IMG/VR virus record: IMGVR_UViG_3300005613_000002
Location: 124,001-188,000 of that record
Length of the DNA stretch: 64,000 nucleotides
Direction: 5' to 3' (one strand)
Notes under the pieces: model-generated
Databases searched by the model: none
What the model saw: only the letters and a program-made list of their open reading frames with translations
What the model was told of the DNA's origin: nothing
Translations under genes and position numbers: made by a program
Part shown: piece by piece, positions 1 through 64,000 of the stretch
Numbering within the stretch: the stretch's first letter is position 1
Layout: each line of letters starts with the position of its first letter

Positions 1-122
1 AGTCGCATATATAAATTATGTAATAATATTTTAAATTTCGAAGATTATAGATTTTCATATAATCAAGTAAAAGCTGAAACAAAAGTAAGTGATTGGATAA
101 TTGAAGAAATTAAATAAAAACA

Positions 123-521
123 ATGAAATATAATTTATTCTTAGATGATGTTAGAAACCCGATTGATTGTGTATACTACATGTATACACCAATATATACT
201 AGTGTTGACTGGGTGATAGTTAGAGATTATAATTCTTTTATTAAAATAATTAAAGAAAATGGTTTACCTGAAATAATCTCCTTCGATCATGATTTATCTG
301 ATGAACATTATGACCCAAAAATGTATCATGAATCATATGATGAATTATATGATTCATTTAAAGAAAAAACTGGTTACGAATGTGCTAAATGGTTGGTAGA
401 TTATTGTATTGATAATAATGAATTTCTACCAAAAAAAATATTAGTACATTCAATGAATCCTATTGGTAGACGAAATATTGAGTCTTATTTCGAATCATAT
501 AATAAATCATTAAAATTATAG
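123..521 (+). CDS. Cyclic-phosphate processing receiver-like domain protein
   Basis: N-terminal LFLDDVR, SFDHDL, TGYECAKWL and VHSMNPIG motifs typical of this phage family linked to RNA repair. Confidence 0.7.
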   Translation: MKYNLFLDDVRNPIDCVYYMYTPIYTSVDWVIVRDYNSFIKIIKENGLPEIISFDHDLSDEHYDPKMYHESYDELYDSFKEKTGYECAKWLVDYCIDNNEFLPKKILVHSMNPIGRRNIESYFESYNKSLKL

Positions 522-590
522 TTTAATAATTATTTTATTAAGTTCTTAATTTTTATATTTTCTTTTGTATTTATTTAAAAACACAATATT

Positions 591-2012
591 ATGAAACATA
601 CAAGAGAAGCAATAGGAGTAACATATGATGAATTAACAACTTTAATTGGGTCTGCTAGTTTAACTGTAGGACAAACATATAAAATTACTGATTATCAAAC
701 TGTTCATTATTTAATTGATGGTGATGGTGGTGATGTGGTTTTAGAAGGTGGAACAGGTGATACTGTCGTTCATACAGGAAATACTGAGGCATTAGTTGTA
801 ACAGCACTTACTGGTGAAGAATTATCACCAATTGCATATAGTGAAGAATATCTATATGATATTATTCATTATGATTGGAATCCTAATAATTGGTTGTTTG
901 ACTTAGGTTTTAGTGCTTATGATGAAGCAGTAGTAACAGGATTTAAAGGTGTTATTTATTATAGAGAAGACACACAAAATAATAATATTTTCGGATATGA
1001 TTTCCGTAATGTAATGAATCGTAGATGGGTATTGGATTATGGAGAATGGACAGGTACAACAACATATAATTTTGCTGATAAGGTTCAAGTAGAAGGTGAT
1101 GGTCTTTATATGTCAACAAAAAATAATAACACAGACAATGCAGTTAGTGCTACAACATATTGGGATAAAATTGTTGATTATTCTAATTATTCATATTGGT
1201 GTTTAAATTCTGGTGATGCACAAGATATTGAAGATTATATTGATTCATTAACATTTAATGATAGTGAAGGTTCTTATGAGGATATTGTGAAAAATAATAT
1301 ATTCACTACAAATAAAGACAATACAGACATAGGAATGAGTCCAACTAATTCTATTTTGGATAATAATGTGTTTTATTTATTAGATGATGGAGCATTTAAT
1401 TTATCAGGTAATAAGTTTGGTGTTTATTTTCAATGTAACACTATTGATGGGAATTATTTCAATAATAACTCATTAGGTAATAATTGTAGTTCAAACACTA
1501 TAAGTCGTAATTTTGAGAATAATAAAATTGAAAATTCATTTAATGGTAATTTTATTGGTTATTCTTTTGATTCTAACATTATAGGAAATTATTTTCAAAC
1601 TAACACAATTGGAAGTGGTTTTGGTAAAAATTTAATTGGGAATTATTACCAAAATAATATAATTTCTGATGGTTTCATAAGTAATATAATTGGAAATTAC
1701 TTTTCAGGAAATGATGCAATTGGAAGTGATTTTGCTGAAAACTCAATTGGTAGTGATTTTCAAAGTGTTGAAGTTGGGACTGGATTTACTAATAACACAA
1801 TAGCAAATAGTTTTAAAAGTTCTTTTACTGTTGATGATTTCCATAATAATACAATAAAAGATGATGTTACTAGCATTAATTTTGCTTCAATGACACATGC
1901 TTATGAGGATTATAATTGTGAAGTGTTTTTAACTGCTAATGATGATTATAGATTATCATATTTTAATGCAAGTGATGTGCTTACTATTGTAGCTACAACA
2001 GGAATGAAATAA
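591..2012 (+). CDS. Beta-helix repeat protein, possibly a virion or tail-associated protein
   Basis: 473 aa ORF with 9-aa N-x-I-G-N-x-F repeats in the C-terminal half; GTATTTAT motif upstream. Confidence 0.5.
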   Translation: MKHTREAIGVTYDELTTLIGSASLTVGQTYKITDYQTVHYLIDGDGGDVVLEGGTGDTVVHTGNTEALVVTALTGEELSPIAYSEEYLYDIIHYDWNPNNWLFDLGFSAYDEAVVTGFKGVIYYREDTQNNNIFGYDFRNVMNRRWVLDYGEWTGTTTYNFADKVQVEGDGLYMSTKNNNTDNAVSATTYWDKIVDYSNYSYWCLNSGDAQDIEDYIDSLTFNDSEGSYEDIVKNNIFTTNKDNTDIGMSPTNSILDNNVFYLLDDGAFNLSGNKFGVYFQCNTIDGNYFNNNSLGNNCSSNTISRNFENNKIENSFNGNFIGYSFDSNIIGNYFQTNTIGSGFGKNLIGNYYQNNIISDGFISNIIGNYFSGNDAIGSDFAENSIGSDFQSVEVGTGFTNNTIANSFKSSFTVDDFHNNTIKDDVTSINFASMTHAYEDYNCEVFLTANDDYRLSYFNASDVLTIVATTGMK

Positions 2013-2035
2013 TATTAATAGAAAAATAAAATTTT

Positions 2036-2536
2036 ATGAAATCAATAATTGACTTAGATAAAAGAAAAGTTCTTGTAATTGCAAGAGCAACTGCTAAACG
2101 TTCAAATATTGCATTACCAACAAAAGATAATATAGTTGAAGACGAGGGAGTTTATTATATTGATCTTAATATAAGTGATTCTGAACAACTAAATTTACCT
2201 ATTGGTTTAGAAAAAAATGTTTGTGATGCTGATAATAAAGATGATATTTTAGCTGAACTAAAAAAAGAATTAAAAGCTATAGAAAATTTTAATTTAAGTG
2301 AAAGTGAAAAAAATACTGTAACTAAAGTTAAATCGGTTAAAAAAAAAACTAAAAGGACTAGAAAGTTTGTAATTAAAACAGCATCAAATGATGAACCATA
2401 TTTTTCATTGGTTGCATCAAATGGTCAAGTCTTAATGACATCTGAAACGTACAGTACTAAACAACAAATGCAAAATACATTAAACACTTTAATAGGTAAA
2501 CAAATGCCAACAAAAGTTATTAATGAATTAGAATAA
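2036..2536 (+). CDS. Protein with C-terminal YegP/DUF1508-like domain
   Basis: FVIKTASNDEPYFSLVASNGQVLMTSETY matches the YegP pattern. Confidence 0.65.
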   Translation: MKSIIDLDKRKVLVIARATAKRSNIALPTKDNIVEDEGVYYIDLNISDSEQLNLPIGLEKNVCDADNKDDILAELKKELKAIENFNLSESEKNTVTKVKSVKKKTKRTRKFVIKTASNDEPYFSLVASNGQVLMTSETYSTKQQMQNTLNTLIGKQMPTKVINELE

Positions 2537-2556
2537 TGAAAATAATTTAAAAAAAG

Positions 2557-2599
2557 TTTGCATTTAATGTAACATTTTATACCTTTGTACCGTATTTAG
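2557..2599 (+). promoter_or_regulatory. Composite promoter of tRNA operon 1 (Bacteroidetes TTTG-N19-TAnnTTTG overlapping TGTAAC-N17-CGTA)
   Basis: TTTG 2557-2560, TACCTTTG 2580-2587, TGTAAC 2568-2573, CGTA 2591-2594; near-identical to 22438-22480. Confidence 0.65.
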
Positions 2600-2649
2600 A
2601 TTAAAGCACTATAAAAATGTGCAATTAAAAATTAATGATAAAAATAAAA

Positions 2650-2766
2650 ATGATGAAAAACTTGATGAACATATTAGCAATTGTAGTGATGTTGGATGCT
2701 GTCCTATTATGGGATGATGCGGAAGAATTATGTAATGTCGGGTTTAAATCTAAAACAGGTGTATAA
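2650..2766 (+). CDS. Leader peptide 1 (MMKNLMNILAIVVMLDAVLLWDDAEELCNVGFKSKTGV), putative attenuator
   Basis: 38-codon ORF between promoter and terminator; contains TCGGGTTT (2738-2745), complementary to the terminator 5' arm. Confidence 0.8.
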   Translation: MMKNLMNILAIVVMLDAVLLWDDAEELCNVGFKSKTGV

Positions 2767-2786
2767 ATAATACCTATAAGATAAAT

Positions 2787-2821
2787 AAAAAACCCGATTT
2801 AGAAATGAATCGGGTTTTTTT
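2787..2821 (+). terminator. Attenuator terminator 1
   Basis: AAAAAACCCGATT / AATCGGGTTTTTTT hairpin with U-tract. Confidence 0.85.
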
Positions 2822-2859
2822 GTGTTTAAAATTGTTGTTCTTTGAAATGTTGGGAATTT

Positions 2860-2936
2860 AGTGCGTTAGTTCAGTTGGTTAGAATATCGGTCTGTCACAC
2901 CGAAGGTCGTGGGTTCGAGTCCCATACGCACTGCCA
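2860..2936 (+). tRNA. tRNA-Asp(GTC)
   Basis: Cloverleaf, anticodon loop CT-GTC-AC, encoded CCA. Confidence 0.9.
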
Positions 2937-2950
2937 AAGGTTAGTAATAT

Positions 2951-3049
2951 TGACGATTAACCATCTGATGTATGATGTTTCCTTAATGAAATTGAAAGGT
3001 GGACGCTCTTGTGGTGAGAAGTGGTCTCTATGATAAAGTAATTGAAAAC
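2951..3049 (+). repeat. ~100-nt repeat copy 1 (putative ncRNA)
   Basis: Near-identical to 3450-3548. Confidence 0.8.
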
Positions 3050-3056
3050 AAATTAT

Positions 3057-3128
3057 CGACTGCGTAGTATAATGGCTAGTATGTCGCACTGTCTATGCGA
3101 AGGAGGGGTTCGAATCCCACGTGGTCGG
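3057..3128 (+). tRNA. tRNA-Asp(GTC), possible 8/4 fold
   Basis: TCGCA-CT-GTC-TA-TGCGA arm, GGTTCGAATCC T arm. Confidence 0.8.
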
Positions 3129-3360
3129 CTGGAGGTCGTTTTTTGTACCTTTTACTGTTATTGCAGTAAAAAGTACTATATAATGGTACAATACTGTGAT
3201 TTTGATAGTATTTTACTGTTATTGCAGTAAAAATAACAAGATATAGTGCATTATAATGTGATTTGTCTGGATATTCCAGAAGTAAACGCATTATTTTACA
3301 CAAATATTGATTAAAGGTGCAAGATAATGCACTTTACGTCTGGAGATTCCAGATAATAAT

Positions 3361-3431
3361 GGCGCATTCGTCTAGTGGCAGGACATAAGACCTTCAATCT
3401 TATCGCAGGGGTTCGATTCCCCTATGCGCTA
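3361..3431 (+). tRNA. tRNA-Glu(TTC)
   Basis: TAAGA-CC-TTC-AA-TCTTA anticodon arm. Confidence 0.85.
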
Positions 3432-3449
3432 CTAGAGGTTAGCAGCAAT

Positions 3450-3548
3450 GACGATTAACCATCTGATTTGTGAGGTTTCCTTGATGAAATTGAAAGGTGG
3501 ACGCTCTTGTGGTGAGAAGTGGTCTCCATGATTGAGTAATTGAAAACA
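3450..3548 (+). repeat. ~100-nt repeat copy 2 (putative ncRNA)
   Basis: Near-identical to 2951-3049. Confidence 0.8.
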
Positions 3549-3553
3549 TAAAT

Positions 3554-3628
3554 GGCACGGTAGACCAATTGGCAGAGTCATCAGATTTAAATCCTGTAAT
3601 AGTGTGGGTTCGATTCCCATTCGTGCTA
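3554..3628 (+). tRNA. tRNA-Leu(TAA), short variable loop
   Basis: Cloverleaf, loop TT-TAA-AT; lacks the long variable arm. Confidence 0.7.
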
Positions 3629-3630
3629 CG

Positions 3631-3716
3631 ATTAAATTGCAATTAATTCTTAACAGGTTCGATTCCTGCTCGTCATGATTAATTACTTGATGGGATGGTG
3701 TAATGTGGTATAACAC
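3631..3716 (+). ncRNA. Circularly permuted tRNA-like element
   Basis: Order is anticodon arm, T arm (CAGG-TTCGATT-CCTG), 3' acceptor CTCGTCA, linker, 5' acceptor TGATGGG, D arm GTGT..ACAC. Confidence 0.5.
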
Positions 3717-3721
3717 AAAAT

Positions 3722-3793
3722 GTTCGGGTCTTCTAACGGCTAGGAAGCAGGGTTTTCATCCCTGTAATCGGGGTTCGATTCCCCGTCCGAATA
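3722..3793 (+). tRNA. tRNA-Glu(TTC)
   Basis: CAGGG-TT-TTC-AT-CCCTG arm. Confidence 0.9.
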
Positions 3794-3969
3794 CAAAGTA
3801 GATTAATAATCTGTCGTAGGTTCTACATGGGTGCGCACCCTACTACGACACCATTTTACCAATTAATTTAGGTGATTAACCTAATAAAATAATACATTAA
3901 CTATTATTTAATATTTAAAATAGGTTTTATAACATGTTTTACCCTATTTATCATTTCAAATTAAATTAT

Positions 3970-4143
3970 ATGAAAAAAATGAAAAGAATTTTAATAGGAA
4001 TTTTACTTACATTAATTGTTATTATGTGTATGGGAATGTTTATAACTTCAATTAATAATTATGAAAATGATGATTCATTAATTGAGATAGAAAAACCTTT
4101 AATGGTTGAAGATTGGATGTTAGATGAAAACTACTTTAATTAA
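3970..4143 (+). CDS. Small protein with N-terminal signal or TM segment
   Basis: MKKMKRILIGILLTLIVIM hydrophobic N-terminus. Confidence 0.5.
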   Translation: MKKMKRILIGILLTLIVIMCMGMFITSINNYENDDSLIEIEKPLMVEDWMLDENYFN

Positions 4144-4247
4144 ATTAGTAGTTTTGGGATTCAATTTCATACGAAGACAAAATGTGGATTATTTTCCACT
4201 TTGTTAAATATTTTCAACAAAGTTTGAGTATTTATAATAAAAAGAAA

Positions 4248-4775
4248 ATGAAAAAATGTTTAATTTATGGTTTATATTGTCCTTTTTTAGATGAACCACA
4301 TTATATTGGGAAAAGTAGTACATCAATGGTTAGACCATTATCACATTTAAATAAATCACATTCTAATGAAATAAATGAATGGGTGAGACAATTAAAATTT
4401 TTAGGTTATAAACCAATTATTAAAATTCTTGAAGAATGTAATATTAATAATGTTGATGAAAAAGAATTATTTTGGATTAAAAAAATATCTAATAATGGTT
4501 ATTATTTATTAAATAAATCACATAATAAAATTGATTTTATTTTAAATAAAAAGGAATATAAATTCAATGATGACGATATTTTAAATGTTGCGGATATGAT
4601 TAAACAAAAAAGAAAAGAATTAAATTACACTCAACTAGATGTCTCAAATTTATGTGGAATCAATAGAAGTACATATATTGAAATTGAAAAAGGCAGTAAA
4701 AAAACTACGTATGGTAATTTAAAAAAAGTTTTAAATGTTTTAGGTTATAAAATAAAAATTGAAAAAAATGAATAG
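4248..4775 (+). CDS. GIY-YIG endonuclease fused to an XRE HTH domain
   Basis: LIYGL..YIGKS..R motif; C-terminal KQKRKELNYTQLDVSNLCGINRSTYIEIEKG; start refined to the ATG after GTATTTAT. Confidence 0.75.
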   Translation: MKKCLIYGLYCPFLDEPHYIGKSSTSMVRPLSHLNKSHSNEINEWVRQLKFLGYKPIIKILEECNINNVDEKELFWIKKISNNGYYLLNKSHNKIDFILNKKEYKFNDDDILNVADMIKQKRKELNYTQLDVSNLCGINRSTYIEIEKGSKKTTYGNLKKVLNVLGYKIKIEKNE

Positions 4776-5073
4776 AATAATTTTATTACCTAAAATTATT
4801 TCTAAATTAGAAATAATGGGTGAAAATATTAAATTAGCAAGATTACGAAGAAAGTTATCTGTTGAACAAGTTTGTGAAAGAGCAAACATATTAAATGAAA
4901 CATTAGTTAATATAGAAAATGGTTCTCCAAATGTTTTATTTGGTCATTATGTTTCAGTGCTTATTACACTTAATCTTGTTAATGATATATATAATATTGC
5001 TAATGATGATATATTAGGTAGAAAATTACAAGATATTGAATTATTAAATAATTCCAAAAATTCACCAAATTAG
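4768..5073 (+). CDS. XRE-family HTH protein (HipB-like)
   Basis: GENIKLARLRRKLSVEQVCERA...DDILGRKLQD resembles HipA-associated XRE regulators. Confidence 0.7.
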   Translation: MNRIILLPKIISKLEIMGENIKLARLRRKLSVEQVCERANILNETLVNIENGSPNVLFGHYVSVLITLNLVNDIYNIANDDILGRKLQDIELLNNSKNSPN

Positions 5074-5093
5074 GAGATTTCTGGCAAATTTTT

Positions 5094-5167
5094 GCTCCCT
5101 TAATTCAGTGGTTCAGAAATCCTGTTTTACAAGCAGGAAGTCGCTGGTTCGAATCCAGCAGGGAGCA
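5094..5167 (+). tRNA. tRNA-Val(TAC)
   Basis: CCTGT-TT-TAC-AA-GCAGG arm. Confidence 0.9.
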
Positions 5168-5416
5168 CAATTATTGGTAAATAAACCGATAAAGTATATT
5201 TATTGGTAAATAAACCGATAAACATCATCATTGATTCATAGGATTTAGTATATTTGTTATATGAATATAGGGATTCCATATGAATTAATTAAAATCTACA
5301 ATAATGATGGTATTGACTTGATGATATATCAACCAATAAGATTTATAGATTCATTTGATTATAGTTATCATCATGATTTTTATACTGTTGATAGATTTAT
5401 TTATCGAGCATTTTAA

Positions 5417-5497
5417 CCTCAAGTGGTGGAACAGGTAGACACGTATGCCTAAGAAGCATATGCCATTGGCGTGTGGGTTCGACTCCCACCTTGAGGA
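5417..5497 (+). tRNA. tRNA-Leu(AAG)
   Basis: TATGC-CT-AAG-AA-GCATA arm; Leu-type D loop and long variable arm. Confidence 0.8.
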
Positions 5498-5503
5498 CAA
5501 TAT

Positions 5504-5584
5504 GCGGAAGTGACATTAAAGCGAATGGTAGAGTGACTAGCCTTAGAAGCTAGGGTTTTGTGGGTTCGACTCCCACCTTCCGTA
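5504..5584 (+). tRNA. tRNA-Leu(TAG), short variable loop
   Basis: CTAGC-CT-TAG-AA-GCTAG arm; enlarged D loop. Confidence 0.75.
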
Positions 5585-5602
5585 CAAAAATTAATAAAAA
5601 AT

Positions 5603-5628
5603 TGTAACAATTTAAATATATTTACGTA
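5603..5628 (+). promoter_or_regulatory. ECF-type promoter TGTAAC-N16-CGTA
   Basis: One of 12 copies in the window. Confidence 0.65.
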
Positions 5629-5751
5629 TATTTAAAAAAATTGTCGAAATGCGAGTGAATGTTATTTTTCTTATTTAGCTATATAGATAAATAAATAGTA
5701 CCAGCAGTAGCCATTGATGTACAGGTGGTGTGTAGTAAAGTAAACAATTAT

Positions 5752-5825
5752 GGGGCAGTAGCTTAGATGGATAAAGCATCTGATTTGCATTCAGAAGACC
5801 GTGGGTTCGAGTCCCATCTGCTCCA
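5752..5825 (+). tRNA. tRNA-Ala(TGC)
   Basis: TCTGA-TT-TGC-AT-TCAGA arm; G3:U70. Confidence 0.9.
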
Positions 5826-5983
5826 CAAAAAGAGGATTACTAGGATAAGCTATGGCAGTGACCTTATTGTAATGAGTAAAAAACATAAGGTAGTTACCCT
5901 TAATATCCTTCCTCTTTTACCTAATTATCATCGGAAGGTGATATTCGCATCAGAATAAAGTTCGAACATAAAACTGATGTGTT

Positions 5984-6056
5984 TCCGACATAGCGCAGTT
6001 GGTTAGCGTACTCCCGTTAGAGGGAGGGGTCACTGGTTCGAGTCCAGTTGTCGGTA
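5984..6056 (+). tRNA. Atypical tRNA with 6-nt anticodon loop (GTTAGA), identity uncertain
   Basis: Good acceptor, D and T arms; CTCCC/GGGAG stem closes only 6 nt. Confidence 0.6.
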
Positions 6057-6171
6057 CAGGAGGGGTAGTTTATAAGGATTCCTATTGATACGGATGAAAA
6101 CTCAACATGGTGACGTTAGTAGAATGAATGAAACCAGTAGTAAATCTACATACGCTATAAAACTAACAAAT

Positions 6172-6243
6172 GGGGCATTAGCTCAGTGGCTAGAGTACTA
6201 CGCTTGCACCGTAGAGACAAGAGTTCGATTCTCTTATGCTCCA
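6172..6243 (+). tRNA. tRNA-Ala(TGC)
   Basis: CTACG-CT-TGC-AC-CGTAG arm; G3:U70. Confidence 0.9.
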
Positions 6244-6382
6244 CTAATCCATGAAATAAGGCAGGTAATATGAAATCCTGTGATAATAGGGTAACGTGTC
6301 TGTCAATGTTGAGAGATAAAACAGGTATTCCCTGTCACGTCCTATTATCGATTACATAAGTATTTATGTTAAATATAAATTT

Positions 6383-6865
6383 ATGGATTATTTACTTATT
6401 TTATTTATCATTTTAGTTACTATTTTTGTAACATATATTTCAACAATTATTTTAAAGTATGGTGTATTACCATCAGTTTCTGATAGTTATTATCATTTAC
6501 CCAAAAAATATAATTTTTTATTTACATTATTTTGTTGGAGTTTCGCTATACCTACATTAATTATTGGTGTTGAATTAACTGATAATTTTTTAATGTTTCT
6601 TGCTGGTGCTGGTATTTGTTTTGTAGGTGCTGCTGCACAATTTAAAGAAGAATTAACAAAACAAGTACATACATATAGTGCATGGGTTGGTGTAATAAGT
6701 AGTCAATTATCAATTATATTTGATTTTAAAATGTATTATGTATCAATACTTTTTTTATTACCATCATTATTATTAATGATATTAAAACCAAAAAATTATA
6801 CATTTTGGATTGAAATAATTGCATTTTCATTAATTTGTTATGTTTTAGGTGTTAATATATTATAA
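6383..6865 (+). CDS. Multi-pass membrane protein
   Basis: About five hydrophobic segments; SVSDSYY motif. Confidence 0.6.
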   Translation: MDYLLILFIILVTIFVTYISTIILKYGVLPSVSDSYYHLPKKYNFLFTLFCWSFAIPTLIIGVELTDNFLMFLAGAGICFVGAAAQFKEELTKQVHTYSAWVGVISSQLSIIFDFKMYYVSILFLLPSLLLMILKPKNYTFWIEIIAFSLICYVLGVNIL

Positions 6866-6866
6866 T

Positions 6867-6949
6867 ACGCAAGTTGCCGAGTGGTTAAAGGCGATGGTCT
6901 CCAAAACCATTCTCGAAAGAGTTCGTGGGTTCGAATCCTACCTTGCGTG
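6867..6949 (+). tRNA. tRNA-Trp(CCA) with long variable arm
   Basis: ATGGT-CT-CCA-AA-ACCAT arm; CTC-GAAA-GAG variable arm; G73. Confidence 0.8.
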
Positions 6950-7050
6950 CAAAAATTACCTGATATTACCAGATAGAAATAACTAACTGTTTAATATCAG
7001 GTAGTTACCATTTATTCTATTGCCAGATATTGCCAGATAGTAGAATTATT

Positions 7051-7076
7051 TGTAACATTTATTTGTTTTATGCGTA
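7051..7076 (+). promoter_or_regulatory. ECF-type promoter TGTAAC-N16-CGTA
   Basis: Motif copy upstream of the 7106 ORF. Confidence 0.65.
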
Positions 7077-7105
7077 TATTATAGTAAATTTGAAAAAAAT
7101 TAAAC

Positions 7106-7834
7106 ATGTATATTATTTCGAAAAATAAAGACTATTATGATGGTGTTGCTGGCTCAACAGGAATTGATAAAACAATTGTTTATGAGAGATATCCTGTTGA
7201 AATTGATAATCAAATCAAAATGCCTAAAATATTTCATCATAAAAATACTTGGCAATATAGATATGATAATCAATTTTTAAATATTAGATATTCTGAACTT
7301 GATTCGAAGAAATCGAAAAAATATAATAATGTACATAGTTTTATTGTTGGATTTTGTGGAAAACTTTATTTAGGTTGGAAATTTCATTATACAGTAAAAG
7401 CTGATAGATTAGGTTTGGAGAAAATTAAAACTGATATTGTTTATGGTTATGATAATGCGAAAAAATATCTTAGAGAAAAACACTGGAAACATAATTTAGA
7501 AGATGATGTTAACTTCATTAAAAGTTATGACCCAATTAATATTTTTAGAGAAATTAATGCCCCTGTTTTCATTTATGATAATGAATCAAATTTAAATTTT
7601 AGTAATAATGGACAGTTACTTAATTATGGATTATTAATAATTAATCCATTATTAAAAGACTATGAATTTTATAAAGTAGTAGATACTTTTCAAGCATTTC
7701 AAGAAATTCAAATGTTTTTGGGCGGTGTGTTAGGTAGAGGTGAAAAAGAGATTATTCAAGTAGCTGATAAATATAAAATTGAACAACACGGTTTTGATAA
7801 ATGGAGTTTTAGAAAAGAACCAAAAAGCAAATAA
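7106..7834 (+). CDS. Hypothetical phage protein
   Basis: 242 aa ORF; KDYYDG, VGFCGK and HGFDK motifs. Confidence 0.6.
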   Translation: MYIISKNKDYYDGVAGSTGIDKTIVYERYPVEIDNQIKMPKIFHHKNTWQYRYDNQFLNIRYSELDSKKSKKYNNVHSFIVGFCGKLYLGWKFHYTVKADRLGLEKIKTDIVYGYDNAKKYLREKHWKHNLEDDVNFIKSYDPINIFREINAPVFIYDNESNLNFSNNGQLLNYGLLIINPLLKDYEFYKVVDTFQAFQEIQMFLGGVLGRGEKEIIQVADKYKIEQHGFDKWSFRKEPKSK

Positions 7835-8006
7835 AATGGAAATATTAATCAAATTAGATGAAGTATTGGAAAAATGTAATGATTGGGAATCATTTTGTAA
7901 AAAAAGAGGTTATTCCGAATATTGTGTTAATGAAGGTGGTGGTGATATTGAAATATTTCTCTCAGAGAATGATGCAAAAGAATTTGGAATAATAAAAAAA
8001 TAAATT

Positions 8007-8366
8007 GGGGCAGCACGGTTTTGACAGCGTGTATGAGTGATAATGTAAGCAAGTAGTAGTTGAATTAATCTACTTTAAAAGGATTCAAAACTATAAATGT
8101 AGAAGACATTATGTCTATCCAAACTTCTGTAACAAGAGGTGAAAGCGTATTTGCAAGAAATACTGAACTTGCAATTGCAGCATAGGAAACAAGAAAACAG
8201 TAGAACCATCTGATGATGTTACGATTTGTGTGATTACGTTAACACCTTAGATGAAAAACTCCACAGCAATCATACTATTTTTGGAAGGTTAGAAAACTTT
8301 ATCCTAAACTTGTAGAAATCTTATTAATCACATGTTTGGACAGGGGTTCGATTCCCCTCTGCTCCA
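8007..8366 (+). ncRNA. ssrA: tmRNA
   Basis: 5' GGGGCAG..TTTGAC and 3' GGGGTTCGATTCCCCTCTGCTCCA tRNA-like domain; tag frame 8099-8185 ending ELAIAA-TAG. Confidence 0.9.
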
Positions 8367-8544
8367 CTAAAATAATTATTATGAGTAATAAAAAAATTAA
8401 TAACATTAAAGAAAGTCTTGAATATCTTAAAAAGAATAAAACAGTTTCAACAAAACAACTATTTGATGATATTGAGACTGAAACAATTTATGATTTAAAA
8501 GCAATGGGATATATTGGTTTTGGTAAAAATAAACATTAAGGTAT

Positions 8545-8629
8545 GCCGAAGTGGTGGAATTGGTAGACACGCCAGATTTAAGCTCTGGTGAGCATTATGC
8601 TCGTGTGGGTTCGAGTCCCATCTTCGGTA
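8545..8629 (+). tRNA. tRNA-Leu(TAA)
   Basis: CCAGA-TT-TAA-GC-TCTGG arm; long variable arm. Confidence 0.9.
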
Positions 8630-8905
8630 CAAAATTTAATAAAAATGAAAGCATACGGATTAAATAAAAAATTTAGGTTTAATTATCCAGATAATCATCC
8701 ACCAAAAGGATGGGTTAATTGGTGGGAAACAGAAATGGGTAGTGTTAATAAAGGGAGAGCCAGACAAGAAGCTAAACGTAATTTAAGAAAGGAGATTAAT
8801 GGTGAAAACGACTAAAAAAGATAATGATTGTGGTTGTGGTAAACCATTAAAAATTAATGACAAAAGAAAGAAGAAGTTTATTAAAAAGAAAAAGAGAAAA
8901 AATAT

Positions 8906-8986
8906 GCTCAAGTGATGTAACGGTAGCCATGCTTGTTTCAAAAGCAAGTGTCTAATGACGTGTGGGTTCGATTCCCACCTTGAGTA
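8906..8986 (+). tRNA. tRNA-Leu(CAA)
   Basis: CTTGT-TT-CAA-AA-GCAAG arm; long variable arm. Confidence 0.85.
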
Positions 8987-9330
8987 CAAATAATTGAAAA
9001 GATGAATAATGAAGAAATTGAACAATTAAAGAGAATGGTTGATAGTTATATTTATAATTTAACTAAAACACCAAATACAGCTAATCCTAAAGAAATTGAA
9101 CTTGCAAATTTAGTAAGAAATAAAATAAATCAGACTAATTTCAATAAAAAACCAGTTGAACAAAAACCTACTTGCACATATAGAAATCATTTTTCTGATA
9201 TTGAGGATTATGGTAGATGTAGAAAATGTAGGGCAGGATTTAGCTTTATATAATAATTAAAACTATTTATAAATGATGAAAACAAATAAAGAAAGGGTAT
9301 CAGTTTTCTAAGTATAAAAACTTAGAAAAT

Positions 9331-9624
9331 ATGAAAGCAAAAAGAATTATTGATGAAACCACAAATCGTGGTGATTTTAATCGTGCATATAAAAGTTATT
9401 TAGCACAGACAGGGAAAATTCGTTGTGGTTATTGTAAATATAATCGTAGTTGTAATAATCCTAGTCATTATGGTGGTTATGAGGATGATAAAAATGGTTT
9501 AAGATATCCTAGTTGGAAATTAGTTTCAAAAAATAGAAAACAATGGATGGAAAAACCGTTAAAGAAAACAACCAGAACAATTATGAGAAATAGTTCTGAT
9601 TATATCACTTTCAAATGGAAGTGA
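9331..9624 (+). CDS. Small basic hypothetical protein with CxxC motif
   Basis: 97 aa ORF. Confidence 0.5.
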   Translation: MKAKRIIDETTNRGDFNRAYKSYLAQTGKIRCGYCKYNRSCNNPSHYGGYEDDKNGLRYPSWKLVSKNRKQWMEKPLKKTTRTIMRNSSDYITFKWK

Positions 9625-9629
9625 TTTAT

Positions 9630-9702
9630 GGCGAGTTAGCTCAATCGGTAGAGCGTTGGCTTCATAAACCAAAGGCAGAGGGTTCAAATCCCTCACTCGC
9701 TA
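9630..9702 (+). tRNA. tRNA-Met(CAT), elongator-like
   Basis: TT-CAT-AA loop, GGCGAGT acceptor. Confidence 0.8.
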
Positions 9703-9717
9703 CAATTAATCCCAACA

Positions 9718-10161
9718 TTAAAAACTTATAGTACAAGTATTGTCTTTAAAATCAAAATTTAAACTATTCACATATAAACCACCATTTAAACTTAATGTTG
9801 CTTCATTTACAACAAATTTCCATTCAATTTCAGATATATCTTTATCATTAGTTTGGTCAACAGCATCAGTTTGCTTGTTATTGTAATTTAATGTGTATGT
9901 TCCTTCAACAGTATCACCAACAACAATAAAATTCTCAACACCATAATCATTTAACCAAAAAACAATATGCCAATTAATTTTTACATTACTTTTTTCAATG
10001 TTTAGGTCATAATCGTTTGAAAACCCTTCGTAGTTTTGAAATGTTGAATTATTAAATTCTTGACTGAATTTGAAGTTTTCATGTGCCATTGAGATTGATT
10101 CATTTAAAAAATCTGATATTTCTTCATTTATTAAATTATCTATGTTTATTTTATTTTTCAT
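9718..10161 (-). CDS. Hypothetical protein with N-terminal LINEEI motif
   Basis: 147 aa ORF; GTATTTAT upstream on the minus strand. Confidence 0.6.
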   Translation of the reverse strand: MKNKINIDNLINEEISDFLNESISMAHENFKFSQEFNNSTFQNYEGFSNDYDLNIEKSNVKINWHIVFWLNDYGVENFIVVGDTVEGTYTLNYNNKQTDAVDQTNDKDISEIEWKFVVNEATLSLNGGLYVNSLNFDFKDNTCTISF

Positions 10162-10221
10162 TATAATATGGATTTTTTATAAATACTTGTATTCTAGTAA
10201 AAAAATATCAATATTTGCATT

Positions 10222-10728
10222 ATGAAACAAGAATACACTTCGGCAAAATCATCAATAAAACAAATACCAGCAGGATTTAATATTGTAGATAAACATTTTG
10301 GTTGGCAACCAAACACATATAATTTAGATATTGGTGGTGGTAAATATGATTTGATGACTAAAAAATTAGCTGAGAAAAGTGTAACAAATTTAATCTATGA
10401 CCCGTATAATAGAAGTGTTGAAGAAAATGAGTTAGCTAAATATTTATGTGTTAACATGAAATTTAATACAGTAACTATTTTTAATGTGTTAAATGTTATC
10501 AAAGAATTAGAATGCCAATTAGAGGCTATTAGACTAGCATATGACTCACTTAAACCAAAAGGGTATGTATTTGTTAGGTCAACATATATGAACCCAAAAA
10601 AAGCATCAGGAGTAACTAAATCTGGTACATATCAACATTATTTAACACAACAAGATTACTTACAAATAGTAAAACAAATATTTACTAACGCCAAATTAAA
10701 ATATGGTATAATATATGCAAAAAAATGA
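10222..10728 (+). CDS. SAM-dependent methyltransferase
   Basis: NLDIGGGK motif I, YDPYN, NVLNVI, LKPKG. Confidence 0.75.
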   Translation: MKQEYTSAKSSIKQIPAGFNIVDKHFGWQPNTYNLDIGGGKYDLMTKKLAEKSVTNLIYDPYNRSVEENELAKYLCVNMKFNTVTIFNVLNVIKELECQLEAIRLAYDSLKPKGYVFVRSTYMNPKKASGVTKSGTYQHYLTQQDYLQIVKQIFTNAKLKYGIIYAKK

Positions 10729-11762
10729 TTAATAAAGAAGAAATTATTGTTAATGAAAAGCATTGGCGAAATATGACAGCTAACGAGTTGGAAATATTTA
10801 CTAATAAAATCTTTCAATATTATAGAGAAACTGGTTTTCCATATTATCCAACAGATAATGAATCAAGAGAAAAGGATTTCAATAAATTAATAAAATTTAC
10901 GGAGTTAGCAAAATCTGACCCAACAATATTAATTAATAATAATATTATTAAACAAACCATGCATGGTTTAGGTTTGGCGTGGTCGTATTTTCCACATGCT
11001 TTTAATGTTTCATCGAATAATAAAAAAACACCATATGAAGCATTTATGGATGATGAAATTTTTATGAAGGTAATTAAGAAACGACTTATAATGGGAACAT
11101 ATATAAGTGATTCTGGAATACGAAAAATGTTAAAAATATTTTCTGGGGTTCAAGGTGTTTCTAATTTTAGACCAACGGCAGCAGCAGCAATTTATAATAA
11201 ATTTGCAAAGAATGGTGTTGTTTGGGATATGTCTGGAGGTTGGGGTGGTAGACTACTTGGAGCTATTGCTAGTGGTGTTGATACGTATATTGCAACTGAA
11301 CCATCAATAAAGACATTTAATGGGTTGGTAGAGTTAGGTGATGATTTTTCTGGTGATACCGACTTTGAGATTCATCTAAATGGAAGTGAAAATTTTAAAC
11401 CATTTTACAATAGTTTAGATTTATGTTTCACATCTCCACCATATTTTGATTTAGAAAAATATGCTGATGAACCAACACAAAGTTATGTAAAGTATGACAA
11501 TAAAGAAGCATGGGTTGAAGGGTTTTTAAGACCAACATTTAAAAATTGTCACTATGGTTTAAAACCAGATGGTGTAATGTTGATTAATATTGCTGATATG
11601 AAAGGTAAACACAACATTAATTTAGAATCAGAAACAATTAAAATAGCTGAAGAAGTTGGATTTAGACATGTTGAAACATTTAAATTAGCATTATCAAATG
11701 TTAATTTGCGAGATAAAGAAAAAATGTTTAAATTTGAACCGATTTTTATGTTTATAAAATAA
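10725..11762 (+). CDS. DNA amino-methyltransferase (N4-C or N6-A)
   Basis: DMSGGWGGR and FTSPPYF motifs. Confidence 0.8.
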   Translation: MINKEEIIVNEKHWRNMTANELEIFTNKIFQYYRETGFPYYPTDNESREKDFNKLIKFTELAKSDPTILINNNIIKQTMHGLGLAWSYFPHAFNVSSNNKKTPYEAFMDDEIFMKVIKKRLIMGTYISDSGIRKMLKIFSGVQGVSNFRPTAAAAIYNKFAKNGVVWDMSGGWGGRLLGAIASGVDTYIATEPSIKTFNGLVELGDDFSGDTDFEIHLNGSENFKPFYNSLDLCFTSPPYFDLEKYADEPTQSYVKYDNKEAWVEGFLRPTFKNCHYGLKPDGVMLINIADMKGKHNINLESETIKIAEEVGFRHVETFKLALSNVNLRDKEKMFKFEPIFMFIK

Positions 11763-11767
11763 CACTA

Positions 11768-12856
11768 ATGAAAATACTAGAAAAAATAGATTGGAGTGTC
11801 TTAGACACATATATTGAAAATAATTTAATTGTTTCAAACAAACATCCAGATTATGATATTTGGATATTAAATTATTCACCAAAAACACAATATAATCAAT
11901 TATGGGATGAATATACTTTATCTTGTCGTGGACTTATTATTGATGCAGAAGGTAATATATTAGGTAGACCATTTCAAAAATTTAAAAATTTCGAAGAATA
12001 TGACCCATCAGAAATTGATATGTCAAAAAAATATGAAATCTTTGAAAAAATGGATGGTTCGTTAATTATTTTATTTTATTACTCTGTGACTAATGAATGG
12101 ATTGTTGCAAGTAGAGGCTCATTCATATCTGAACAATCAGATGAAGCAAGAAAAATGCTTAATAAAATTGACAATATTTTTAGTAAATTAAGTAATAATT
12201 TCACATACATATTTGAAATATTATATGCTGAAAATAGAATAGTCGTTAACTATGGAAATAGATGGGAACTAGTAATGTTAAGTTGTATCGACACTGTTAC
12301 TGGTATTGAATTGAAACATAAAAATTTAGTTGGTGGATATTCTGATTATTTTTCAATTGTGAAAAAATATGATCTAAAAGTTAATGATTTATTTGAACTT
12401 AAAAAACTTGATGAAAATAATAGAGAAGGTTTTGTGATTAGGTTTGAGGATGGTTTTAGAATTAAAGTTAAATTTGAAGAATATGTGAGATTACACGGTA
12501 TTCTTACAAATGTGTCTAATGTTACAGTTTGGGAACACTTAATGAATAAATATGATTTTGAATTATTATCAGATAGAGTTCCAGATGAAATGTATACTTG
12601 GTTAAATAAAACTATAAGTAAATTACAAATAGAATATAATGAAATTGAAAGATTAGCACTAAAAGAATTTGTGAGAATTTATCATATAAATAATATTACA
12701 ACTCGTAAAGAATTTGCAATGGAAGCATTGAAAAGTAAATATCGTTCAATATTATTTAATGTGTTTGATAGAAAATCTTATGATATCATCATATGGAAAA
12801 TGATAAAACCAATTCGTAGCACACCATTTAGAGATGGTTATGAATATATTGCTTAA
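11768..12856 (+). CDS. T4 Rnl1-like RNA ligase
   Basis: CRGLI, KFKN, EKMDGS (motif I), FE, NRIVV, EGFV, KVK. Confidence 0.85.
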   Translation: MKILEKIDWSVLDTYIENNLIVSNKHPDYDIWILNYSPKTQYNQLWDEYTLSCRGLIIDAEGNILGRPFQKFKNFEEYDPSEIDMSKKYEIFEKMDGSLIILFYYSVTNEWIVASRGSFISEQSDEARKMLNKIDNIFSKLSNNFTYIFEILYAENRIVVNYGNRWELVMLSCIDTVTGIELKHKNLVGGYSDYFSIVKKYDLKVNDLFELKKLDENNREGFVIRFEDGFRIKVKFEEYVRLHGILTNVSNVTVWEHLMNKYDFELLSDRVPDEMYTWLNKTISKLQIEYNEIERLALKEFVRIYHINNITTRKEFAMEALKSKYRSILFNVFDRKSYDIIIWKMIKPIRSTPFRDGYEYIA

Positions 12857-13003
12857 ATATAATTAACTGAAAAACAATAAGATATAAATTAATTTAATGG
12901 TTTTTAAAAAAAGATTAAAATTTTGTTGTTTGTTACGTATTTATGACATATATTTGTACCTCAATTTAGAGAATAGAAAACAACAATTATTAAATACAAA
13001 AAA

Positions 13004-13084
13004 ATGAAAACTAATAAAACATATTACGGTTATAAATCATATAAGAAAAATCTTATTGATATCGGGATTGTTTTGTTAAATTGA
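13004..13084 (+). CDS. Leader peptide 2 (MKTNKTYYGYKSYKKNLIDIGIVLLN), putative attenuator
   Basis: 26-codon Tyr/Lys-rich ORF; ATCGGG (13061-13066) complementary to terminator CCCGAT; TATATTTG and GTATTTAT motifs upstream. Confidence 0.8.
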   Translation: MKTNKTYYGYKSYKKNLIDIGIVLLN

Positions 13085-13119
13085 TAACAAAGTATAAACA
13101 ATGATTTTATATAAACATT

Positions 13120-13150
13120 GAGACCCGATTCGAAAGATTCGGGTCTTTTT
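13120..13150 (+). terminator. Attenuator terminator 2
   Basis: AGACCCGA / TCGGGTCT hairpin with U-tract. Confidence 0.85.
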
Positions 13151-13365
13151 GTTTTATAGTAAATTGTGAAAATATTGAAAGTTATTTGAAATTGTGATAG
13201 AAAATTTAAATGAAAAATTATTAAATGAATTTGTGTAACATACGCAATCGTGAGATAAAAAAACAAGAACAGTGGAAGGTGCTGACAGGCATTGATTCGG
13301 GAAATAATTTAGTAGGTTGGGTAAGTATAAAACAAAAGTAAAATAATGAGTAGACATACTAATAG

Positions 13366-13450
13366 ACATTTGTAGCTCAGTTGGTAGAGCAAGGGAACAC
13401 GTTTGCGTATCTTTAATCCCTGTGCGTAGGTTCGAATCCTACTGAATGTA
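13366..13450 (+). tRNA. tRNA-Lys-like gene with 20-nt expanded anticodon loop
   Basis: AGGGA/TCCCT stem encloses ACACGTTTGCGTATCTTTAA. Confidence 0.6.
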
Positions 13451-13471
13451 AGAACCTATTAGTATGAAGTT

Positions 13472-13552
13472 GGATAGGTAGGTAAGTGGTTAAAACGGGT
13501 GGACTGTAAATCCATTGCTTCGGCTTCGGGGGTTCGAATCCCTCTCTATCCA
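13472..13552 (+). tRNA. tRNA-Tyr(GTA)
   Basis: GTGGA-CT-GTA-AA-TCCAT arm; long variable arm. Confidence 0.9.
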
Positions 13553-13586
13553 CAACAGGTTACTAAATAATAGTAACATTAATGAT

Positions 13587-13661
13587 ACACCTGTAGCTCA
13601 GATGGCAGGTAGCTACGCCCTTTTAAGGCGAAGGTCATGGGTTCGAGTCCCATCAGGTGTA
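13587..13661 (+). tRNA. tRNA-Lys(TTT)
   Basis: CGCC-CT-TTT-AA-GGCG arm. Confidence 0.85.
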
Positions 13662-13788
13662 CTTCGAGATATTTTGCAGTTTTTGACTCTTTCAATAAAA
13701 ACTGAGAATAGTGGACAAGGTACGAAAGGAATTTCCAAATGTCAGAGATAATTTCAATGACGTGAACTAACCAATAATGTTCACAAAC

Positions 13789-13872
13789 GGGTAGGTATGC
13801 AAATTGGTGAAGCAAGCGGTCTGTAAAACCGTGACGTAAGAGACAATGGCGGTTCGAGTCCGTCCCTGCCCA
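13789..13872 (+). tRNA. tRNA-Tyr(GTA)
   Basis: GCGGT-CT-GTA-AA-ACCGT arm; long variable arm. Confidence 0.9.
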
Positions 13873-13901
13873 CATTACTAAAAAATAGTAATAATAGGCA
13901 T

Positions 13902-13976
13902 TCCCCTATAGCTCAGTTGGTTTAGAGCACCTCACTTTTAATGAGGGAGTCCTCGGTTCGAGTCCGAGTGGGGGAA
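13902..13976 (+). tRNA. tRNA-Lys(TTT)
   Basis: CCTCA-CT-TTT-AA-TGAGG arm. Confidence 0.9.
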
Positions 13977-14058
13977 CTAAATATTTTAATTTTCCTTGCA
14001 ATTATAATTATTTTTTGTTATTTTTAATTAAAATAATTCTATATAAGTATTAATAAAT

Positions 14059-14760
14059 ATGACAAAGAAAATTAAAAAAACAAAAACTGTAGTTACAACA
14101 GTAATAGAAGAAAATGTAACAAATGAAAAAACACACATTATTTGTATTTTAGACCGTTCTGGGTCAATGACTAAAATCATGGATGATTCAATTGGTGGTT
14201 TTAATACATTCCTAAAAAAACAAAGAGAATTACCAGATGATGCAACTATAACTATTTCAATATTTGATGATAGATATGAAGTATTATTTGATAATGTTGA
14301 TATTAAATCAGTTAAAGATTTAACTAACAAGGAATGGTATCCAAGAGGTACTACTGGATTATATGATGCAATTGGAAAAACAATTAATAACACCAAAGCA
14401 GAATTTGAAAAACTTGGTGATGAAAAACCATCAAAAGTATTAGTTTGTATAGTAACTGATGGACAAGAAAATTCAAGTAGAGAATATCAACTTGATGATA
14501 TAAAAAAATTAATTGGTGATTGCGAAAATGATAATTGGAACTTTATGTATTTAGCAGCAAACCAAGATGCATTTGCAGTTGGAACATCATTTGGTGTGTC
14601 TGCTGGTAATACATTTACATATAAAGCAAATGGAACTGGTGTTCAAAGTATGAGTAATACTTTGAATAACGCAACAGTTAGTTATAGATCAATGTCATCT
14701 AATATGAGTAGTTTTGCTGATTCTTCAAAAAATTTAATTGATAATATTTCTAAAGAATAA
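14059..14760 (+). CDS. vWA domain protein
   Basis: MIDAS motif ILDRSGSM, TGLYDAIG, IVTDGQENSS. Confidence 0.85.
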   Translation: MTKKIKKTKTVVTTVIEENVTNEKTHIICILDRSGSMTKIMDDSIGGFNTFLKKQRELPDDATITISIFDDRYEVLFDNVDIKSVKDLTNKEWYPRGTTGLYDAIGKTINNTKAEFEKLGDEKPSKVLVCIVTDGQENSSREYQLDDIKKLIGDCENDNWNFMYLAANQDAFAVGTSFGVSAGNTFTYKANGTGVQSMSNTLNNATVSYRSMSSNMSSFADSSKNLIDNISKE

Positions 14761-14994
14761 ATATTATATATTTTTTATAACTATAATAATTGGGATGGTT
14801 TTTACTATCCCTTTTTCATTAAATAATCATTAATATTATTCACAAAAAAAACGTAAAAGTCTATACCACAAATCCTTAAAAAATATCGAAAAATTAATTT
14901 AAAATAAACTCTAAAGTTTATCAAAACCCTTGTATTTATTGAAACAAATAAATATATTTGCAATAATAATTTATAATAAAAATTTATAAAAAAT

Positions 14995-17547
14995 ATGGGA
15001 AAAAACGTTAAAACTTATCCTAGAAAAGAAGTTGAAAAAGCTACTTTAGAATATTTTAATGGTGATGAACTTGCTCGTGATTCATGGATAAAGAAATACT
15101 GTCTAAAACAAAATGACACACTATATGAGCTAACACCAGATGATATGCATCGAAGAATAGCTAAAGAATTAGCAAGAATAGAATCTAAATATCCTAATCC
15201 ATTAAGTGAAGAAGAAATTTTCCAAACAATTAAACAATTTAAGCGAATTATTCCACAAGGTTCACCAATGTCTGGTATTGGAAATGATTATCAAGTCGTA
15301 TCATTAGGAAATTGTTTTGTGATTGGAAATAATGCTGACTCATATGGTGGGATTATGAGAATCGATGAAGAACAGGCTCAATTAATGAAACGTAGAGGTG
15401 GTGTTGGTCATGATTTATCTAAAATTAGACCAGAATTAACACCTGTAAAAAATACAGCAATTAGTTCAACAGGAATTGTTCCATTTATGGAAAGATATTC
15501 TAATTCAACTAAAGAAACTGCACAATCTGGTAGAAGGGGTGCATTAATGTTGTCAGTATCAATCAAACATCCAGATTCAGAAGCGTTTATAGATGCGAAG
15601 ATGACTGAGGGTAAAATCACTGGTGCTAATGTTTCAGTTAAAATTCATGATGATTTTATGGAATCGATTATTGATAATAAAAAATATAAACAACAATTCC
15701 CTATTGATTCAAATAACCCAATTTTTGAAAAAACCGTTGATGCTGGAAAAATATGGAAAAAGATAGTTCATAATGCTTGGAAATCAGCAGAACCCGGGAT
15801 TCTATTTTGGGATAAAATTATAAATGAATCAATTCCATCATGTTACGGTAAAATATGGACTGAAACAAGTACAAATCCATGTGGTGAATTACCATTACCA
15901 CCTTATGATTCTTGTAGATTACTTTCTGTAAATTTATTTGATTATGTAGTTAATCCGTTTACCCCAGAAGCATATTTCAATTGGGAATTATTTAAAAGTG
16001 ATGTTGAAAAAGCATTAAAATATATGGATGATATTGTTGATTTGGAAATTGAGAAAATCAATAAAATTATCGAAAAAATAGATTCTGACCCAGAAGACGA
16101 AGAAATTAAATGGATTGAACGTAAGTTATGGAAAAAAATTCGAGAAATGACAAGTCTTGGACGTAGAACTGGACTTGGAATTACTGGAGAAGGTGATATG
16201 ATTGCTGGAATGAATTTACGTTATGGTACTGATAAAGCAACTGATTTTGCTGAAGAAGTTCATAAACAATTAAAATTAAGCGCATATCGTTCATCAGTTA
16301 AATTGGGTAAAGAACGTGGTGCTTTCCCAATATATGATAGTAATCTTGAAAAAAATAATCCATTTCTTTTAAGAATAAAAGATGAAGACCCTGAGTTATA
16401 TGATGATATGTTGAAATATGGTCGCAGAAATATTGCATTATTAACTATAGCTCCAACTGGAACAGCTTCATTAATGACTCAAACAACATCAGGTATTGAG
16501 CCAGTGTTTTTACCAGTATATAAACGAAGACGTAAAATTAACCCAAATGAAAAAAACGTCAAAATTGATTTTGTTGAGGAAGGTATTGCTTGGCAAGAAT
16601 ATATTGTTTTCCATCATAAATTTGAATTATGGTTAAAAATAAATGATTATGATGTCGATGTAGTTAAAACAATGAGCAAAGAACAATTAGATGAAATAGT
16701 TAAAAAATCACCATATTATAAAGCAACATCTAATGATATTGATTGGGTTAAAAAAGTTGAAATGCAAGGTCGAATTCAAAGACACATTGACCATTCAATT
16801 TCAGTAACTGTTAATTTACCGAAAAATGCTACAGAAGAAATTGTTGGGAAAGTTTATGAAACTGGTTGGCGTACAGGATGTAAAGGAATTACTGTTTATC
16901 GTGATGGTAGTAGAAGTGGTGTTTTGATTGGTGTTGATGAAGAAGATAATAAAACAATCAAAGATATTCATGCACCAAAAAGACCGAAAAGATTAAAAGG
17001 TGAAATTCATCATTTTCAAAATTCATTAGAAAAATGGATTGCTGTTGTTGGTATTAAAGATGGAAGACCATATGAAATATTTACAGGTAAATATGAAAAT
17101 GGTCTAAGTAAATTATCAACAACAATTACTGAATGTGAAATTGTAAAGAATATTGTTGATGTCGAAGAAATTATTGATGGAAAGTCGATTAATGTAAGAA
17201 CAAAACGATATGATATTGAATATCTTGATAGTAATGGTGAAAAACATGTACATACTGGACTTAATCATGCATTCAATCCAGAATTTTGGAACTATGCTAA
17301 ATTAATTTCAGGAATTTTAAGGCATGGTATGCCAATTAAATATATTCATGAATTAATTAATTCACTTAGTTTTAAAGAAGATTATATTAACACATGGAAA
17401 AATGGTGTTGGTCGTGTAATAAAAAGATATATTAAAGATGGTGAAAAAGCCAATGGTGTTTGTCTTGACTGTGGAAGTGGTGAGCATCTTGAATATAAAG
17501 AAGGTTGCTTAACTTGCATGGCATGTGGTTCATCTAAATGTGGATAA
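14995..17547 (+). CDS. nrdJ: Class II (adenosylcobalamin-dependent) ribonucleotide reductase
   Basis: GNCFV, TNPCGELPL, TIAPTGT, SGIEP, KGITVYRDGSR and C-terminal Cys cluster. Confidence 0.92.
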   Translation: MGKNVKTYPRKEVEKATLEYFNGDELARDSWIKKYCLKQNDTLYELTPDDMHRRIAKELARIESKYPNPLSEEEIFQTIKQFKRIIPQGSPMSGIGNDYQVVSLGNCFVIGNNADSYGGIMRIDEEQAQLMKRRGGVGHDLSKIRPELTPVKNTAISSTGIVPFMERYSNSTKETAQSGRRGALMLSVSIKHPDSEAFIDAKMTEGKITGANVSVKIHDDFMESIIDNKKYKQQFPIDSNNPIFEKTVDAGKIWKKIVHNAWKSAEPGILFWDKIINESIPSCYGKIWTETSTNPCGELPLPPYDSCRLLSVNLFDYVVNPFTPEAYFNWELFKSDVEKALKYMDDIVDLEIEKINKIIEKIDSDPEDEEIKWIERKLWKKIREMTSLGRRTGLGITGEGDMIAGMNLRYGTDKATDFAEEVHKQLKLSAYRSSVKLGKERGAFPIYDSNLEKNNPFLLRIKDEDPELYDDMLKYGRRNIALLTIAPTGTASLMTQTTSGIEPVFLPVYKRRRKINPNEKNVKIDFVEEGIAWQEYIVFHHKFELWLKINDYDVDVVKTMSKEQLDEIVKKSPYYKATSNDIDWVKKVEMQGRIQRHIDHSISVTVNLPKNATEEIVGKVYETGWRTGCKGITVYRDGSRSGVLIGVDEEDNKTIKDIHAPKRPKRLKGEIHHFQNSLEKWIAVVGIKDGRPYEIFTGKYENGLSKLSTTITECEIVKNIVDVEEIIDGKSINVRTKRYDIEYLDSNGEKHVHTGLNHAFNPEFWNYAKLISGILRHGMPIKYIHELINSLSFKEDYINTWKNGVGRVIKRYIKDGEKANGVCLDCGSGEHLEYKEGCLTCMACGSSKCG

Positions 17548-17834
17548 TTATCAATTAATCAAGAAATTTGCTTTAAATTATTAGCAAATTTCTTGATTAT
17601 ATAAAAATTTATTTTAATTTTGTTCTAAATTAAATTAATATGATTAATCTTGAAAACAGAATTTCCCAAAGTAATGATAATGAAATTCGTATTAATGGTT
17701 ATTTCTTAACTATTGATGATTTAACTGCATTATCCAGAGATTTTATGGTTGATTGTCGTGATGGTTATGTTAGTTATGATATTTCATATATTGAAGCATG
17801 GCTAAAGAAACATAAACAAATCGTAAAATAAAAA

Positions 17835-19133
17835 ATGAATAGAGGATTCAATTTTAGGGTTTACCCAACTGAAAAACAACGTGAATATTTTAATGAATGT
17901 TTTAGAATTTCAAATTTCATTTATAATTATTCTTTAAGACAACAAATAGACATATCTGAAAGTTTAGATGATATGGGAATTAAAGACAAAGAAGAAAGAA
18001 ATAAATATATGACAGTTAATAAATTATATTTCAATAAATATAAAATGAGTAATTTATTAACTCAAATGTCTAAAACAGAAGAATATTCCTTTTTAAATAT
18101 CAATTCTTTATTAAGAGGTTATTCGTTAAGACAAATTGATAATGCTTTTAAAAATATGAGAAAAACTGGTGCTGGTTTTCCTAAATTTAAAAATAGATTA
18201 TCAAAAAAAACATATTCTAGTCAAATTCAAAAAAGAACTAAATTTCATTTAAATTTAAATAATGAAAAATTTGGATATTTATCGACACATAAAATTGATA
18301 AATTAAAAATATCATGTCATGATGAATATTTTAGAAAAAATTATAAAGATAATACAAAAATTAAATTAAATTCATTTACTATTACAAATAAAGGTAATCA
18401 ATATCATATATCAATTCAGGTAGATGTTATTGACCCAAATTTTAATTTAAAACATAAAGAAAGTGAAATTAATGAAAATTCATCAATAGGAATTGATTTA
18501 GGAGTTAAAAGACCAATTACTACATCAAATATTAATGATTTCGATGAAAAAATATTTTCAACTCAAATACAATTATTAAAAACGTATAGTGAAGAATTAA
18601 AAAAATTATCATCAATATTAAATAAAAAACGTGATTACCATAAAAAAAATAAAACAGATATTAAATATTGGGAAAGTGTTAATTATATTAGAATAAAAAA
18701 TAAAATTAGTTCACTACATATTAAAATTGGTAATATTAGAAGTAATATTCAACATAATATAACAAAAAAATTAATTAATTTAGATAATGTTGATTCATAT
18801 ATTCTTGAAGAATTAAAAACTAAAAATATGATGAAACGTAGTGGGAAAGGTTTATCTAATAATAAAAGTGGGTTAAATAGAGTACTTAGTGATGTTGGAT
18901 TATATGGAATAAGAGAAAAATTAACATATAAAGCTGAACGTATTGGTAAAAATGTTATTACAGTACCACCACAATATACTTCACAAAAATGTTCGAATTG
19001 TGGTCATATTAATAAGAAAAATAGAAAATCTCAAAGCAAATTTAATTGTGTTAAATGTGGTTTTAAAATTAATGCAGATTTAAATGCTGCGATAAATATA
19101 AAAGATAAATATTTTAAAAAAAATGTTGTTTAA
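17835..19133 (+). CDS. TnpB/Cas12f-like RNA-guided nuclease (compact type V effector candidate)
   Basis: OrfB HTH RVYPTEKQ, RuvC-I GIDLG, RuvC-II LEEL, CSNC/CVKC Zn finger, RuvC-III NADLNAAINI; CRISPR array 200 nt downstream. Confidence 0.85.
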   Translation: MNRGFNFRVYPTEKQREYFNECFRISNFIYNYSLRQQIDISESLDDMGIKDKEERNKYMTVNKLYFNKYKMSNLLTQMSKTEEYSFLNINSLLRGYSLRQIDNAFKNMRKTGAGFPKFKNRLSKKTYSSQIQKRTKFHLNLNNEKFGYLSTHKIDKLKISCHDEYFRKNYKDNTKIKLNSFTITNKGNQYHISIQVDVIDPNFNLKHKESEINENSSIGIDLGVKRPITTSNINDFDEKIFSTQIQLLKTYSEELKKLSSILNKKRDYHKKNKTDIKYWESVNYIRIKNKISSLHIKIGNIRSNIQHNITKKLINLDNVDSYILEELKTKNMMKRSGKGLSNNKSGLNRVLSDVGLYGIREKLTYKAERIGKNVITVPPQYTSQKCSNCGHINKKNRKSQSKFNCVKCGFKINADLNAAINIKDKYFKKNVV

Positions 19134-19335
19134 ATCGAATATTGTAATTATATTCGCATATTGAAATAAAGTTCTTTGAAAGATAAATATTAAAATCATG
19201 TGGGTGATGTGGCATCCGAGATTTAAAAAAATAAAGTTCTTAGTAAATAAAGCAATTTTATCTCCAATAGGATTTAAAAAATGAATTGAATTTATGATTA
19301 TAGAATTGAATCTTACTACTTTTATAAATGTATTA

Positions 19336-19666
19336 TAACTACAACGATGTCTTCGCATCATTCCATTGACATTCTGGTAGTGTTTACCTAAAAAAGTAAG
19401 GTAACTACAACCTACCCATAACATAAACGTTTTCAGATTTCGGTAGTGTTTACCTAAAAAAGTAAGGTAACTACAACCAGCAAATGTTTTATAGTTTTTA
19501 CCATCAAGGTAGTGTTTACCTAAAAAAGTAAGGTAACTACAACAAGTGAACTACAAGAAATATACAGCGAATTGGTAGTGTTTACCTAAAAAAGTAAGGT
19601 AACTACAACATTTCCAATCGTAAGATATTTTGGGTTGTGTTTACTAAAAAGTATGGAAACTACAAT
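19336..19666. CRISPR. Mini CRISPR array, 36-nt repeat GGTAGTGTTTACCTAAAAAAGTAAGGTAACTACAAC
   Basis: Identical repeats at 19376, 19442, 19508 and 19574; 30-nt spacers; partial repeat TAACTACAAC 19336-19345; degenerate repeat ~19633-19666. Confidence 0.92.
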
Positions 19667-19760
19667 GATGATGGTGCAATGAATTGGGGTAGTTTGAAAA
19701 AGACAATTGTAATAAAATTGTAATAAAATTGAAATAAAAATTGAAATAAAAATTGAAAAA

Positions 19761-22025
19761 ATGAAAAATGTAAAACTCGATGAAAACTATTTCCTTGTAT
19801 CTCAAGATGTAAATAGTAATGCAACAATTGAAGTTGCAAAAAAAACAAATCACATCTTTGTAGTTGATGTATCTTATTCAATGTACCAAGACTTACCACT
19901 AATTAAAAAACAATTAAAAAACAAGTTATCCAATGTAATGAGGGATGGTGATACCATTTCTATTGTTTGGTTTTCTGGTAGTCGTGATTGTGGTGTACTT
20001 AAAGAAGAAGTTGAAGTTAAATCTTTAAAAACTTTAACAGACTTAAATGATGCAATTGATAGATGGTTATCACCTATTGGTTGTACAGCATTTCAAAGAC
20101 CATTGGAAGTGGTTTATGATATTATTGGTAGAATAAAAACTAATCGTCCAGATAGTATATTCTCAATGATTTTCCTTACTGATGGTTATAATAATGATTG
20201 TTCTTGGAATGGGGTTATTGAAGCACTTAAACCATTAGAAAATGAACTAGCATCATCAACATTTGTTGAATATGGTTATTATGCTGATACACGTAAAATT
20301 ACTGAAATGGCTGCTTTACTTGGTGGCGAAAAAGTAAGTACCTCTGATTTTGATGAATTTGAACCATTATTTGAAAATAAGATTTCTTCTGAACTTATGG
20401 GTGGGAAGAAATTAGTAGTTGAAGTACCTGATAATCATCTATATGATTTCGCATTTAGTGTTTCTAATGATGGTAGTGTATTATTATATAATATTAATGA
20501 TGGTGAAGTAATGGTGAACCCAAGCGTAAAAGAACTCCATTATTTTACACCTAAAGCACTTGGTGAAGAACATGCTCCTACTACAAGTCTTTATGCTGCT
20601 ATTTATATTCTTTCAGATAAACTTCTGAATGATGATGCTGAGAAGATTTTTTATGCTCTTGGTGATAATTATTATTATAAAATGTTGGTTAATGCTTTCG
20701 GAAAACAAAAATTGAATGCATTTAAATCAGCAATTAAAGAATGTGTTGTTGATTCATCAAAAAGATTTCCTTCTGGACAATCAGCAATTCAACCAGTTCC
20801 AGATAACGCATATTGTTTGATGAATCTAATCGATGATTTAGGTAATCTTGAAGATTGTCAATTTTATCCAAATCATCCTGATTTTAATTATAAAAGAATT
20901 GGTAGTAAAAAAGTTAGTGCTGCTACAGTTTTAACTGAAAGTGAAAAGAAAAGAATTGGTGAAGCAAAAAATATTGATGAAATTAATGAAATAACTAAAG
21001 AACTTTCTGAAAATAAAGTTGATGTTAAATTTATTAATAGCAATCCAGATAGAGGTTATCCACTTACTGATTTAGTTTGGAATTCAAGTCGAGCTAATTT
21101 AAGTGTTCGCACATATATTGAAGGTGAAGCAATATTACCAAAAAACGAATTTAAGATTGATAAAGTAACTTCTTTTAGGTATAAAACATATACTTTAGTA
21201 AAAGATGGTATTGTTAATGTTAAAGAATTACCTTTAAATTTTTCTGATGCATTACTTGTATTGCTTGAAAGGAATAATGTTGAATATAAAGTAGTACCAT
21301 ATTATACTGTAAGGAATAATCATACTGTAGCACCTGATATTGTATTAGTTGACTTAACTTCAATTCCTTTAATTAATAAAGGAATGGTAAATGCTATTTC
21401 AGCAAAAGAATTAGCTAAAAAAGAATGGGAACTAAAAAAATTACAAGGCGATAAAAAAGTTTATGATTTTTATAAAAAAGAACTATTCCCTAAAACTAGC
21501 AAATCATTTGTTGATTTATTAGGTAAGGATGTTGCTGATTGGCTTAAACTTGTTGGAATTACTGATTATAATGGTTTTGCACCAAAAGTAATATCAGCTA
21601 AATCGAGCGATTCATATTTATCAGTTAATCTTGATACAAAAATTAAAGGATTATCTAGTTTACCTAAAGTAGATGTAGTTAAAACTAAAATTTTAGCTGG
21701 TACTACATTAAAACTTAATGAATGGGTTATGTCTGATGCGCTAAAAAAATATATGTCACAAACAACATCAGATATGTTTATGTCACTTTCAGGAGAACAA
21801 CAAACTGAGGTATTGCGTACATATCTTACTACCAAGTCAGATTTATTAAATGTTCGCAGAAGAAAATTATTGCAAGAGATTGCAGAAATTAAATTTGCAC
21901 TTATTTTATCAAAAAAATGGTTTACTGAATTCAAATCATTTGATGAAAATGAATTAAAATTAGTTTTGGATAGTCAATCTTTAACTTTTAAATTTGATTT
22001 AAGTGATAAAGAAGTAGAAATTTGA
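19761..22025 (+). CDS. Large vWA domain protein
   Basis: VVDVSYSM and FLTDGY MIDAS elements. Confidence 0.75.
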   Translation: MKNVKLDENYFLVSQDVNSNATIEVAKKTNHIFVVDVSYSMYQDLPLIKKQLKNKLSNVMRDGDTISIVWFSGSRDCGVLKEEVEVKSLKTLTDLNDAIDRWLSPIGCTAFQRPLEVVYDIIGRIKTNRPDSIFSMIFLTDGYNNDCSWNGVIEALKPLENELASSTFVEYGYYADTRKITEMAALLGGEKVSTSDFDEFEPLFENKISSELMGGKKLVVEVPDNHLYDFAFSVSNDGSVLLYNINDGEVMVNPSVKELHYFTPKALGEEHAPTTSLYAAIYILSDKLLNDDAEKIFYALGDNYYYKMLVNAFGKQKLNAFKSAIKECVVDSSKRFPSGQSAIQPVPDNAYCLMNLIDDLGNLEDCQFYPNHPDFNYKRIGSKKVSAATVLTESEKKRIGEAKNIDEINEITKELSENKVDVKFINSNPDRGYPLTDLVWNSSRANLSVRTYIEGEAILPKNEFKIDKVTSFRYKTYTLVKDGIVNVKELPLNFSDALLVLLERNNVEYKVVPYYTVRNNHTVAPDIVLVDLTSIPLINKGMVNAISAKELAKKEWELKKLQGDKKVYDFYKKELFPKTSKSFVDLLGKDVADWLKLVGITDYNGFAPKVISAKSSDSYLSVNLDTKIKGLSSLPKVDVVKTKILAGTTLKLNEWVMSDALKKYMSQTTSDMFMSLSGEQQTEVLRTYLTTKSDLLNVRRRKLLQEIAEIKFALILSKKWFTEFKSFDENELKLVLDSQSLTFKFDLSDKEVEI

Positions 22026-22128
22026 AAATCCACTAGTAGAAATATTAGTGGATTTTTTTATTGTTTTCTTAATTATTAATTAATTGATGTGTAATGGTAA
22101 TTCATAATTTATCTTTATTTATTATAAA

Positions 22129-22407
22129 TTGATAATTATGATAAAATTTATATTACCGCTATTAATGATTCTAATGATAAAAAGTAATGAATCAAAATTA
22201 ATTGGATACGTTATTGATAAAAATACTAATGAAGAATTATGTGGAGTACGTGTTATTATTAATAATGATACGACATATACAGATTTCGATGGTTGTTTTT
22301 ATATGGAAAATGTACTAGATACTACCAATATTGAATTAAGTTTAATATCTTATGAAAAAAAGGATTTTATTATTGTTACTGATAATCAGCTTATTGTGGA
22401 AAAATAA
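22129..22407 (+). CDS. CarboxypepD_reg-like domain protein
   Basis: GYVIDKNTNEELCGVRV...TDFDGCF...SLISY, a Bacteroidetes-typical domain. Confidence 0.65.
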   Translation: MIIMIKFILPLLMILMIKSNESKLIGYVIDKNTNEELCGVRVIINNDTTYTDFDGCFYMENVLDTTNIELSLISYEKKDFIIVTDNQLIVEK

Positions 22408-22437
22408 TAAAAAACTTCATTTTTTTATATAAAAAAG

Positions 22438-22480
22438 TTTGGAGTTAATGTAACATTTTATACCTTTGTAACGTATTTAT
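22438..22480 (+). promoter_or_regulatory. Composite promoter of tRNA operon 3
   Basis: TTTG-N19-TACCTTTG, TGTAAC-N17-CGTA and GTATTTAT overlap. Confidence 0.65.
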
Positions 22481-22531
22481 GAACTCAAGGCAGTAAGCCA
22501 GTAAGATTTTAACAATAAAAAATAGATTATT

Positions 22532-22669
22532 ATGAGAAATTCAGTTATTAATATTAATATCACTTCGGGAACGACTATTAGTCGCAATGGGAATGGTATA
22601 TTCTGTTCAATTTTTGGCAGAAATATTACACATGACGAGTCTTTAATAATGGAAGAAGATAGAGGATAA
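22532..22669 (+). CDS. Leader peptide 3 (MRNSVININITSGTTISRNGNGIFCSIFGRNITHDESLIMEEDRG), putative attenuator
   Basis: 45-codon ORF; CGAGTCTTT (22636-22644) complementary to terminator AAAGACTCG (22695-22703). Confidence 0.8.
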   Translation: MRNSVININITSGTTISRNGNGIFCSIFGRNITHDESLIMEEDRG

Positions 22670-22691
22670 AAAACTCTAACTAAACGAAATT

Positions 22692-22726
22692 AAAAAAGAC
22701 TCGATATTAATCGGGTCTTTTTTTTT
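22692..22726 (+). terminator. Attenuator terminator 3
   Basis: AAAAAAGACTCGAT / ATCGGGTCTTTTTT hairpin with U-tract. Confidence 0.85.
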
Positions 22727-22750
22727 GTTCATTGACGTGTTGGTAAATTT

Positions 22751-22833
22751 GTCGGGATGCCTGAGTGGTTGAAAGGGGCGGTCTGCAAAACCGTTTGCGA
22801 AAGCACACGTGGGTTCGAATCCCACTCCCGACT
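22751..22833 (+). tRNA. tRNA-Cys(GCA) with long variable arm
   Basis: GCGGT-CT-GCA-AA-ACCGT arm; TGC-GAAA-GCA variable arm; U73. Confidence 0.8.
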
Positions 22834-22896
22834 CATTGTAATAATTTGCAATAAACTACAAAATGTGGTATTTATCGCAAATTAATATTCAAATAT

Positions 22897-22970
22897 TGTC
22901 TTGTAGCTCAGTTGGTTAGAGCATCTCTCTGATACGGAGAAGGTCGTGGGTTCGAGTCTCACTAAGACAA
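22897..22970 (+). tRNA. tRNA-Ile(GAT)
   Basis: TCTCT-CT-GAT-AC-GGAGA arm. Confidence 0.88.
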
Positions 22971-22979
22971 CAACAATAT

Positions 22980-23053
22980 TGTCTCGTAGTTCGGTCTGGT
23001 AGAGCGTCACCCTGATAAGGTGGGAGTCGTGGGTTCAAATCCCACCGAGACAA
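22980..23053 (+). tRNA. tRNA-Ile(GAT)
   Basis: TCACC-CT-GAT-AA-GGTGG arm. Confidence 0.88.
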
Positions 23054-23108
23054 CAACTCTTGACGAAGATTTTGCATTGGTTTTTCAAACCAGCACGTAT
23101 TTATTAAT

Positions 23109-23447
23109 ATGAAAAAACGTGGTGGTCATAAAATTGGAATTGAAGGATTGTTAAAAGCAGCCGATAAAAAAAGAATGACGAATGAAGAATGTTTTATTGA
23201 AAATTCAACATATCCTCGTCATAGATTAAAAGAAAGAATAATTAAACAAAATTTAATTGAATATCGTTGTAAAATTTGTGATAATAATGGAATGTGGATG
23301 AATAAACCAATGCCATTAATATTAGACCATAAAAATGGTATTAATAATGATAATAGAATAGATAACCTTAGATTTGTTTGTAGTAATTGTGATTCTCAAT
23401 TACCAACATATAAAAATCGAAGGGGAAACATAAAAATGGAAGATTAG
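23109..23447 (+). CDS. HNH homing endonuclease
   Basis: CKIC..LDHKNGINNDNRIDNLRFVCSNC. Confidence 0.85.
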   Translation: MKKRGGHKIGIEGLLKAADKKRMTNEECFIENSTYPRHRLKERIIKQNLIEYRCKICDNNGMWMNKPMPLILDHKNGINNDNRIDNLRFVCSNCDSQLPTYKNRRGNIKMED

Positions 23448-23526
23448 CCTAATTGGTAAGGCAGCAGTCTTGAAAACTGCCGTGTCATGTAAAAGTGGCT
23501 TGTGGGTTCGAGTCCCACATCTTCCT
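23438..23526 (+). tRNA. tRNA-Ser(TGA)
   Basis: GCAGT-CT-TGA-AA-ACTGC arm; long variable arm. Confidence 0.88.
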
Positions 23527-23531
23527 CATTT

Positions 23532-23604
23532 TGACCTTAATACGGGAACATGAAGATTCTGTGTCATGACACTTCTTCGGGAGGTTCGAAACCTTCAAGG
23601 TCAG
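23532..23604 (+). ncRNA. Degenerate tRNA-like element
   Basis: TGACCTT/AAGGTCA acceptor and GGAGG-TTCGAAA-CCTTC T arm; no canonical D or anticodon arm. Confidence 0.45.
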
Positions 23605-23845
23605 CTAAGTTGAATGAAATGGATAAAATCATTTAACTTATACATCAAATGAAAGTCATGAAGTTATTTGATGTGAAAGTTCTGGGTGCATAAGACGCTG
23701 CTTTAACATTCAGTAGAATTATTTTGTGGACGTATTTGGCAGTACGGATATACACAACTTAAAACTCCGAGATGTTACGAATTAATGGTTGGAATACCAT
23801 CGGAGATCGTGAGTAGGAGGCTCACACCAGAACTATTTTTAATTT

Positions 23846-23931
23846 GGCTTGGTTGCTTTAGTGGTCGAAAAGTCTGGACTGTTAATCCAGTGAACTATGT
23901 TCCATCGTGGGTTCGAATCCCACCCTTGCCT
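23846..23931 (+). tRNA. tRNA-Asn(GTT) with long variable arm
   Basis: CTGGA-CT-GTT-AA-TCCAG arm; two U-U mismatches in the acceptor stem. Confidence 0.7.
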
Positions 23932-23942
23932 CAACACAAATT

Positions 23943-24014
23943 GCTCCGATAGCTCAGTGGTAGAGCAGAAAGCTGTTAACTTTAAGGTCGTAGGTTCAAT
24001 CCCTACTCGGAGCG
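23943..24014 (+). tRNA. tRNA-Asn(GTT)
   Basis: AAAG-CT-GTT-AA-CTTT arm; G73. Confidence 0.88.
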
Positions 24015-24064
24015 CAAGGGACGTAGAAAGGAGAATACGTCTTTAAATAAAGTCCTTTCATTAT

Positions 24065-24137
24065 GGAGTAATTACCAAGTTGGTCAAGGTGCTGGCGTGA
24101 AGTCCCAGAAATGTGGGTTCGATTCCCACTTACTCCA
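24065..24137 (+). tRNA. tRNA-Phe(GAA), atypical loop
   Basis: Loop GT-GAA-GT; normal acceptor and T arms. Confidence 0.7.
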
Positions 24138-24143
24138 CATAAT

Positions 24144-24271
24144 GGTGTTATAGCTCAGTTGGTCAGAGCGTTGAGTGATAACTCAAGTCAGAAATTAAAT
24201 ACGAATTGGTTAAGGTTAAAACGAAAATTCTACTGATTTAATTTGCATTGGTTCAAATCCAGTTAACACCA
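24144..24271 (+). tRNA. tRNA-Ile(GAT)-like gene with ~55-nt insertion in the variable region
   Basis: GGTGTTA/TAACACC acceptor, TTGAG-TGATAA-CTCAA arm, T arm displaced to ~24247. Confidence 0.6.
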
Positions 24272-24486
24272 CTTGAGCGTGATAAACAATATTTTACAAA
24301 ATGACGATAATGCATCAATGTTGTTATTTTATGGGTGTGATTCCCATGCTTAAACGAAATTAAAATCTGGTCACACAGGTGTTTGTCCTAACCAGAAAAA
24401 CATGACCTCTTTAGCAGGTGGTATCTTAGTTTGGGCAACTAAGAGTGTGAAAATATTTATTAGTATTTATAAGAAAATTACACATA

Positions 24487-24912
24487 ATGAAAATATTAAT
24501 AATGGGATTACCTACTTCAGGTAAAACATGGTTTGCTGAAAGATTACAAAATGAAATTGGTTGTGCATGGTATAATGCTGATGCTGTTAGAACAATGGCT
24601 AATGATTGGGATTTTAGTGTTGAAGGTCGTAACAGACAAGCACTGAGAATGAAAACATTTGCTGATTTTGAAAATAATAATGATAGAATTGTTGCTTGTG
24701 ATTTTGTCTGTCCTACACCAGAAACTAGATTATTATTTAAACCTGATTTAATTATTTGGATTAACACTATTGATAAATCAAAATATCAAGATACTAATAA
24801 AGTTTTTATTAAACCAAATGATTCAGAAGGTTTTAAATTAATTGAAATCACAAAAAAAGTTATACTTGAAGATATAATTGAATTAGCAAATAAACATATA
24901 ACAACAAGTTGA
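24487..24912 (+). CDS. Adenylylsulfate-kinase-like P-loop kinase
   Basis: GLPTSGKT, NADAVR, DWDFSVEGR, DFVCP. Confidence 0.75.
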   Translation: MKILIMGLPTSGKTWFAERLQNEIGCAWYNADAVRTMANDWDFSVEGRNRQALRMKTFADFENNNDRIVACDFVCPTPETRLLFKPDLIIWINTIDKSKYQDTNKVFIKPNDSEGFKLIEITKKVILEDIIELANKHITTS

Positions 24913-25068
24913 GAATGTAATGCAGCGATGTATTACCAACAAACATTAATTTTATAACCTCTGGGAACTGGCATGTTATAGATGTAAGAATGCTACACTG
25001 AAACAAGACGCTAAAAGCCAGTATATAGCCAAGTAGGGTAGTTTGGAGTGATAATGTCTCAACAAAAT

Positions 25069-25142
25069 GGTGCGGTAGCTGAGTTGGTTCAAGCGTTGGA
25101 CTGAAAATCCAAAGTAGGTGGGTTCAATTCCCACACGTACCA
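25069..25142 (+). tRNA. tRNA-Phe(GAA)
   Basis: TTGGA-CT-GAA-AA-TCCAA arm. Confidence 0.88.
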
Positions 25143-25206
25143 CAATTTTATTTTCATTAAATGAAAATCTTTTGTCATTATCATAGTATTTATGTGAAAA
25201 ATATTA

Positions 25207-25682
25207 TGGAAATACAAATAAAAAAATTATTAAATGAAGGTAAAAGTATGTCTGAAATTGGTATAATATTGGATAGGCATAGAACTACTATTAGTAAAAT
25301 AGTTAAAGCAAATGGATGGAAACGTGAAATAGTTAAAAATATTAATTGTGTTGTTTGTAATGAAAATTTAGGGATAAATAAAAAAAATAATACTAAATGT
25401 ATGACATGTGTTACTAAATTAAGACGTTTACGTTTAAAAATTAAATGTGTTGAATATTTAGGTGGTAAATGTGTTAATTGTGGATTTGATAAACATTTAG
25501 CAGCATTACAATTTCATCATAGAAATAGTAATAATAAGGATTTTCTAATTAGTTCAATAAATACTAAATCTTGGAAACTTATAATTGAAGAATTAAATAA
25601 ATGTGATTTACTATGTGCAAATTGTCATGCAGTTAAACATTCAACAAATTATGATGATGAAAATTTAAGAAAATTCTTATAA
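25207..25682 (+). CDS. HNH endonuclease with N-terminal HTH
   Basis: GGKCVNCG..LQFHH..KCDLLCANCH; start refined to the ATG after GTATTTAT. Confidence 0.8.
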
Positions 25683-25766
25683 ATAATACATTTAATGGTC
25701 ACTCGAATGTTAGACCTCCTGTAATTACAGGTGAATCCAAGAGGTTCAGTAAAAAGTCGAGGCTTT

Positions 25767-25838
25767 GCAGGTGTAGCACAATGGCTAGTGCGTGACCCTT
25801 CCAAGGTCGGGATGACGGTTCGATTCCGTTCACCTGCT
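25767..25838 (+). tRNA. tRNA-Gly(TCC)
   Basis: TGACC-CT-TCC-AA-GGTCG arm. Confidence 0.9.
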
Positions 25839-25887
25839 CCTTTGGTCGTTTTTTGTACTTCTCAGTATTTATGAGAAAGTACAAATT

Positions 25888-26523
25888 ATGGCTAGAAAAG
25901 AAAAAAAATATCATTTCATATATAAAACAACTAATGTTGTTACTAATAGATATTATTATGGAATGCATAGTACCGATAATTTAGATGATAATTATTTAGG
26001 TAGTGGTAGGAGATTAAAATACTCAATTAATAAACATGGTAAAGAAAACCATGAAAGAGAAATTGTTGAATTTTGTCAAGACCGAAGTTCATTGAAAAAA
26101 CGTGAAAGTGAATTAGTTAATCTTAATGAGATTGCTAAAAAAGATTGTATGAATCTAATGGTTGGTGGGACTGGTGGTTTTGTTTCTAAAGAAGCAGCAA
26201 GAAAAGGTGCTAAAGCACTGAAGATTAAATATGGTGATGAATATAAAAATAAATTGATAGAATGGGGTGCTAAAGGTGGACAATCAACATCGGATAAACA
26301 TGGTTCACCATTTAATAATATTATGAATAGATGTAATTGGACTAATAAAAGTCATACCGAAAAAACTAAAAGAAAAATGAGTGAGTCAAGTAAAGGTATC
26401 GGTATTGGAAATAATAATTCACAATTCGGTACTTGTTGGATTACAAATGAAAAAGATAATAGAAAAATAAATAAAGAAGACTTAATCCCAGAAGGATGGA
26501 GATTAGGAAGAAAAATAATATAA
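25888..26523 (+). CDS. GIY-YIG (Seg-like) homing endonuclease with NUMOD3 repeat
   Basis: FIYKTTN..YYYGMH..YLGSG; HTEKTKRKMS. Confidence 0.85.
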   Translation: MARKEKKYHFIYKTTNVVTNRYYYGMHSTDNLDDNYLGSGRRLKYSINKHGKENHEREIVEFCQDRSSLKKRESELVNLNEIAKKDCMNLMVGGTGGFVSKEAARKGAKALKIKYGDEYKNKLIEWGAKGGQSTSDKHGSPFNNIMNRCNWTNKSHTEKTKRKMSESSKGIGIGNNNSQFGTCWITNEKDNRKINKEDLIPEGWRLGRKII

Positions 26524-26570
26524 GGTCTGAGGGAGTCCTTTAAAGGTATAAATAACCTGTCCCTCTCCAC

Positions 26571-26643
26571 GCCACCCATAGCTTAATTGGCTAAAGCAGG
26601 GCACTTGTAATGCTCAGATGCGGTTCGAGTCCGATGGGTGGCT
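26571..26643 (+). tRNA. tRNA-Thr(TGT), possible 8/4 fold
   Basis: GGGCA-CT-TGT-AA-TGCTC arm; 8-bp GCCACCCA/TGGGTGGC acceptor. Confidence 0.8.
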
Positions 26644-26793
26644 CAATTTTTTGGTTTATTGCACTGGATTTTTCATGTTTAAACGTATTCATTAACTAAA
26701 TATAACAAAGGCAATAATAAAGGTAACGGTAGAAATAGAAAATAATTTCATTAGATACATCAATTACTTAATATTTTTTCATATCTTTACAAT

Positions 26794-26988
26794 ATGAAAT
26801 ACATTCATATAAAAACAGGCAAAATCTATCATGTTCTTTCATTTGATGTCACTAATGCAACAAATGCACAAGATGGTCAACAAATGGTGCATTATTATGG
26901 TGAAAAAAAAGATGGTAGTGGAAATAGTTATTTTGTTAGAGAAATTAGTGAATTTGAATTAAAATTCACAAAATATCATAAATTATGA
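26794..26988 (+). CDS. DUF1653-like small protein
   Basis: YIHIKTGKIY...VHY...FVREISEF..KF. Confidence 0.6.
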   Translation: MKYIHIKTGKIYHVLSFDVTNATNAQDGQQMVHYYGEKKDGSGNSYFVREISEFELKFTKYHKL

Positions 26989-27027
26989 AAAAAGGATACA
27001 ATTAATAATGTAAATTAACTATTATAA

Positions 27028-27102
27028 TGACCCGTAGCTCAGTTGGTTAGTAGCAGTTCCCTCATAAGGAAAAGGTCGGGGGTTCGAGTCCCTTCGGGTC
27101 AA
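27028..27102 (+). tRNA. tRNA(CAT), probably Ile2 (lysidine type)
   Basis: CT-CAT-AA loop; acceptor resembles the Ile(GAT) tRNAs of the same cluster. Confidence 0.75.
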
Positions 27103-27232
27103 CTTTTGGTCTTATAAACGACCACAAAAATAAAAGGGTTGGAAAAACGAAATTGATTACTGCAATATGATAGATTAGTTTTATGCCCACCACATAAGTT
27201 TGATTTTGCTGATGATAATGAAAAAGTGGTTA

Positions 27233-27303
27233 TACTTGTTAGTACAATGGATAGTGCACCCTTTCGAAAGAGGGTTATATTGGTTCGAATCCAATGCAGG
27301 TAC
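27233..27303 (+). tRNA. Degenerate tRNA-Arg(TCG)-like gene
   Basis: Acceptor, D and T arms present; irregular anticodon stem around TTTCGAA. Confidence 0.5.
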
Positions 27304-27575
27304 AATATTTTAATTATTCTCAAGGACAATATCTAGGACATAATGTACTTGAGAATAATTAAAAATTATAAGATACATGTTAAGGAACAATTGGGTTCTT
27401 TAGTGTTATGAAAATTAATATTTGTTAACCTAATTTATTAGGTGGTGATAGACAAGCCATACGGATTTACTGCTTGAAATATAGCATATCGCAAATAAGT
27501 GTTCAACTGAAGGTGGGTCATGCGCATAACAATTTGACCGTAGATTACTCAGTAGCTGACAAATATAATTTTTAT

Positions 27576-27649
27576 GCCAACATAGCTTTAATTGGTAGAG
27601 CACAACACTTGTAATGTTGGGGTTGGGGGTTCGAATCCCTCTGCTGGCT
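27576..27649 (+). tRNA. tRNA-Thr(TGT)
   Basis: CAACA-CT-TGT-AA-TGTTG arm. Confidence 0.88.
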
Positions 27650-27675
27650 CAGAATAATTAATAAAAATTGAAAAA

Positions 27676-28074
27676 ATGGTATTGCAAGAAAAAATTAAAA
27701 AAGAAATGCTTTCTGCTATGAAAGCAAAGGAAACTGAAAAATTAAGTTTTTTGAGAGTTCTTAGTGGTGAATTAAGTACAAATAATAAAAGAACTGGAAA
27801 AGAAAAATTAGATGAATTACAAATTATTCGTAAAATGTCTAATAACGCTAAAGAATTAGGTAACTTAGTTGAAGTAGAAATGCTTAGTGAATATCTACCA
27901 AAGATGCTTGAACCAAAAGAAATTAAAGTTATTGTTAAGAATATCATTGATGTAAATGGTTATTCAACAATGAAAGAAATGGGTCAGATAATGGGGAAAA
28001 TTAAGCAATGTAAAGAAAGTACAAAAATTGATATGAAATCAGCTAATATTTTTATTAGAGAATTATTAACATAA
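27676..28074 (+). CDS. GatB/YqeY domain protein
   Basis: LQEKIKKEMLSAMKAK..LR; YLPKML; MKEMGQIMG. Confidence 0.85.
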   Translation: MVLQEKIKKEMLSAMKAKETEKLSFLRVLSGELSTNNKRTGKEKLDELQIIRKMSNNAKELGNLVEVEMLSEYLPKMLEPKEIKVIVKNIIDVNGYSTMKEMGQIMGKIKQCKESTKIDMKSANIFIRELLT

Positions 28075-28246
28075 TAAACAAAATGAATTATACAATAACC
28101 TTAATGAAAAATAAATTAACATTTGAAAACGAGAAAAGAAAATAGGTTTCATTGAATGGTTATGCCTTTATTGATGATTGGGGTCATTGTATGATTATTG
28201 TTTATGGTGAAAATAATAGAGATAAATATATTGAACATTTAAATAT

Positions 28247-28320
28247 GCACCCGTAGCTCAAATGGATAGAGCATCAGATTTCTAATCTGTGGGTCGGGGG
28301 TTCGAATCCCTTCGGGTGTA
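28247..28320 (+). tRNA. tRNA-Arg(TCT)
   Basis: CAGA-TT-TCT-AA-TCTG arm. Confidence 0.9.
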
Positions 28321-28328
28321 CTAAAAAT

Positions 28329-28405
28329 ATCTGTGTAGCTCAATTGGATAGAGCATTTCCCTGCGAAGGAAAAGGTTGTGTGTTCGAATCACATCACAGA
28401 TACCA
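28329..28405 (+). tRNA. tRNA-Arg(GCG)
   Basis: TTTCC-CT-GCG-AA-GGAAA arm; encoded CCA. Confidence 0.85.
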
Positions 28406-28467
28406 ATATTTATAGTTCAAATGTCGAATATTTATTATTTTTTTCGTAAATTGAACTATTTAATAAT

Positions 28468-29070
28468 ATGGAAAAAAATAAATTGAGAAAATATTGTAAT
28501 GATGGATTATCATCACGAAAGATTGCTGAAATTGAAAATGTTTCACAAACAACGATCAGATATTGGTTAAAAATATATAGTTTAAAAACAATTAGAAAAG
28601 CAAAATATAATATTAATGAATTACGTAAAATTATTGCCGAATCTAAATCACGAAATGAGGTCTTTACTAAATTAAATAGAAATAATTCAAGTGGTGCATA
28701 TAAATCATTAAATAAAATTATTACAGAATATAAAATTGATATTTCACATTTTATGAGTGTTGGTGATAATTTAAAACAATCACATCAACAAAAAGAAATC
28801 ACTAATGACGAAATGTTTTGTGAAAATGGTAAAAATGGTAGAGCAACAATAAAAAGAAGAATATTACGAGATAATTTATTAAAATACAAATGTTTTAATT
28901 GTGGACAAGGGAATAAATGGTTAAATAAAAATTTGGTATTAATATTAGACCATAAAAATGGTATAAATAACGACAATAGATTAAAGAATTTAAGATTTGT
29001 GTGTCCTAATTGTAATTCGCAATTACCAACACATTGTAATAAAAAACGCACTTGTAGCTCAATTGGATAG
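28468..29070 (+). CDS. HNH homing endonuclease
   Basis: LDHKNGINNDNRLKNLRFVCPNC; paralogue of the 23109 ORF. Confidence 0.85.
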   Translation: MEKNKLRKYCNDGLSSRKIAEIENVSQTTIRYWLKIYSLKTIRKAKYNINELRKIIAESKSRNEVFTKLNRNNSSGAYKSLNKIITEYKIDISHFMSVGDNLKQSHQQKEITNDEMFCENGKNGRATIKRRILRDNLLKYKCFNCGQGNKWLNKNLVLILDHKNGINNDNRLKNLRFVCPNCNSQLPTHCNKKRTCSSIG

Positions 29071-29121
29071 AGTAGTGGTTTTCGAAACCAAAGGTTGTGA
29101 GTTCGAGCCTCACCGAGTGTT
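29048..29121 (+). tRNA. tRNA-Arg(TCG)
   Basis: TGGT-TT-TCG-AA-ACCA arm. Confidence 0.85.
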
Positions 29122-29338
29122 CAAATATTATTTATTATGGTAAAAGAAAACATTAATGCAATTTATGCAAACACTTGGGAAGGGTTAACAGTGAAGATGT
29201 TAGGTTATTATCATGACCATTGTTATCATTTATATACTGGTAGTTGTGAAGATTTACCTGAAAAATATAAGCGATTTAAAAAAAATAATGTTAAATTTGT
29301 TTTTCTATATGAAGAAGATGAACCAAATGTAAAAAAAA

Positions 29339-29725
29339 ATGGATGATAAAAAAGAATTTAATATTGATGAAACCAGAAATCTTGATGAATGTGTGGATTG
29401 GGTAAAATGTTATATGTGTTCAGGCGAAAATGGTGATGATGAATTAAAAGAATGGTTAAAATTAGATGAAGATGATGCTATGATGATTCATCATGGTTTT
29501 GGTACTATTATTAGAAACATACTAAAACTTTGGGATGGCGGTCCTGCCGTTCAATGGTTTAACAAACAAGGAATTTATCATGCTGATGATATGTCTGCAA
29601 TTATATTTGCTTCATTACATAGAAAAGAAAATGGTGTTGAAATTGAATTAAATAAACAAATTAAAGTTTATAGGGATTATTGGGATAATGAAGACCCAAA
29701 TATAAATAAAGGAATAATTAACTAA
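29339..29725 (+). CDS. DUF6794-like protein
   Basis: HHGFGTIIRN..LW..GIYHADDMS. Confidence 0.6.
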   Translation: MDDKKEFNIDETRNLDECVDWVKCYMCSGENGDDELKEWLKLDEDDAMMIHHGFGTIIRNILKLWDGGPAVQWFNKQGIYHADDMSAIIFASLHRKENGVEIELNKQIKVYRDYWDNEDPNINKGIIN

Positions 29726-29731
29726 TTAAAT

Positions 29732-29807
29732 GCGAGATTAGCTCAATTGGTAGAGTACGACCTTGCCAAGGTCGGGGTTGTGGGTTCGAACCCCATATCT
29801 CGCTCCA
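29732..29807 (+). tRNA. tRNA-Gly(GCC)
   Basis: CGACC-TT-GCC-AA-GGTCG arm; encoded CCA. Confidence 0.92.
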
Positions 29808-29835
29808 TAAATAATTTTAATTAAAAATAATTAAT

Positions 29836-30351
29836 ATGAAAGACGGAAACAAGTCAGGCAAAAATGCTCCTGAACAATCTAAAGAAAAAGAAGGTGTTAT
29901 TTCACCAGATGGTATTTTAACTAACGAAGATTATAATCTTGATCTAAAAGAAAGGTTGGAATCTAAAAGGAATTCTGAAATAATTAAGTTTAATGAATTA
30001 ATGAAATTAGCACCAGAATTTGCTAAATGGTTAAAAAATTTAGTAAGATATGGTAATGTTGATTCACAAGCCATGATTTATAAAACTCAATTAGATAATA
30101 AAAAAGAGAACAATTTCAGTGTAATTATTTACACTAATGACCATTCTTATTCATTTTATGGTTTTGCACCAACAGATGAAAAACCAAAAGGATATTTAGG
30201 TGGTGGTGGTAATACTAGAAAACCAAGAGTTGGTGAAGATTGGAATCGAGGAAATGATTTACCTGATGGTTCATATTCTAAAAAAACATTTGATGCAATA
30301 GTGTATCGAATTGTTGCATATGAATTAAAAAATTTACAACTTTGGAGATAA
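29836..30351 (+). CDS. Hypothetical phage protein
   Basis: 171 aa; RKPRVGEDWNRGNDLPDG. Confidence 0.55.
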   Translation: MKDGNKSGKNAPEQSKEKEGVISPDGILTNEDYNLDLKERLESKRNSEIIKFNELMKLAPEFAKWLKNLVRYGNVDSQAMIYKTQLDNKKENNFSVIIYTNDHSYSFYGFAPTDEKPKGYLGGGGNTRKPRVGEDWNRGNDLPDGSYSKKTFDAIVYRIVAYELKNLQLWR

Positions 30352-30619
30352 TTTGTAACATTTTTAAATAAATTACGTATAGGTTATTATATATTTATTA
30401 AATGAATTCAAAAGCAGAGATCAAAAGAATAAGACACTTAGCTGAAACACGTAATAATGGTGTTTATAGAGAAGTGGGAATTAAAAATAAATTTAGTTTA
30501 TCTTATTTATGTAATTATATTTGGCATAAACCTACCCCAATTACAGAATAAGATAAAATAATTAATGGCAACCGAGTAAACGTTAGCTTTACAGAAGAAC
30601 GGAGATTAATTATTAATGA

Positions 30620-30992
30620 AAAAAATAATACAGAGGATTTATCGCTACATGGACACTATCATGGACATAATGTCCATGACTATGTAGAGGAACTTCAGGA
30701 CACCATTGCTAGACGCAGGAGATAGTAAGTTAAAGCTGTTAGGTTAATCACCTTCGGGAGTTTATATTTTAAAAAAGGTTAGTAGTGAATATAAACGTAT
30801 GAATTAAACAAACCAGTAACCTTGAAAGACCCGATAACTATCGTTCGTACTGCGGAGGGTGCAAGCTAAACAGACTTAGAGGGAAAGCAACTTAATTATA
30901 GTCGGGTTAGTGCACTCCGAAAGGAGCATATCATAAGATATGAGATAAATGATAAAATAAAACAAAATTCTGGGTACGCTCATATTATTTTT
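30620..30992 (+). ncRNA. rnpB: RNase P RNA
   Basis: CR-I-like GAGGAACTTCAGGACACC, GCAAG, AGATAAATGAT and CR-V-like ACAAAATTCTGGGTA; terminal P1/P2 complementarity. Confidence 0.8.
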
Positions 30993-31480
30993 TATAGTAA
31001 AATTTTTAAAAATACGTATAATAATTACAATTAATTTATTACTTTTGTGTTTATAAATCATTAAACAAGAACAAAATGATAAAAAGAAATGTATTAATTG
31101 AAAAATTAAATTCTTGGAAAGCAAGAGAAAACGGAGTAAGTATTCATTTGTTAAAGTTAATCAGTCTTGTTGCTGATGGTGATAATGAAGAATATTCTCC
31201 ATTAGATGAAATAAAGCTAGTGTGTGATAATAGAAACAATACACCTGAAATAGTTGGTTTCACTATGGAATTTATTGATGATGTTTTAAAAAATAATAAA
31301 TAAAATAAAAATGGTTAAAAAATATGGATTCATTATTATGATAATTATTGGATTAATTTTAATTTACAGTAATATGTTCTATACTGAATCTAATTTTAAT
31401 TTAATTTTATGGGGAATTGGAATACTAATTACTTTTATTGGTGTTTTATTTTTTTCATTTTCAAAAATAATAAAAATATT

Positions 31481-32341
31481 ATGATATCAAACAGAGCAAA
31501 ACGAATAGGTTTAAAAGAATTAGAAATTTTTGATAATTTTTTTATTGATAAAACATTACCTAAATTTAAGATGGAATCCACTAATAATAAGGCAGATATG
31601 GGTGGGGTTTCATGGTCAACACCATCTGAAGGTGGTGTTACTGATAGTGGGAATTGGGAAAATGATTCTGGTGGGTTTTCGTTTAGAAGAAAGTTAATTT
31701 CGTTGTTATCTCCAAAAGATAAAAAACCGAAACAACCGAAAAGAACATTAACTACTCTTGAATTATTTACTGCATTATCAAAATCATATAAAGAATTATC
31801 AAAAATTGGTGAGGTTGCTGAACATTACGAAAAAGCACTTATTCAAGCAAAAACATTAGGTCAAACAGCATTGTTTGATAAATTAAAAGATTTAGTTGAT
31901 GTAGTTAAAGGTGAAGCAATATTAATTGCAATGGGTTTAACCAAATATGTGACTGAAAAACAAATTGTTGATTTTTATGGGTTAGTTGGTGAGGATAAAA
32001 ATTTAAAGTTGACATGGATTAAAAACTTCAATAGAATAATTCCTGAAGATATTTACGAAGTTAAAAAAGATGTTGATGGACGTAAAATATTTGATAATTA
32101 CGTTATTCTTCATTATGACCCAGAAAATAATGGCGAAGAATTAACAAAACAAGAATTAGAAGATAAAAAAGACCCAATATTATTCGGTTTGATTAAAGAT
32201 AGTAAAAAACTTTATTATGTTGCTGATTGGAAAGATGATTATTGTGATTTAACTCTTGAAGAAATGTTTAATGAATTAGGTGAGAAAACATTAAAAATTA
32301 ATAACAGAAACGTAAAAACATTCATTGATAAAATTAAATAA
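31481..32341 (+). CDS. Hypothetical phage protein
   Basis: Long ORF with KDPILFG..YYVADWKDDYCDLT; start uncertain. Confidence 0.55.
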   Translation: MISNRAKRIGLKELEIFDNFFIDKTLPKFKMESTNNKADMGGVSWSTPSEGGVTDSGNWENDSGGFSFRRKLISLLSPKDKKPKQPKRTLTTLELFTALSKSYKELSKIGEVAEHYEKALIQAKTLGQTALFDKLKDLVDVVKGEAILIAMGLTKYVTEKQIVDFYGLVGEDKNLKLTWIKNFNRIIPEDIYEVKKDVDGRKIFDNYVILHYDPENNGEELTKQELEDKKDPILFGLIKDSKKLYYVADWKDDYCDLTLEEMFNELGEKTLKINNRNVKTFIDKIK

Positions 32342-32709
32342 TGAAAGAAAACATTAATAATATTGCAGAAAAAATGTCAAGACTAAACGCTGTTGAACTT
32401 AGTGAGTTATCAAGTGTTTTATTATCTAAATATAATATGAGTGCAACAATTTATCATTTTGGTGTTGTACCAACAATAGAGAATCCTAATAATAATAATA
32501 AATGTGATTTAGTATTATTAGAATGTGGTCAAAGAAAATTAATGATTGTTAAATCAATTAAAGAAATTTTCGGATTAGGTCTTAAAGAAGCAAAAGATAT
32601 TATAGACACAGTACCAACCTATCTTAGTAAATCAATATCAATTGTAAAAGCAGAAAAAATTAAATTAGTGTTAGAGGAAATTGGTGCTAAAGTTGAAATT
32701 AATTATTAA
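32341..32709 (+). CDS. rplL: Ribosomal protein bL12 (L7/L12) homologue
   Basis: LNAVELSELS N-domain; KLMIVKSIKEIFGLGLKEAKDIID..P..AEKIKLVLEEIGAKVEI C-domain. Confidence 0.8.
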   Translation: MKENINNIAEKMSRLNAVELSELSSVLLSKYNMSATIYHFGVVPTIENPNNNNKCDLVLLECGQRKLMIVKSIKEIFGLGLKEAKDIIDTVPTYLSKSISIVKAEKIKLVLEEIGAKVEINY

Positions 32710-32936
32710 TGGAAAATAACATTGATGTTTGTACTGCTTGTGGGAAATGTTGCAATAAACATTGGCTAGTTAAATTAACTAGTCAGCACGAAATTGATAT
32801 GTTTGGTGATGATGTTGTTGATGGTGGTTTTATTTGGACAGATACTTGTAAGTTTCATATTGATAATAAATGTTCAATCCATGATGATAAACCATATAAA
32901 TGTAAACAATATTTTTGTGAAGGTAATTTAAAATAA
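32709..32936 (+). CDS. YkgJ-like CxxCxxCC cysteine-cluster protein
   Basis: CTACGKCC..C..CSIHDDKPYKC. Confidence 0.7.
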   Translation: MENNIDVCTACGKCCNKHWLVKLTSQHEIDMFGDDVVDGGFIWTDTCKFHIDNKCSIHDDKPYKCKQYFCEGNLK

Positions 32937-33191
32937 TTTTTATGTCTATAATTAGTGAAGGAATTGCTGAACAAACAGCAAATAAATTAGAGAGAATAAT
33001 TCTAACTGCTATAAATAATAGAAAGTATGGCGACCATAGGAGTTCTGTTAGAGATTTTGTTAATAATGAACTTGTTGAATGGTACTATTCAGAATGTGAT
33101 GAAACATTTGGAATGAGTAAACCAAATCCTGAAATATTGAAAATGTTTCCACGAAAAAAATAAATATCGGAAGGTTGGTAGTGTGAATATT

Positions 33192-33276
33192 GGTGAGATA
33201 CTCAAATGGTAAAGAGGATAGTTTGCTAAACTATTAGGCTGTAACAGGTGCGTGGGTTCGAATCCCACTCTCACCG
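33192..33276 (+). tRNA. tRNA-Ser(GCT)
   Basis: ATAGT-TT-GCT-AA-ACTAT arm; long variable arm; G73. Confidence 0.9.
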
Positions 33277-33935
33277 CATTTTATGTTTATTATTTTTTGA
33301 ATAATATTTAAAAATTTAATTGATGTTTGTTCTTTAAAATATTTTTGCATTGATGTATCAATTATACACAATTCTATATCTTGCTCAATACACGCTTGAA
33401 ACTTACGATTATCATTATTTTGAATTTGGTTTAATTTATCAGAACCAAAGATTGGTTCATAATGAAATATACCATTAAGTTCAAACGCAAGTTTCAATGA
33501 TGGAATATAAATATCGAGTTCAGAATTAATAGCATCTTTATGATTGAAATTAAACTCAATGGTTGGATATAATATAGTTAGTTTAGATTCTAACCATTTT
33601 TCTAATTTAGATACACGAGTCCCATGTTTTTTATGGGTATTATTGTATGTTGCTGCACAAGATTTAGAACAGAAGTTATTTTTTGTTCTTAATATTTGTG
33701 ATGGAATTTTAGTAAATTTATTACCACAATTAATACAATGCACTTCAATTTTTGTTTGCATTGATGTATTACATTTTTGAGAACAAAACATACATTTGTC
33801 TTTTCCACCATTTAAGTGAGAAATAATCTGTCTTTTTTCAACGAAAAAAATTGATTGACAAGTATAACATTCACATGATAATTTATCACCAATCTTAGCA
33901 GTATTCAATTCATCGTCAGTAAATAATGGTTTCAT
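33234..33935 (-). CDS. Zn-finger + PD-(D/E)XK (Vsr/DUF559-like) homing endonuclease
   Basis: Repeated CxxC..FCSxxC; ELDIYIPSLKLAFELNGIFHY. Confidence 0.75.
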   Translation of the reverse strand: MKPLFTDDELNTAKIGDKLSCECYTCQSIFFVEKRQIISHLNGGKDKCMFCSQKCNTSMQTKIEVHCINCGNKFTKIPSQILRTKNNFCSKSCAATYNNTHKKHGTRVSKLEKWLESKLTILYPTIEFNFNHKDAINSELDIYIPSLKLAFELNGIFHYEPIFGSDKLNQIQNNDNRKFQACIEQDIELCIIDTSMQKYFKEQTSIKFLNIIQKIINIKCGESGIRTHAPVTA

Positions 33936-35543
33936 ATTATAATTTTAAGATAAATACTTCGAAAAACTTTTTTCGAATCCCTTACCTTCCTCATTAAATT
34001 TACCAACATTATTTGTTAAGGGTTATAAAATATGATTGTTTTATAACCCTTTTTTCTTTATATTTGTATATATGAAAGAAAGAAAAGCAATAACACTTCT
34101 TGATGAAGATACTGCAACCACATTTTTAAGACCATATTCAGATGAACATAGAAATTGTTTAATTGTTGTCACTGAAGATGCATATGGTGAATTTACTGGA
34201 GTTTTAACACCAATAAAAAAGATTAAGGGTAATTTAAACATTACTGATGAAGAAATTGATGAAATGATATTTAAATTGCGTTAAAATGGAGCAGATAAGA
34301 GAAAGAGTATTAGGAATTATTGAGAAATATAATTTAAAACCGATTGAACTTCCAAAGGAACATAAAGATGTTTACTCATTCATTAATGAGAATCAAGAAA
34401 GAGAAAAAGATTTCAAACCTGAAATTTCAGATAATGAATTAGGTGTAAAATATGCGAGACATATCCCAAGGGGTTGGTATGGTTTTGATATTGGTATTCC
34501 AATTGTTCCAGATTGGATGAAAATTATTAGTGAAATCACTGAATTATGTGTTAGCATTGACCCAAAATTTGAAATTCGTCAAGTTAAATTAAAATATGGT
34601 AGAATATGTTATTATGCAAGTAGTTTTATAATTGAAGATGCTGATGAACTTGATGATATTTTAAATGATAAACTATATGATAAAGCATTAGTTTATTAGT
34701 AGATCATATGAAATGAATAATTTTGAATTATTAAAACGCACATATCCAATTTCACAATATGAAAGACTTTGTGATGGTTATGAGTATATTTTAAAATATA
34801 CGACACAGAAAGAGAGAAAAGCATTTGGTGAATTACAAAGAACAATTAAAGAAGGTGAGAAATATATTTATCAAGTAGCTAAAGAAGGTAAGGAATTTAA
34901 AACAATGTGTATGTGTTTTACAAATTACAGTATAATAAGAAAACAAATATTTAAATTAGAAGACGATTAAATAATAATTTATGGATAAAAAAATAGTTTA
35001 CGTTATTGGATTTTTTTTAGGTTTCGAATATTCTACACATCATATACCAGTTAAAATAATAAAAAGAAAGAAAAATAATCACATTAACAATCATTATAAT
35101 GGGTCTAATAAAAACAATAATAAAACAAAAACTAAAATAAGGAGTTTTAATAGAAATTCAAAAGTTAATTTTATTTAATCATTTTTGTAACAATTTTTTC
35201 GAATATTCGTATAATTAAAAAACAATATATTATGAATAATGATATTACAATAAATATTGAAGATATTCGAAAATTACCTAATGGTTCTATTACAAATATT
35301 GAAACAATTAGACAAATAGCATTAACAAACGACATTTCATTATTCGATAAGATAGATGATAGATTTATGTTCGCAGGTACTTACCCTGTACTAATGAAAA
35401 TTCATAATATTTTACCAAATAAATCATTTGATATAGTGGGAGAAAAATGTAATTGTGAAACTAAAGGTAGAACTGTTTGGAGTGTATCATCAGATGGAAA
35501 GTGTTTAAGATGTGGAAAACAATATGTTAAATAATAAAATAGT

Positions 35544-35616
35544 GCTCCTGTGGCTGAATGGTTAAAGCAATGGACTCTAAATCCATTTTTTGCAGGTTCG
35601 AATCCTGTCAGGAGCG
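35544..35616 (+). tRNA. Amber suppressor tRNA (CTA)
   Basis: ATGGA-CT-CTA-AA-TCCAT arm; GCTCCTG/CAGGAGC acceptor; G73. Confidence 0.88.
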
Positions 35617-36551
35617 CAAAAAATAAATATAATGAATAAAATTATTGCCGAAGAATTACACAAAACTGAACCAGATAAATTTAAAATTTTCAGAGAATGG
35701 GGAAGTGTTAATAATAAAATTAAAGATTTTGAAAATAAAGCAAACCTAAAAACATTTAAATATCTTTTTGGTGAAGATGGGCAAAGATTATGTGAACATT
35801 TTAAATATGATTGTGAAACTAATGTTAATAAATTAAAAACATATTTAAAATATGAACAATATAACGATTTGCTTGTAAACATATATTATAATGATAATTT
35901 GTTTATTATTTAAAACAGATCAATAGATTTCATGATAAATTAGATGAAGTCAGTAGTAGACTTAAAGTAATTATTGATGATGAAACAAAAAAAGATGAAT
36001 GTAATGTTTTATCATTAAAATATTTCTTTTTAACTAATTTAGGGATAAAAATTGATGAATCTGTTGAATTTACTGTAAAACATTATCTTGATATGATAGA
36101 TAATGAGAATCCAATAACATTAATAAATGAACTTAAATAAATAAGATGGAAGTAAGTTATAATTATAATGAATTAGAATTCACTGCATATTATGATGAAG
36201 ATGGATATTTAAAATTTGTTAAAGATAATATCCATAATAAAGCATTAATGATTGAGAGTATTCAGGAAGGTAAAGGGTTTAATATTTCTAAATCTTCTTT
36301 TATGATGGATGGTTTTACTTGTCACGGAATGTATGTTCGAGTTATGGATATTAATTTATTCATACCAAAATTTATTTTCATAAAAAACAAAACTGATTAA
36401 TTATGGGAATGGATGTAGATGCTATTGTTGCAAGACAAGCAATTGAGAAAATTGGGAAAGTTTTATTAAGTGTAGAACATGGTGAACGTGAGGAAATTAC
36501 TGATGAAATTATAGAATTTTCAAAAAAACTTGAAAAAAAGTTTGGAAATAA

Positions 36552-36577
36552 TGTAACAAAATAGTAAGTTTGACGTA
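36552..36577 (+). promoter_or_regulatory. ECF-type promoter TGTAAC-N16-CGTA
   Basis: Motif copy upstream of the Pth2-like gene. Confidence 0.65.
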
Positions 36578-36632
36578 TATATAATTAAAGAAAAGAATTG
36601 AAATAATTCATTAACAATTAAATTTAAAAATT

Positions 36633-36959
36633 ATGAAGTAGGTAAAATTAGTTACTATCACAAGAAAAGATATCGATGCAGGATATCAATTAGTTCAATC
36701 AGCACATTCTTTAGCTGAATTCGCACACCAATTTCCAAATCATTTTAATGAATGGATGGAAAATTCAAAGTATTTAGTCTCATTATCAACTGATAATGAA
36801 GATAAACTTCAAAGATTATTTTATAAATTACAAGACCGTGGTGCTAATGTTGTAGCATTTACTGAGCCTGACATTGACGACCAGTTAACATCTATTTGTT
36901 ATTTTGGTACGCCAGAGATGATTAAGATTACTAATAATTTAAATCTGGCATTATCATGA
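36633..36959 (+). CDS. Pth2-family peptidyl-tRNA hydrolase homologue with in-frame TAG at codon 3
   Basis: MK*VKLVTITRKDIDAGYQLVQSAHS...FTEPDIDDQLTSI; the ORF track catches only the C-terminal 67 aa. Confidence 0.75.
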
Positions 36960-37021
36960 GAAAAAATTTATTTAAAACAAGAGTTATGGAATATATATAG
37001 ATAAGTATTAGACCACCATAA
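36956..37021 (+). CDS. Coupled peptide MRKNLFKTRVMEYI*ISIRPP* (amber-gated arrest-like peptide)
   Basis: ATGA overlap with the Pth2 stop; TAG at 36998; ends AGA CCA CCA TAA. Confidence 0.5.
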
Positions 37022-37117
37022 TGATGTAATTAATACAAGATTCGCAATTCGCAAATCGCAAATTAAATTAACACATCACAAAAAATTAAATAATAACAAA
37101 AACAAATAATAAATATT

Positions 37118-37456
37118 ATGGAAACAATAGTAAAAACAAATATCGCTAAAATGAAAGCAGATATTAAAGAAATGGTTAAGTCACAAAAATTTTACAAAGC
37201 TCAAAGAAAAACAGAAAACTTAGTAGGTGAAAGAAAAATGTCACCAAGTGATGCAACTTATAAACATTTAAGTAATCGAGAAGATTTACGCATAATGTAT
37301 GCAGCATATGGTGTTGCAAGGGGTAAAAGTTTTTCACAAATTGAAAATAAATATCCTGAAGAAAATCATCCATTGAAAAATCGTCAAGGAAGTATTGATA
37401 GAATACTTAAAAGATATGAAATGAAAGTGGAAGTAGAGGCTGAAGTTATGGTTTAA
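37118..37456 (+). CDS. Hypothetical protein downstream of the Pth2-like gene
   Basis: RIMYAAYGVARGKSFSQIE; followed by a terminator at ~37484-37510. Confidence 0.6.
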   Translation: METIVKTNIAKMKADIKEMVKSQKFYKAQRKTENLVGERKMSPSDATYKHLSNREDLRIMYAAYGVARGKSFSQIENKYPEENHPLKNRQGSIDRILKRYEMKVEVEAEVMV

Positions 37457-38560
37457 GAAAATTAAATAATGTATTTAATTGATAAAAGGGGGAATTAGTT
37501 CTCCCTTTTTCTTGTTTATTATAATTTCTTTGTGTAGATTTACAATAAATAATTTTAAACAAAACACGATAAGATGTCAGAAGATAAGAAAAATGTTGTT
37601 GAAGAAGAAATTGTACCAAATCCAGTAAATGGTGTTGTACCAAATTTAGTAAATAATGCAGTTCCTGAATTAGCCTCAGATGAAGAACCAGTTGAAGTTG
37701 AGTTAACTGATGATGAAAAAAAAGAAAAGGAACGTGAAGAATATGTTAAATTATTAAAAGAATCTAAAATTAAATTTAAACCAGTAAAACATGATGGTAA
37801 AGTAACTACCAATCAATTTGGTGCAACTTATAAAGAAAAACGTAAACGTAAGAATAAAGCAACAAAAAAATCACGTAAAGCAAATCGTAAATAAATGAAA
37901 AAAGATATAGTATATAACCGTGTTGATGGTGAATTAAAGTATCAGGAAATTAGGTGGACTCCAAAACCAATTGGATATATACCTGATGAAAAAAAATGTG
38001 TTGCTGAATGGATTAATTATATGGAATATCATTTAAATAAAGCAAAAAATTCTGTTTATCATCTTCGTGAAGCAGAAGCACTTGCTGAAATTAGAAAAGT
38101 AACAGCATTAGGTGTAAGAACTATGATGGTTCATGGTTGTCCAGAAAGAAAAACTCCAACTGATAATATTGATGAACATGGTACTAAAATAAATTAAAAA
38201 CATGGAAAATATAAACCTAGATAACACCTATTGGGATAGAGTAACTGGATTTGTTACTGAATTACGTGTTGATTCTCGTTGGATTCTACGAAATAATGAC
38301 GATGATAAATCATATGGTTCATTACGTATAGCTTCACATCCTGATTTACCACCCGGGTATTTACGAGCGATTTTCACTTACGTTCTATCTATTCAGAAAA
38401 AAAATAATGCACAAAAATTAAAAACAGTTGAAGATTTTCAAATAGATATTACAGAACTTGAAGTATATTCAATCAATGATGATATTAAAACTGACACTAA
38501 AACATATGAAGCACCATTTAAGGAGCTTCAAGAAATGTTTGGTGTAAAAATCTTTGAATA

Positions 38561-39679
38561 ATGAATATATTTAAAGATTTTGTTTTAAATAATGAATTAT
38601 ATGTTAATACGTATAATTGGGAGGTCCTAAAAACTAATTATACGCAAGAGCATATAATTCAACAAATTTCAGATGCTATTGTTGAGTTTGATATTAAACT
38701 ACCTTATCGTGAAATTACTTTAGATGATGTTAAGGCTGATTATGAGGCATTAAAGAAATTAGATACCAAAAAATTATATGGTATTGGAAAATGGGGAAGT
38801 AAGTTCAATTACCAATATCATTTCGATAATGAGTTTATTATAAATAAAAATGTTGGAAATAAAGCCAGCGATTATTTTCATCAAGTTGAACGTTGGAAAT
38901 GTGATGCAACTGGATACCCAAGTCCTCAAAAAACATGGGAAAATGAAAGGTTTCGTTTAACGCTTTTTAAAGCACTTTTTAGCCTTAAAGTTAAAGAGAT
39001 AACACCAACAGTCCTAAGAAGTATGATATCACTTAGAAAGTATATTGCTGCGCAATTCAGACCAAGTGCTGCTAAATATATTTATGATTATTTTGAAGCA
39101 GAAACTGTTTTAGATTTTAGTATGGGTTGGGGTGATAGATTGCTTGGTGCTCATGCCTCAGAATATGTGAAAAAATATGTTGGGTTTGACCCTAATGTTA
39201 ATTTACTTAATGGTTATATTGAGCAAATTACTGAATATCGAAAGATTGATAATCCAATGAAAGTTAAATTACTTCCTTGGTGTGCTGAAAATCCACAAAT
39301 TGAATTACAAGATAGTTTTGATTTAGTATTTACTTCCCCACCATATTTTGATAAAGAAAAATATGACCAAAGTGAACAACAATCATATATTAAATATAAA
39401 AAGTTTGATTCATGGATGAATGAATTTTTATTTAAAACAATTGAACTTAGAACACAAAACCTTAAATCTGGTGGACATCTTGTTATTAATGTTAGCGATA
39501 TTTACACTAGAAAGAAACTATATCAAATTTGTGATGGTATGAATGATTATATTAAGAGCACTGGTCAATTTGAATATAAAGGTGCTATTGGTTTACAAAT
39601 GCCTAAACGACCAATGAGTAAATCATCTGGAACAGTTGGAATTTACGGAGAACCAATATGGGTATGGAAAAAGAAATAG
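38561..39679 (+). CDS. DNA amino-methyltransferase
   Basis: DFSMGWGDR and FTSPPYF; paralogue of the 10725 ORF. Confidence 0.8.
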   Translation: MNIFKDFVLNNELYVNTYNWEVLKTNYTQEHIIQQISDAIVEFDIKLPYREITLDDVKADYEALKKLDTKKLYGIGKWGSKFNYQYHFDNEFIINKNVGNKASDYFHQVERWKCDATGYPSPQKTWENERFRLTLFKALFSLKVKEITPTVLRSMISLRKYIAAQFRPSAAKYIYDYFEAETVLDFSMGWGDRLLGAHASEYVKKYVGFDPNVNLLNGYIEQITEYRKIDNPMKVKLLPWCAENPQIELQDSFDLVFTSPPYFDKEKYDQSEQQSYIKYKKFDSWMNEFLFKTIELRTQNLKSGGHLVINVSDIYTRKKLYQICDGMNDYIKSTGQFEYKGAIGLQMPKRPMSKSSGTVGIYGEPIWVWKKK

Positions 39680-39750
39680 TTCTATTTGAGTGAGTATTTA
39701 TATAGAAATTGGGTGTTTTAATTTTTATTAATAATTCTCAAAGTATTTAT

Positions 39751-40575
39751 ATGAATAGAAACAAAATGAAATTAATTAATTATTATAATAACGCAAATAA
39801 AATTGGTGTATATTGTATTAGAAATCAAGTTAATAATAAAATATATATTGGTAGTACTAAAAAATCCTTTAGTTCGAGAAAAAATAGACATCAACGTGAG
39901 TTAAGAAAAAATATTCATTATAATGAACATTTACAAAATGCATGGAATTATTATAAGGAAGAAAACTTTAGTTTTGAAATATTATTTATTTGTTCATCAG
40001 AAGAATCCGAAAAATTTGAAGGTGAATTTATAAAATTATATTCATCAAATAAAAGAGAATGTGGATATAATATAGCTAGTGTTTCCTCATATAGGTTTGG
40101 TTATAACATGTCAGATAATCATAATAATGAAAAAAGTTTAAGAAAAAAAGAAAGAGCAGTAAATTTAAATGGTTTAACGACAAATGAGAGAGGTATATCA
40201 AAATCATTTAAAGTTTATGATATTAATGGAAATTTTATTGAAGAATATAATAGTGAAAAAGAATTTATTGAAAAAAATGGTGGTTCTAAATCACATATAT
40301 CAATTATACTAAATAAAAGAGAATTATTTTATAAAAATAATATTATATTGTTTTCTGATGATTATTTATCGAATAGTGATGTTAATTATGCAAAAAATAA
40401 AGCAATAAAAAAAATCGAGTTATTTGATTTAAATGATGAATATATCACTACATTTGATTCGGCAAATCAATGTGCTGAATTTCTAAAATGTAAAGTTTCT
40501 GAAATAAGAATGTGCTGTTTAAATAAAAGAAGTAGAATAAAAAAATATGTAACTAAATATAAAATTTATGAATAA
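39751..40575 (+). CDS. GIY-YIG homing endonuclease
   Basis: GVYCIRNQVNNKIYIGST..R..H; GYN; NUMOD1-like C-terminal repeats. Confidence 0.85.
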   Translation: MNRNKMKLINYYNNANKIGVYCIRNQVNNKIYIGSTKKSFSSRKNRHQRELRKNIHYNEHLQNAWNYYKEENFSFEILFICSSEESEKFEGEFIKLYSSNKRECGYNIASVSSYRFGYNMSDNHNNEKSLRKKERAVNLNGLTTNERGISKSFKVYDINGNFIEEYNSEKEFIEKNGGSKSHISIILNKRELFYKNNIILFSDDYLSNSDVNYAKNKAIKKIELFDLNDEYITTFDSANQCAEFLKCKVSEIRMCCLNKRSRIKKYVTKYKIYE

Positions 40576-41428
40576 TTATAATAAAGACTCTGAAGAATTT
40601 CAAACAGGGAGAGGAAAGGGATTAAGATTCAATCAGGGAAAACTAAGATATGACTTAGTAGAACCACGTGCTCATTCTGATATGGTTGAAGTACTTACCG
40701 ATGGAGCAAATAAATATCAGTCAAGAAATTGGGAAAACGGATTGAGTTGGACATCAGTATTAGCTAGTTTAAAACGACATATTGCAGCGGTAGAATCTGG
40801 TGAAGATTATGACCCTGAAAGTGGTAGATTACATATTGCACATGCTGCATGTAATGTACATTTTTTAAATGCATTTTACTATACTTTTCCACAAGGTGAT
40901 GATAGACCTAAAAGGTTTTTAAAATTACCAAAAATTGGTTTAGATATTGATGGTGTTATTGCTGATTTTTCTGGTGCATGGAATAATTTATACCCTGAAA
41001 TCCCAGTTGAACCAAATTCATGGCATCTTGATAGGAAAATTGGTGAAAGATTTGAAAAAATGAAAACAGATGGAACTCTTAATGATTTTTATTTGAAAAT
41101 TAAACCATTAATAAAACCAGAAGACTTACCATTTGAACCACATTGTTATATAACATCAAGACCAATAATTAAAGAAATTACTGAACAATGGTTAGATATA
41201 CATCAATTTCCAGCTAAAACTGTTTATAGTATTGATATTCGTGAAAGTAAAGTAGATGCTGCTAAAGACGCAGGAGTTGAAATTTTTATTGATGATTCTT
41301 TTGATAATTTTATTGATTTAAATAATAATGGAATATTTACATATTTATTCACTGCCAGTTATAATAAAAAACACGATGTTGGTCATATGAGAATTAATAC
41401 TTTAAATGAACTTCCAATATTAAAATAA
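40568..41428 (+). CDS. dATP/dGTP diphosphohydrolase domain fused to a HAD 5'(3')-deoxyribonucleotidase-like domain
   Basis: GKLRYDL..GANKY..NWENG..RH..DPESGRLHIAHAACN; LDIDGV..FIDD. Confidence 0.75.
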   Translation: MNNYNKDSEEFQTGRGKGLRFNQGKLRYDLVEPRAHSDMVEVLTDGANKYQSRNWENGLSWTSVLASLKRHIAAVESGEDYDPESGRLHIAHAACNVHFLNAFYYTFPQGDDRPKRFLKLPKIGLDIDGVIADFSGAWNNLYPEIPVEPNSWHLDRKIGERFEKMKTDGTLNDFYLKIKPLIKPEDLPFEPHCYITSRPIIKEITEQWLDIHQFPAKTVYSIDIRESKVDAAKDAGVEIFIDDSFDNFIDLNNNGIFTYLFTASYNKKHDVGHMRINTLNELPILK

Positions 41429-41782
41429 ATTATCAACTTTTTTAAATGGTATTAATGTATTTATCCATATGAGTAAGATAATAAACGATATTGTTGATGA
41501 TTTAATGGATGATATTGATATCAAACCAAAAAGATCAAAATTGATTGTGAAATGGACAATTAGAATTTCTGTTTTAGCAATAGTTTGCGCTTTTTTAATT
41601 GGTCAACGTGGAGTGAGATTTTTTAATTCTATTAGTATTATTAAATCTGATATTGTTGTTATTAAAGAAGATATTTCAGATTTAAAAAAAACAGATGAAA
41701 AATTGGAGAGTTCAATAAAAGAAAACGAAAACGATATTGATGAAAATCATGATGACTTTATAAATTATAAATTAAAAAAACA

Positions 41783-42448
41783 ATGAAAATAGTTTTTATT
41801 TCTGATAGTCATAATAAACATAAACAATTAAAAAATTTACCAGAAGCAGATGTGATTGTACATTCTGGCGATTTTTCTTCAATGGGTTATGAACATGAGA
41901 TTCGTAATTTCTTAAAATGGTATTCCAAGTTATCACAATATAAGCACAAGATATTTATTGCTGGAAATCATGATAAATTGTTTGAAGATAATACTACTTT
42001 AGCTAAAACACTAATACCTGAAAATATTATTTATTTAGAAGACACAGGTATTGAGATAGATGGTATTACTTTTTATGGTAGTCCAGTTAGTTTACCTTTT
42101 CTTAATTGGTCATTTATGCGACCAGAATATAAATTAAAACAACATTGGGAAATAATTCCAAATGATACTGATGTTTTGATAACACATACTCCACCATTTG
42201 GAATTAAAGATTATGCTAGATTTGGTACTGGAAATCATTGTGGAAGTGAATCATTATATCATGAGGTAACTAATAGAATTAAACCAAAAATTCATTGTTT
42301 TGGTCATATTCATTCTGAGTATGGTGTGAGCAAAATTGGTGATACAACATTTATGAATGTATCAGTGTTGAACGATGATTACCAAATGCAAAATAAACCA
42401 ATACTTGTTGAATTAATTGATAATAAGGTAAATATTTTAGAAATATAA
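41783..42448 (+). CDS. Metallophosphoesterase
   Basis: SDSH, HSGD, GNHD, THTPP, FGHIH. Confidence 0.9.
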   Translation: MKIVFISDSHNKHKQLKNLPEADVIVHSGDFSSMGYEHEIRNFLKWYSKLSQYKHKIFIAGNHDKLFEDNTTLAKTLIPENIIYLEDTGIEIDGITFYGSPVSLPFLNWSFMRPEYKLKQHWEIIPNDTDVLITHTPPFGIKDYARFGTGNHCGSESLYHEVTNRIKPKIHCFGHIHSEYGVSKIGDTTFMNVSVLNDDYQMQNKPILVELIDNKVNILEI

Positions 42449-42691
42449 ATAAGTATGGGATTTAATATAAATGAAAAAATAAAAACTGAATTACATTATA
42501 AGGATATTGCATTAATTGCTGTTGCATTAGGTGATTATCAAAAAAGATATAAAGATTCAGCTAAACCAGAAATATTAAAACGAGCTAAAGATTTAGTAAA
42601 TAGATTAGGAATTGAAATGTATGATTGTCCAGAAGATAATGAATTACTAATTTTCTAATAATTTTAGTATTTATATTCAAAAGAATTTCTA

Positions 42692-43579
42692 ATGAATATT
42701 TACAAGATAATTAATGAAGAATATGCTAGATTTTTAAAAGAAGAATACGATGAAAATGTGTATGAAACTTTTTTTGAAAAAGAACAAACTATAAAGAATA
42801 ACATATTTGGTGATTTTTTATATAAAAATAATTCTGACTTTACAAAACATGTATATTGGAAACTTATACCTTATTTAAGATTAAAAAAGATTTGGGAAGA
42901 TTATATATCTAAAGGATTTATAAGAGATGAAAAAGGTTTAAACATGATAAAAGGCATTATGATTGCCAATACTATTAAAGTTGGTATATTTACCATGTTA
43001 GCTGGTCATACTCAAGAAAGTCCAGATGATGATTTTGAAGAAAATATTGGTTATTTTATTGATGACCAATTAAATTGTTTATTTAAACCAGATAAGAATG
43101 ATAAAAATCAATTAGAAAATCCTGAGAATCCTAATAAAGAAAAACCTGAACCACATCAAGAACCATGTAGAACTACAGTAGTGCCGTATATTCAAAGATT
43201 ATTTAATGAAAATAATGAATTAGGTCGTAATGAATTAAAAGAATTAATTAATGACGATTTAATTGGAAAATTTTATGATTATTATGCTGGAGATAAAGAT
43301 AATAAATTAGGTGGTTTTGTTAGTGATTATGGATTAAAACCATTACAAAAATTATTATTTCAATTAATGAAAACTCAAGAATCAAAAGAAGAATTGGTTT
43401 TAATTGATAGAATGTTAAATGTATTACATCAACGTTCAGATATTGCAAGTTGGTTTGTTGAGGGTGGAAGTAACGCATTAAGTCAACTAAGTGGATATGA
43501 AACACCTGATGAAGAAAGTGGTGGTTATGACACTAAAAGCGTTATTTCTGGCAGATATAATATGTCTGATTACAATTAA
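42692..43579 (+). CDS. Hypothetical protein with N-terminal KIINEE motif
   Basis: 295 aa; GTATTTAT upstream. Confidence 0.6.
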   Translation: MNIYKIINEEYARFLKEEYDENVYETFFEKEQTIKNNIFGDFLYKNNSDFTKHVYWKLIPYLRLKKIWEDYISKGFIRDEKGLNMIKGIMIANTIKVGIFTMLAGHTQESPDDDFEENIGYFIDDQLNCLFKPDKNDKNQLENPENPNKEKPEPHQEPCRTTVVPYIQRLFNENNELGRNELKELINDDLIGKFYDYYAGDKDNKLGGFVSDYGLKPLQKLLFQLMKTQESKEELVLIDRMLNVLHQRSDIASWFVEGGSNALSQLSGYETPDEESGGYDTKSVISGRYNMSDYN

Positions 43580-44032
43580 TTTCTAAAATTTTTGACTTTA
43601 TGATATTTTTATTCTATTTATGTGAAAATTATAATAAAAATAAAACATAATGAGCATGAATACCAATGAATTATTTGAAAATATACAAGAAGATTTTATT
43701 ACTGACGAATCAGATGGTGAATTAACATTACAAAGGAATTCTATTGTTTGGTCATATACACTTGAAGATGATTGTGAGGATATTGATTTATCGGATTGTG
43801 ACGATGAAGATATATATAACCAATTTGAATCAACAACTGCTGATGAAATATTAGATGAAGTTAGTAATAATTATATTGAAAAACTTAAATTGTTTTTAGA
43901 TAACCTAAATGAATTAGAAAACTGGACATTTTCAGAACCAGATATTATTGAGGATACAATAAGTTTCAAACTATTTTAATTTTAATGTAACATTCTTTAT
44001 TTATTTGCGTATATTTACAAAAAATAAATATT

Positions 44033-45046
44033 ATGGGTGGTAAAGCATTAAATAATTATGGTGTGTTCACAGAAAGAAAGAATACCGATGAATTTTTGAG
44101 AATTGGTCGAGAAATTAAAAGTACAGTTGAATTTGATTTAGATATCATTTGCAGTGTTGTCACTTGTTATCATACCAAACCAGACCACGGAGATTTGGAT
44201 TTACTAATTAGGATGACTGATAATTTACAAATTGATTGGAAGAATTATATTCAATCTAAATTTAAACCAAGAGCAATTCATAATAATGGTGGTGTGTATT
44301 CTTTTGATTATCAAAATTTTCAAATTGATTTTATCCCTGTTAAGTCAAAAAAATGGGAAACTGCATTAGTTTACTATTCATATGACCCACTTGGTAATAT
44401 TATGGGAAAAACATTTCATAAATTTGGTTTATCTTATGGTTGGGATGGTTTATTCTATAAGTTCAGAAATTTCTCAGGCGCAAATTCGAAGAATCTCTTA
44501 ATTTCAAATGATGCTAGAAAAATATTTGAATTTGGTGGATATGATTATGATAGATATCTACAAGGTTTTGAAACGATTGAAGATATTTTTAAATTTGCTA
44601 TTGCTGGAAAATATTTTGATTCTGAAATATTCCAAATGGAAAATTTGAAAAGTATTGACAAGAAAAGAAACCGTAAACGTGGTTCTTATCATACATATTT
44701 GAATTATATTAAAGAGAATGATATTAATGTTAGATATCAATTTAGATTAAATAAACAAGATTATTTACCAATGATTGAAGAAACATTTCCTGAAGCAAAA
44801 CTTTTGGAACAATTGAATGGATTGAAAAATAACGATAGGTTAATGAAAATAATTTCAATGAAATTTAATGGTGATATTGTTATGTCATGGCTACCAAATC
44901 TAAAAGGGAAACAATTGGGTGGTGCTATTAGAAATTTCAGAGATCATCTTGGTGACGATTATAATTCTTTTATTCTTAATAATAATTATGATACAATTCG
45001 TGAGTATTTCATGAAAACATACACAAAAAGTAATAACATTGAATAA
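44033..45046 (+). CDS. Pol-beta/PolX-like nucleotidyltransferase
   Basis: MGGKAL; KPDHGDLDLL; FQIDFI; ECF-type promoter at 43986-44011. Confidence 0.65.
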   Translation: MGGKALNNYGVFTERKNTDEFLRIGREIKSTVEFDLDIICSVVTCYHTKPDHGDLDLLIRMTDNLQIDWKNYIQSKFKPRAIHNNGGVYSFDYQNFQIDFIPVKSKKWETALVYYSYDPLGNIMGKTFHKFGLSYGWDGLFYKFRNFSGANSKNLLISNDARKIFEFGGYDYDRYLQGFETIEDIFKFAIAGKYFDSEIFQMENLKSIDKKRNRKRGSYHTYLNYIKENDINVRYQFRLNKQDYLPMIEETFPEAKLLEQLNGLKNNDRLMKIISMKFNGDIVMSWLPNLKGKQLGGAIRNFRDHLGDDYNSFILNNNYDTIREYFMKTYTKSNNIE

Positions 45047-45917
45047 TAATCGGGCAATAAACAACACATTAAAAACTGGAAGTAATAATCTGAACAATGA
45101 AAATTGGGCAGTTCATCACCCAAATGGTAAGCATATGTTTACTTGTGGTGAGAAAAAAGCTAAATGGTATTTAGATAGAGATTTAGCTTTTATTAATGAT
45201 GATAATAAAATCACATTAACATTTATTCCGAAGGGTGATGGTTTTGATGATAATGAAATATTTGGGAAAAGCATAAGGGAAACAATTTGTGTTGTTAGTG
45301 GAAAGCCTGATGGATTACAACGGCATCACATTGTTCCCTATTGTTATAGGACTTATTTTCCTGATGAATTTAAATCCAAAAATCATCACGATGTTGTGTT
45401 AATAAATCATAAATTACATTCAGATTATGAACAGATTGCATCACAATATAAAGATGAAATAGCTGATATATATGGGATTGGTAAAATTAGTGATTTAAAC
45501 ACTAAATATACTAAAATGTTACGGGATAGTTCATGTACATATTCAATTCCAATGAATTTATTGAATTCATTATTTAATTCATATGGTCTAATTAGTGAAA
45601 CAGCAAAGTATGATAAATTAATACAAATATCAAAACATACTAATATTCCATTTAAAACAATATGTAGTTATTCATATATCCAACTATATAAAATATATTT
45701 ATATTTAAAAGAAAAACATAAAATAGAAAAAGAAAATGTCAAAATAAAAAATCGTAAAATATATGACCACGGATATCAATTATCATTAAAACTTGATACT
45801 GATAAAAAGATTGAAAATTTTGTAAAATTATGGAGAAAACATTTTATTGATACTATGCAACCTAAATTCATGCCAATTGGTTGGTCAATCGATTTTAAAT
45901 TTAAAACAAAATTATAA
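45039..45917 (+). CDS. HNH-like protein resembling the EXD2 C-terminal domain
   Basis: KAKWY, CVVSG, RHHIVPYCYR, KSKNHHDVV, WRKHFIDTMQPKFMP..WS. Confidence 0.6.
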   Translation: MNNNRAINNTLKTGSNNLNNENWAVHHPNGKHMFTCGEKKAKWYLDRDLAFINDDNKITLTFIPKGDGFDDNEIFGKSIRETICVVSGKPDGLQRHHIVPYCYRTYFPDEFKSKNHHDVVLINHKLHSDYEQIASQYKDEIADIYGIGKISDLNTKYTKMLRDSSCTYSIPMNLLNSLFNSYGLISETAKYDKLIQISKHTNIPFKTICSYSYIQLYKIYLYLKEKHKIEKENVKIKNRKIYDHGYQLSLKLDTDKKIENFVKLWRKHFIDTMQPKFMPIGWSIDFKFKTKL

Positions 45918-45971
45918 AACGCTTGTAAAAATAAAATATAATAACTAATATTGTAAATAAAAATATACGAA

Positions 45972-46481
45972 ATGAAATTACAAAAAGCATTAAAACTAAG
46001 AAAAAGTTTGATTGGTGATATCACTAAACTAAAACAACAAATTAATGATAAAAATTCTTATATAATTACTAGGGATAATTCTGGTGAAATTCTTTCTACT
46101 GTAAAAATAAATGTTTCTGATTTATATGAAAAATTATTGGATAAAATCAATCAACTTATAGGATTGAAATATGCAATAAATGAAGCTAATATTGAAATTC
46201 AATCAAAAATTTATTCACTATCAGAACAAAAAGCACTTATTGTATTTTGGAATGAAGTGAGTGTATTGGAAGGTGCGCAAGCAATTGGTTATTCTGAAAA
46301 TATAAAAGAATATGGAGTACAGTTTGATGAAATTCAACGTAATAAAATTGTTGATGAACTTCAAAAAAAGGTGGATGCGATTCAAGAAGAAATCGACACA
46401 TACAATTATACCACTGAAATTCCTTGGGATGAACCTGAACCTCAAAAAGAAAAACCAATAATCGAATCTAAGAAAAAATAA
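45972..46481 (+). CDS. DIP1984-like coiled-coil protein
   Basis: MKLQKALKLRK..LKYAINEAN..IDTYNYTTEI. Confidence 0.55.
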   Translation: MKLQKALKLRKSLIGDITKLKQQINDKNSYIITRDNSGEILSTVKINVSDLYEKLLDKINQLIGLKYAINEANIEIQSKIYSLSEQKALIVFWNEVSVLEGAQAIGYSENIKEYGVQFDEIQRNKIVDELQKKVDAIQEEIDTYNYTTEIPWDEPEPQKEKPIIESKKK

Positions 46482-47419
46482 AGACATTAAAGTGTGTTAT
46501 ATTACTATTGAAATATTTAATTAAACAAACTATAGAAAATGATATTGATTTGAATGTTTAAAAATCACATATTCATGGACTTAAAAATTAAGCATTAAAA
46601 CTTAAAACTCATTTATATTAATTATTTTAATTCTAATATACACACTTTTTTAATTATAAACGATGATAGACATTAGCGATAAAACTAGAGAAGAATTAAA
46701 TAATATTATTCGAAAATATGAACAACCATTACTAACATTAAAAGAAACTGAATTATATCCACAATATGCTGTGGTTATTGATATTGCTGAACCAATATTA
46801 ATAAAAAAAGATGAAGTATTTAATGCACATTGGAAAGCAATAATTTTATTATTTATCGTAAAATCTATTGATAATTTTGAGTTTCAAGCTGATATTGAAA
46901 ATTTCATTCTTGATTTCGAGAAATATTTTAAAATCAATTATCAAGATTTTTTAGAGAATTCAGTAATTGATGATGAATTTGATAGAGATTTTATATTTGT
47001 GAAATTATACATTAATAATAAAACAACATGAAAAAATTTATCAAATATAAAAGAATCGTTAAAGAAGTTAATTCTAATTCAATAAATGATTTATTTAAAG
47101 AAATAATTAGTGGTGGTCTTGAAATTATATATTATAATGAGAAATTATTGAAAGATAGTAAGAATTTTACTGTTACAATTGTAGCTGGTAAAACTCAAAG
47201 CAATATTCTATGAGCAAAAATTCTGGATACCTAGTTGAAACAAAAAACGGTCAAAAGGGTAGAACATATCATTGTGAAAACTTAATCAATAAGAAAACTA
47301 TTGTCCATATTGATAAAGAAAATAAGTCAATGAAAATATTATGTGAACCAGACACATTAAAAATCCTTGGTTTTGTTGATTAATAATATCTTATTTAGTA
47401 TTTATGCAAAAAGGATATT

Positions 47420-47983
47420 ATGAATTCAAAAGATAATATAATAGGGATAATTAATGAGGAAATAGATAGATGGTTTGATGATGATGAATCAAGTTTATTG
47501 GATAAATATTATGAAAAAAAATTCGGAATTGTGAAAGAACCACCACAAAAAGAAATTGATGTTAATCCTAATGATATATCAAAAGGAGAATTAATAGGAT
47601 TTCTTGATAAGTCGTGGGAAACTAAATTGGATAATCCAATTCCTGTATATAAGAATCCAATATCTTTAGATAGTTTTGACCATAGTGCTAGAGGGGTTTT
47701 ACTTGAAAATGGTGATTTCTTTCTTGGGAAAAGTTCAGAAGCAATGCATTTGAATATTTTACAACTACTTGTTAAATTAGGGTATCTTGGAAGTAATGTA
47801 CCTTTAACTGGTTATGAACAAAAAAAACCAAAAGAATATGTTGCTGTTGGTAGAATTGGTCGTTCTGATATTTTTAAAGAATCGGGAGTGTTTGACGAAT
47901 TCCCTGAATATTATCAAGTAATGTTTGATAATGCCAATAAAAAACATAAATATAAGTTTAGAAATTTCTCAGTGAAAAAATGA
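47420..47983 (+). CDS. Hypothetical protein with N-terminal IINEEI motif
   Basis: 187 aa; GTATTTAT upstream. Confidence 0.55.
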   Translation: MNSKDNIIGIINEEIDRWFDDDESSLLDKYYEKKFGIVKEPPQKEIDVNPNDISKGELIGFLDKSWETKLDNPIPVYKNPISLDSFDHSARGVLLENGDFFLGKSSEAMHLNILQLLVKLGYLGSNVPLTGYEQKKPKEYVAVGRIGRSDIFKESGVFDEFPEYYQVMFDNANKKHKYKFRNFSVKK

Positions 47984-47996
47984 TATTGAAATTAAT

Positions 47997-48905
47997 ATGA
48001 TAAATAAAGAATTTTTACAGGTATTAATTAAAAAAAATGGTAAAGTATTTTATAATGTATTTGCCACATCACACTCTGATTTAATTAATAAATATGTTAC
48101 TTTTGATGATAATATTAATGATTTTTTCAGGGCAACATATAGTCCAAATAATGGGAATAGATTTGATGATGTAGATAATTATCATTTATTTATAAATGAA
48201 CAATATATTCCTGATTGGTTTACCAATGGGAAAAAAGAAGCAATCGAAAAGAAATTAAAATTAATTATCCAATCATTAATTATTAAAGGTCGAAAAAAAT
48301 TATTACTAAATGAGGGTGGTATTTTAGTTAAAAATTCATGTATTGAAGAAGTTAAAAATTCAATTATTTTTGCTGCCTATGATAATTCACACATTAAAAA
48401 TCTCACAAATAATTCTATTGTACATAATTTAAATGATAATTCAGTTGTTGATGATATGTATGATAATACTTGTGTTTATAGTTGTGAAGGATTTTCTATG
48501 ATAAAAAAAATGCATGGATATTCTAGGGTGATTAAAATGAATGAACATTCTAAAGTTTGTGAAATGTTTGAACATTCACGTATTTCCACACTTAGAGGTG
48601 ACGCTAATGTTGAAGAAATGTTTGAAAAATCTAAAGCTAATAGACTCAAACATATGGCTAAAGTTGATGAAATGCATGGTCGTTCAGTTATTGAAGAAAT
48701 GTGGGATTATTCAATTGTTTTAAAAATGTTTGATGAAGCAAGAATTAATACAATGAACCAAGAATCAAAAGTAATTGAAATGTATGGGAATTCTGTAGTT
48801 GAACGAATGTGTGATAACACAACGATTGAAAAGCTGTATGAAAATTCGTTAGTGAAAAAAATTGAAAATATGGCGAAAATTTTAGAAAAACTATTAGATA
48901 AATAA
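47997..48905 (+). CDS. Beta-solenoid repeat protein
   Basis: About 9-aa M-x-x-x-S-x-V repeats in the C-terminal half. Confidence 0.55.
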   Translation: MINKEFLQVLIKKNGKVFYNVFATSHSDLINKYVTFDDNINDFFRATYSPNNGNRFDDVDNYHLFINEQYIPDWFTNGKKEAIEKKLKLIIQSLIIKGRKKLLLNEGGILVKNSCIEEVKNSIIFAAYDNSHIKNLTNNSIVHNLNDNSVVDDMYDNTCVYSCEGFSMIKKMHGYSRVIKMNEHSKVCEMFEHSRISTLRGDANVEEMFEKSKANRLKHMAKVDEMHGRSVIEEMWDYSIVLKMFDEARINTMNQESKVIEMYGNSVVERMCDNTTIEKLYENSLVKKIENMAKILEKLLDK

Positions 48906-48906
48906 A

Positions 48907-50184
48907 ATGGAAAATGTTAAAATTTGTGTTATTGGTTTAGGTTATGTGGGTTTACCATTAGCAACATTATTCGCTGAAAAATATCCAGTTGTTGGGTATG
49001 ATATTAATTCTAAAAGAATTAACCAATTAAAGAAAAAATATGATACCACACTAGAAGTTGATACAAATAAACTTGATTTTGTTTTGGTTGATGAAATACC
49101 AGAACAAAAAGGTTTATATTGTACTTATGATTATTTTGATATTAAATCATCTAATTTCTACATTATTACAGTTCCAACACCAGTTGATGAATTTAATAGA
49201 CCAGATTTAAAACCATTATTAAACGCATCGAAATTAGTTGGTAGCGTTATTAAGAGTGGTGATGTTATTGTTTTTGAATCAACAGTATTTCCATCAGCAA
49301 CAGAAGATTATTGTGTTCCTAAAATTGAAAAAGAATCAGGTCTAAGATATAATATTGATTTTTTTGTTGGTTATAGTCCAGAAAGAGTAAATCCAAGTGA
49401 TAAAGTACATACTATTGATAAAATAATGAAAGTAACATCAGGTTCAACACCAGAAATTGCTGATTATGTTGATAATGTTTATAAATCAATTATAACTGCT
49501 GGTACACATAAAGCTAGTTCGATAAAAGTAGCTGAAGCATCAAAAATAATTGAAAATGCTCAACGTGATGTTAATATTGCATTTATGAATGAAGTTGCTA
49601 AAATATTTAATAGATTAGATATTAATACAAATGATGTATTAAAAGCATCTGGAACAAAATGGAACTTTTTACCATTTAAACAAGGACTTGTTGGTGGACA
49701 TTGCATTGGTGTTGACCCTTATTATCTTACCCAAAAAGCACTAGAACTTGAATACACACCTGAATTAATTCAGGCAAGTAGAAAGATTAACGATAGTATG
49801 GGTAAATATGTTGCTGATGAAGTTATTAGAATGATGATTATTAATGACTTAAAAATAAAAAATTCAAATACTCTAATCCTTGGATTTACATTTAAAGAAA
49901 ATTGCACTGATTTTAGAAATACCAAAGTTGTTGATATTTATAATCAGTTAAAATATTTTGGAATTGATGTCGATATTTATGACCCTTGGGCAAGCCCAAG
50001 TAAAGTATTATCCGAATATAATATTAGATTACTTGATGAAATAACATACACTTATGATGCTATCATTTTAGCTGTAGCACATGATGAATTTAAAAAAATA
50101 AATTTAAATGAACATAGATTAAAAAATACTGTCGTATATGATGTGAAAGGATTTTTTAATGAAGATTATGTACAATATTTATAA
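48907..50184 (+). CDS. Nucleotide-sugar (UDP-GlcNAc/GalNAc) 6-dehydrogenase, TviB/WecC family
   Basis: GLGYVGLP, VPTP, ESTV, SPER, GGHCIGVDPY, GFTFKENC. Confidence 0.9.
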   Translation: MENVKICVIGLGYVGLPLATLFAEKYPVVGYDINSKRINQLKKKYDTTLEVDTNKLDFVLVDEIPEQKGLYCTYDYFDIKSSNFYIITVPTPVDEFNRPDLKPLLNASKLVGSVIKSGDVIVFESTVFPSATEDYCVPKIEKESGLRYNIDFFVGYSPERVNPSDKVHTIDKIMKVTSGSTPEIADYVDNVYKSIITAGTHKASSIKVAEASKIIENAQRDVNIAFMNEVAKIFNRLDINTNDVLKASGTKWNFLPFKQGLVGGHCIGVDPYYLTQKALELEYTPELIQASRKINDSMGKYVADEVIRMMIINDLKIKNSNTLILGFTFKENCTDFRNTKVVDIYNQLKYFGIDVDIYDPWASPSKVLSEYNIRLLDEITYTYDAIILAVAHDEFKKINLNEHRLKNTVVYDVKGFFNEDYVQYL

Positions 50185-53100
50185 ATTAGAATTATGGGAA
50201 AACAATGTTTTACATGCGCCAATAAATTAAGTAAAGAGTTATCTGCTGAAGAAAAGAAAGATATTGAAATTATTAATCTTGCAAATAACAACCCTTATAA
50301 AAGAATTCCAGAAATGATATTTAATTGTAAAGTCAGTGGTGAAAGGATAAATCAAACTGACCCTGCTTGTAATGATTATGAATCAGATAAATTTATGGAA
50401 GATATAAGAGTGGAAATTTCCAAAACTGCTAGAAAATTAAGAAAAGAATTATAGTCAATTATCATAGGATTATTATATAGTATATATACTATATAATAAT
50501 CTGTTTCAAAAAGAACTAGAATCTTGTCGCAAATTCATACTATATTTACGACAAGATTTGTCACGATTATACCATAAATTTGTGACAAAAATAATCATTT
50601 TTCTCTTATTCATTACTAAAATAAATATTTTTCATGTAAAGTAAGTTTTTTTCATGAAATATAGGTGCAATCAATTATTTTTTATAAATTATAAGGGTAA
50701 TTAGTTTGATATTAATTTTTTTTAAATTATATTTGTTGTTGATAATATACATAATATGAAAATAATTAACGAAAGTGGATTAGAATTTAATGATATTAGT
50801 TCTGAGGAATATAGAATATATGAATGGGGCGATGGTGAAACTATTAAAATACAAAAACCCACACATTTAAATGTAAGTAAGAGTGGTGGTCATAGAATTT
50901 TTGATGATAATGGGATTTCACATTATATTCCATCTGGTTGGAAACATTTAAGTTGGAAAGCATTTCAAGGAAAACCTAATTTCGTAAAATGAAAGATTTA
51001 AAAATTATTAAGCTTGGTTATAAAGTGGATTTAAACAAAATCCATGATAGTTATTTCATTACTGAAATAGCAACAATTGCTGAAAATAAAACTGAAGCAA
51101 GATCAATTTTGTTAAATAAAATTAATGAATTAAACCAAGATTTAATATATTACACTGGTGAATCAATTACTCTAAAAAACATTCCACTAATAAGAGCCGA
51201 AGAATATGATAAAGTATTATTTGAGGATTCTGAAATTGTTAGATGGAAAATTCCAATACTAATAGCATCAAGAGAACGTAATAATAAACACGATGAAATA
51301 TTGAATAATTATGATATTGAATTTTGTTATATTATTAAAGATGGATTATATTATAGACCAAAATATGCTGGCTATTGTGATAATATAAAGGATGCTGGTG
51401 TTTATTCTAAGGAAGCTGCTGTGGATTCAGCGAAAAAATGTGAAGACTTAATAATCATTCCTATCGATATTAATGAACATAATAAAATTATTCAAAAAGA
51501 AATAGATAAATTAAAATCTAAAATAATAATAGCTTAATAAATTAACAAAATGAGTAAAATACCAAGTAAAGAAGAAAATCCAAATGGATTACACAAACGA
51601 TATGTTATTGCAAAAACTAATGGTGAACCAGTTGATGAAAATGCTGAATATTTTATCATGAGGCTTGATTTAAATGGTGATGATAAAAAACATATTGCTG
51701 CATGTAGAGATGCTGTCTTAGTATATGCTGATAAAATTAAAGATCATCTACCACAATTATCCAAGGACTTAATTAATAGATATGGGGAATAATGAAAAAT
51801 TAATTAAGCCACCATTTGGTCTGTTACCTAAATATTATCATGAAAGAAATGTTAAAATAAAAAGATTTTCTGAAATTTGTGATGCTATATCTGATTATTA
51901 TAATAAGGGTTTAAAAATTAATATCAGTTGGGTTGAAGAATATAATGAATTAGTTGGTGAAACGAAACAATATTATGACGAAGAAAGACTTCAAAAAAAA
52001 GATAAATGATATAATCTTAGCTGAAACACCTGAGATTAAATCTGATTTGATTGATGAATTATATAAAAGAACTGTTACTAATAATGTTAAAACTATTAGT
52101 AGACTTTCACATATGATAACTGAAATAAATCGATTAGCTGGTAAATTTGATGATTAAATTAAATGATGATATTAAAATTAAACCACTTGATTGTGAATTA
52201 AGTGATGATATAAAAAACTATTTAAAAATGTTGGAATGGAGCAAAAATGCACTCGCAGCATACACATATTCGTTATTTATGATACCTAAATAATTATGGG
52301 ACAAAAAAAAACAGTGTTACATAAAATAATTTCAGACTTTAAAGAAATTCATAATAGAGGAATTGTTTTAACCAATAAAGGACTTCTTATGGCATTAGAA
52401 AATTCATTAGAGAATGAACGTCAACAAATAGCTGACGCTTTTGAAGAAGGACAGAAATACGAGAAAAGTGATTCACCATCATTTGATTATCGAACAACTA
52501 AATATATAAACTGGACATATGAAACATACATCTAAGATGAAAAATAATATAAAAGATAGTTTTAGTAAACAATTAAAAGGTAACGAAATTGTTACCGAAG
52601 AAATATTTAAGAAAATAAAAACTAAAGAATATCATAGTGGTAGAAAAGTTAAAATTGGTGATAGAATGTTATTTGCTTTTTTAAATGATGATGTTAATAT
52701 TGAACCAGTTGAATATCTTGATGAACCATTATCAAAAGATATCGAAACTCCTGAAATTAAAATAACATTAATCATTATTCATGAAGATGAAATTGATAAT
52801 TATGTCTTAAATGAAAATAGAAAAATTAGTGGGATTCCAGAGGATGTACCAATTGTATCAATAAAAAAATAATTCAAATTAATAATAAATAATATGGAAA
52901 AAATAAAAACCTATATCAAACCATTAACAAATGATGAAAGAGATCAAGCAAGAAAAGAACATGGTGGTAATTGCTTTCTTTCAATGAGTAGTAGATTTCA
53001 CTTGATTGATAGTCTAAAAGATTTAAAATTTGGTAAACCAGTAAAGTATCAATCATTAGTTGATGAATTAATAGAACTTGTGAAAACTAGAGAAGAAGAA

Positions 53101-56100
53101 GGTGTTCCATTTACTTAAAAATAATACCATTTTATATTAAATGAATATGAATAAAAATAAAGTAATATCAATACTTGAGGAACTTGCAGATTGTTCTGAT
53201 TCACAAGATGTTAATGAAAGTGCTAGTTATTATTGTGGTATTCAAGCAGCAATAACTGTGATTAAAAATCATGAAAATATTAAAGAATTACTAACATACG
53301 AAGATTTACCAGAATATGGTAAATTTGTGTTAGTTTCAGGTATCGATCAAAAAACATACGGAATTAGAAGATGGCATGTGTGTGAAATGAATGATCTTGA
53401 AGATGGAATGTGTTTTAAAGAAAAAGGACTATTTCATTGGCTTACCGAAGATGGGACTGAAATAACTGAGGTAACGCATTGGTGTGACACACCTGAACTA
53501 CCAAATAAAAAATAACAACAGATGAAAACAAATAATTATAAAACACCACATATAGCATATCAGAATGTTATATCATTTACTTGTTCTGATGGGTCAATTA
53601 ATTCGTTAATTGAATTTTTAAATAAACTTAGAAGTCTAGGACAAATGGGTAGTAGTAGAGATGTTACTATTGATTGGGATGGTGATGGACGTGATAGAGT
53701 TGAAAATATATCAGTAAATGGTATGTCATTAGATGCATGGGATAAAGAACAAAAAAGATTGAAAAATAATATAATTGATGTGAAAAATGATGATATTATT
53801 GATGAATCTAATGAAACTACCCAAGAAAAATAATTATGAAAAAACTATTACTTGATAATGTTGAAATTATTAGAGAGTCAGAACTTAAAGGTGATGAAAT
53901 AATAATTGTAATGAAATTAGGAAAAGCAGTTGGTGTAATTTCTAAAGATAATGATGGTTACTATGGAATGATTGAAAATATGCATTCATATAAAAAGAAA
54001 AGTTTTTCTGAAATAATAATGGATGAAAAATTTAAAAATTGTGAATTTGTTATAAGTGAATAATATCACAGATGGAAGATAAGAAAATTGAAATATTAAA
54101 AAAAGCTGAAGCATTTATTTGGGGTAAAAGGAAAAATAATGCCGATAATGACCTTCTTGAAGATTTACAGGATTTGAGAGAAGAATTGGAAACTAATACT
54201 GACCCAATAGAATTTACTTTACCTGACATCGAAAAAATTAAAGAATATGCTATTGGTAATTTAGATAAATATCATGATAATTGTCTTTATGGATTAGATT
54301 CAGGGGTAAATAGTTGTTATGAATATATATGTGAACATATTGAAATAAAAAATAAGTTCTTGGCTTGGCTTGATACTGAAATAGAACGAGACACCAAAGA
54401 ATTTGAATATTGTAAAATTGTTGGGAATGCTAGTAAGGGAATTCCATTAGAAAATAAAGTGGAAATATATAAAAAAATTAGAAAACAGTTTTTATTAAAA
54501 AAATAAATTATGAGTACAAAAAATATTGAATTAAAAGATGTAACTATAATGCCAAAAAATGGTGATATTGGTATGTCATTAGAAGCAGAAGTTTTATTAC
54601 ATAGGCATGATGTGGATGGTAGTCAAATTATAGTATTAAAAACACCAAGAAGGGAAAGTATTGATAAGTTTATTTCTGATGAAATGACTGGGAAAATTAA
54701 ATAAGTAAGTCTGTTCATTTATTTTTAATGTTCATGTATAATGAACAGACAATATTTGTGAACATTAAAACAATAATTATGGTAAATGTTGAAGGTATTG
54801 TTAAAGTTTTTATTATTGATACGTTAGTGTGTTCAGTTCAATTATTACAATTGAAGAAATACCAAATGGAAAAACATAATTGGAAACTAGAACAATGGGA
54901 AGAATATTTTCAAATATATAAAAACAATTTAAATAATATTGGATTAATTAAAAAGAAAATAGAATGTAAAAACAGTCCGACAGGTAAACATGTTTTTATT
55001 CCTGCTCCAGATAGTTTTGATGAACCATATTGTAAATATTGTCATAAAACAAGTTAAAATGAAAAAGTTATTATTATTAATCTTATTACTGATTTCAATA
55101 TCAACATATTCACAAAAAAATGTTGGTTATCTTGTCTCAATAAATATTGATTCAATTTCACATACTAATGTATATAAAATTGATTCTATTGATATAGTTA
55201 ATGAACTTTTTAATCATTATGCTGGAATTGATTTAGATTTATCAAATGTGTTTATTAACGATATTCTCTTTTTTGAATTTAGACATAATCATATTAATTT
55301 TTATTGTGAAAAGAAAAGAATTATATATAAAAAAAATGGAAAAGTTGTATATAGAAAAATCAAAATAAATAAAAAGCAATGGAAAGGCATAAAGAAATAG
55401 GGTACGATTTATGTGATATATATTGGCATAATATTGATGGTTTTAAAAATTTATGGAATAATACAGATATTAAAACTAAAGATAAATGTGTTAATGGTAT
55501 TGGTAAACTTGCTTTAAAACTCTGTAAAAAAGAATATGAGGAAAACGATTATAAAGAAACGTTAAATCTATTGAAAAAACGTGAAGACGAATATAATGAA
55601 ATGGTTATTCATAATATTAGATTGAGGAAACATAGAAATTATTATAGGGTTGCCTCAATAATTCTTTTAATTATTTGTATTATATTAATGATTGGTAATT
55701 CTTGTCAAATGTAAAAACTATGTATCATGAAAAAAAGTTATAATGAAGTTAATTATTGTGTATACTTAAAAAATGGTGATGATAATTTTACATTACTGAA
55801 AAAATCAATTATATATCAAGAGAAAACCAACACCCCAACTCATGAACCAATTAATGATGTGGAAGTCTTTAATATCTTCACAAAACTATTTCCAATACTT
55901 AATAAAATACCAAAAAACATAATTACCATTCATAAAGCATGGGAAACTTCACATCCATTAAGTCCTGATGAAGAAATACCAACTAATGAATATGATGATA
56001 ATGGTCATAAAATAATAACTAGAAGGTATAATGAATGGCTTAATAAACCAGAAAATAAAAATATTTTAAAAGTGGAAGATCATAAATCATTAATAACAGA

Positions 56101-56413
56101 TAAACCATTTCTATTTTATTATACACCTTGGAAATTAGAACCTCATAGATATATATTAATTTATGGGAAAAATGAAGAAGAAGCAAGAATTAAAGGTGTG
56201 AAGATTTTAAATAATACAATTAAACCATCAGATTTAATTTCATGTACACATTTTTGAATGATATAAAGTATTTATAAATAATGATAATATAAATTAATCA
56301 TGAAAAAGAAAATAAATAATGAAACAACAATATTGATAATATTAATTGTTTCATTATTTATTTTTTGTGTAATATTATTAATGCCTTAAATCATTCTTAT
56401 AGTATTTATTATT

Positions 56414-56920
56414 GTGAAAATGAAAAATATAATAAATAACGTCATTACCGAATTCATCAATGAAACCAGACAAGATTATTTGAGATGGAAACGTAAAAAT
56501 GTAACTCTTAGAGGTATTAAAGAACTAGGAAAACATAATGAAGTTTATGGTTCTTTTGGAAAAGGTCTATATACTGTTCCTCTTAGTAATAAAGCAATGG
56601 CTAAAACATATGGGGATGTTTACTTCTTAGTAAATGCAATCCCAAAAAAACCATATGTCGTTCAAGGTATTAATGCTGCTGAAATGTTGAGACAAGGATT
56701 AGTTGATAAATTTTGTAAGAAAAATGGAAAAGACTATGACCCAAGATACTTTGATGCAAACACTACAATGGAAAAAGAAATGCAAGATAATGGTTATGAT
56801 GGTTTAATCATTAAAGGTCGTGAAATGGTTAACTATAACCCACCTGAAGACGTATTATATTTCGAAAATGAAAGACAATTAGAAAACTATTATAATAGTC
56901 GTGTTGGTTCATTAAATTAA
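56414..56920 (+). CDS. Hypothetical protein, possible ART-like fold
   Basis: TLRG..FGKGLY..GYDGLII; N-terminal IINNVITEFINE. Confidence 0.45.
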   Translation: MKMKNIINNVITEFINETRQDYLRWKRKNVTLRGIKELGKHNEVYGSFGKGLYTVPLSNKAMAKTYGDVYFLVNAIPKKPYVVQGINAAEMLRQGLVDKFCKKNGKDYDPRYFDANTTMEKEMQDNGYDGLIIKGREMVNYNPPEDVLYFENERQLENYYNSRVGSLN

Positions 56921-57137
56921 AATTATAACATGGAACTAAAAATTAGATTTCCAATTTTGGAAACAAAAGAATCCGAAAACTATGCATTAATTCTAAAAGA
57001 TAGTAATAGTAAATATCATTATTTTAATTTTGATGGTACATATGACGGATATTCTCATGAACCAAATATCGATGGAGTAACTGGAACTTGCCTAAACTAA
57101 AAATATTATGGAAAATAATAAAATTAATATCTAACTA

Positions 57138-57791
57138 ATGAAAAAAAAGAAATTTATAGCAGAACAACAAAGAAATAGAATGCTTGAAACATCAGGTATT
57201 AATGCAACTGCTGGAGCAAACCTATTCTCAATAGATATACAACCTGAATATGAAAACTCAATTACATTCATCGATACATATATTCAATACCTTAATGAAA
57301 ACTATAATACATTAAATTCATTAACATTCTTCTTTAATGGTGAAAATACATTGGGAATGATTAGTGAAAATGATTATAGATATTGGCTTATGAGAAATGG
57401 TCTAAGCGAAGAAGTATTAGAATATGCAAGTTTCTATGATAAAGGTTATGCATTCTTTAGATACTGTATGGACGAAGGTATAGATGATGAAGATATCGTT
57501 GCATTAGTAAAATTTATGATGAATAACAATATAAACGATAGTAGAGATATAACCAAAGAACTATGGAATCAATTCGTAATTGAAAATGAAATTGAACAAT
57601 CAGAAGCTCGTGACTTATTAGAAGCATCTGATGACATGATTAATGTTCCTGACCTTATGGATTACCTAAAAAACTATTATGGTAAAATAACACTATGCGG
57701 TGGTGGTATAGATGAATGTATGAAAGAAGTTGAAATAGCTTTAATGACATTAGATAAACCCTATAACGTTTTAACACAATTCTCATACTAA
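57138..57791 (+). CDS. Isochorismatase-like hydrolase
   Basis: SIDIQPEY and LCGGGIDEC motifs. Confidence 0.5.
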   Translation: MKKKKFIAEQQRNRMLETSGINATAGANLFSIDIQPEYENSITFIDTYIQYLNENYNTLNSLTFFFNGENTLGMISENDYRYWLMRNGLSEEVLEYASFYDKGYAFFRYCMDEGIDDEDIVALVKFMMNNNINDSRDITKELWNQFVIENEIEQSEARDLLEASDDMINVPDLMDYLKNYYGKITLCGGGIDECMKEVEIALMTLDKPYNVLTQFSY

Positions 57792-58860
57792 AAACGAAAA
57801 ATTTTTTTATAATAAATTATAATAATGGAATACAATAAAATGACATATCTCGATCTTTTAGATGAAAGATTGAAAATTAATAACGCAATTAATGAATATG
57901 ATGAAAGATTAAAACAAGAGGTATATACTGTTAAAGCTAATGGAGAATCAGAACACTATGAATCACCACTAGAAGCAGCTAATATGGCAATAGAAACCAT
58001 TCAAAGAGAATTAAATGATGAAGAAGACCTAATCTCATTATTTGAAATGGGTGTTGAACTAAAAACAACTAAATTTAATCAAGCAGAAATAAAAGAATTT
58101 GTTATTATGTCAAATCCCTAAGTTAATCCCTATTCCTTTTTACTTCTTCATAGTCATAAGCAATTATCGCAAGAAATAATATAATAGTTAAATTTAAACT
58201 TGTATCAACCAAACTATTTCCTAAATTACCAATACCAATAATAATATCATAAATCATATCTATTTTATTTAATTAATTTCCCACAATTAGGACAATATTT
58301 TTCTTTTAAAACCTTATCACAATCATATGACTTTCCACATGTGGTAACATACTCATAATCGTGAAATCCAAACATTCCAAAGTCAGAACGTTTCCATATA
58401 CAATATGTGTTTTCTTTTGTATTCATGTAATGTTTTATATAATCAGTATGCTTACTCATATAACTCAGGGTATTTTGCCTTATCAATAGTTAACCATGAT
58501 TCATATGCTGGATTATCTCCACAATTTTTTAATATCGACCATATAAATCCTAATCCTAATGGTATTCCAATTATATATTCCATACTTCCCATTTTATTTT
58601 TCGCTTCCTAAATCCACCTATACAATAATGTGGTGTTTTTCTAGTAAACTTATCCCTACCACAAAGTAAACATCTATATTTAATTGTTTTCATACTATAA
58701 CTATTTAAAATTAAAAAATAACTTTAATTTAATTATTACTCTAACTATCCACCTATTTTGATTACAATGCTTACAATAAATATAATCATATAATTTAAGA
58801 TCATCACTACAAATTTTACATTTTTCAATATCACCCTCAAGTATAATCATGAATTATATT

Positions 58861-59244
58861 TTAAATCCTTACAATTTCACCACTTGGAGGTTTCGCACTA
58901 ATTCCATTCCTGTTAAACATAACAAAATTAATAACATTACCACTATCTGGTAAAATAATTCCATCATAACCCATATTATCAATCTCACCTAAAGAATATT
59001 TCTCATATTCTTCCCATCCAGCAGGATTATTAATTGTTATATACCTTTTCATTATGTGTTTTGAACCTAAACCACCATGCTCCTGATTCTTTATGCTTTC
59101 AATACTATTAGTAAACCATACCACCCCTTGTGTGGCTCTAGCAAAACTAAAGTTAGAAAACTTTTCATTAGTCCCATGATATACTTCATATGTAGTCTCG
59201 TTTAACAATTCTAATTCTTCTTTTATTATTTTCTTAAAATCCAT
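58861..59244 (-). CDS. ART-PolyVal-like domain protein with KKIIKEE N-terminus
   Basis: VYHGT..F..F..VWFT..GYDGII. Confidence 0.55.
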   Translation of the reverse strand: MDFKKIIKEELELLNETTYEVYHGTNEKFSNFSFARATQGVVWFTNSIESIKNQEHGGLGSKHIMKRYITINNPAGWEEYEKYSLGEIDNMGYDGIILPDSGNVINFVMFNRNGISAKPPSGEIVRI

Positions 59245-59347
59245 ACTTAAATTTTATTATAAATACATGATGAAACATATATGGATGCTATCAATATTAC
59301 TCTCACCGATAGGTGCTCCGAACATGTTTTACTTTCCTTTATCTAAA

Positions 59348-59408
59348 ACATTAAGGCTATCGTACTATTTAAATGAATGGCTGCTTCCAAGCCAACATAC
59401 CTTAATGT
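59348..59408 (-). ncRNA. 23S rRNA uL11-binding domain (H43/H44) mimic
   Basis: Minus strand reads ATGTTGGCTTGGAAGCAGCCATTCATTTAAA, closed by an ACATTAAGG/CCTTAATGT stem. Confidence 0.7.
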
Positions 59409-59416
59409 GAATGATA

Positions 59417-59695
59417 TTAACACCATATTATCTTATTACCTGTTATAAAATAATGTGCATGATATTTAGGTGCTTCACTTTTAGTATTCCCAATTGATGG
59501 TCTTAATGTAATGAGACCATCATTATCAATTAATTTCCAGTTTTCAGGTGATAATGGTGTTACTGTTTCTAACCCACATCCACAAGCACATAAATGTATT
59601 GCAATATGATTTTTCACAATATATAAAATACCCTCAGTAAGGAATTCTTTCTCTGGTATTGAATTACAATATTTAGGTATTAATTTATTTATCAT
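59417..59695 (-). CDS. DUF6527-like protein
   Basis: HLCACGCG..TLRPSIGN..HYFI..IIWC. Confidence 0.65.
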   Translation of the reverse strand: MINKLIPKYCNSIPEKEFLTEGILYIVKNHIAIHLCACGCGLETVTPLSPENWKLIDNDGLITLRPSIGNTKSEAPKYHAHYFITGNKIIWC

Positions 59696-60345
59696 TTAAA
59701 TAGTGTCACCAATATTAAATAAATTTGCATATTCAGGTCTAATATTTATATCTTTATAGTTTCCTAACGTGTCAAGAATATAAAAATCATAAGCATCAAT
59801 CGTCCCTACACTATCATGTACAATATTTAAAATAACCGAACCCTTATGGTCGTTTACTTCATCAAACGTAGTCATAGATAGCTGACACGAAATTAAGAAA
59901 AATACCAACAATACTAATACTAATAATAACCATATTTTTTTCATAATCTTAATTTAAGTTTATTTGACAAATATATGGAAAATAAATTAAAAACAATTGT
60001 TAATCTAAATAAATTTTAATATTTTTAATAATGATTTATAATGAAAATGATATTAAACAAGCAAAACTAAATCTAAAACATCGTGCACCCATCGTTAAAG
60101 AATATAATGGCTATATCGTGTTAGCTCATACAATCGATGATTTTAATATTAAATGTAATCATATTTTAATGGGTAGAAAAGATGGATTTTTTACAATAGA
60201 ACGTGCATTAAACTATAATCCCTAAACCATTATTTTTTTTTCTAAAATTTTTTTAACTTCGAATAATCAAGTAAATGTTTAGTTTTCAGGGTTTTAGATT
60301 TTTATTTTAGGAAATTTTTTATGATTGAAAAAGTTATTCATGTAG

Positions 60346-60414
60346 CACCCCCACCTGTCAGAAGGGGTGTATATGGGGGGTCAGGGGTGGGGGGATACGG
60401 GGGTTGTGGTGGTG
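60346..60414 (+). other. G-rich island with potential G-quadruplex
   Basis: Five G4-6 tracts in an otherwise very AT-rich sequence. Confidence 0.6.
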
Positions 60415-60636
60415 TTAGCTTAGAGGTGCATTAGCTTAGTTATATTAAACGTTCATGTATATAGATGGTAAAACGTACCAGTTTAACCTTAGTGAGCTAA
60501 AAACGTCTTAAATATAGCTCAGAAATGATTTTGACATATCCAAATTTATATATCTATTTATAATTAATATAGATAAACGAATTAGTTAATAAAAAAGGTG
60601 CAGAAGTTTGCACCTTTAATAAATTTTACAGTTGGA

Positions 60637-61221
60637 TTATTTAAGTTTATACTGTTCACCTGAAATATTTACACCTGTTAACTGTTCATCATTAACGAGG
60701 AAATTTCTAAATTTGGCAGTGGTGAAATTAAAATGTTTTTTAACTGCATTTTGGCACTTGGTTAATTCACGGCTATTAACTGTTTTGTATTCACCTTTTA
60801 CAATAACATCTTTTGAAACAGATAAGGCATAAATTGAAATTTTACCAGTTTCAAGATGTAAACGAATTGAGTTCGTAATTTTCACATAAGAATCTGATTG
60901 TGCTTTGCTTTGGTTGCTTGCAGTTTCTTTGCTTTGGTTTTTAATAAAACTTTGAGTAAGTTTTGCAATGGCAGTATTAACCAATTCAATACTAAAACCT
61001 TTTTCACTAATTGCTTTAATATCTTTTTCAGTTGCACCTTGTAACTTTTTCAAGTCTTTTTCAACTGCATTGCCATAACTAAAATTAGCATTAACAACAT
61101 GGTTTGATACTTCGCCAGTTGATTTGCTTGTATAGCCTTTAATTCCCACAAAACTAGCACCATTTAAATTCTCAAAAGTTCCAATAATTCCTTTAATTGT
61201 TTGTTTTGTTTTAGTGTTCAT
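60637..61221 (-). CDS. Hypothetical protein (likely early)
   Basis: 194 aa ORF, divergent from the sigma gene; terminator at ~60591-60617. Confidence 0.6.
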   Translation of the reverse strand: MNTKTKQTIKGIIGTFENLNGASFVGIKGYTSKSTGEVSNHVVNANFSYGNAVEKDLKKLQGATEKDIKAISEKGFSIELVNTAIAKLTQSFIKNQSKETASNQSKAQSDSYVKITNSIRLHLETGKISIYALSVSKDVIVKGEYKTVNSRELTKCQNAVKKHFNFTTAKFRNFLVNDEQLTGVNISGEQYKLK

Positions 61222-61698
61222 AACAGTAAGTGTTTATAAATTAATAATTTTATTGTCATTATTGACATTACAAAGAAAGGCATAAATATTTGAACCACCA
61301 ACTTTTTAATTAAAAACTTTATATGTTGGTTAACATGTATCAAAAATTAAAATATCTATACATAGTATAGATAATATGTTATCTTTAATTAGTTATCTAT
61401 ACATATATTGGTTAACATGTTATCTTTAATTAGTTATTATGATACTATCAAATGATACAATAAGACACGATATAATACTATATTGATACTATTTAATAAT
61501 CAGCCAAAAGTCCTAATTATTTGCTATTTTGGCTGGTTATTAAATAATATTATTGTTTTATAGTTGTGATTATCAGTATAATTAACTTTTGTTACATTTT
61601 TAATTAAAAAAGTTTAATATTTATTTGGTGGTCTGAATATTTATTCGTTAATTTGTTAAGTCATTTAATTAATAATACAAATTTAAACACTTACAATT

Positions 61699-62265
61699 AT
61701 GAATTTAACAGACAAACAAAAAGCGATTGAAAACAAAGATTTTACAGGTATTTACAATAGTTTTCATTCAGAAATTTTAAGTTATGTAACTTACAAAATG
61801 AATAATAGTATGGTTGCGGAGGATATAACAAGTGAAGTTTTTGTAAAGGTTTACAAAAATTTAGATTCTTATGATAGTTCAAAAGCTCAATTTAATACTT
61901 GGTTATATTTCATAGCAAATAATTCAATTATTGATTATTGGAGAAAAAACAAAAATACATCAAATGTATCAATTGGTGATTTTGTGGATAGTGAAGGAAA
62001 AGAAACTTTTCAAATTGAATCAGATAGTGAGTCAAACGGTGAAATTGAGAGTAAAGAATTAATGAATAATATTGTTAAGGCATTTGAAGGATTAAAACCA
62101 AAATATCAAAAGGTTGCAAGACTGTTATTTTTGGAACAAAAGAAATATGATGAAATTGCAGAAATTTGTGAAATGCCAATGAATAATGTTAAGGTAACAA
62201 TTAACAGGTGCAGAAAAATGTTACAAGCTCAACTACAAAACCAAAAAGTTGAATATTCACTATAA
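61699..62265 (+). CDS. ECF-family RNA polymerase sigma factor
   Basis: AEDITSEVFVKV, FNTWLYFIANNSIIDYWRK (region 2); YDEIAEICEMPMNNVKVTINRCR (region 4). Confidence 0.9.
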   Translation: MNLTDKQKAIENKDFTGIYNSFHSEILSYVTYKMNNSMVAEDITSEVFVKVYKNLDSYDSSKAQFNTWLYFIANNSIIDYWRKNKNTSNVSIGDFVDSEGKETFQIESDSESNGEIESKELMNNIVKAFEGLKPKYQKVARLLFLEQKKYDEIAEICEMPMNNVKVTINRCRKMLQAQLQNQKVEYSL

Positions 62266-62698
62266 TACACAAACCTTAAAAAAGAATGTGGGCAATGTCC
62301 ATATTCTTTTTTTTTAAAACCTAAAATTATGTTATCAATTCAAGAACATTTACAAAGGGATATTAATAATAATAAAAGTATTGCTTGGTGGGCAAAAGGT
62401 TTTTATATTTCAAAAGGTGGTGAACATGGTTTTGATTTAAAGATACCTTTTTTTGCTTTTAATAATAACATTGACGAATTAAAACCAAATGATACAACTA
62501 AAGTATTAGTTGATTATTTGGGTTCAATGGTTTGGGTCAATGTACTAGTACATTGGTTGCATTATGGTTATGGTGTTGAAAATTCACCAAGTAAAGAGGG
62601 AAAACTTATCAGATACCAATTAGAAAATTTAAAGAATTAAATGTAACAATGTTCATTAAAAAACGTATAATAAGTATAACAATTTAAAACTTACAATA

Positions 62699-62959
62699 AT
62701 GGCAAAAGTAACAACAAAAAAAGAAGTTAGACCTTTATATGAGATTGCAAATGACATTGAAAAGGATTGGAAAAATATGTATTTTGGTGCAGTTCCTTAT
62801 TTTCAAGCCATGCAAACATTAAATAGTATTGAAGATGACTATATACATGATTCAGCTAAAAGCATTGTACTTTATTTCTTATCCAATGCTGGAACTTGGA
62901 AGGGTGAAAAAGCTAGGGAAATCAAAAAGGAATTAAAAAAATTAGCTGGTGTTAAGTAA
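62699..62959 (+). CDS. Hypothetical phage protein
   Basis: RPLYEIA..YFGAVPY..YFLSNAGTWKGEKAREIK. Confidence 0.6.
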   Translation: MAKVTTKKEVRPLYEIANDIEKDWKNMYFGAVPYFQAMQTLNSIEDDYIHDSAKSIVLYFLSNAGTWKGEKAREIKKELKKLAGVK

Positions 62960-63266
62960 GTGTTTCACTAGTTGATTGGAGGGAAACCTTAAAAGGGGGA
63001 AGTATTAATTTACTTTCCCCTTTTGCTTTTAAAATAGTGATAGCACAACAATAAAAATAGTAAGTGAACAATGTAACAATAGTGGTCAATGTCCGTATAA
63101 TAAGTATGAAATATAAAGTAATGTACAAATAAGATATTAAACTTTTGTTTACTTTTATTGTAAGTGTGTTTAAAGGGTGAATCATTTAACCAGAATGACA
63201 CCCTTTTTTTTGTAACCTTTTTTAATTAAAAACGTATAATAAGTATAACAATTAAAACATACGACA

Positions 63267-63602
63267 ATGAAAATTTTAACAAAAGAAATCGAAAAAGCAT
63301 TTAAAAAACAGGGTGATACTTCACAATGTTCAATGTCCGAGATTAAGATAGTAATGAAACTTTTTGGTGGTGGTTCATTTACTTGGTATCTATATGAACA
63401 TCTTGAAGGTGATATTTACATGGCATTTGTTAATCTTGGTGATAGTGAAATGGCTGAATGTGGTACTGTATCATTGTCTGAGATACAAGCGATTAAATTC
63501 CCTCCATTTGGTTTAGGTGTTGAAAGAGATATGCACTTCAAACCATTGTCCAGAACATTAAAAGATGTTTATGATACTGTTAAATCTGGTGGTCATGTGT
63601 AA
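63267..63602 (+). CDS. DUF2958-like protein
   Basis: KLFGGGSFTWY..ECGTVSLSEI..GLGVERDMHF. Confidence 0.7.
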   Translation: MKILTKEIEKAFKKQGDTSQCSMSEIKIVMKLFGGGSFTWYLYEHLEGDIYMAFVNLGDSEMAECGTVSLSEIQAIKFPPFGLGVERDMHFKPLSRTLKDVYDTVKSGGHV

Positions 63603-64000
63603 TACAATATATCTTAAAATAGGTAAAAAATATAAAACTAGAAATGGTTTAATTACTGAACCATTAATTAAATCCAATAATGGAACTAGTTATATTTTTG
63701 AATCAAAACTTAATGAGCCAGAATTTAAAAGTCCTTCAGTTAGGGAGTGGTTAAAGAATGGAAAGTTTCTAATTGCTGGACATAATCACAGATTAGATTT
63801 AGTTGAGGAAATATAAAGTATTCAATATACAATAATATTATAAAAGGGTTGCACGAAAGTGTAACCTTTTTTAATTAAAAACGTATAATAAGTATGGTAA
63901 CAAAAGAAATAAATAGACCAACGACATTAAAGGAATACAATCAATCATTATTAACTGATGATAAATTGTTGAGTGGTAAAGAATTTCGTAGATTGAAACG

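What the first reader, a model, noticed from the sequence alone, without database searches (positions are those of the whole stretch)
2557..35616. Three leader-peptide attenuators whose codons match their downstream tRNA clusters: a tRNA-depletion sensor for phage tRNA operons
Seen in sequence: all three tRNA clusters start with the same layout of promoter, short ORF, an in-ORF segment complementary to the terminator 5' arm, intrinsic terminator and a boxA-like GTTC/ATTTGAAA element. Leader 1 (2650) is rich in D/E/L/V/A/W/M and cluster 1 encodes those tRNAs. Leader 2 (13004) is Y/K-rich and cluster 2 holds only Tyr and Lys tRNAs. Leader 3 (22532) is R/N/S/I/T/G/F/C-rich and cluster 3 encodes those. 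Established: ribosome stalling on leader codons drives attenuation of amino-acid biosynthesis operons, and host defences cleave tRNAs (PrrC and PARIS target Lys, retron Ec78 PtuAB targets Tyr). Inference: the phage uses attenuation to supply the tRNA subset that the host has depleted or cleaved. I am not aware of this being described for tRNA operons. No His, Gln or Pro tRNAs occur here, which predicts a fourth H/Q/P leader and cluster elsewhere in the genome.
Basis: partly seen in the sequence, partly recalled or inferred. Interest (0 to 1): 0.97.

Follow-up and report, generated by a model that had tools for sequence, protein, structure and literature searches.

The report
Codon-sensing attenuators of phage tRNA operons
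In this giant phage, each group of tRNA genes sits behind a tiny translated "test" gene written in the codons those same tRNAs read, followed by a transcription stop signal; this layout should switch the tRNA genes on when those tRNAs run short, a kind of control I could not find described for tRNA genes.

Summary
All three units have a conserved promoter, a short ORF, an in-ORF segment complementary to the terminator's 5' arm, a strong intrinsic terminator and then tRNA genes.

- **Codon match.** Leader residues match the downstream tRNA set at 23/37, 9/25 and 36/44, against backgrounds of 0.34, 0.16 and 0.46.
- **Fourth unit.** The predicted His/Gln/Pro leader and Pro-His-Gln cluster lie about 1.5 kb upstream of the window, in the same contig.
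- **Relatives.** 71 non-redundant leaders from more than 100 metagenomic relatives fall into the same four classes. The antiterminator covaries with the terminator. Cognate codons are enriched only in the ATG frame.
- **Other lineages.** Other huge phages, including the 735-kb LR756501, group their tRNAs differently, and their leaders track those groupings. Permutation gave 0 of 200,000.
- **Box.** The "boxA-like" box is identical to an element just upstream of 23S rRNA in Bacteroidota rRNA operons.
- **RNA.** Sludge metatranscriptome contigs cover a relative's tRNA cluster, and one spans leader, terminator and tRNA.

Best reading: classical ribosome-mediated attenuation applied to tRNA operons, giving negative feedback on decoding capacity. 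A host-defence trigger is plausible but untested. I found no prior description in seven literature searches.

The parts
2552..2598 (+). Promoter of unit 1: A-tract, TTTG (2557-2560), TACCTTTG (2580-2587), CGTATTTA (2591-2598). Bacteroidota-type -33/-7 layout.
   Evidence: The same ~50-nt motif sits upstream of DEVLAW and CISNFGTR leaders in relatives. The -33/-7 consensus is from my own knowledge.
2650..2766 (+). Leader ORF 1 (38 codons; an in-frame ATG also at 2635). Sensor codons rich in Leu/Val/Ala/Met/Asp/Glu/Trp, core ..LLWDDAEEL..
   Evidence: Ten non-redundant homologues keep the core.
2736..2746 (+). Antiterminator segment of unit 1 (TGTCGGGTTTA). Pairs with the terminator 5' arm.
   Evidence: RNAduplex -13.2 kcal/mol, z -3.9. 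It is the MFE helix of the partial transcript.
2788..2826 (+). Intrinsic terminator of unit 1 (14-bp stem, T-run).
2836..2858 (+). boxA-like box of unit 1 (TGTTCTTTGAAATGTTGGGAATT), directly before the first tRNA.
   Evidence: The consensus form is identical to the Bacteroidota rrn spacer element.
2860..9703 (+). tRNA operon 1: Asp x2, Glu x2, Leu x5 (including 5984-6057, read by eye as Leu-UAG), Val, Ala x2, Trp, Met, plus tmRNA 8007-8367 and small ORFs.
12906..12957 (+). Promoter of unit 2 (CGTATTTA 12936-12943, TATATTTG 12949-12956).
   Evidence: The YK promoters of relatives share GTAAC-N16-CGTATTTAT-N6-TATATTTG.
13004..13084 (+). Leader ORF 2 (26 codons), sensor core YYGYKSYKK. Contains a small hairpin (about 13036-13060) over the Tyr/Lys codons.
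13060..13067 (+). Antiterminator segment of unit 2 (TATCGGGA).
   Evidence: In 48 aligned YK leaders the helix is 95.3% paired, with 4 of 8 pairs showing compensatory change.
13120..13152 (+). Intrinsic terminator of unit 2.
13366..13977 (+). tRNA operon 2: a tRNA-like gene with an expanded anticodon loop (13366-13450), then Tyr, Lys, Tyr, Lys.
22433..22479 (+). Promoter of unit 3 (TTTG 22438-22441, TACCTTTG 22461-22468, CGTATTTA 22472-22479).
22532..22669 (+). Leader ORF 3 (45 codons). Sensor rich in Arg/Asn/Ser/Ile/Thr/Gly/Phe/Cys, core ..ISRNGNGIFCSIFGRN..
22635..22645 (+). Antiterminator segment of unit 3 (ACGAGTCTTTA).
   Evidence: RNAduplex -12.9 kcal/mol, z -4.2.
22693..22731 (+). Intrinsic terminator of unit 3.
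22729..22750 (+). boxA-like box of unit 3 (GTTCATTGACGTGTTGGTAAAT, a diverged copy).
22751..33277 (+). tRNA operon 3: Cys, Ile x2, Ser x2, Asn x2, Phe x2, Gly x2, Thr x2, Met, Arg x3 and odd tRNAs, interspersed with HNH/GIY-YIG and other ORFs. A strong terminator at 34018-34051 probably ends it.
11768..12856 (+). Rnl1-like RNA ligase gene immediately upstream of the Lys/Tyr unit. This position is conserved in relatives. Context only, not part of the attenuator.

Best explanation
Each unit is a ribosome-mediated (leader-peptide) transcription attenuator placed in front of a tRNA operon.

**Proposed sequence of events**
1. Transcription starts at a conserved Bacteroidota-type promoter.
2. A ribosome translates the short leader, whose codons are the ones read by the tRNAs encoded downstream.
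3. If those codons are decoded quickly, the ribosome runs over or past the antiterminator segment to the stop codon, about 26 nt before the terminator. The terminator hairpin forms and transcription ends.
4. If any of those codons is decoded slowly, the ribosome stalls upstream. Slow decoding would follow if the cognate charged tRNA is scarce for any reason: phage codon demand, decay of host tRNA, or cleavage by a defence nuclease.
5. The antiterminator then pairs with the terminator's 5' arm and RNA polymerase reads on.
6. Readthrough transcripts pass an rRNA-operon-type boxA element, which probably recruits the host antitermination factors. They then make the tRNAs that relieve the stall.

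The result is negative feedback on decoding capacity, run separately for four amino-acid groups that together cover all 20 amino acids.

**Shown:** the anatomy, its conservation, covariation, frame-specific codon enrichment, leader-to-tRNA tracking across lineages, and co-occurrence of leader and tRNA on one sequence in RNA libraries.

**Inferred:** leader translation, stalling-dependent readthrough, and boxA function.
For: **Anatomy in the window**
- All elements are present in all three units.
- Leader residues match the unit's own tRNA set at P=3e-4, 0.011 and 1e-6, and the 3x3 matrix is diagonal.
- The match also holds at the codon-to-anticodon level.

**Fourth unit, same contig**
- L211 8285-8368 has the core QHQPVQHPQ, a terminator at 8399-8435, and then Pro, His, Pro, Pro, His, Gln, Gln from 8442.

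**Relatives**
- 71 non-redundant leaders. Sensor fraction in the unit's own set against background: HQP 0.41 (0.07), DEVLAW 0.71 (0.35), YK 0.43 (0.15), CISNFGTR 0.82 (0.45). All 71 are classified correctly by composition.
- Cognate codons are enriched only in the ATG frame: 0.71 against 0.20 and 0.16; 0.43 against 0.08 and 0.13; 0.40 against 0.14 and 0.07; 0.82 against 0.33 and 0.47.

**Antiterminator**
- The duplex is 7-9 bp with median -13 kcal/mol. z is -3 or lower in 62 of 70.
- Its sequence changes together with the terminator between classes and lineages. Examples are GAATCGGG with CCCGATTC, GAATGGGG with CCCCATTC, TGGTCGAGA with TCTCGACCA, and TAAGACTGG with CCGGTCTTA.
- On 48 YK leaders the antiterminator is 95% paired with 4 of 8 pairs compensatory. 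The terminator is 94% paired with 6 of 11 compensatory.
- Three YK leaders are frameshifted after the sensor but keep the GGAATCGGG nucleotides, so this is an RNA element and not a peptide one.
- Partial-transcript folds give the antiterminator as the MFE for units 1 and 2. Full transcripts give the terminator.

**Geometry**
- Stop codon to terminator is 20-39 nt, median 26, in every class.
- The first tRNA lies within 30 nt of the terminator in 21 of 70 units and within 60 nt in 36 of 70. In those units there is no room for a separate promoter.

**Other lineages with different groupings**
- LR756501: leader core SKHSKHFSSSSKWF before Trp, His, His, Phe, Lys, Ser; a Leu-rich leader before Leu x5; a Met/Gln/Ile-rich leader before Met, Gln x3, Met x3, Ile.
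- L256, from a 675-kb contig: a Thr/Ala/Pro/Gln/Gly/Arg-rich leader before exactly those tRNAs (P=2e-8). L279 has a Leu/Cys leader. L227 also matches.
- Permutation of leader-to-cluster assignment: 1 of 5040 for 7 units, and 0 of 200,000 for 13 units.

**Box**
- The box matches an element 23-28 nt upstream of 23S rRNA in Bacteroidota rrn operons.

**RNA**
- In three activated-sludge metatranscriptomes, contigs with no mismatches cover only the tRNA cluster of relative L038.
- In a fourth library, one contig runs from the leader ORF through the terminator into tRNA-Tyr.
Against: - There is no experimental evidence of leader translation, stalling or regulated readthrough.
- The RNA evidence is thin. 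It rests on assembled contigs at low depth, from a relative and not from this phage. One library may contain DNA. No RNA run holds the window's own phage.
- Covariation in the YK class rests on few independent lineages, mainly L006 and L045.
- In the YK and CISNFGTR classes the antiterminator ends 12-37 nt before the stop codon. A ribosome paused at the stop would not cover it, so the model there depends on kinetic coupling rather than simple masking.
- Unit 2 of the window has a weak 6-bp antiterminator (-9.5 kcal/mol), a weak box, and 326 nt between the terminator and the first ARAGORN-called tRNA.
- Two candidate units in other lineages (L250, L287) show no significant match.
- An amino-acid shortage would also open the attenuator, although extra tRNA would not help in that case.
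- Whether the polymerase used is the host's is inferred from promoter type only.
Confidence: 0.8

Rival explanations
1. Defence-specific reading. The attenuators exist chiefly to detect cleavage or depletion of particular host tRNAs by anti-phage nucleases and to replace exactly those tRNAs. The hardware is the same as in the best explanation. Only the selective purpose differs.
For: - Lys and Tyr form their own small, separately regulated unit with 2-3 gene copies each.
- That unit sits directly downstream of an Rnl1-like RNA ligase in the window and in about 80 relatives.
- A cyclic-phosphate-processing receiver-domain protein lies nearby.
- A conserved Lys-like tRNA mimic with a disrupted anticodon loop sits in the same unit.
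- PARIS is linked to tRNA-Lys and retron-Eco7 PtuAB to tRNA-Tyr, and phage T5 tRNAs rescue infection (PMC11464382 and PMC11555353, found).
Against: - All 20 amino acids are covered by attenuated operons, not only known nuclease targets.
- Other lineages pool Lys or Tyr with many other tRNAs.
- The sensor cannot tell cleavage from simple excess demand by a 27% G+C genome.
- No defence gene or host is known for these uncultured phages.
Confidence: 0.3
2. Translation-independent tRNA sensing. The leader RNA displays codon triplets that bind tRNA anticodons directly, in the manner of a T-box, and the ORF is incidental.
For: The regulated output concerns tRNA, as in T-box systems. The sensor regions are codon-rich stretches just upstream of an antiterminator/terminator switch.
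Against: - No T-box or other Rfam family matches anywhere in the window.
- An ATG, an open frame and a stop at a fixed 20-39 nt from the terminator are conserved in every class.
- Cognate triplets are enriched only in the ATG frame.
- Up to eight different amino acids are sampled per leader, which a single tRNA-docking fold could not read.
Confidence: 0.04
3. No regulation. The short ORFs are small genes or chance ORFs with their own terminators, and the tRNAs are made from separate promoters or by constitutive leak.
For: - Phage genomes are full of small ORFs.
- In some units 150-450 nt separate the terminator from the first tRNA, which is room for a promoter.
- Repeated motifs follow some YK terminators.
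Against: - The first tRNA is within 30 nt of the terminator in 21 of 70 units, and 6 nt away in the HQP unit of this phage.
- Composition tracks the tRNA set across lineages, with 0 of 200,000 permutations matching.
- The 3' part of the ORF is conserved as nucleotides even when the frame shifts.
- The antiterminator covaries with the terminator.
- One contig spans leader, terminator and tRNA in an RNA library.
Confidence: 0.03
4. Amino-acid starvation sensor. The attenuators report uncharged tRNA caused by amino-acid shortage in the host, as classical attenuators do, and tune phage tRNA synthesis to nutrient state rather than to tRNA abundance.
For: The hardware is that of the trp, his and ilv attenuators, which respond to the charged fraction of a tRNA. 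Multi-amino-acid leaders are known (ilv, thr; from my own knowledge).
Against: - Making more tRNA does not relieve an amino-acid shortage, so the response would be futile.
- The exact match between leader codons and the operon's own products is what a product-feedback loop predicts.
- That match holds even where groupings differ between lineages.
Confidence: 0.08

Closest known systems
Leader-peptide transcription attenuators of amino-acid biosynthesis operons (trpL, hisL, leuL, thrL, ilvL, pheL of Proteobacteria)
   Same: - Promoter, short translated ORF enriched in regulatory codons, mutually exclusive antiterminator and terminator hairpins, and readthrough when the ribosome stalls.
- Multivalent leaders such as ilv (Ile/Leu/Val) and thr (Thr/Ile) also sample several amino acids.
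   Different: - The regulated genes are the tRNAs themselves, not biosynthetic enzymes. The loop therefore feeds back on tRNA supply and not on amino-acid supply.
- Up to eight or nine amino acids are sampled in one leader.
- Four paralogous units partition the whole code.
- The system is phage-encoded and in a Bacteroidota context.
- There is no sequence or structure match to any Rfam leader family.
pheM leader attenuator of the pheST (phenylalanyl-tRNA synthetase) operon of E. coli (from my own knowledge)
   Same: Leader-peptide attenuation controls a component of the translation apparatus in response to decoding of cognate codons.
   Different: It controls a synthetase and a single amino acid, and it is cellular rather than viral.
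T-box riboswitches
   Same: They read tRNA status and switch between terminator and antiterminator to control translation-related genes.
   Different: - A T-box binds uncharged tRNA directly and needs no ribosome.
- T-boxes are typical of Firmicutes and control synthetases and amino-acid genes, not tRNA genes.
- No T-box match was found here, and the codon enrichment is frame-specific.
rRNA-operon boxA antitermination (NusB/S10-dependent)
   Same: - The 21-nt box after the attenuators (GTTCTTTRACRTNTTGRAAAT) is found 23-28 nt upstream of 23S rRNA, after the spacer tRNAs, in Bacteroidota rrn operons.
- It resembles E. coli boxA, TGCTCTTTAACAA (sequence recalled from memory).
   Different: - Here it precedes phage tRNA operons and lies downstream of a regulated terminator.
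- Binding of Nus factors is not tested.
Phage tRNA genes and tRNA repair as counter-defence (T5 tRNAs against PARIS and retron-Eco7; T4 Rnl1/Pnk against PrrC)
   Same: Phage-encoded Lys and Tyr tRNAs, and an Rnl1-like ligase, sit next to each other.
   Different: Those systems supply or repair tRNA. No demand-sensing control of the tRNA genes has been described for them in the papers found (PMC11464382, PMC11555353).

Membership tests
Ribosome-mediated (leader-peptide) transcription attenuator | Short ORF with a start codon between the promoter and the regulated genes | tested here: met
   ORFs 2650-2766, 13004-13084 and 22532-22669, plus L211 8285-8368. ATG and frame are conserved in 71 non-redundant homologues.
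Ribosome-mediated (leader-peptide) transcription attenuator | Regulatory codons enriched in the leader, in frame | tested here: met
   Own-set fractions are 0.41-0.82 against backgrounds of 0.07-0.45. Enrichment is seen only in the ATG frame.
Ribosome-mediated (leader-peptide) transcription attenuator | Intrinsic terminator between the leader and the regulated genes | tested here: met
   Stems of 12-14 bp plus a T-run, -14 to -17 kcal/mol in the window and median -16.1 in 70 units.
Ribosome-mediated (leader-peptide) transcription attenuator | Alternative antiterminator pairing that excludes the terminator, maintained in evolution | tested here: met
   z is -3 or lower in 62 of 70 units. Partner sequences change together between classes.
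Ribosome-mediated (leader-peptide) transcription attenuator | Geometry such that a ribosome stalled on regulatory codons leaves the antiterminator free, and a ribosome that runs on prevents it | tested here: inconclusive
   - Sensor codons end about 10-15 nt before the antiterminator.
- In DEVLAW and HQP the antiterminator overlaps, or lies within 10 nt of, the stop codon.
- In YK and CISNFGTR it ends 12-37 nt before the stop, so kinetic coupling must be assumed.
Ribosome-mediated (leader-peptide) transcription attenuator | Leader is translated, and readthrough rises when cognate charged tRNA is limiting | not testable with these tools
   The only indirect evidence is a contig spanning leader, terminator and tRNA in an RNA library from a relative.
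Classical amino-acid operon leaders (Rfam His_leader, Trp_leader, Leu_leader, Thr_leader, Phe_leader and others) | Match to the family's covariance model, with amino-acid biosynthesis genes downstream | tested here: not met
   The Rfam gathering-threshold scan of the whole window returns only tRNA and tmRNA. The downstream genes are tRNAs.
T-box riboswitch | Conserved T-box sequence and specifier-loop architecture | tested here: not met
   No Rfam T-box hit. Codon enrichment is frame-specific.
rrn-type boxA antitermination element | Sequence shared with the element in the host phylum's rRNA operons, at the corresponding position | tested here: met
   - The pattern occurs between the spacer tRNAs and 23S rRNA in L329, L336 (twice) and L337.
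- Most bacterial hits are Bacteroidota.
- In phages 39 of 94 copies lie within 60 nt upstream of a tRNA.
- The window copies are diverged, about 19 of 21 positions for unit 1.
rrn-type boxA antitermination element | Binds NusB/S10 and makes RNA polymerase termination-resistant | not testable with these tools

The most novel reading that the evidence does not exclude
Huge phages of Bacteroidota run their tRNA genes under a previously unrecognised control principle. "Codon-sampler" leader peptides continuously test, on the ribosome, whether each group of tRNAs is sufficient. They open the matching tRNA operon when any member is limiting. The leader evolves to track whatever tRNAs the operon holds, so a leader can be used to predict an operon's content and the reverse. 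The same circuit would automatically counter tRNA-cleaving defence nucleases.
Probability: 0.72. Interest if true: 0.93.

Novelty: new variant of a known kind. Interest (0 to 1): 0.9.

Why it matters
**A new target for a textbook mechanism.** Leader-peptide attenuation is known for amino-acid biosynthesis genes and one synthetase operon. Here the same hardware appears to regulate tRNA genes themselves, with the leader written in the codons of its own operon's products. That would be a direct feedback loop on decoding capacity.

**It bears on open questions about phage tRNAs.**
- Why large phages carry so many tRNAs.
- Why those tRNAs are grouped as they are.
- How their expression is matched to demand.

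**It gives a way in to uncultured phages.**
- Leader composition predicts operon content.
- The boxA element and promoter type point to a Bacteroidota host.

**It links to current work on defence.** The circuit suggests a built-in, self-adjusting answer to tRNA-targeting defences such as PrrC, PARIS and retron-Eco7.

**It may be useful.** The units are compact sensor parts of about 200 nt that report shortage of chosen tRNAs. They could serve as reporters of tRNA availability.

**It is widespread.** Units appear in sediment, sludge, freshwater and gut-associated phage contigs, including the largest published phage genome.

Tried and rejected
1. **No cultured relatives.** Megablast and blastn against the GenBank phage collection matched only tRNA-sized pieces. 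The RNA ligase is at most 36% identical to any deposited phage.
2. **A badly chosen pattern.** The viral-contig pattern GAATGGGG..CCCCATTC is its own reverse complement, so it also matched unrelated hairpins. It still recovered about 30 true HQP units.
3. **L100 rejected.** It looked like another lineage, but its "leader" overlaps a tRNA-Lys gene in a 60% G+C contig.
4. **A covariation claim dropped.** I first thought L048 and others lacked tRNA-His and might show leader/tRNA co-loss. A relaxed ARAGORN run finds His(GUG) in L048, L184, L204 and L210.
5. **Apparent foreign tRNAs in YK operons are miscalls.**
   - The L018 Leu call is a Lys(UUU) homologue.
   - The L027 Cys call is a Lys-like RNA with an expanded anticodon loop.
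   - The 95-nt Val calls in L021 and L068 are unresolved.
6. **No RNA data for this phage.** No RNA run holds the window's own phage. RNA evidence had to come from relative L038.
7. **The box is not common in the window.** A relaxed form occurs 6 times against 2.2 expected.
8. **16S search found nothing.** Looking for a 16S start near the box in bacterial loci gave no hits. The box lies before 23S instead.
9. **Bacterial tRNA operons not shown to have such units.** The 120 bacterial loci fetched with the box showed none. That sample was not designed to test this.
10. **Literature.** Seven full-text searches and two paper look-ups found no description of leader-peptide attenuation of tRNA genes.

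Full report
**What the window is.** The 64 kb are positions about 124,001-188,000 of the 321,624-bp viral contig IMGVR_UViG_3300005613_000002. G+C is about 27%.

- The window holds 36 tRNA genes, a tmRNA and a CUA suppressor by ARAGORN, plus two further tRNAs by Rfam.
- No deposited phage is closely related.
- The gene context is a translation and RNA-repair island. It holds:
  - a cyclic-phosphate-processing receiver-domain protein;
  - an Rnl1-like RNA ligase;
  - YqeY and ribosomal protein L7/L12;
  - homing endonucleases between the tRNAs;
  - ribonucleotide reductase;
  - a TnpB-like gene.

- Each has an A-tract followed by TTTG, then TAnnTTTG (the Bacteroidota -33/-7 layout, from my own knowledge), then CGTATTTA.
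- The 33-nt promoter core is identical at units 1 and 3, against 0 expected by chance.
- CGTATTTA occurs on the + strand only at the three promoters and one other site.
- Each unit then has an ATG-initiated ORF of 38, 26 or 45 codons, and a 12-14-bp terminator with a T-run.
- These are 3 of only 10 strong + strand terminators in the 64 kb.
- tRNA genes start 42 nt after the terminator in unit 1 and 30 nt after it in unit 3.
- Excluding the initiator Met, leader residues fall in the downstream tRNA set at these rates:

| Unit | Own-set residues | Background | P | Control small ORFs as high (of 359) |
|---|---|---|---|---|
| 1 | 23/37 | 0.34 | 3e-4 | 0 |
| 2 | 9/25 | 0.16 | 0.011 | 5 |
| 3 | 36/44 | 0.46 | 1e-6 | 10 |

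- No leader is enriched for another unit's set.
- By wobble rules the codons are readable by the unit's own anticodons in 19/28, 9/18 and 28/37 sensor codons. Several isoacceptor families are sampled.

**The predicted fourth unit exists.** Fetching the contig upstream of the window shows a complete fourth unit at L211 8285-9459, about 1.5 kb before window position 1.

- It has the same type of promoter.
- The leader core is QHQPVQHPQ.
- An in-ORF GAATGGG pairs with the terminator 5' arm.
- The terminator is at 8399-8435.
- From 8442 follow Pro, His, Pro, Pro, His, Gln, Gln.
- Together the four units cover all 20 amino acids.

**Relatives.** The RNA ligase next to unit 2 served as bait. It gave 8 viral and 80 metagenomic loci with 55-69% protein identity, from sediment, activated sludge and freshwater.

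- The tRNAs fall in the same four groups, in the same order.
- An automatic scan for terminator, preceding ORF and following tRNA recovered the four leader classes. No use was made of composition.
- After removing duplicates there are 71 leaders:

| Class | Own-set fraction in sensor region | Background |
|---|---|---|
| HQP | 0.41 | 0.07 |
| DEVLAW | 0.71 | 0.35 |
| YK | 0.43 | 0.15 |
| CISNFGTR | 0.82 | 0.45 |

- All 71 are assigned to the right class by composition alone.
- The enrichment exists only in the ATG frame. This argues for reading by ribosomes and not for a nucleotide-level bias.
- All classes begin MKNL-like and share the promoter, so the units look like paralogues.

**Alternative RNA structures.** In nearly every leader the best duplex between the ORF region and the terminator's 5' arm is a 7-9-bp helix.

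- Median energy is -13 kcal/mol. z is -3 or lower against shuffles in 62 of 70.
- The partner sequences differ between classes and change together:
  - YK: GAATCGGG with CCCGATTC. In L006 and L045 the terminator is CCCAGTC or CCCGGTC and the ORF segment follows.
  - HQP: GAATGGGG with CCCCATTC.
  - DEVLAW: GTCGGGT with ACCCGAC, but TGGTCGAGA with TCTCGACCA in L064, at the cost of the peptide's C-terminus.
  - Window unit 3: CGAGTCTTT with AAAGACTCG.
- On the 48-sequence YK alignment the counts are as follows, and no shuffle reaches these values:

| Helix | Paired | Compensatory change |
|---|---|---|
| Antiterminator | 95.3% | 4 of 8 pairs |
| Terminator | 94.1% | 6 of 11 pairs |
| Small hairpin over the Tyr/Lys codons | 90.9% | one pair switches GC/AU in 10 sequences |

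- Three YK leaders carry a 1-nt deletion after the sensor. This changes the peptide but keeps GGAATCGGG, so the 3' part is conserved as RNA and the 5' part as codons.
- Folding transcripts that end before the 3' arm gives the antiterminator as the MFE for units 1 and 2. Full transcripts give the terminator.
- The stop codon lies 20-39 nt (median 26) before the terminator in all classes.
- The first tRNA follows within 30 nt in 21 of 70 units.

**Other lineages.** This is the strongest test, because within one family the match could be inherited.

- LR756501 is the 735-kb Mahaphage with a predicted Bacteroidetes host (PMC7162821). It groups its tRNAs differently and has at least three units of the same architecture:
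  - a leader with core SKHSKHFSSSSKWF before Trp, His, His, Phe, Lys, Ser, Lys, Trp, Lys, Lys;
  - a Leu-rich leader before five tRNA-Leu genes;
  - a Met/Gln/Ile-rich leader before Met, Gln x3, Met x3, Ile.
- A scan of viral contigs with the box motif gave further groupings:
  - L256, from a 675-kb contig: a Thr/Ala/Pro/Gln/Gly/Arg-rich leader before T, G, A, Q, P, Q, P, T, R, R, G (27/43, P=2e-8);
  - L279: Leu/Cys;
  - L227: Ser/Leu/Thr/Cys/Pro/Arg/Gln/His;
  - long "sampler" leaders before large mixed operons.
- Permuting leader-to-cluster assignments gives 1 of 5040 for 7 unit types and 0 of 200,000 for 13. Ten of the 13 leaders match their own set best.
- Two candidates, L250 and L287, are not significant.

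- It is present in 10 of 10 DEVLAW units and 7 of 7 CISNFGTR units, in some HQP and YK units, and in LR756501.
- The consensus GTTCTTTRACRTNTTGRAAAT occurs 96 times in viral contigs. Of 94 copies with enough downstream sequence, 39 lie within 60 nt of a tRNA, and most of those within 10 nt.
- In bacterial genomes its hits are overwhelmingly Bacteroidota.
- In L329, L336 and L337 it lies between the spacer tRNAs and 23S rRNA, 23-28 nt before the 23S start.
- That position, and its likeness to E. coli boxA (recalled from memory), support an rrn-type antitermination signal. A role in 23S processing is not excluded.
- It also supports a Bacteroidota host.
- The window's own copies are diverged. 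Unit 2's is weak, and the HQP unit has none.

**RNA evidence.** No RNA run holds the window's phage. Activated-sludge libraries hold relative L038.

- Contigs without mismatches cover 12785-13346, which is the Tyr/Lys cluster and spans several tRNAs, in three metatranscriptomes.
- The flanking ligase gene (12300-12627) and the region 13366-13500 are uncovered in all four runs.
- In the fourth library a 254-nt contig runs from inside the leader ORF (12666), through the terminator (12758-12792), into tRNA-Tyr.
- This fits a polycistronic transcript that starts at the leader.
- It is weak evidence, because these are contigs at low depth with possible DNA carry-over.

**How it most likely works.** Classical ribosome-mediated attenuation, with the operon's own products as the sensed quantity.

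- Fast decoding of the sensor leads to termination.
- A stall on any cognate codon frees the antiterminator and allows readthrough.
- boxA-modified elongation through a 1-11-kb operon then yields more of the limiting tRNAs.
- The logic is OR within a group and independent between groups.

What causes the shortage is open. The candidates are:

- demand from an AT-rich genome;
- loss of host tRNAs during infection;
- cleavage by a defence nuclease.

The Lys/Tyr unit sits beside the RNA ligase and carries a conserved Lys-like tRNA mimic. That fits the known Lys and Tyr nuclease targets (PMC11464382, PMC11555353), but it is circumstantial.

**Comparison and novelty.** It works like the trp, his and ilv attenuators and like pheM-pheST.

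- It is not a member of any Rfam leader family or of the T-box family.
- The regulated genes, the self-referential codon logic, the number of amino acids sampled and the phage setting are all different.
- Seven literature searches and a look at the paper that published LR756501 found no mention of such control.
- That library is incomplete, so prior description cannot be excluded.
- I rate it a new variant of a known kind, of high interest.

Noticed in passing
window 13366-13450 (homologues e.g. L027 5356-5439, L042 6882-6967, L012 4281-4363): A tRNA-like gene with normal acceptor, D and T arms but an anticodon loop of about 20 nt ending ..TCTTTAA (Lys-like). It lies between the Lys/Tyr attenuator and the Tyr/Lys tRNAs and is conserved in at least 9 other YK operons. 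It could be a decoy for an anticodon nuclease or an intron-like insertion.
   Followed up: partly
window 27233-27303; 24144-24271; 5984-6057: Three unusual tRNAs. One has an 8-nt anticodon loop (ARAGORN gives the anticodon as 'cgaa'). One is 128 nt long with an insertion of about 55 nt and was found only by Rfam. One was left unassigned by ARAGORN and reads by eye as Leu(UAG).
   Followed up: partly
window 35544-35617 (also L006 467-552): A tRNA with anticodon CUA (amber suppressor). It hints at TAG recoding in part of the genome. It lies beyond a strong terminator at 34018-34051, so it is probably a separate transcription unit.
   Followed up: no
window 8007-8367: A phage-encoded tmRNA inside the Asp/Glu/Val/Leu/Ala/Trp operon. 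Relative L010 has one in the same place, preceded by a box-like GTTCTTTAAAAAT.
   Followed up: no
window 123-521 and 11768-12856: RNA-repair context. A cREC_REC (cyclic-phosphate-processing receiver) domain protein lies near the window start. An Rnl1-like RNA ligase lies directly upstream of the Lys/Tyr unit, in conserved synteny across about 80 relatives.
   Followed up: partly
window 17835-19133: A TnpB/Cas12f-like (IS605 OrfB) gene between the ribonucleotide reductase gene and a von Willebrand-domain gene.
   Followed up: no
window 32341-32709 and 27676-28074: A ribosomal protein L7/L12 homologue and a YqeY-like protein are encoded among the tRNAs of unit 3.
   Followed up: no
window 9603-9624 (also L018 4730-4753, L022 4738-4760, L054 4984-5008): A conserved hairpin with loop TCAAATGG lies 5-9 nt upstream of tRNA-Met in many relatives. 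Function unknown. It may be a Met-specific control or a processing signal.
   Followed up: no
L010 9150-9300, L013 4540-4600, L026 2980-3040, L041, L046: Direct repeats (TGCATAAAAAC.., GTGAAAAAC..TTAT) lie between the YK terminator and the first tRNA in several relatives. They may be protein-binding sites or extra promoters.
   Followed up: no
L306 248-268, L313 3532-3552, L320 6629-6649 (Bacteroidales genomes): The same 21-nt box also occurs in bacterial loci with no rRNA within 8 kb. There it is flanked by inverted TTGTCGA..TCGACAA repeats. What it precedes there is unknown.
   Followed up: partly
L119 (reverse strand) 5582-5650 and downstream tRNAs at 5726-6388: An HQP-type leader with an Arg codon in its core (..QQPRHLQPQ..) precedes a cluster that begins with two tRNA-Arg genes before Pro, His, Gln, Gln. 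It may be a within-family case of a leader tracking its operon's content, but it is a single example.
   Followed up: partly
window 58001-60000: GC skew flips to -0.32 in this 2-kb bin while the rest of the window is positive. This suggests a short block of opposite-strand genes.
   Followed up: no

Follow-up and report, generated by a model that had tools for sequence, protein, structure and literature searches.

We identified, upstream of a tRNA gene array in a giant Bacteroidota phage, an arrangement of sequence elements that resembles a trp-style attenuator, in which a short reading frame whose codons match the tRNA genes behind it is followed by a terminator with a conserved alternative pairing. 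This arrangement supports, by computation only, the interpretation that a ribosome-mediated (leader-peptide) transcription attenuator would allow the phage to switch on a block of its own tRNA genes when decoding of those codons slows. The element, designated unit A, lies at 2557-2853 of the 64-kb stretch of DNA analyzed here (hereafter the window), which derives from IMG/VR contig UViG_3300005613_000002 (321,624 bp). The window has 27% G+C and carries about 40 tRNA genes and a tmRNA, all on the + strand. Neither megablast nor blastn against 50,697 phage records revealed anything beyond tRNA genes, and no close relative exists among these cultured phages. The elements of unit A, and of two additional units of the same design within the window, are as follows.

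2557-2587 (+): promoter of Bacteroidota type for unit A, consisting of TTTG (2557-2560), a 19-nt spacer and TACCTTTG (2580-2587), with a predicted transcription start near 2594
2653-2766 (+): leader ORF of unit A, with further in-frame ATGs at 2650 and 2635 and a TAA stop at 2764-2766
2658-2673 (+): segment 1, proposed anti-antiterminator, predicted to pair with 2729-2745 when the RNA is not being translated
2683-2730 (+): sixteen consecutive sensor codons for Val, Met, Leu, Asp, Ala, Trp and Glu
2737-2745 (+): segment 2, proposed antiterminator, which copies the terminator 3' arm and pairs with 2790-2798
2787-2821 (+): segments 3 and 4, an intrinsic terminator with 5' arm 2787-2801, 3' arm 2806-2820 and then a T run
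2837-2853 (+): boxA-like 17-mer between the terminator and the first tRNA
2860-9703 (+): proposed regulated block A, with tRNAs Asp x2, Glu x2, Leu(taa) x2, Val, Leu(aag), Leu(uag), Ala x2, Trp, Leu(caa), Met, one odd tRNA and a tmRNA, interspersed with small ORFs
12949-13151 (+): unit B, with a -7 box (12949-12956), a Tyr/Lys-rich leader ORF (13004-13084), an antiterminator (13061-13066) and a terminator (13121-13146) plus T run, followed by tRNAs Tyr, Lys, Tyr, Lys at 13472-13977
22438-22743 (+): unit C, with a promoter (22438-22468), a leader ORF (22532-22669), an antiterminator (22636-22644), a terminator (22695-22720) plus T run and a boxA-like element (22727-22743), followed by tRNAs Cys, Ile, Ser, Asn, Phe, Gly, Thr, Met and Arg at 22751-29807

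We first examined the sequence features on which the original prediction of an attenuator was based, and these were all confirmed. The ORF 2650-2766 contains, at codons 12-27 (2683-2730), the residues VVMLDAVLLWDDAEEL, all of which are Val, Met, Leu, Asp, Ala, Trp or Glu, and ARAGORN and Rfam placed tRNAs for exactly these seven amino acids, plus a tmRNA, between 2860 and 9703. The ORF has 38 codons, and the ATG at 2653 aligns with the start in homologues. The original prediction also held that the Leu codons TTG, TTA and CTA are matched by tRNAs of the block. Indeed, TTG matches the CAA tRNA at 8906, TTA matches the TAA tRNAs at 3554 and 8545, and CTA matches a tRNA with a UAG anticodon and an enlarged D region at 5504-5584, which was missed by ARAGORN and by the whole-window Rfam scan but scored 33.8 bits in a small Rfam search. 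TCGGGTTT (2738-2745) is the reverse complement of AAACCCGA (2790-2797), and the hairpin 2787-2820 with its T run (15 pairs, 4 G-C) is the strongest terminator-like site in the first 14.5 kb. The seven-residue set makes up 34.6% of residues in long ORFs, and a run of 16 is the longest in all six frames of the window, where the next longest is 12; under independence, about 0.0035 such runs would be expected in the whole window. The same segment was the top-scoring one for this residue set in a six-frame translation of 73 kb of the source contig. Although the set was defined after looking at the tRNAs, it was not freely chosen, as it is the content of a natural block bounded by a minus-strand gene and 3.6 kb of protein genes. 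The original prediction further proposed that a ribosome running to the stop would mask the antiterminator; in this window that holds only loosely, since the stop codon lies 19 nt past TCGGGTTT and a ribosome sitting exactly at the stop would not cover the segment, which is instead covered during decoding of about codons 27-35.

We next asked whether the arrangement recurs. In unit B, nine of the first 14 leader residues are Tyr or Lys, and in unit C, 36 of 44 residues of a 45-codon leader come from {C,I,S,N,F,G,T,M,R}; in each case a terminator follows and then tRNAs for the corresponding amino acids. A fourth unit was found about 1.5 kb upstream of the window start on the same contig, where a leader containing QHQPVQHPQ precedes a terminator and Pro, His and Gln tRNAs. 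Together the four sets cover all 20 amino acids. In a 4 x 4 comparison of leaders against sets, each leader was enriched only for the amino acids of its own tRNA block, by 5.0x, 1.8x, 2.3x and 1.8x (binomial p = 4e-5, 5e-4, 9.5e-3 and 8.6e-7), while every off-diagonal value was at most 1.1x. Moreover, a terminator scan of the whole window found hairpins of the CCCGA...TCGGG type only at units A, B and C.

To determine whether the leaders are conserved, we searched for relatives using neighboring proteins as queries. A 473-aa upstream protein gave too few relatives to be useful, but a 242-aa protein inside the block performed better, and in total about 25 related contigs were recovered, several of 320-360 kb, with 40-70% protein identity. 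All four leader types recur in these contigs, each in front of its own tRNA block, and one 49.5-kb contig (L002) shows all four in a row. Seven homologues of unit B and twelve of unit C were found, and the diagonal pattern of enrichment was unchanged when homologues were pooled. For the family of unit A (family A), homologous ORFs in 22 other distinct sequences brought the total to 23 distinct leaders, in which 87% of 494 core residues are in the set; Gly and Tyr are absent (about 25 expected each) and Lys occurs 9 times against 51 expected. Positions after the conserved Trp swap Asp, Ala, Val and Glu freely, changes that are chemically non-conservative but stay inside the set, as expected if selection acts on which tRNA decodes each codon rather than on a peptide structure. 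A few leader residues do fall outside the set, for example a conserved Ile and an occasional Asn, and some relatives keep Trp in the leader although ARAGORN finds no Trp tRNA in their block. We also tested whether G-ending leader codons track the presence of C34 isoacceptors such as Glu(ctc), but there was no clean association, which is expected because U34 tRNAs read both codons. The tmRNA gene inside block A (8007-8369) is kept at the same position in relatives.

The composition of the leaders also varied together with that of the arrays. In a related contig designated L034, the Pro/His/Gln block has gained an Arg(acg) tRNA, and its leader has a CGC codon among the Pro, His and Gln codons. 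Since a 17-mer is shared by units A and C (see below), we used it to retrieve unrelated phages from IMG/VR, in which the arrays are partitioned differently and the leaders match their own arrays. In one of these (L063), 17 consecutive leader residues are drawn only from P, Q, Y, T, G and K, ahead of Pro, Gln, Tyr, Thr, Gly and Lys tRNAs. In another (L143), 24 consecutive residues fall in the array's set, while the trailing Ala, Ser and Gly residues are exactly the specificities missing from the array. In a third (L091), the leader has 19 amino-acid types in 31 residues (p about 0.002 by simulation) and lacks only Pro, and its array has 19 specificities and likewise lacks only Pro. Over 12 representative units, the true leader-array pairing scored higher than every one of 200,000 random pairings (p < 5e-6).

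We then investigated the proposed RNA switch. By a single rule, a terminator was present in 36 of 37 units, and for 36 units we asked whether the stretch from the ORF start to just before the terminator contains a segment complementary to the terminator's 5' arm, compared with 500 shuffles. Thirty-two units passed at p < 0.05, and in every case the segment lies in the last part of the ORF or at its stop; for unit A the duplex has an energy of -12.9 kcal/mol (shuffle p = 0.008). The segments differ between units in step with their own arms, as in unit C of the window, which pairs with an AAAGACTCG arm, and in L013, L016, L018 and the Pro/His/Gln units, which have CCCCGTTC- or CCCCATTC-type arms. 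On the alignment of unit C homologues (family C), the percentage of paired cells and the covariation score exceeded all 500 shuffles and all slid controls. In family A, the seven core pairs (GTCGGGT with ACCCGAC) form in 10 of 10 sequences, but as they are invariant they show conservation and no covariation. This invariance is maintained even though GTC and GGG are unfavored codons at 27% G+C, and the conserved Val-Gly at the end of the leader is thus explained by the RNA. RNAalifold on 10 family-A homologues also predicted a helix between codons 5-6 and this segment, equivalent to the 1:2 pairing of classical attenuators, and the minimum-energy fold of the window's own sequence contains an equivalent (2658-2673 with 2729-2745), although the window copy is shifted in register.

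Folding with ribosome-sized masks revealed that at equilibrium the terminator always wins (-17.6 against -15.2 kcal/mol) under every mask, so this calculation does not discriminate between states and the choice must be kinetic; the model therefore depends on kinetics that could not be computed. In the nascent RNA, however, before the 3' arm emerges, the antiterminator forms with probability 0.8-0.9 and competes well even without a ribosome, and this probability drops to 0 when a ribosome covers 2738-2745 and to 0.3 when one is stalled just before it. In 6 of 10 family-A homologues the stop codon abuts the segment, so that masking by a ribosome at the stop holds literally. In the window a terminating ribosome would sit inside the would-be antiterminator loop rather than on the segment, and we infer that this would still block pairing.

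Each unit appears to have its own promoter. A TAnnTTTG box lies within 130 nt (21-112 nt) upstream of the leader ATG in 36 of 37 units, mostly with TTTG about 19 nt before it, against 9.5% of random windows. This is probably the promoter type of Bacteroidota, and it points to host polymerase and a Bacteroidota host. A 25-nt core is identical at 2565-2589 and at 22446-22470, in front of units A and C, and another promoter-like site at 36541-36572 shares TAATGTAAC with these two promoters, although no tRNA follows it. Between the terminator and the first tRNA lies a conserved 17-mer, GTTCTTTGACATGnTGG (2837-2853 and 22727-22743), the unit A copy having one mismatch to the motif shared by units A and C in relatives. 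We rejected the possibility that this 17-mer is a promoter, since its spacing to the terminator's TTTG varies from 0 to 60 nt, it lacks the TA of the -7 box and no -10-like element is conserved. In bacterial genomes the same 17-mer lies in rRNA operons. A first test for the 16S 5' end within 1.2 kb downstream was positive in only 1 of 122 genome hits, but Rfam then showed that the motif is mainly the spacer copy before 23S, lying 50-100 nt before 23S in a Flavobacteriales genome and two Pontibacter genomes (L172, L183 and L197); in another genome (L280) the motif lies 81 nt before 16S. That is where boxA, the NusB-S10 loading site, sits (PMC4807359, PMC10250234), and the core GUUCUUUG keeps the G2, C5, U6 and U8 positions reported as important in BoxA (PMC3177189). 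In the phage, however, it sits downstream of a putatively regulated terminator in a tRNA array. Some phages have a promoter, boxA and array with no leader, indicating that the attenuator is an added layer. In unit B, a conserved stretch containing CTGACAGGCATT (13250-13340 in the window, and 19440-19520 in contig L032) occupies the place where units A and C have the boxA-like motif.

Taken together, we consider a leader-peptide attenuator the likely explanation of unit A, with fairly high confidence, although there is no experimental or expression evidence that the ORF is translated or that the terminator is regulated. In this model, host RNA polymerase starts at the Bacteroidota-type promoter and a ribosome translates the 38-codon leader. 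If decoding of the Val, Met, Leu, Asp, Ala, Trp and Glu codons is fast, the ribosome would follow the polymerase over segment 2 and on to the stop, whereupon the terminator folds and transcription ends before the tRNAs. If any of those codons is decoded slowly, possibly because tRNAs are scarce, uncharged or damaged, the ribosome would stall between segments 1 and 2, leaving segment 2 free to pair with the terminator's 5' arm as that arm emerges, so that the polymerase runs through. It would next meet the boxA-like element, which probably loads Nus factors and makes it termination-resistant across the untranslated 6.8-kb array; the position after the terminator fits the model, as only polymerases that pass the attenuator would become resistant. 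Without any ribosome, segment 1 would pair with segment 2 and the terminator would form. The new tRNAs would speed up the leader and so close a negative feedback loop, with the four units partitioning the phage's tRNA set. Translation of the ORF, stalling, kinetic competition between the structures, Nus loading and the physiological signal sensed, which could be amino-acid starvation, host tRNA loss or cleavage, or simply the level of the phage's own tRNAs, are all inferred. The block boundaries are also inferred, and since the block contains ORFs and at least one promoter-like site (7062-7092), distal tRNAs may not depend only on readthrough.

Three alternatives were weighed against this model, and we regard each as unlikely. 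The ORF could be an ordinary small phage gene, for example encoding a short hydrophobic or acidic peptide, whose composition only happens to match the neighboring tRNA genes; its N-terminal half is indeed hydrophobic, and small ORFs with their own terminators are common in phage genomes. This reading is the least probable, because four different leaders each match their own block and no other, the match holds in unrelated phages with other array compositions, the pattern of substitutions fits selection on which tRNA decodes each codon rather than on a folded peptide, and the conserved Val-Gly is explained by the RNA pairing. Alternatively, the hairpin could be a constitutive terminator that insulates an array transcribed from elsewhere. 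In favor of this, the hairpin is bidirectional in form, with an A run before it and a T run after it, it is always the equilibrium structure, and some arrays lack a leader. However, no promoter-like element lies in the 38 nt between the terminator and the first tRNA, the dedicated promoter upstream of each leader would drive nothing but a terminated 230-nt RNA, and the antiterminator complementarity and the leader-array match would be left unexplained.

The remaining alternative, also improbable but somewhat less so, is that the unit is translation-dependent but senses overall translation capacity or the state of infection, or acts through a route such as Rho access or an arrest peptide. Several leaders sample almost every amino acid, as in L091, which behaves like a general sensor, and the core of family C is conserved in residue order and not only in composition. 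Nevertheless, splitting the tRNA set into four units with non-overlapping leader compositions in one genome makes little sense for a general sensor, and an intrinsic terminator with a matching antiterminator is present in nearly all units.

We compared the element with known systems. Like the leader-peptide attenuators of amino-acid biosynthetic operons in enterobacteria (trp, his, leu, thr, ilvGMEDA and pheA; PMC1183508), it has a promoter-proximal short ORF with regulatory codons and RNA segments that could form a terminator or an antiterminator according to ribosome position, and the ilvGMEDA and thr leaders likewise appear to sense more than one amino acid. The present element differs in that it is phage-borne, the genes it would regulate are tRNAs and a tmRNA rather than enzymes, seven amino acids would be sensed (and up to 19 in other phages) with mixed codons rather than runs of one codon, several units partition a whole tRNA set and a boxA-like element follows the terminator. 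The pheM leader of the pheST operon probably offers a parallel in which attenuation is applied to a component of the translation apparatus and senses the cognate charged tRNA, although that leader senses a single amino acid, is chromosomal and regulates a protein gene. T-box riboswitches also couple the state of specific tRNAs to a terminator/antiterminator choice upstream of translation-related genes, but they bind uncharged tRNA directly and need no ORF, and no T-box match was found here at the gathering threshold or at E <= 10. At gathering thresholds, Rfam found only tRNAs and the tmRNA in the window; among the known leader families (Thr, Trp, His, Leu and Phe), the best scores were Thr_leader at 24.6 bits against a cut-off of 55 and Trp_leader at 16 against 41, both driven by the terminator hairpin. 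In a literature search of incomplete coverage we found no description of such elements, and a search by sequence string returned only primer matches.

Phage tRNA arrays are usually discussed as static adaptations to codon usage or as spare parts against host tRNA nucleases. If these units work as proposed, a virus would read the decoding capacity of its host through translation itself and tune transcription of its tRNA genes by feedback, with separate channels for different groups of amino acids, which would extend a textbook mechanism to RNA genes of the translation apparatus and show that leaders can be built to sense up to 19 amino acids. The combination of promoter, mirror-composition ORF, CCCGA-type terminator and boxA also provides a simple signature for annotating regulated tRNA operons in metagenomic phages, and the leader offers a way to predict which tRNAs belong to one transcription unit. 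A broader and more tentative possibility, which we hold to be somewhat less likely than not, is that many Bacteroidota phages run a multi-channel, demand-driven tRNA supply, measuring codon family by codon family whether the infected cell can still decode and replacing only what is missing, for instance after host tRNA cleavage by anticodon nucleases or after host shut-off. A cyclic-phosphate-processing receiver-domain protein (PF20274) and a T4 Rnl1-type RNA ligase (PF09511), at 123-521 and 11768-12856, flank the tRNA blocks and are possible RNA-repair functions that make a link to tRNA damage plausible, though only by inference. With these neighbors, the system would be a regulated counter-defense module and the first case of leader-peptide attenuation controlling tRNA genes.

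The arrays themselves contained additional unusual features. A 140-nt direct repeat (87% identical; 2911-3050 and 3409-3548) fills the gaps from tRNA-Asp to tRNA-Asp and from tRNA-Glu to tRNA-Leu, and about 115 nt of it is non-tRNA sequence with no Rfam match at gathering thresholds. Four non-canonical tRNA-like genes were observed (5984-6057, 13366-13450, 24144-24271 and 27233-27303), of which one has a 6-nt anticodon loop that ARAGORN calls Stop or Leu, two have insertions in the anticodon arm (6-13 nt and 33 nt) and one has an 8-nt loop (cgaa). A suppressor tRNA with a CTA anticodon, labeled Pyl by ARAGORN, lies at 35544-35617 and suggests TAG reassignment in part of the phage genome; the three leader ORFs end in TAA or TGA. 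In relatives, mobile genes sit at the heads of arrays: in L004 (641-967) a TnpB-like ORF occupies the place where the unit A leader would be, while in L032 (610-1030), L033 (1593-2013) and L037 (1-396) HNH-type endonuclease ORFs lie directly before the first Pro tRNA. Finally, a 5.8-kb contig binned as an Anaerolinea MAG (CAYPJS010000146.1) carries a complete unit A followed by Asp and Glu tRNAs, and is probably a mis-binned phage fragment.

What the first reader, a model, noticed from the sequence alone, without database searches (positions are those of the whole stretch)
11768..13976. Attenuator 2: Tyr/Lys operon next to an RNA ligase, a likely counter to anticodon nucleases
Nine of codons 2-15 are Tyr or Lys, and ATCGGG (13061-13066) pairs with terminator CCCGAT. 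Downstream are two Tyr(GTA), two Lys(TTT) and one Lys-like tRNA. Lys and Tyr tRNAs are known targets of defence nucleases, and an Rnl1-type ligase (tRNA repair in T4) lies immediately upstream. Inference: a dedicated replace-and-repair module.
Basis: partly seen in the sequence, partly recalled or inferred. Interest (0 to 1): 0.85.

Follow-up and report, generated by a model that had tools for sequence, protein, structure and literature searches.

The report
Demand-sensing switch on phage tRNA genes
A huge gut-type phage puts a tiny Tyr/Lys-rich reading frame and a stop/go RNA hairpin in front of its Tyr and Lys tRNA genes, apparently so that these tRNAs are made when ribosomes run short of them; this is a classic bacterial control device that I could not find reported for tRNA genes.

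Summary
A 26-codon ORF (13004-13084) has 9 Tyr/Lys among codons 2-15, the most extreme of 876 ATG-ORFs in the window. It is followed by a strong intrinsic terminator (13120-13147 plus T-tract). ATCGGG (13061-13066) can pair with the terminator's CCCGAT (13124-13129). Next come a tRNA-like gene, two tRNA-Tyr and two tRNA-Lys. An Rnl1-family ligase lies upstream.

It is one unit of a family. The window has two more look-alike units, and relatives have at least a dozen. In each, the leader peptide is built from the amino acids of the tRNAs behind it, for example QPQPQHH before Pro/His/Gln and SYESYYEEG before Glu/Tyr. In three genomes the true leader-to-tRNA pairing beats every permutation. Ten orthologous Lys/Tyr leaders keep the Tyr/Lys core, the hairpins and the Lys/Tyr tRNAs.

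Best reading: classic ribosome-mediated attenuation applied to tRNA operons, giving a negative feedback on decoding capacity.

The "replace-and-repair against anticodon nucleases" reading is only partly supported. The same switch gates operons for at least 17 amino acids. The ligase lies outside the attenuated unit, and the tRNA anticodon loops are canonical.

I found no prior description. All evidence is computational. Interest is high.

The parts
11768..12856 (+). Rnl1-family (T4 gp63-like) RNA ligase gene. It is a neighbour that lies outside the attenuated unit.
   Evidence: Pfam RNA_lig_T4_1 66.3 bits against a cutoff of 28.3. PDB 2c5u T4 Rnl1 1.6e-14, with motif I K94-M-D-G97 aligned to T4 KEDG. 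phrog_562 5.9e-62 over residues 19-348.
12922..12957 (+). Promoter-like region: TTTG boxes, the conserved CGTATTTAT (12936-12944) and the Bacteroidota-type -7-like box TATATTTG (12949-12956).
   Evidence: The block CGTATTTAT-N3-ATAYATTTGT is invariant in the four orthologues aligned. It retrieved 10 Lys/Tyr units from IMG/VR. CGTATTTA occurs 5 times in 64 kb, 3 of them at the three leaders. The promoter function is inferred.
13004..13084 (+). Leader ORF of 26 codons plus TGA. The control codons are Lys 2 and 5, then the core at codons 7-15 (13022-13048): Tyr Tyr Gly Tyr Lys Ser Tyr Lys Lys.
   Evidence: The core holds 6-8 Tyr/Lys in 9-10 codons in all nine distinct orthologues. The one gap within the ORF alignment is 3 nt long.
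13012..13077 (+). Hairpin 1:2 (anti-antiterminator). The control-codon strand 13012-13030 pairs with 13060-13077.
   Evidence: It is in the MFE and centroid folds, with a duplex estimate of -12.7 kcal/mol. It is recovered as the consensus by RNAalifold on 9 orthologues, which counts 7 pairs with compensatory changes over the whole predicted structure.
13058..13066 (+). Segment 2, the 5' strand of the antiterminator (GA-U-AUCGGG), inside codons 19-21 of the leader.
   Evidence: It pairs with 13124-13131 in every fold of the transcript truncated before the terminator's 3' arm when the ribosome is placed at codons 7-15. It is masked when the ribosome is at codon 17 or later, or at the stop codon.
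13120..13155 (+). Intrinsic terminator: 5' arm 13120-13131, GAAA loop 13132-13135, 3' arm 13136-13147, T-tract to 13155.
   Evidence: -17.3 kcal/mol. The region 12990-13160 folds with z = -5.0 against shuffles.
13366..13450 (+). tRNA-like gene with a 20-nt anticodon loop (13 extra nt). Its identity is unassigned.
   Evidence: Rfam tRNA 52 bits. ARAGORN does not call it. Its body is not specifically Lys-like.
13472..13553 (+). tRNA-Tyr(GTA)
13587..13662 (+). tRNA-Lys(TTT), with a divergent D-arm
13789..13873 (+). tRNA-Tyr(GTA)
13902..13977 (+). tRNA-Lys(TTT)
14059..14811 (+). VWA-domain gene (14059-14760) and the next terminator (14792-14811). This is the probable 3' end of the same transcription unit.
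   Evidence: The Pfam VWA matches are below threshold, but phrog_7371 gives 5.1e-62. The gene follows the Lys/Tyr tRNAs in L005, L009, L015, L020 and L021. Co-transcription is inferred.

Best explanation
This is a ribosome-mediated (leader-peptide) transcription attenuator that gates a small phage operon of Tyr and Lys tRNAs.

Transcription starts at a conserved promoter-like motif near 12936-12957. The 26-codon leader is translated as it emerges.

If Tyr or Lys codons are decoded slowly, because charged tRNA-Tyr or tRNA-Lys is scarce, the ribosome stalls in codons 7-15. This disrupts hairpin 1:2 and leaves AUCGGG (13061-13066) free to pair with CCCGAU (13124-13129). The terminator then cannot form, and RNA polymerase runs on into the tRNA genes.

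If decoding is fast, the ribosome runs over segment 2 to the stop codon at 13082-13084. The terminator (13120-13147 plus U-tract) forms and transcription ends.

Because the products are the very tRNAs that relieve the stall, the circuit is a negative feedback. It matches phage tRNA output to decoding demand.

It is one of several such units in this phage. Each leader is a 'barcode' of the amino acids whose tRNAs lie behind it.

Shown by sequence analysis: the anatomy, the alternative pairings, the conservation, and the leader/tRNA correspondence. Inferred: translation of the leader, transcription-translation coupling, stall-dependent read-through, and the physiological trigger.
For: (1) The codon cluster is unique in the window: 9 of 14, against a next best of 6 among 876 ORFs.

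(2) All four segments are present. Hairpin 1:2 is -12.7, the 2:3 antiterminator is -12.4 and the 3:4 terminator is -17.3 kcal/mol. With a ribosome footprint at codons 7-15 the truncated transcript forms 2:3. At codon 17 or later, or at the stop codon, segment 2 is masked.

(3) There are ten orthologous units in IMG/VR contigs with 60-67% ligase identity. All keep a Tyr/Lys core, and L005 has YYKQYYYKR, which keeps the composition but not the order. The ORF flanks vary, and the one gap within the ORF alignment is 3 nt long. All units are followed by Lys/Tyr tRNAs.

(4) RNAalifold recovers the 1:2 hairpin and the terminator, with 7 compensatory pairs. In L005 the terminator stem sequence differs (CCCAGTC), and the leader carries the matching AGACUG.

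(5) Family-wide evidence comes from the window units at 2635-2819 and 22532-22723, five units in LR745206.1, four in L003, and more in L015, L033, L051, L059 and L104. Each leader mirrors its downstream tRNAs. Examples are 36/44 residues at p=9e-7, Gln 7/15 at p=3e-8, and QPQPQHH before Pro/His/Gln. The true pairing is the single best of 120, 120 and 24 permutations in three genomes.

(6) The terminator 5' arm finds its best partner at the 3' end of the leader ORF. Fisher's combined p is 1e-6 over 9 non-orthologous units.

(7) When tRNAs are regrouped between lineages, the leaders change with them. Tyr sits with Lys here but with Glu in LR745206.1. Asp sits with Glu/Leu/Val here but with Pro/Gln there.

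(8) No Bacteroidota-type -7 box lies between the terminator and the first tRNA.
Against: There are no expression or biochemical data.

In this copy the antiterminator is short: 6 bp plus a bulge and 2 bp. Taken alone it falls only in the 8.5% tail of random segments.

The full-length MFE always contains the terminator, so antitermination must be kinetic.

Without a ribosome, the truncated transcript also prefers 2:3 in this copy. Basal termination therefore depends on 1:2 forming first.

The promoter assignment is by motif only, and the spacing from TTTG to the -7 box is atypical here (16 or 23 nt).

A 220-nt spacer of unknown function lies between the terminator and the first tRNA. A phage-specific promoter there cannot be excluded.

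Leader-peptide attenuation has not been demonstrated in the presumed Bacteroidota host, as far as I could check.
Confidence: 0.8

Rival explanations
1. The unit is a dedicated counter-defence module: the attenuator senses cleavage of host tRNA-Lys and tRNA-Tyr by anticodon nucleases, switches on replacement tRNAs, and the adjacent Rnl1 ligase repairs cut tRNAs.
For: tRNA-Lys is cut by PARIS AriB and by PrrC. tRNA-Tyr is degraded by retron-Eco7 PtuAB. Phage tRNA-Lys and tRNA-Tyr rescue infection, and abundance matters in that rescue (PMC11464382, PMC11555353).

The ligase is a full-length Rnl1/gp63 relative.

The ligase-leader-Lys/Tyr order is kept in at least 8 related contigs.

Lys and Tyr share a small operon of their own.

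Candidate end-healing parts exist in the window: a cREC_REC cyclic-phosphate-processing domain at 123-518 and a P-loop kinase at 24487-24909.

Any attenuator of this type would respond to nuclease-driven tRNA loss.
Against: Identical architecture gates the operons for all the other amino acids.

The ligase is upstream of the unit's promoter and is separated from it by about 2 kb of other genes in L003 and L009. It is next to RNR without tRNAs in L006, and absent from the 49 kb of LR745206.1 examined (L001), which holds five leader units.

The whole neighbourhood (MTase-ligase-...-VWA-RNR) is syntenic, so the adjacency needs no functional explanation.

In LR745206.1 Tyr is grouped with Glu, not Lys.

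The anticodon loops are canonical.

The host and its defence systems are unknown.
Confidence: 0.2
2. There is no regulation. The hairpin is simply the terminator of the upstream (ligase) transcription unit or an insulator, the small ORF is incidental, and the tRNAs are made from a promoter of their own.
For: Intrinsic terminators after genes are common. The promoter and leader translation are unproven. A 220-nt spacer follows the terminator.
Against: A conserved promoter-like block sits between the ligase stop codon and the ORF.

The ORF, its Tyr/Lys core and its frame are conserved in 10 contigs, while its flanks drift.

The leader/tRNA correspondence holds in more than 15 units and beats all permutations.

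The antiterminator complementarity is non-random.

No -7 box lies downstream of the terminator.
Confidence: 0.05
3. The attenuator is real, but its natural input is not host-versus-phage codon demand. Instead it serves as a timer. The phage's own shut-off of host tRNAs or host translation progressively slows leader decoding, so tRNA operons switch on as infection proceeds, possibly linked to the switch to TAG-recoded late genes.
For: The phage carries an amber-suppressor tRNA(CTA) at 35544-35617, and several ORFs end in TAG. It has a near-complete tRNA set, a tmRNA and an L7/L12 homologue, which suggests a takeover of translation.
Against: There is no leader in front of the suppressor tRNA. 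No host-tRNA nuclease was identified here. This reading is indistinguishable from the main explanation by sequence alone.
Confidence: 0.1

Closest known systems
Leader-peptide attenuators of enterobacterial amino-acid operons: trp, his and pheA, and the multivalent thr and ilvGMEDA leaders (established knowledge)
   Same: A short leader ORF with clustered control codons. Four RNA segments giving 1:2, 2:3 and 3:4 alternatives. An intrinsic terminator before the regulated genes. Stalling at control codons favours the antiterminator. Leaders with several amino acids exist in this family (ilv: Ile/Leu/Val; thr: Thr/Ile).
   Different: The cargo is tRNA genes, not biosynthetic enzymes. The product therefore acts directly on the sensed step (decoding) and not through amino-acid synthesis. 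The element is encoded by a phage with a Bacteroidota-type promoter. The leaders encode up to about 9 different amino acids, matching the operon's tRNA list. No Rfam leader family matches.
pheST (pheM leader) attenuator of E. coli phenylalanyl-tRNA synthetase (established knowledge)
   Same: Attenuation by cognate codons, used to set the level of a component of the translation apparatus for the same amino acid.
   Different: It regulates a synthetase protein, for a single amino acid, in a bacterial chromosome.
T-box riboswitches
   Same: Antitermination that reports the state of a specific tRNA pool and controls translation-related genes.
   Different: A T-box binds uncharged tRNA directly and has no leader ORF. 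No T-box match was found here. This element senses through a translating ribosome.
T4 Pnkp + Rnl1 repair of PrrC-cut tRNA-Lys, and T5-type rescue tRNAs against PARIS and retron-Eco7 (PMC11464382, PMC11555353)
   Same: An Rnl1-family ligase and phage-encoded tRNA-Lys and tRNA-Tyr are present side by side.
   Different: There is no adjacent Pnkp. The ligase is not co-regulated with the tRNAs. The anticodon loops are canonical. The switch is not specific to Lys/Tyr.
tRNA arrays of Lak-type megaphages (Devoto et al., bioRxiv 10.1101/356790)
   Same: A huge AT-rich phage with about 35 tRNAs, tRNAs with intron-like insertions, a T4-type RNA ligase, TAG recoding and highly expressed intergenic regions.
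   Different: That paper contains no occurrence of the words leader, terminator or attenuat-. The regulatory layer described here is not reported there.

Membership tests
Ribosome-mediated (leader-peptide) transcription attenuator | A short ORF in the 5' leader with a cluster of codons cognate to what is regulated | tested here: met
   9 of codons 2-15 are Tyr/Lys, unique among 876 ORFs. The cluster is conserved in 10 orthologues. The downstream genes are tRNA-Tyr and tRNA-Lys.
Ribosome-mediated (leader-peptide) transcription attenuator | An intrinsic terminator (GC-rich hairpin plus U-tract) between the leader ORF and the regulated genes | tested here: met
   13120-13147 plus TTTTTGTTTT, -17.3 kcal/mol.
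Ribosome-mediated (leader-peptide) transcription attenuator | An antiterminator: a segment at the 3' end of the ORF complementary to the terminator's 5' arm | tested here: met
   13058-13066 pairs with 13124-13131. It is weak alone (8.5% tail). It is stronger in the orthologues (GAAUCGGG, 8 bp) and significant family-wide at Fisher p=1e-6.
Ribosome-mediated (leader-peptide) transcription attenuator | A 1:2 hairpin that sequesters segment 2 and is opened by a ribosome stalled on the control codons | tested here: met
   MFE and centroid folds. The consensus of 9 orthologues includes compensatory pairs.
Ribosome-mediated (leader-peptide) transcription attenuator | Read-through rises when the cognate charged tRNA is limiting, and depends on the leader AUG | not testable with these tools
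   This needs reporter, Term-seq or in vitro coupled assays.
Ribosome-mediated (leader-peptide) transcription attenuator | The usual cargo: amino-acid biosynthesis, transport or aaRS genes | tested here: not met
   The cargo is five tRNA genes and possibly a VWA-domain gene. This is the feature that makes it a new variant.
Curated RNA leader / T-box families (Rfam) | A match to a covariance model at or near the gathering score | tested here: not met
   Only tRNA and tmRNA reach threshold in the window. In 12857-14058, nothing relevant appears at E<=1.
T4 Rnl1 (gp63) RNA ligase family (ORF 11768-12856) | A nucleotidyltransferase domain with the motif I lysine (KxDG), and a family HMM match above threshold | tested here: met
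   PF09511 66.3 bits against a cutoff of 28.3. K94-M-D-G97 is aligned to T4 KEDG in 2c5u. phrog_562 5.9e-62 is nearly full length.
T4-type tRNA repair pathway (Pnkp + Rnl1) | An end-healing enzyme (kinase/phosphatase) encoded with the ligase | tested here: inconclusive
   The neighbours are methyltransferases and a VWA protein. A cREC_REC domain at 123-518 and a P-loop kinase at 24487-24909 lie 10 kb or more away.
Nuclease-evading phage tRNAs (T5 tRNA-Lys type; anticodon-loop variants) | An altered anticodon stem-loop relative to the target tRNA | tested here: inconclusive
   The loops are canonical CUUUUAA and CUGUAAA. The stems cannot be judged without the host tRNAs. One extra tRNA-like gene has a 20-nt loop of unknown meaning.
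Dedicated Lys/Tyr counter-defence module | The regulation is specific to the targeted tRNAs and shared with the repair enzyme | tested here: not met
   The same switch sits on all tRNA operons. The ligase is outside the unit and separable from it in relatives.

The most novel reading that the evidence does not exclude
The whole tRNA complement of this phage lineage (about 35-40 genes) is partitioned into a few operons. Each operon sits behind a 'barcode' leader peptide that lists the amino acids of its own tRNAs. The phage thus runs a self-tuning, codon-by-codon supply system for decoding capacity. This would be the first case of tRNA genes controlled by ribosome-mediated attenuation. The same circuit would automatically compensate for host tRNA depletion, including by defence nucleases.
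Probability: 0.7. Interest if true: 0.92.

Novelty: new variant of a known kind. Interest (0 to 1): 0.87.

Why it matters
tRNA genes are generally thought to be controlled at the promoter (growth rate, stringent response), and phage tRNAs are thought to be simply co-expressed with early or middle genes.

A leader-peptide attenuator in front of tRNA operons would be a direct feedback from decoding speed to tRNA synthesis. It would show how a huge phage manages a near-complete tRNA set of its own.

It also bears on the long-running question of why phages carry tRNAs: codon supply, or replacement of depleted or cleaved host tRNAs. The circuit responds to either, and it makes the question testable with leader-reporter fusions.

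The family also offers a natural set of codon-specific ribosome-stalling sensors for nearly every amino acid, in a Bacteroidota context.

Tried and rejected
(1) AT-bias as the cause of the K/Y run: rejected by the window-wide scan.

(2) The sigma-70 promoter scan was uninformative: 48 sites against 45.8 expected. I used the conserved motif and the Bacteroidota -7 consensus instead.

(3) Full-length MFE folding with ribosome masks always kept the terminator. I therefore switched to transcripts truncated before the 3' arm.

(4) Rfam, at gathering and at E<=1, gave no leader, T-box or other cis-regulatory family.

(5) LR756500.1 around its RNR gene has no tRNAs in 49 kb, so it was uninformative.

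(6) The promoter-motif scan CTTTGTAMCGTATTTA gave 89 loci. Only 7 have tRNAs within 700 nt, and the rest look like chance hits.

(7) Relaxing the terminator criteria added a few weak hairpins (window 6470 and 29478; L005 790 and 1993) with no leader/tRNA match. I kept them in the permutation test as noise and did not count them as units.

(8) The 'Lys-like' identity of the tRNA at 13366-13450 is not supported by body similarity.

(9) I looked for leaders in front of tRNA-Ser(GCT) at 33192 and the suppressor tRNA at 35544 and found none.

(10) Six completed full-text literature searches, plus term searches within three huge-phage papers (the Lak megaphage, Jug phage and huge-phage clades papers), found no description of attenuated tRNA operons. 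Absence from that library is not proof of novelty.

The large protein database searches, structure prediction and the metagenome and genome scans were not needed and were not used.
Full report
CONTEXT. The window is 27% G+C. It carries 37 tRNA genes called by ARAGORN plus a tmRNA, all on the + strand. Rfam adds two tRNAs with large insertions. The window is part of IMG/VR contig UViG_3300005613_000002, which is 321,624 bp long. Its class II ribonucleotide reductase is closest to uncultured huge phages: LR745206.1 (634 kb) at 59% identity and LR756500.1 (462 kb). The next closest are crAss-like Bacteroides phages at about 40%. An amber-suppressor tRNA(CTA), ORFs ending in TAG, tRNAs with insertions and a T4-type RNA ligase all match what Devoto et al. 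described for Lak megaphages of Prevotella (10.1101/356790). I infer a huge phage of a Bacteroidota host. That inference is not proven.

THE OBSERVATION. ORF 13004-13084 encodes MKTNKTYYGYKSYKKNLIDIGIVLLN. Nine of codons 2-15 are Lys or Tyr. Among all 876 ATG-initiated open stretches of at least 20 codons in the window, on both strands, this is the only one with 9, and the runner-up has 6. The only 14-codon windows in any frame with at least 9 K/Y and at least 4 of each are at this locus. AT-rich composition therefore does not explain the run.

The terminator is a hairpin at 13120-13147 with a GAAA loop, followed by TTTTTGTTTT. It is one of only eight strong terminator-like sites on the + strand of the 64 kb. 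ATCGGG at 13061-13066 is complementary to CCCGAT at 13124-13129. The four ARAGORN tRNAs (Tyr, Lys, Tyr, Lys) and a fifth Rfam tRNA at 13366-13450 follow. The upstream ORF 11768-12856 is an Rnl1/gp63-family ligase with motif I K94-M-D-G97. The one caveat concerns the fifth tRNA: the 'Lys-like' label rests only on UCUUUAA at the end of a 20-nt anticodon loop, and its body is not specifically Lys-like.

ANATOMY OF THE SWITCH. The region 12990-13160 folds far better than shuffled sequence (z = -5.0). The minimum-energy fold has a long imperfect hairpin in which the control-codon strand (13012-13030) pairs with 13060-13077. This sequesters AUCG of the AUCGGG segment. The terminator follows.

Duplex estimates are 1:2 at -12.7, 2:3 at -12.4 and terminator 3:4 at -17.3 kcal/mol. 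In full-length RNA the terminator always wins, as in the classical attenuators, so the choice must be made co-transcriptionally.

I folded the transcript cut before the 3' arm of the terminator. With a 32-nt ribosome footprint whose A site is on any of codons 7-15, AUCGGG (plus G13058 and A13059) pairs with CCCGAU (plus U13130 and C13131). It forms the closing helix of a branched antiterminator. With the A site at codon 17 or at the stop codon, segment 2 is covered and the 5' arm stays free for the terminator. This is the geometry of the trp/his model (established knowledge): control codons in segment 1, segment 2 just downstream within the ORF, and the stop codon beyond it.

THE UNIT IS CONSERVED. 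Relatives of the ligase (60-67% identity) were found in IMG/VR, and the order ligase ... Lys/Tyr tRNAs is kept. A conserved block upstream of the leader, CGTATTTAT-N3-ATAYATTTGT, contains a TAnnTTTG box. By my knowledge this box is the Bacteroidota -7 consensus. The block retrieved further copies.

In all, ten contigs (nine distinct sequences) carry the unit. Every leader has a core of 9-10 codons with 6-8 Tyr/Lys:
- YYGYKSYKK
- SYYRYKSYKK
- YYYGKKSYKK
- YYLYKTYKK
- YYKQYYYKR (L005)

Codons 2-6 and the tail drift freely. The one gap within the ORF alignment is 3 nt long. Synonymous changes occur inside the core (TAT/TAC, AAA/AAG, TCA/TCC/TCT). Every unit is followed by Lys and Tyr tRNAs. L005 keeps the composition but not the order, which is what is expected of regulatory codons rather than of a functional peptide.

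RNAalifold on nine sequences returns the 1:2 hairpin and the terminator, with seven pairs showing compensatory changes. In L005 the terminator stem has a different sequence (CCCAGUC/GACUGGG), and the leader carries AGACUG at the corresponding place.

IT IS ONE MEMBER OF A FAMILY, WHICH IS THE MAIN FINDING. Two other terminators in the window resemble this one. Each is preceded by the same promoter-like motif (TTTG-N19-TAccTTTG-TAaCGTATTTA) and a short ORF.

Unit 1 in the window:
- Leader 2635-2766: ..MMKNLMNILAIVVMLDAVLLWDDAEEL..
- Terminator 2788-2819.
- Followed by tRNAs Asp, Asp, Glu, Leu, Glu, Val, Leu, Ala, Ala, Trp, Leu, Leu, Met.

Unit 3 in the window:
- Leader 22532-22669: MRNSVININITSGTTISRNGNGIFCSIFGRNIT..
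- Terminator 22692-22723.
- Followed by Cys, Ile, Ile, Ser, Asn, Asn, Phe, Phe, Gly, Thr, Met, Thr, Arg, Arg, Arg, Gly.

Units in LR745206.1:
- ..SYESYYEEG.. precedes Glu x4 and Tyr x2.
- ..ISIAVIGNGAGAI.. precedes Ile, Gly, Met, Gly.
- MTTMNLNMTMNLTLNVVNITLCNIR.. precedes Asn, Arg, Leu, Val, Ile, Thr, Met.
- ..PVNPQPQDQDP.. precedes Pro, Asp x4, Pro.
- MTTTQQIQQQQINQTD precedes Gln x3.

Units in other loci:
- L003: MTQPQPQHHDIS precedes Pro, His, Gln.
- L051..HTQPQPQQHPQ.. precedes Pro and His.
- L059..QPQPQHHPQ.. precedes Pro, His, Gln.

STATISTICS FOR THE FAMILY. I used an unbiased rule for choosing leaders. The leader is the longest ATG-ORF that ends within 110 nt of a terminator, where the terminator is followed within 400 nt by a tRNA. 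A few spurious hairpins were left in as noise. Under this rule the true leader-to-tRNA-set pairing scores highest of all 120, 120 and 24 permutations in the window, LR745206.1 and L003. Individual binomial p-values go down to 3e-8.

The best partner of each terminator's 5' arm lies at the 3' end of its own leader ORF. Fisher's combined p is 1e-6 over nine non-orthologous units.

tRNAs are partitioned differently in different lineages, and the leaders follow the partition. Tyr is with Lys here but with Glu in LR745206.1. Asp is with Glu/Leu/Val here but with Pro/Gln there.

In this window the three units cover 17 amino acids. Pro, His and Gln are missing here, and in relatives they form a fourth unit.

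MECHANISM. The best-supported explanation is classical ribosome-mediated attenuation applied to tRNA operons. Slow decoding of Tyr/Lys codons leads to a stalled ribosome, then the antiterminator, then read-through and more tRNA-Tyr and tRNA-Lys. Fast decoding leads to termination. Because the products relieve the stall, the loop is homeostatic.

The phage proteome is rich in Lys (10.3%), Ile, Asn and Tyr (background), so a demand/supply mismatch with the host is plausible. That last step is inferred.

Shown by computation: the ORF, the structures, the conservation and the leader/tRNA correspondence. Not shown: translation of the leader, coupling, the promoter, and the response itself.

No -7-type box lies between the terminator and the first tRNA. 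A phage-specific promoter in the 220-nt spacer cannot be excluded. I put this explanation at 0.8.

THE COUNTER-DEFENCE READING. The literature premise is sound. PARIS AriB cleaves tRNA-Lys, and T5 supplies a non-cleavable tRNA-Lys (PMC11464382). Retron-Eco7 PtuAB depletes tRNA-Tyr, PrrC targets tRNA-Lys, and phage tRNAs rescue infection, partly through sheer abundance (PMC11555353). An attenuator that raises tRNA output when decoding slows would fit that strategy.

Nothing ties this unit specifically to defence, however:
- The same design serves all the other amino acids.
- The ligase ends before the unit's promoter. It is separated from the leader by about 2 kb of unrelated genes in L003 and L009.
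- The ligase sits next to RNR without tRNAs in L006.
- The 49 kb of LR745206.1 examined (L001), which holds five leader units, contains no ligase.
- The whole block MTase-ligase-leader-tRNAs-VWA-RNR is syntenic in the clade, so adjacency alone carries little weight.
- The anticodon loops are canonical.
- No Pnkp is adjacent. A cREC_REC cyclic-phosphate-processing domain (123-518) and a P-loop kinase (24487-24909) elsewhere in the tRNA region could be end-healing partners, but this is untested.

I rate the dedicated-module reading at 0.2. It is not exclusive of the main one.

COMPARISON AND NOVELTY. The device works like the trp, his, thr and ilv leaders. In logic it is closest to the pheST (pheM) attenuator, which tunes a translation component by its own codons. 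T-boxes are functional analogues that bind tRNA directly. It meets the structural membership criteria of leader-peptide attenuators. It differs in cargo (tRNA genes), in owner (a phage) and in the breadth of its multi-amino-acid 'barcodes'.

No Rfam family matches. Six completed full-text searches and term searches within three huge-phage papers (the Lak megaphage, Jug phage and huge-phage clades papers) found no description of attenuated tRNA operons. That library is incomplete, so novelty is probable rather than certain. I class the finding as a new variant of a known kind.

VERDICT. The specific link to the ligase and to anticodon nucleases remains a hypothesis.

Noticed in passing
window 2557-2859 and 22438-22750: Two further leader/terminator units of the same design. 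Leaders 2635-2766 and 22532-22669, terminators 2788-2819 and 22692-22723. They gate operons for Asp/Glu/Leu/Val/Ala/Trp/Met and for Cys/Ile/Ser/Asn/Phe/Gly/Thr/Met/Arg tRNAs. Both share a TTTG-N19-TAccTTTG-TAaCGTATTTA promoter-like motif.
   Followed up: yes
window 13366-13450 and 24144-24271: tRNA genes with insertions: a 20-nt anticodon loop, and an insertion of about 55 nt. ARAGORN misses both and Rfam finds them. They resemble the 'enigmatic tRNA introns' reported for Lak phages. Splicing or function is unknown.
   Followed up: partly
window 2837-2859 and 22727-22750; also L104, L033: A conserved 23-24-nt motif (GTTCTTTGAAATGTTGGGAATTT and GTTCATTGACGTGTTGGTAAATTT). It fills the gap between the terminator T-tract and the 5' end of the first tRNA in units 1 and 3. 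Its function is unknown; it may be a processing signal. It does not look like a promoter.
   Followed up: partly
L009 13150-13300 and relatives L011, L013, L014, L020, L021: In the L009-type Lys/Tyr units, the spacer between terminator and first tRNA carries repeated GCATAAAAACGCATA and TGAAAAACAG(G/T)TAT motifs. This may be a protein-binding array. The window's 220-nt spacer (13156-13365) is different and unexplained.
   Followed up: no
window 123-518 and 591-2009: ORF with a cREC_REC 'cyclic-phosphate processing receiver' domain (Pfam 1.2e-23). It ends in TAG and is in frame with the next ORF of 473 aa, which has no family match. It is a possible RNA end-healing component.
   Followed up: partly
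window 24487-24909: A P-loop kinase (phrog_10255 8.7e-25; weak APS_kinase/AAA_18 matches) embedded among the tRNAs of operon 3. It is a candidate polynucleotide kinase.
   Followed up: partly
window 8007-8367: A phage tmRNA (Rfam 94 bits, tag ending ..LAIAA) lying inside the first attenuated operon, between tRNA-Trp and tRNA-Leu.
   Followed up: no
window 35544-35617: tRNA with anticodon CTA (an amber suppressor, called 'Pyl' by ARAGORN). Several ORFs end in TAG, consistent with TAG recoding. No leader precedes it.
   Followed up: partly
window 5984-6057 and 27233-27303: tRNA genes for which ARAGORN reports a 2-nt and a 4-nt (cgaa) anticodon. These are possible frameshift-type or degenerate tRNAs.
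   Followed up: no
window 17835-19130: A TnpB/Cas12f-like (IS605 OrfB) gene between the RNR gene and a large VWA-domain gene.
   Followed up: no
window 32341-32706 and 27676-28071: A ribosomal protein L7/L12 C-terminal-domain homologue and a YqeY-like protein inside the tRNA region. Together with the tRNAs they suggest a 'translation island'.
   Followed up: no
window 23109-23444 and 25888-26520: HNH and GIY-YIG-like (SegE-type, weak) endonuclease ORFs inserted between tRNA genes of operon 3. Homing endonucleases in tRNA regions have been linked to the amplification of anti-defence loci (PMC13096335 abstract).
   Followed up: no
L001 (LR745206.1) 41704-42752: Two attenuators in series. A Pro/Gln/Asp leader precedes Pro and Asp tRNAs. 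A Gln-only leader and terminator then precede three Gln tRNAs.
   Followed up: partly

Follow-up and report, generated by a model that had tools for sequence, protein, structure and literature searches.

TnpB-derived type V CRISPR systems (V-U/TranC-like) are already known, and TranC systems were reportedly presented as transposon-CRISPR intermediates by Jin et al. in Cell in 2025. Structures of Cas12f contain two repeat:anti-repeat contacts, one of which is a pseudoknot beside the guide, and the protein acts as an asymmetric homodimer on one guide RNA. The V-U6 to V-U45 branches were described by Altae-Tran et al. 2023 (PMC10691335). CauTranC9 is encoded by a tailed phage and is approximately the size of TnpB (clade mean 414 aa), with REC and WED that are not expanded (bioRxiv 10.64898/2026.03.27.714800). 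It has a short array with 38-bp repeats and spacers that match phages, and a role in phage-phage conflicts has been proposed for it (bioRxiv 10.64898/2026.03.27.714800). In Cas12n (V-U4), the tracrRNA lies inside the 3' part of the open reading frame (ORF) and the protein has an unstructured C-terminal tail (same source). Two other phage effectors work without a tracrRNA: Cas12r of the Thermus Lalka phages (564 aa; bioRxiv 10.64898/2026.04.20.719267) and CasPhi/Cas12j of huge phages (about 750 aa; PMC7162821). Cas13b, the type VI-B effector, recognises the whole-repeat hairpin and uses guides in the order spacer-then-repeat (PMC13187072).

Here we describe a nuclease gene, a putative tracrRNA and a short repeat array in the window (the whole 64,000-nucleotide stretch analysed, positions 124,001 to 188,000 of IMG/VR record IMGVR_UViG_3300005613_000002). 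We interpret the locus, at a probability of roughly 80%, as a miniature type V CRISPR system that the phage itself encodes, that depends on a tracrRNA and whose nuclease is the size of TnpB (V-U/TranC-like). The large-phage lineage that carries it probably infects Bacteroidota.

The nuclease gene and its clade

The gene at 17835-19133 (+ strand) encodes a 432-aa TnpB-fold RNA-guided nuclease (predicted Cas12-like effector), recognised from its ORF, domain matches and catalytic residues. Pfam matches are to HTH_OrfB_IS605, OrfB_IS605 and Cas12f1-like_TNB. The RuvC triad (D221, E325 and D415) is intact, as is a C-terminal zinc ribbon (C386/C389/C405/C408); the triad and the four zinc-ribbon cysteines are invariant across 39 relatives. 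These features bear out the description given in an earlier sequence-only reading, that of a compact TnpB/Cas12f-like effector that keeps its acidic triad. RNA-guided, PAM-dependent DNA interference is the predicted activity.

The best curated protein match is to generic TnpB (NCBIfam guided_TnpB, 220 bits against a cut-off of 100). Scores for the NCBIfam models of Cas12f2 (83 bits, far under the cut-off of 450) and c2c8 (85 bits, cut-off 350) are lower. The PADLOC models of Cas12u4 and Cas12f give 149 bits and 138 bits, respectively, the latter model having no defined cut-off. In profile comparisons RdCas12n matches with an E value of 1e-44 and LaTranC is distant (E 1.6e-26); the PHROGs label is transposase. 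The AlphaFold2 (AF2) model has a pLDDT of 89.7 and its closest folds are ISDra2 TnpB, ISFba1 TnpB and AsCas12f. It is confident nearly to the final residues, with no C-terminal tail.

The generic TnpB match and the PHROGs label would suit an ordinary selfish IS605-family TnpB that lies by chance beside an unrelated array. This explanation is extremely improbable: the gene is present in a single copy in the 321,624-bp phage genome, its start is 3 nt past the upstream ORF (which leaves no space for a transposon left end), and the RNA downstream covaries with the repeats of the array (discussed below). Searches of the full 321,624-bp genome returned no Cas1, Cas2 or Y1 TnpA, which extends to the whole phage the earlier remark that none of these genes is nearby. 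A plain-transposon reading is likewise contradicted by the constancy of the array, which accompanies the gene in 10/10 clade loci, while array-like repeats of any kind occur in only 7/80 other phage TnpB loci.

A phylogeny had been proposed as a check on the effector, and it places the window nuclease within a monophyletic clade of 44 proteins (SH-aLRT 98). Members come from phage or metagenome contigs only, and searches of 185k prokaryote species genomes and of INPHARED/IMG-VR turned up no clade member with more than 34% identity. Of the clade loci whose sequence extends far enough past the gene, 10/10 have a repeat unit or array 226-268 nt beyond the stop codon, always in the same orientation. 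These array-bearing loci are spread over the tree, and no spacer is common to two of them. Gene, structured RNA and array are thus one cassette, kept across the whole phage-only clade. That the mini array belongs with the effector, as had been suggested, is upheld both by this arrangement and by the covariation of repeats with the RNA.

The array and the putative tracrRNA

The array (19376-19609, + strand) consists of four exact copies of the 36-nt repeat GGTAGTGTTTACCTAAAAAAGTAAGGTAACTACAAC at 19376-19411, 19442-19477, 19508-19543 and 19574-19609, with a period of 66 nt and three 30-nt spacers between them. The repeat has no further occurrence in the rest of the 321,624-bp genome. Upstream, at 19323-19345 (+ strand), is a truncated, partly degenerate first repeat that lacks its 5' part and is identical to repeat nt 14-36 at 19/23 positions, an alignment score that none of 300 shuffles equalled. 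Its 3' end is exactly 30 nt ahead of the first full repeat, and the intervening 30 nt (19346-19375, + strand) form spacer 0. A partial repeat followed by a 30-nt spacer had been noted before; both stand, but the repeat remnant is 23 nt in length rather than the 3' 10 nt. At the trailer end, a last spacer of only 23 nt (19610-19632, + strand) and a degenerate terminal (fifth) repeat of 34 nt (19633-19666, + strand) can be read from the sequence. The terminal repeat contains GTATGG, which is common to the repeat of the closest relative (L086).

A spacer search against phages and host, also proposed earlier, returned no target for the window. Spacers of the window and of three relatives (L087, L101 and L094) have no protospacer in INPHARED, and spacers 0, 1 and 3 have no match in IMG/VR as exact 24-mers. 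Nor do the window spacers match the phage's own genome and the fetched loci, the 104-kb record of a related phage, or the candidate host genomes G133 and G329. A self-match was observed in one relative (L095), in which a spacer agrees with the 3' end of the locus's own nuclease gene over 28/30 positions; PAM-proximal position 2 is mismatched and the 5' flank is T-rich. Such a match would be expected of a regulator that binds without cutting, acting in transcriptional repression or autoregulation. We consider this role very unlikely: the self-match is seen in one locus only, where it could reflect targeting of related phages, and a nuclease-dead regulator is rejected on the grounds that the catalytic residues are all invariant across the clade.

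The approximately 200 nt that follow the gene encode a conserved structured RNA, for which a tracrRNA is the best interpretation. The putative tracrRNA is about 160 nt in length (19163-19323, + strand), with its start placed from a promoter box and its end from a T-run at 19320-19323. The candidate promoter, TATATTCG (19149-19156, + strand), has one mismatch relative to the Bacteroidota -7 box TAnnTTTG. Its support is positional conservation, as it falls in the same alignment column in relatives; the motif is not enriched over the window as a whole. Near the 5' end of the RNA is the near-invariant element GTTCTTTGAAA (19171-19181, + strand), among the most conserved stretches of the molecule, which appears to resemble the E. 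coli boxA consensus. Its GTTC forms the 5' strand of the closing helix P1 (partner at 19308-19311). The sequence-only reading had placed this boxA-like element at the start of the region: the element is indeed present and conserved, but 38 nt separate it from the stop codon.

Two parts of the RNA contact the repeats. Hairpin H1 (19201-19217, + strand) has a TGTGG loop at 19208-19212 that pairs with repeat nt 30-34 (CTACA; nt -7 to -3), forming a pseudoknot that adjoins the guide. This pairing holds at 50/50 bp over 10 loci with 7 covarying haplotypes, a total that shuffled partners reach in 5e-5 of trials. The anti-repeat ATCTTACT (19310-19317, + strand), at the tracrRNA 3' end, forms its duplex with repeat nt 20-27 (AGTAAGGT). 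With the register fixed, 11/12 loci form 7-11 of 12 bp, and the twelfth (L090) reaches 10/12 bp after hand correction of its repeat register; cognate partners exceed shuffled ones at a p of about 0.03 by a crude score.

The consensus structure, from a 9-locus alignment, has 27 base pairs, 13 of them with compensatory double changes. When RNAalifold was run on 12 loci including the most divergent, the alignment was poor and only hairpin H1 was recovered; the 9-locus alignment was used instead. A covariance model of the RNA (R1) recovers the held-out loci L101-L103 as well as L018 and L016, two distant phage loci with arrays, and in these last two, which are out of sample, both tracrRNA:repeat contacts hold. 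A search for an omegaRNA ancestor with the same model gave 0 matches among approximately 155 array-less TnpB loci. The predicted stability of the tracrRNA is not higher than that of shuffles (z +0.37), and the region downstream of the nuclease gene matches no Rfam family.

The array co-evolves with the nuclease's RNA at two sites, the 3' anti-repeat and the H1 loop; the H1-loop:repeat pairing is kept at every base pair in the 10 loci and holds in the two distant ones. These covarying contacts in turn fix the working strand: read from them on the + strand, the predicted crRNA would start with a 5' handle taken from the 3' portion of the repeat and continue into its spacer at the 3' side. The earlier reading had compared the reverse complement, which begins GTTGTAG, with Bacteroidetes arrays; the strand that works is, on this evidence, the + strand.

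The truncated repeat raises the question of a natural single-guide RNA, in which tracrRNA, truncated repeat and spacer 0 form one omegaRNA-like molecule and the full repeats are secondary. A truncated repeat plus approximately 30 nt does lie at a constant distance past the anti-repeat (the leader is 54-59 nt in most loci), the layout is clear in the window, L103 and L018, the window's remnant retains the pseudoknot 5-mer CTACA, and the T-run has no canonical terminator hairpin ahead of it. Against this, the window's truncated repeat keeps only 5/8 anti-repeat pairs and folding gives no stem (-0.3 kcal/mol). For most relatives the remnant falls short of significance, and covariation tracks the full repeats. 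A single-guide RNA, which the earlier reading had raised as possible, is thus unlikely: its layout recurs in L103 and L018, but the pairing it calls for is weak in the window itself. TranC nucleases reportedly accept both CRISPR RNA and a single reRNA of the transposon type, and the placement of the truncated repeat in cis is no more than suggestive of such dual use. The related proposal of an omegaRNA scaffold survives insofar as a conserved RNA scaffold exists. It starts approximately 30 nt past the stop codon, behind the conserved promoter-like box, and does not overlap the gene; with its anti-repeat and pseudoknot, it is a putative tracrRNA rather than an omegaRNA.

In the tracrRNA-dependent type V system that we propose, the tracrRNA would be transcribed from its own Bacteroidota-type promoter, and transcription may continue into the array. 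A duplex of tracrRNA and crRNA would then load the nuclease, which is predicted to cut matching DNA beside a PAM. The system probably serves to compete with other phages or with mobile elements inside a Bacteroidota host.

Similarity to host type VI-B repeats

The clade repeats share homology with those of Bacteroidota type VI-B (Cas13b) arrays, confirming the earlier impression that the repeat geometry resembles that of Bacteroidetes arrays. Type VI-B arrays of Bacteroidota have, as here, 36-nt repeats of the form GTTG...GGTAA..ACAAC, 30-nt spacers and a whole-repeat hairpin. Between the L087 repeat and one host VI-B repeat, 33/36 positions agree, so that the L087 repeat is closer to this host repeat than to the repeats of other clade phages (27/36 at most). 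The phage repeats keep the whole-repeat hairpin, the 5' arm of which covaries with the 3' arm. Host arrays with similar repeats adjoin cas13b and csx27. The phage cassette matches VI-B arrays in geometry, hairpin and repeat sequence; cas13b had no match in the phage genome, in a search whose control was likewise without a match anywhere. A close counterpart of the window repeat was not observed in hosts: an exact 22-mer of it is absent from 185k species genomes, and no array among 401 genomes of the class has a window-type repeat 3' end. Host VI-B spacers have no match in the phage sequences examined. The two systems differ in guide order, as the predicted DNA nuclease reads a guide 3' of the repeat, in contrast to the spacer-then-repeat order of Cas13b (PMC13187072).

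New spacers would not come from the phage itself. Because the repeats are homologous to host VI-B repeats, the spacers probably derive from host machinery or from recombination with host arrays, and host adaptation machinery may be borrowed; Cas1 was not detected in two host genomes that carry similar repeats.

It is conceivable that the array mainly concerns host Cas13b, with phage crRNAs loaded as a decoy (an RNA anti-CRISPR) or to turn Cas13b on rival phages; the reverse is also conceivable, with host VI-B transcripts read by the phage nuclease. The 33/36 identity of the L087 repeat, the position of host arrays beside cas13b and csx27, and the hairpin with covarying arms, which Cas13b recognises in full while the tracrRNA touches only nt 17-34, all favour such a link. 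As the main explanation it is improbable, however: covariation of the repeats with the tracrRNA contacts shows that the nuclease system uses these repeats, and the window repeat is without a close host counterpart among the genomes searched. The two explanations can coexist.

A more specific proposal, which we put forward only tentatively, is that a TnpB-like DNA nuclease of jumbo phages runs on arrays made from host type VI-B repeats, its tracrRNA reading the 3' half of a repeat in which the Cas13b hairpin is kept. If this were true, one transcript strand would be legible to both the phage nuclease and Cas13b. The phage could gain spacers via host machinery or host arrays and could supply guides or decoys to host Cas13b, and host VI-B transcripts would be usable as DNA guides by the phage nuclease. 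A type V lineage would then have arisen by capture of an existing array, not by omegaRNA duplication.

Returning to the cassette as a tracrRNA-dependent type V system, it offers a natural example, parsed in full, of the smallest CRISPR effector class, comprising a 432-aa protein, a putative tracrRNA of approximately 160 nt, two mapped crRNA contacts, and defined repeats and spacers. It is ready for a PAM screen and single-guide design, and it is a stable component of a large-phage lineage. The VI-B repeat homology makes two questions testable: by what route phage arrays that lack Cas1-Cas2 acquire spacers, and whether a type V system can originate by capture of another CRISPR type's arrays.

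Comparison with known systems

The ISDra2 and ISFba1 TnpB proteins share domain order and size with the window nuclease and are its best fold and profile matches. They differ in that TnpB uses a single omegaRNA that overlaps the 3' end of its gene and is guided by flanking DNA, whereas the window system has no transposon context and no gene-overlapping omegaRNA, and takes its guides from an array. Of the traits of a mobile IS element, TnpA and multiple copies (the usual state) are absent, and there is no space for a left end. Cas12f (V-F; AsCas12f, Un1Cas12f1) is, like the window nuclease, a miniature effector with RuvC and a zinc ribbon and has its tracrRNA between gene and array, and the window tracrRNA resembles that of Cas12f in making two repeat:anti-repeat contacts. 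The proteins are only about 18% identical, however, and the Cas12f2 model is below its cut-off. Unlike that of Cas12n (V-U4), the window tracrRNA lies past the stop codon, and the protein has no C-terminal tail.

Cas12r and CasPhi, too, are type V effectors of phages that have a short array and lack adaptation genes, but the window system has a conserved tracrRNA and a smaller protein. CauTranC9 is similar in being phage-encoded and TnpB-sized with a short array. The window clade differs from it: repeats measure 36 bp in each of the 10 array loci, the proteins span 425-531 aa, and the spacers have no matches.

A RuvC effector with a conserved array association, which characterises type V, is found in 10/10 clade loci. 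As in TranC/V-U systems, the TnpB-sized nuclease is placed with generic TnpB by sequence models, the array follows the gene, other cas genes are lacking, and the guide is split into tracrRNA and crRNA. The homology of the window repeats to host VI-B repeats sets the cassette apart, no such homology being reported in the TranC/V-U literature examined. The idea of a TnpB-to-Cas12 intermediate, advanced in the sequence-only reading, fits the published V-U*/TranC concept. With its TnpB-lineage nuclease, array and tracrRNA/crRNA split, a combination shared with TranC, the window cassette is a new member of the TnpB-derived type V systems.

The phage nuclease and its conserved array

The window covers bases 124001-188000 of a virus record that is 321,624 bp in length, has direct terminal repeats, and is judged complete. 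The window has a G+C content of approximately 27%, with nearly all genes on one strand. The nuclease ORF (17835-19133, 432 aa) is single-copy in the phage genome and matches three TnpB/Cas12f Pfam domains; the NCBIfam model guided_TnpB matches it above cut-off, and all Cas12-specific NCBIfam models score it far below theirs. In an alignment of 39 relatives, the RuvC triad (D221, E325, D415) and zinc ribbon (C386/C389/C405/C408) are invariant. The AlphaFold model (pLDDT 89.7) is closest to ISDra2 TnpB, ISFba1 TnpB and AsCas12f, at approximately 20% identity. No Cas1, Cas2 or Y1 TnpA was found in the whole phage genome; a Cas13b search of the phage gave no match, and the control search likewise matched nowhere.

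The ribonucleotide reductase (RNR) large subunit encoded at 14995-17547 (850 aa) is without an intein. The RNRs of two related phages, L087 (1-293) and L090 (1-543), contain an intein with a LAGLIDADG endonuclease and are 1218 and 1032 aa long. Directly 3' of the window RNR gene, a 27-nt inverted repeat (17546-17609; 85% complementary, 10-nt loop) is probably a terminator. Tandem 11-12-nt units at 19708-19760 (two copies each of ATTGTAATAAA and ATTGAAATAAAA, then ATTGAAAAAATG) abut the VWA gene on its upstream side (start codon at 19761).

Downstream of the nuclease gene are four exact 36-nt repeats with a period of 66 nt, followed by a degenerate 34-nt terminal repeat; the repeat has no further occurrence elsewhere in the phage genome. 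A 5'-truncated repeat (19323-19345, 19/23 identical) and a 30-nt spacer precede the full copies.

Among 5.8 billion proteins searched, approximately 43 are 36-73% identical to the nuclease, after which identity falls to approximately 30% for generic TnpB. This group is monophyletic (SH-aLRT 98, stem 0.57), and searches of 185,579 prokaryote species (one genome each), INPHARED and the rest of IMG/VR gave none above 34% identity. Contigs were fetched for 13 members. In every locus with enough downstream DNA (L087/L088, L093, L094, L095, L096, L097, L101, L102, L103 and the window), repeats in constant orientation begin 226-268 nt past the stop codon. Repeats are 36 nt and spacers approximately 30 nt, arrays hold between one (L102) and twelve full repeats, and no spacer is common to two of the fetched loci. 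Array-bearing members are scattered over the clade tree; as a control, array-like repeats occur at only 7/80 other phage TnpB loci. Such repeats were seen near the TnpB genes of L025 (4239-4393), L010, L015, L021 and L034; those of L025 lie directly 3' of the gene, without a match to the scaffold covariance model R1 (see below).

Clade contigs carry phage genes (ribonucleotide reductase, VWA protein, T4-type baseplate protein and homing endonucleases). The VWA gene follows the cassette in the window and L094 but precedes it in L087 and L090, so the cassette has moved locally as a unit. In L102, a single full repeat (4086-4121) is followed by degenerate fragments, in effect a fixed single guide. 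The arrays of L093 (4653-4682, 4982-5011) and L094 (4604-4633, 4934-4963) each contain a spacer in two identical copies and include shortened spacers (15, 8, 18 and 20 nt), which suggests that duplications and deletions inside the array, and not ordered acquisition alone, have reshaped them.

The scaffold RNA and its contacts with the repeat

Clade loci share a conserved region between gene and array, a predicted tracrRNA. From nine loci, RNAalifold derives 27 pairs, of which 13 show compensatory double changes; stability is unremarkable (z +0.37), so the case for structure is covariation. The promoter-like box TATATTCG (19149-19156) is likened to the Bacteroidota -7 element TAnnTTTG: this motif is not enriched across the window, so it is solely the box's positional conservation that suggests a promoter. 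Next come the near-invariant GTTCTTTGAAA (19171-19181), noted previously as a boxA-like element, a first hairpin, H1 (19201-19217), a linker rich in A, a variable stem enclosed by helices P3 and P4, and the closing helix P1, followed by a short segment and a T-run.

Two parts of this RNA contact the repeat. The anti-repeat segment ATCTTACT (19310-19317), after P1, can base-pair with repeat nt 20-27. With the register fixed, 11/12 loci form pairs at 7-11 of 12 positions despite sequence divergence, and the twelfth (L090) pairs at 10/12 after hand correction of its repeat register. Repeat nt 30-34 (CTACA) are the pairing partner of the H1 loop TGTGG (19208-19212), and equivalent pairing holds at 50/50 positions in ten loci representing seven loop:repeat haplotypes (TGTGG:CTACA, TGTAG:CTACA, TGTAA:TTACA, TGAAG:CTTCA, TGTGA:TCACA, TGTCA:TGACA and TGTTA:TAACA), a result matched by shuffled partners in 5e-5 of trials. 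Each contact covaries with the repeat. This arrangement of two contacts, with a pseudoknot adjoining the guide, resembles that of Cas12f and TnpB guide RNAs.

R1, built from nine loci, recovers all three held-out clade loci and has no match among approximately 155 ordinary TnpB loci of phages or bacteria. It also finds two distant array-bearing phage loci on IMG/VR contigs, L018 (4116-4520, 51 bits) and L016 (4385-4920, 33 bits), which share the scaffold, anti-repeat and pseudoknot logic. By eye, H1 pairing is kept (TGTAA:TTACA and TGCAG:CTGCA) and the anti-repeats pair at 11/12 and 9/9 positions. As their proteins are only 29% identical to the window nuclease, the RNA family is wider than the protein clade. 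L016, whose repeat ends 3' in GCAAC, sits in a 640-kb phage record with three TnpB-like genes (L009, L016 and L032).

By these comparisons, RNAs from the array co-evolve with the scaffold RNA next to the nuclease gene, and the + strand would be the working one, each spacer following its repeat on the 3' side. The refuting condition set by the sequence-only reading, an effector that does not bind array-derived RNAs or an array that serves only a host Cas protein, is thereby answered as far as sequence goes.

That reading had also proposed a natural single-guide RNA. The anti-repeat lies at an almost fixed distance from the first full repeat (54-59 nt in most loci), equal to a truncated repeat plus approximately 30 nt, and in the window, L103 and L018 the truncated repeat stands out clearly. 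It keeps the tracrRNA-contacting part of the repeat, so the layout mimics an engineered single guide. It may be what is left of the 3' end of an ancestral omegaRNA, or of the junction at which an array was joined. In the window, however, the pairing is eroded: only 5/8 anti-repeat pairs are left, and no stem is predicted (-0.3 kcal/mol). A natural single guide is a possibility, rather than the main mechanism.

The search for spacer targets among phages and candidate hosts, suggested earlier, came back empty: spacers of the window and three relatives (L087, L101 and L094) gave no match in the sequences searched, which were the phage genome, INPHARED, IMG/VR (exact 24-mers of window spacers 0, 1 and 3), the 104-kb record of a related phage, and the candidate host genomes G133 and G329. 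The sole protospacer-like match is that of L095 spacer 2 (4665-4694) to the 3' end of its own nuclease gene (4276-4305, minus; 28/30, mismatches at positions 2 and 18). This target includes the stop codon and lies on the opposite strand, with a T-rich 5' flank ending in ATATTT. The spacer could serve autoregulation or could derive from the homologous locus of a related phage. Targets, PAM, processing and nuclease activity are inferred.

Repeat homology to host arrays and known systems

A pattern made from clade repeats matched true arrays in 2/401 sampled Bacteroidota genomes. Both adjoin cas13b (one also csx27) and are therefore type VI-B. The L087 repeat is identical to one host repeat at 33/36 positions, above the 27/36 that clade phage repeats reach at most among themselves; a phage with a nuclease 71% identical to that of L087 bears a clearly different repeat. 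The geometry is that of VI-B (36-nt repeats, 30-nt spacers), and the phage repeats keep the whole-repeat hairpin with a covarying 5' arm. Cas13b direct repeats are written GTTG...ACAAC, 3' of the spacer, and the phage arrays presumably lie on the same transcribed strand. In VI-B, the crRNA is spacer then repeat, with Cas13b recognising the whole-repeat hairpin (PMC13187072), and arrays acquire spacers in trans (PMC8092290). Given repeat homology, strand and trans acquisition, spacer capture through borrowed host machinery, as the sequence-only reading suggested, is a reasonable, though unproven, idea.

In these two Bacteroidota genomes, G133 and G329, the VI-B loci have arrays, that of G329 with 25 repeats. 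Cas1 was not detected in either, and the assemblies may be incomplete. Neither search for a host repeat like that of the window turned up a close one: its exact 22-mer is missing from the 185,579 species genomes, and none of the 401 Bacteroidota genomes gave an array with the window-type repeat 3' end. The nearest RNR relatives are uncultured huge phages and crAss-like Bacteroides phages, in keeping with a Bacteroidota host.

Systems that pair a TnpB-like nuclease with a downstream array and lack other cas genes are already established. V-U variants occur in huge phages (PMC7162821), and forty V-U* branches have been catalogued (PMC10691335). TranC "transposon-CRISPR intermediates" have a split guide RNA (Cell 2025, as cited in PMC13565253 and bioRxiv 10.64898/2026.03.27.714800); CauTranC9 is phage-borne and TnpB-sized (bioRxiv 10.64898/2026.03.27.714800), and Cas12r is from Thermus phages (bioRxiv 10.64898/2026.04.20.719267). 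For this clade, an active IS605 element is rejected, as are Cas12f by the curated sequence model and Cas12n by RNA layout. The window clade fits the established kind and may coincide with one of the numbered V-U or TranC clades; the part most likely to be new is the homology of its repeats to host VI-B arrays.
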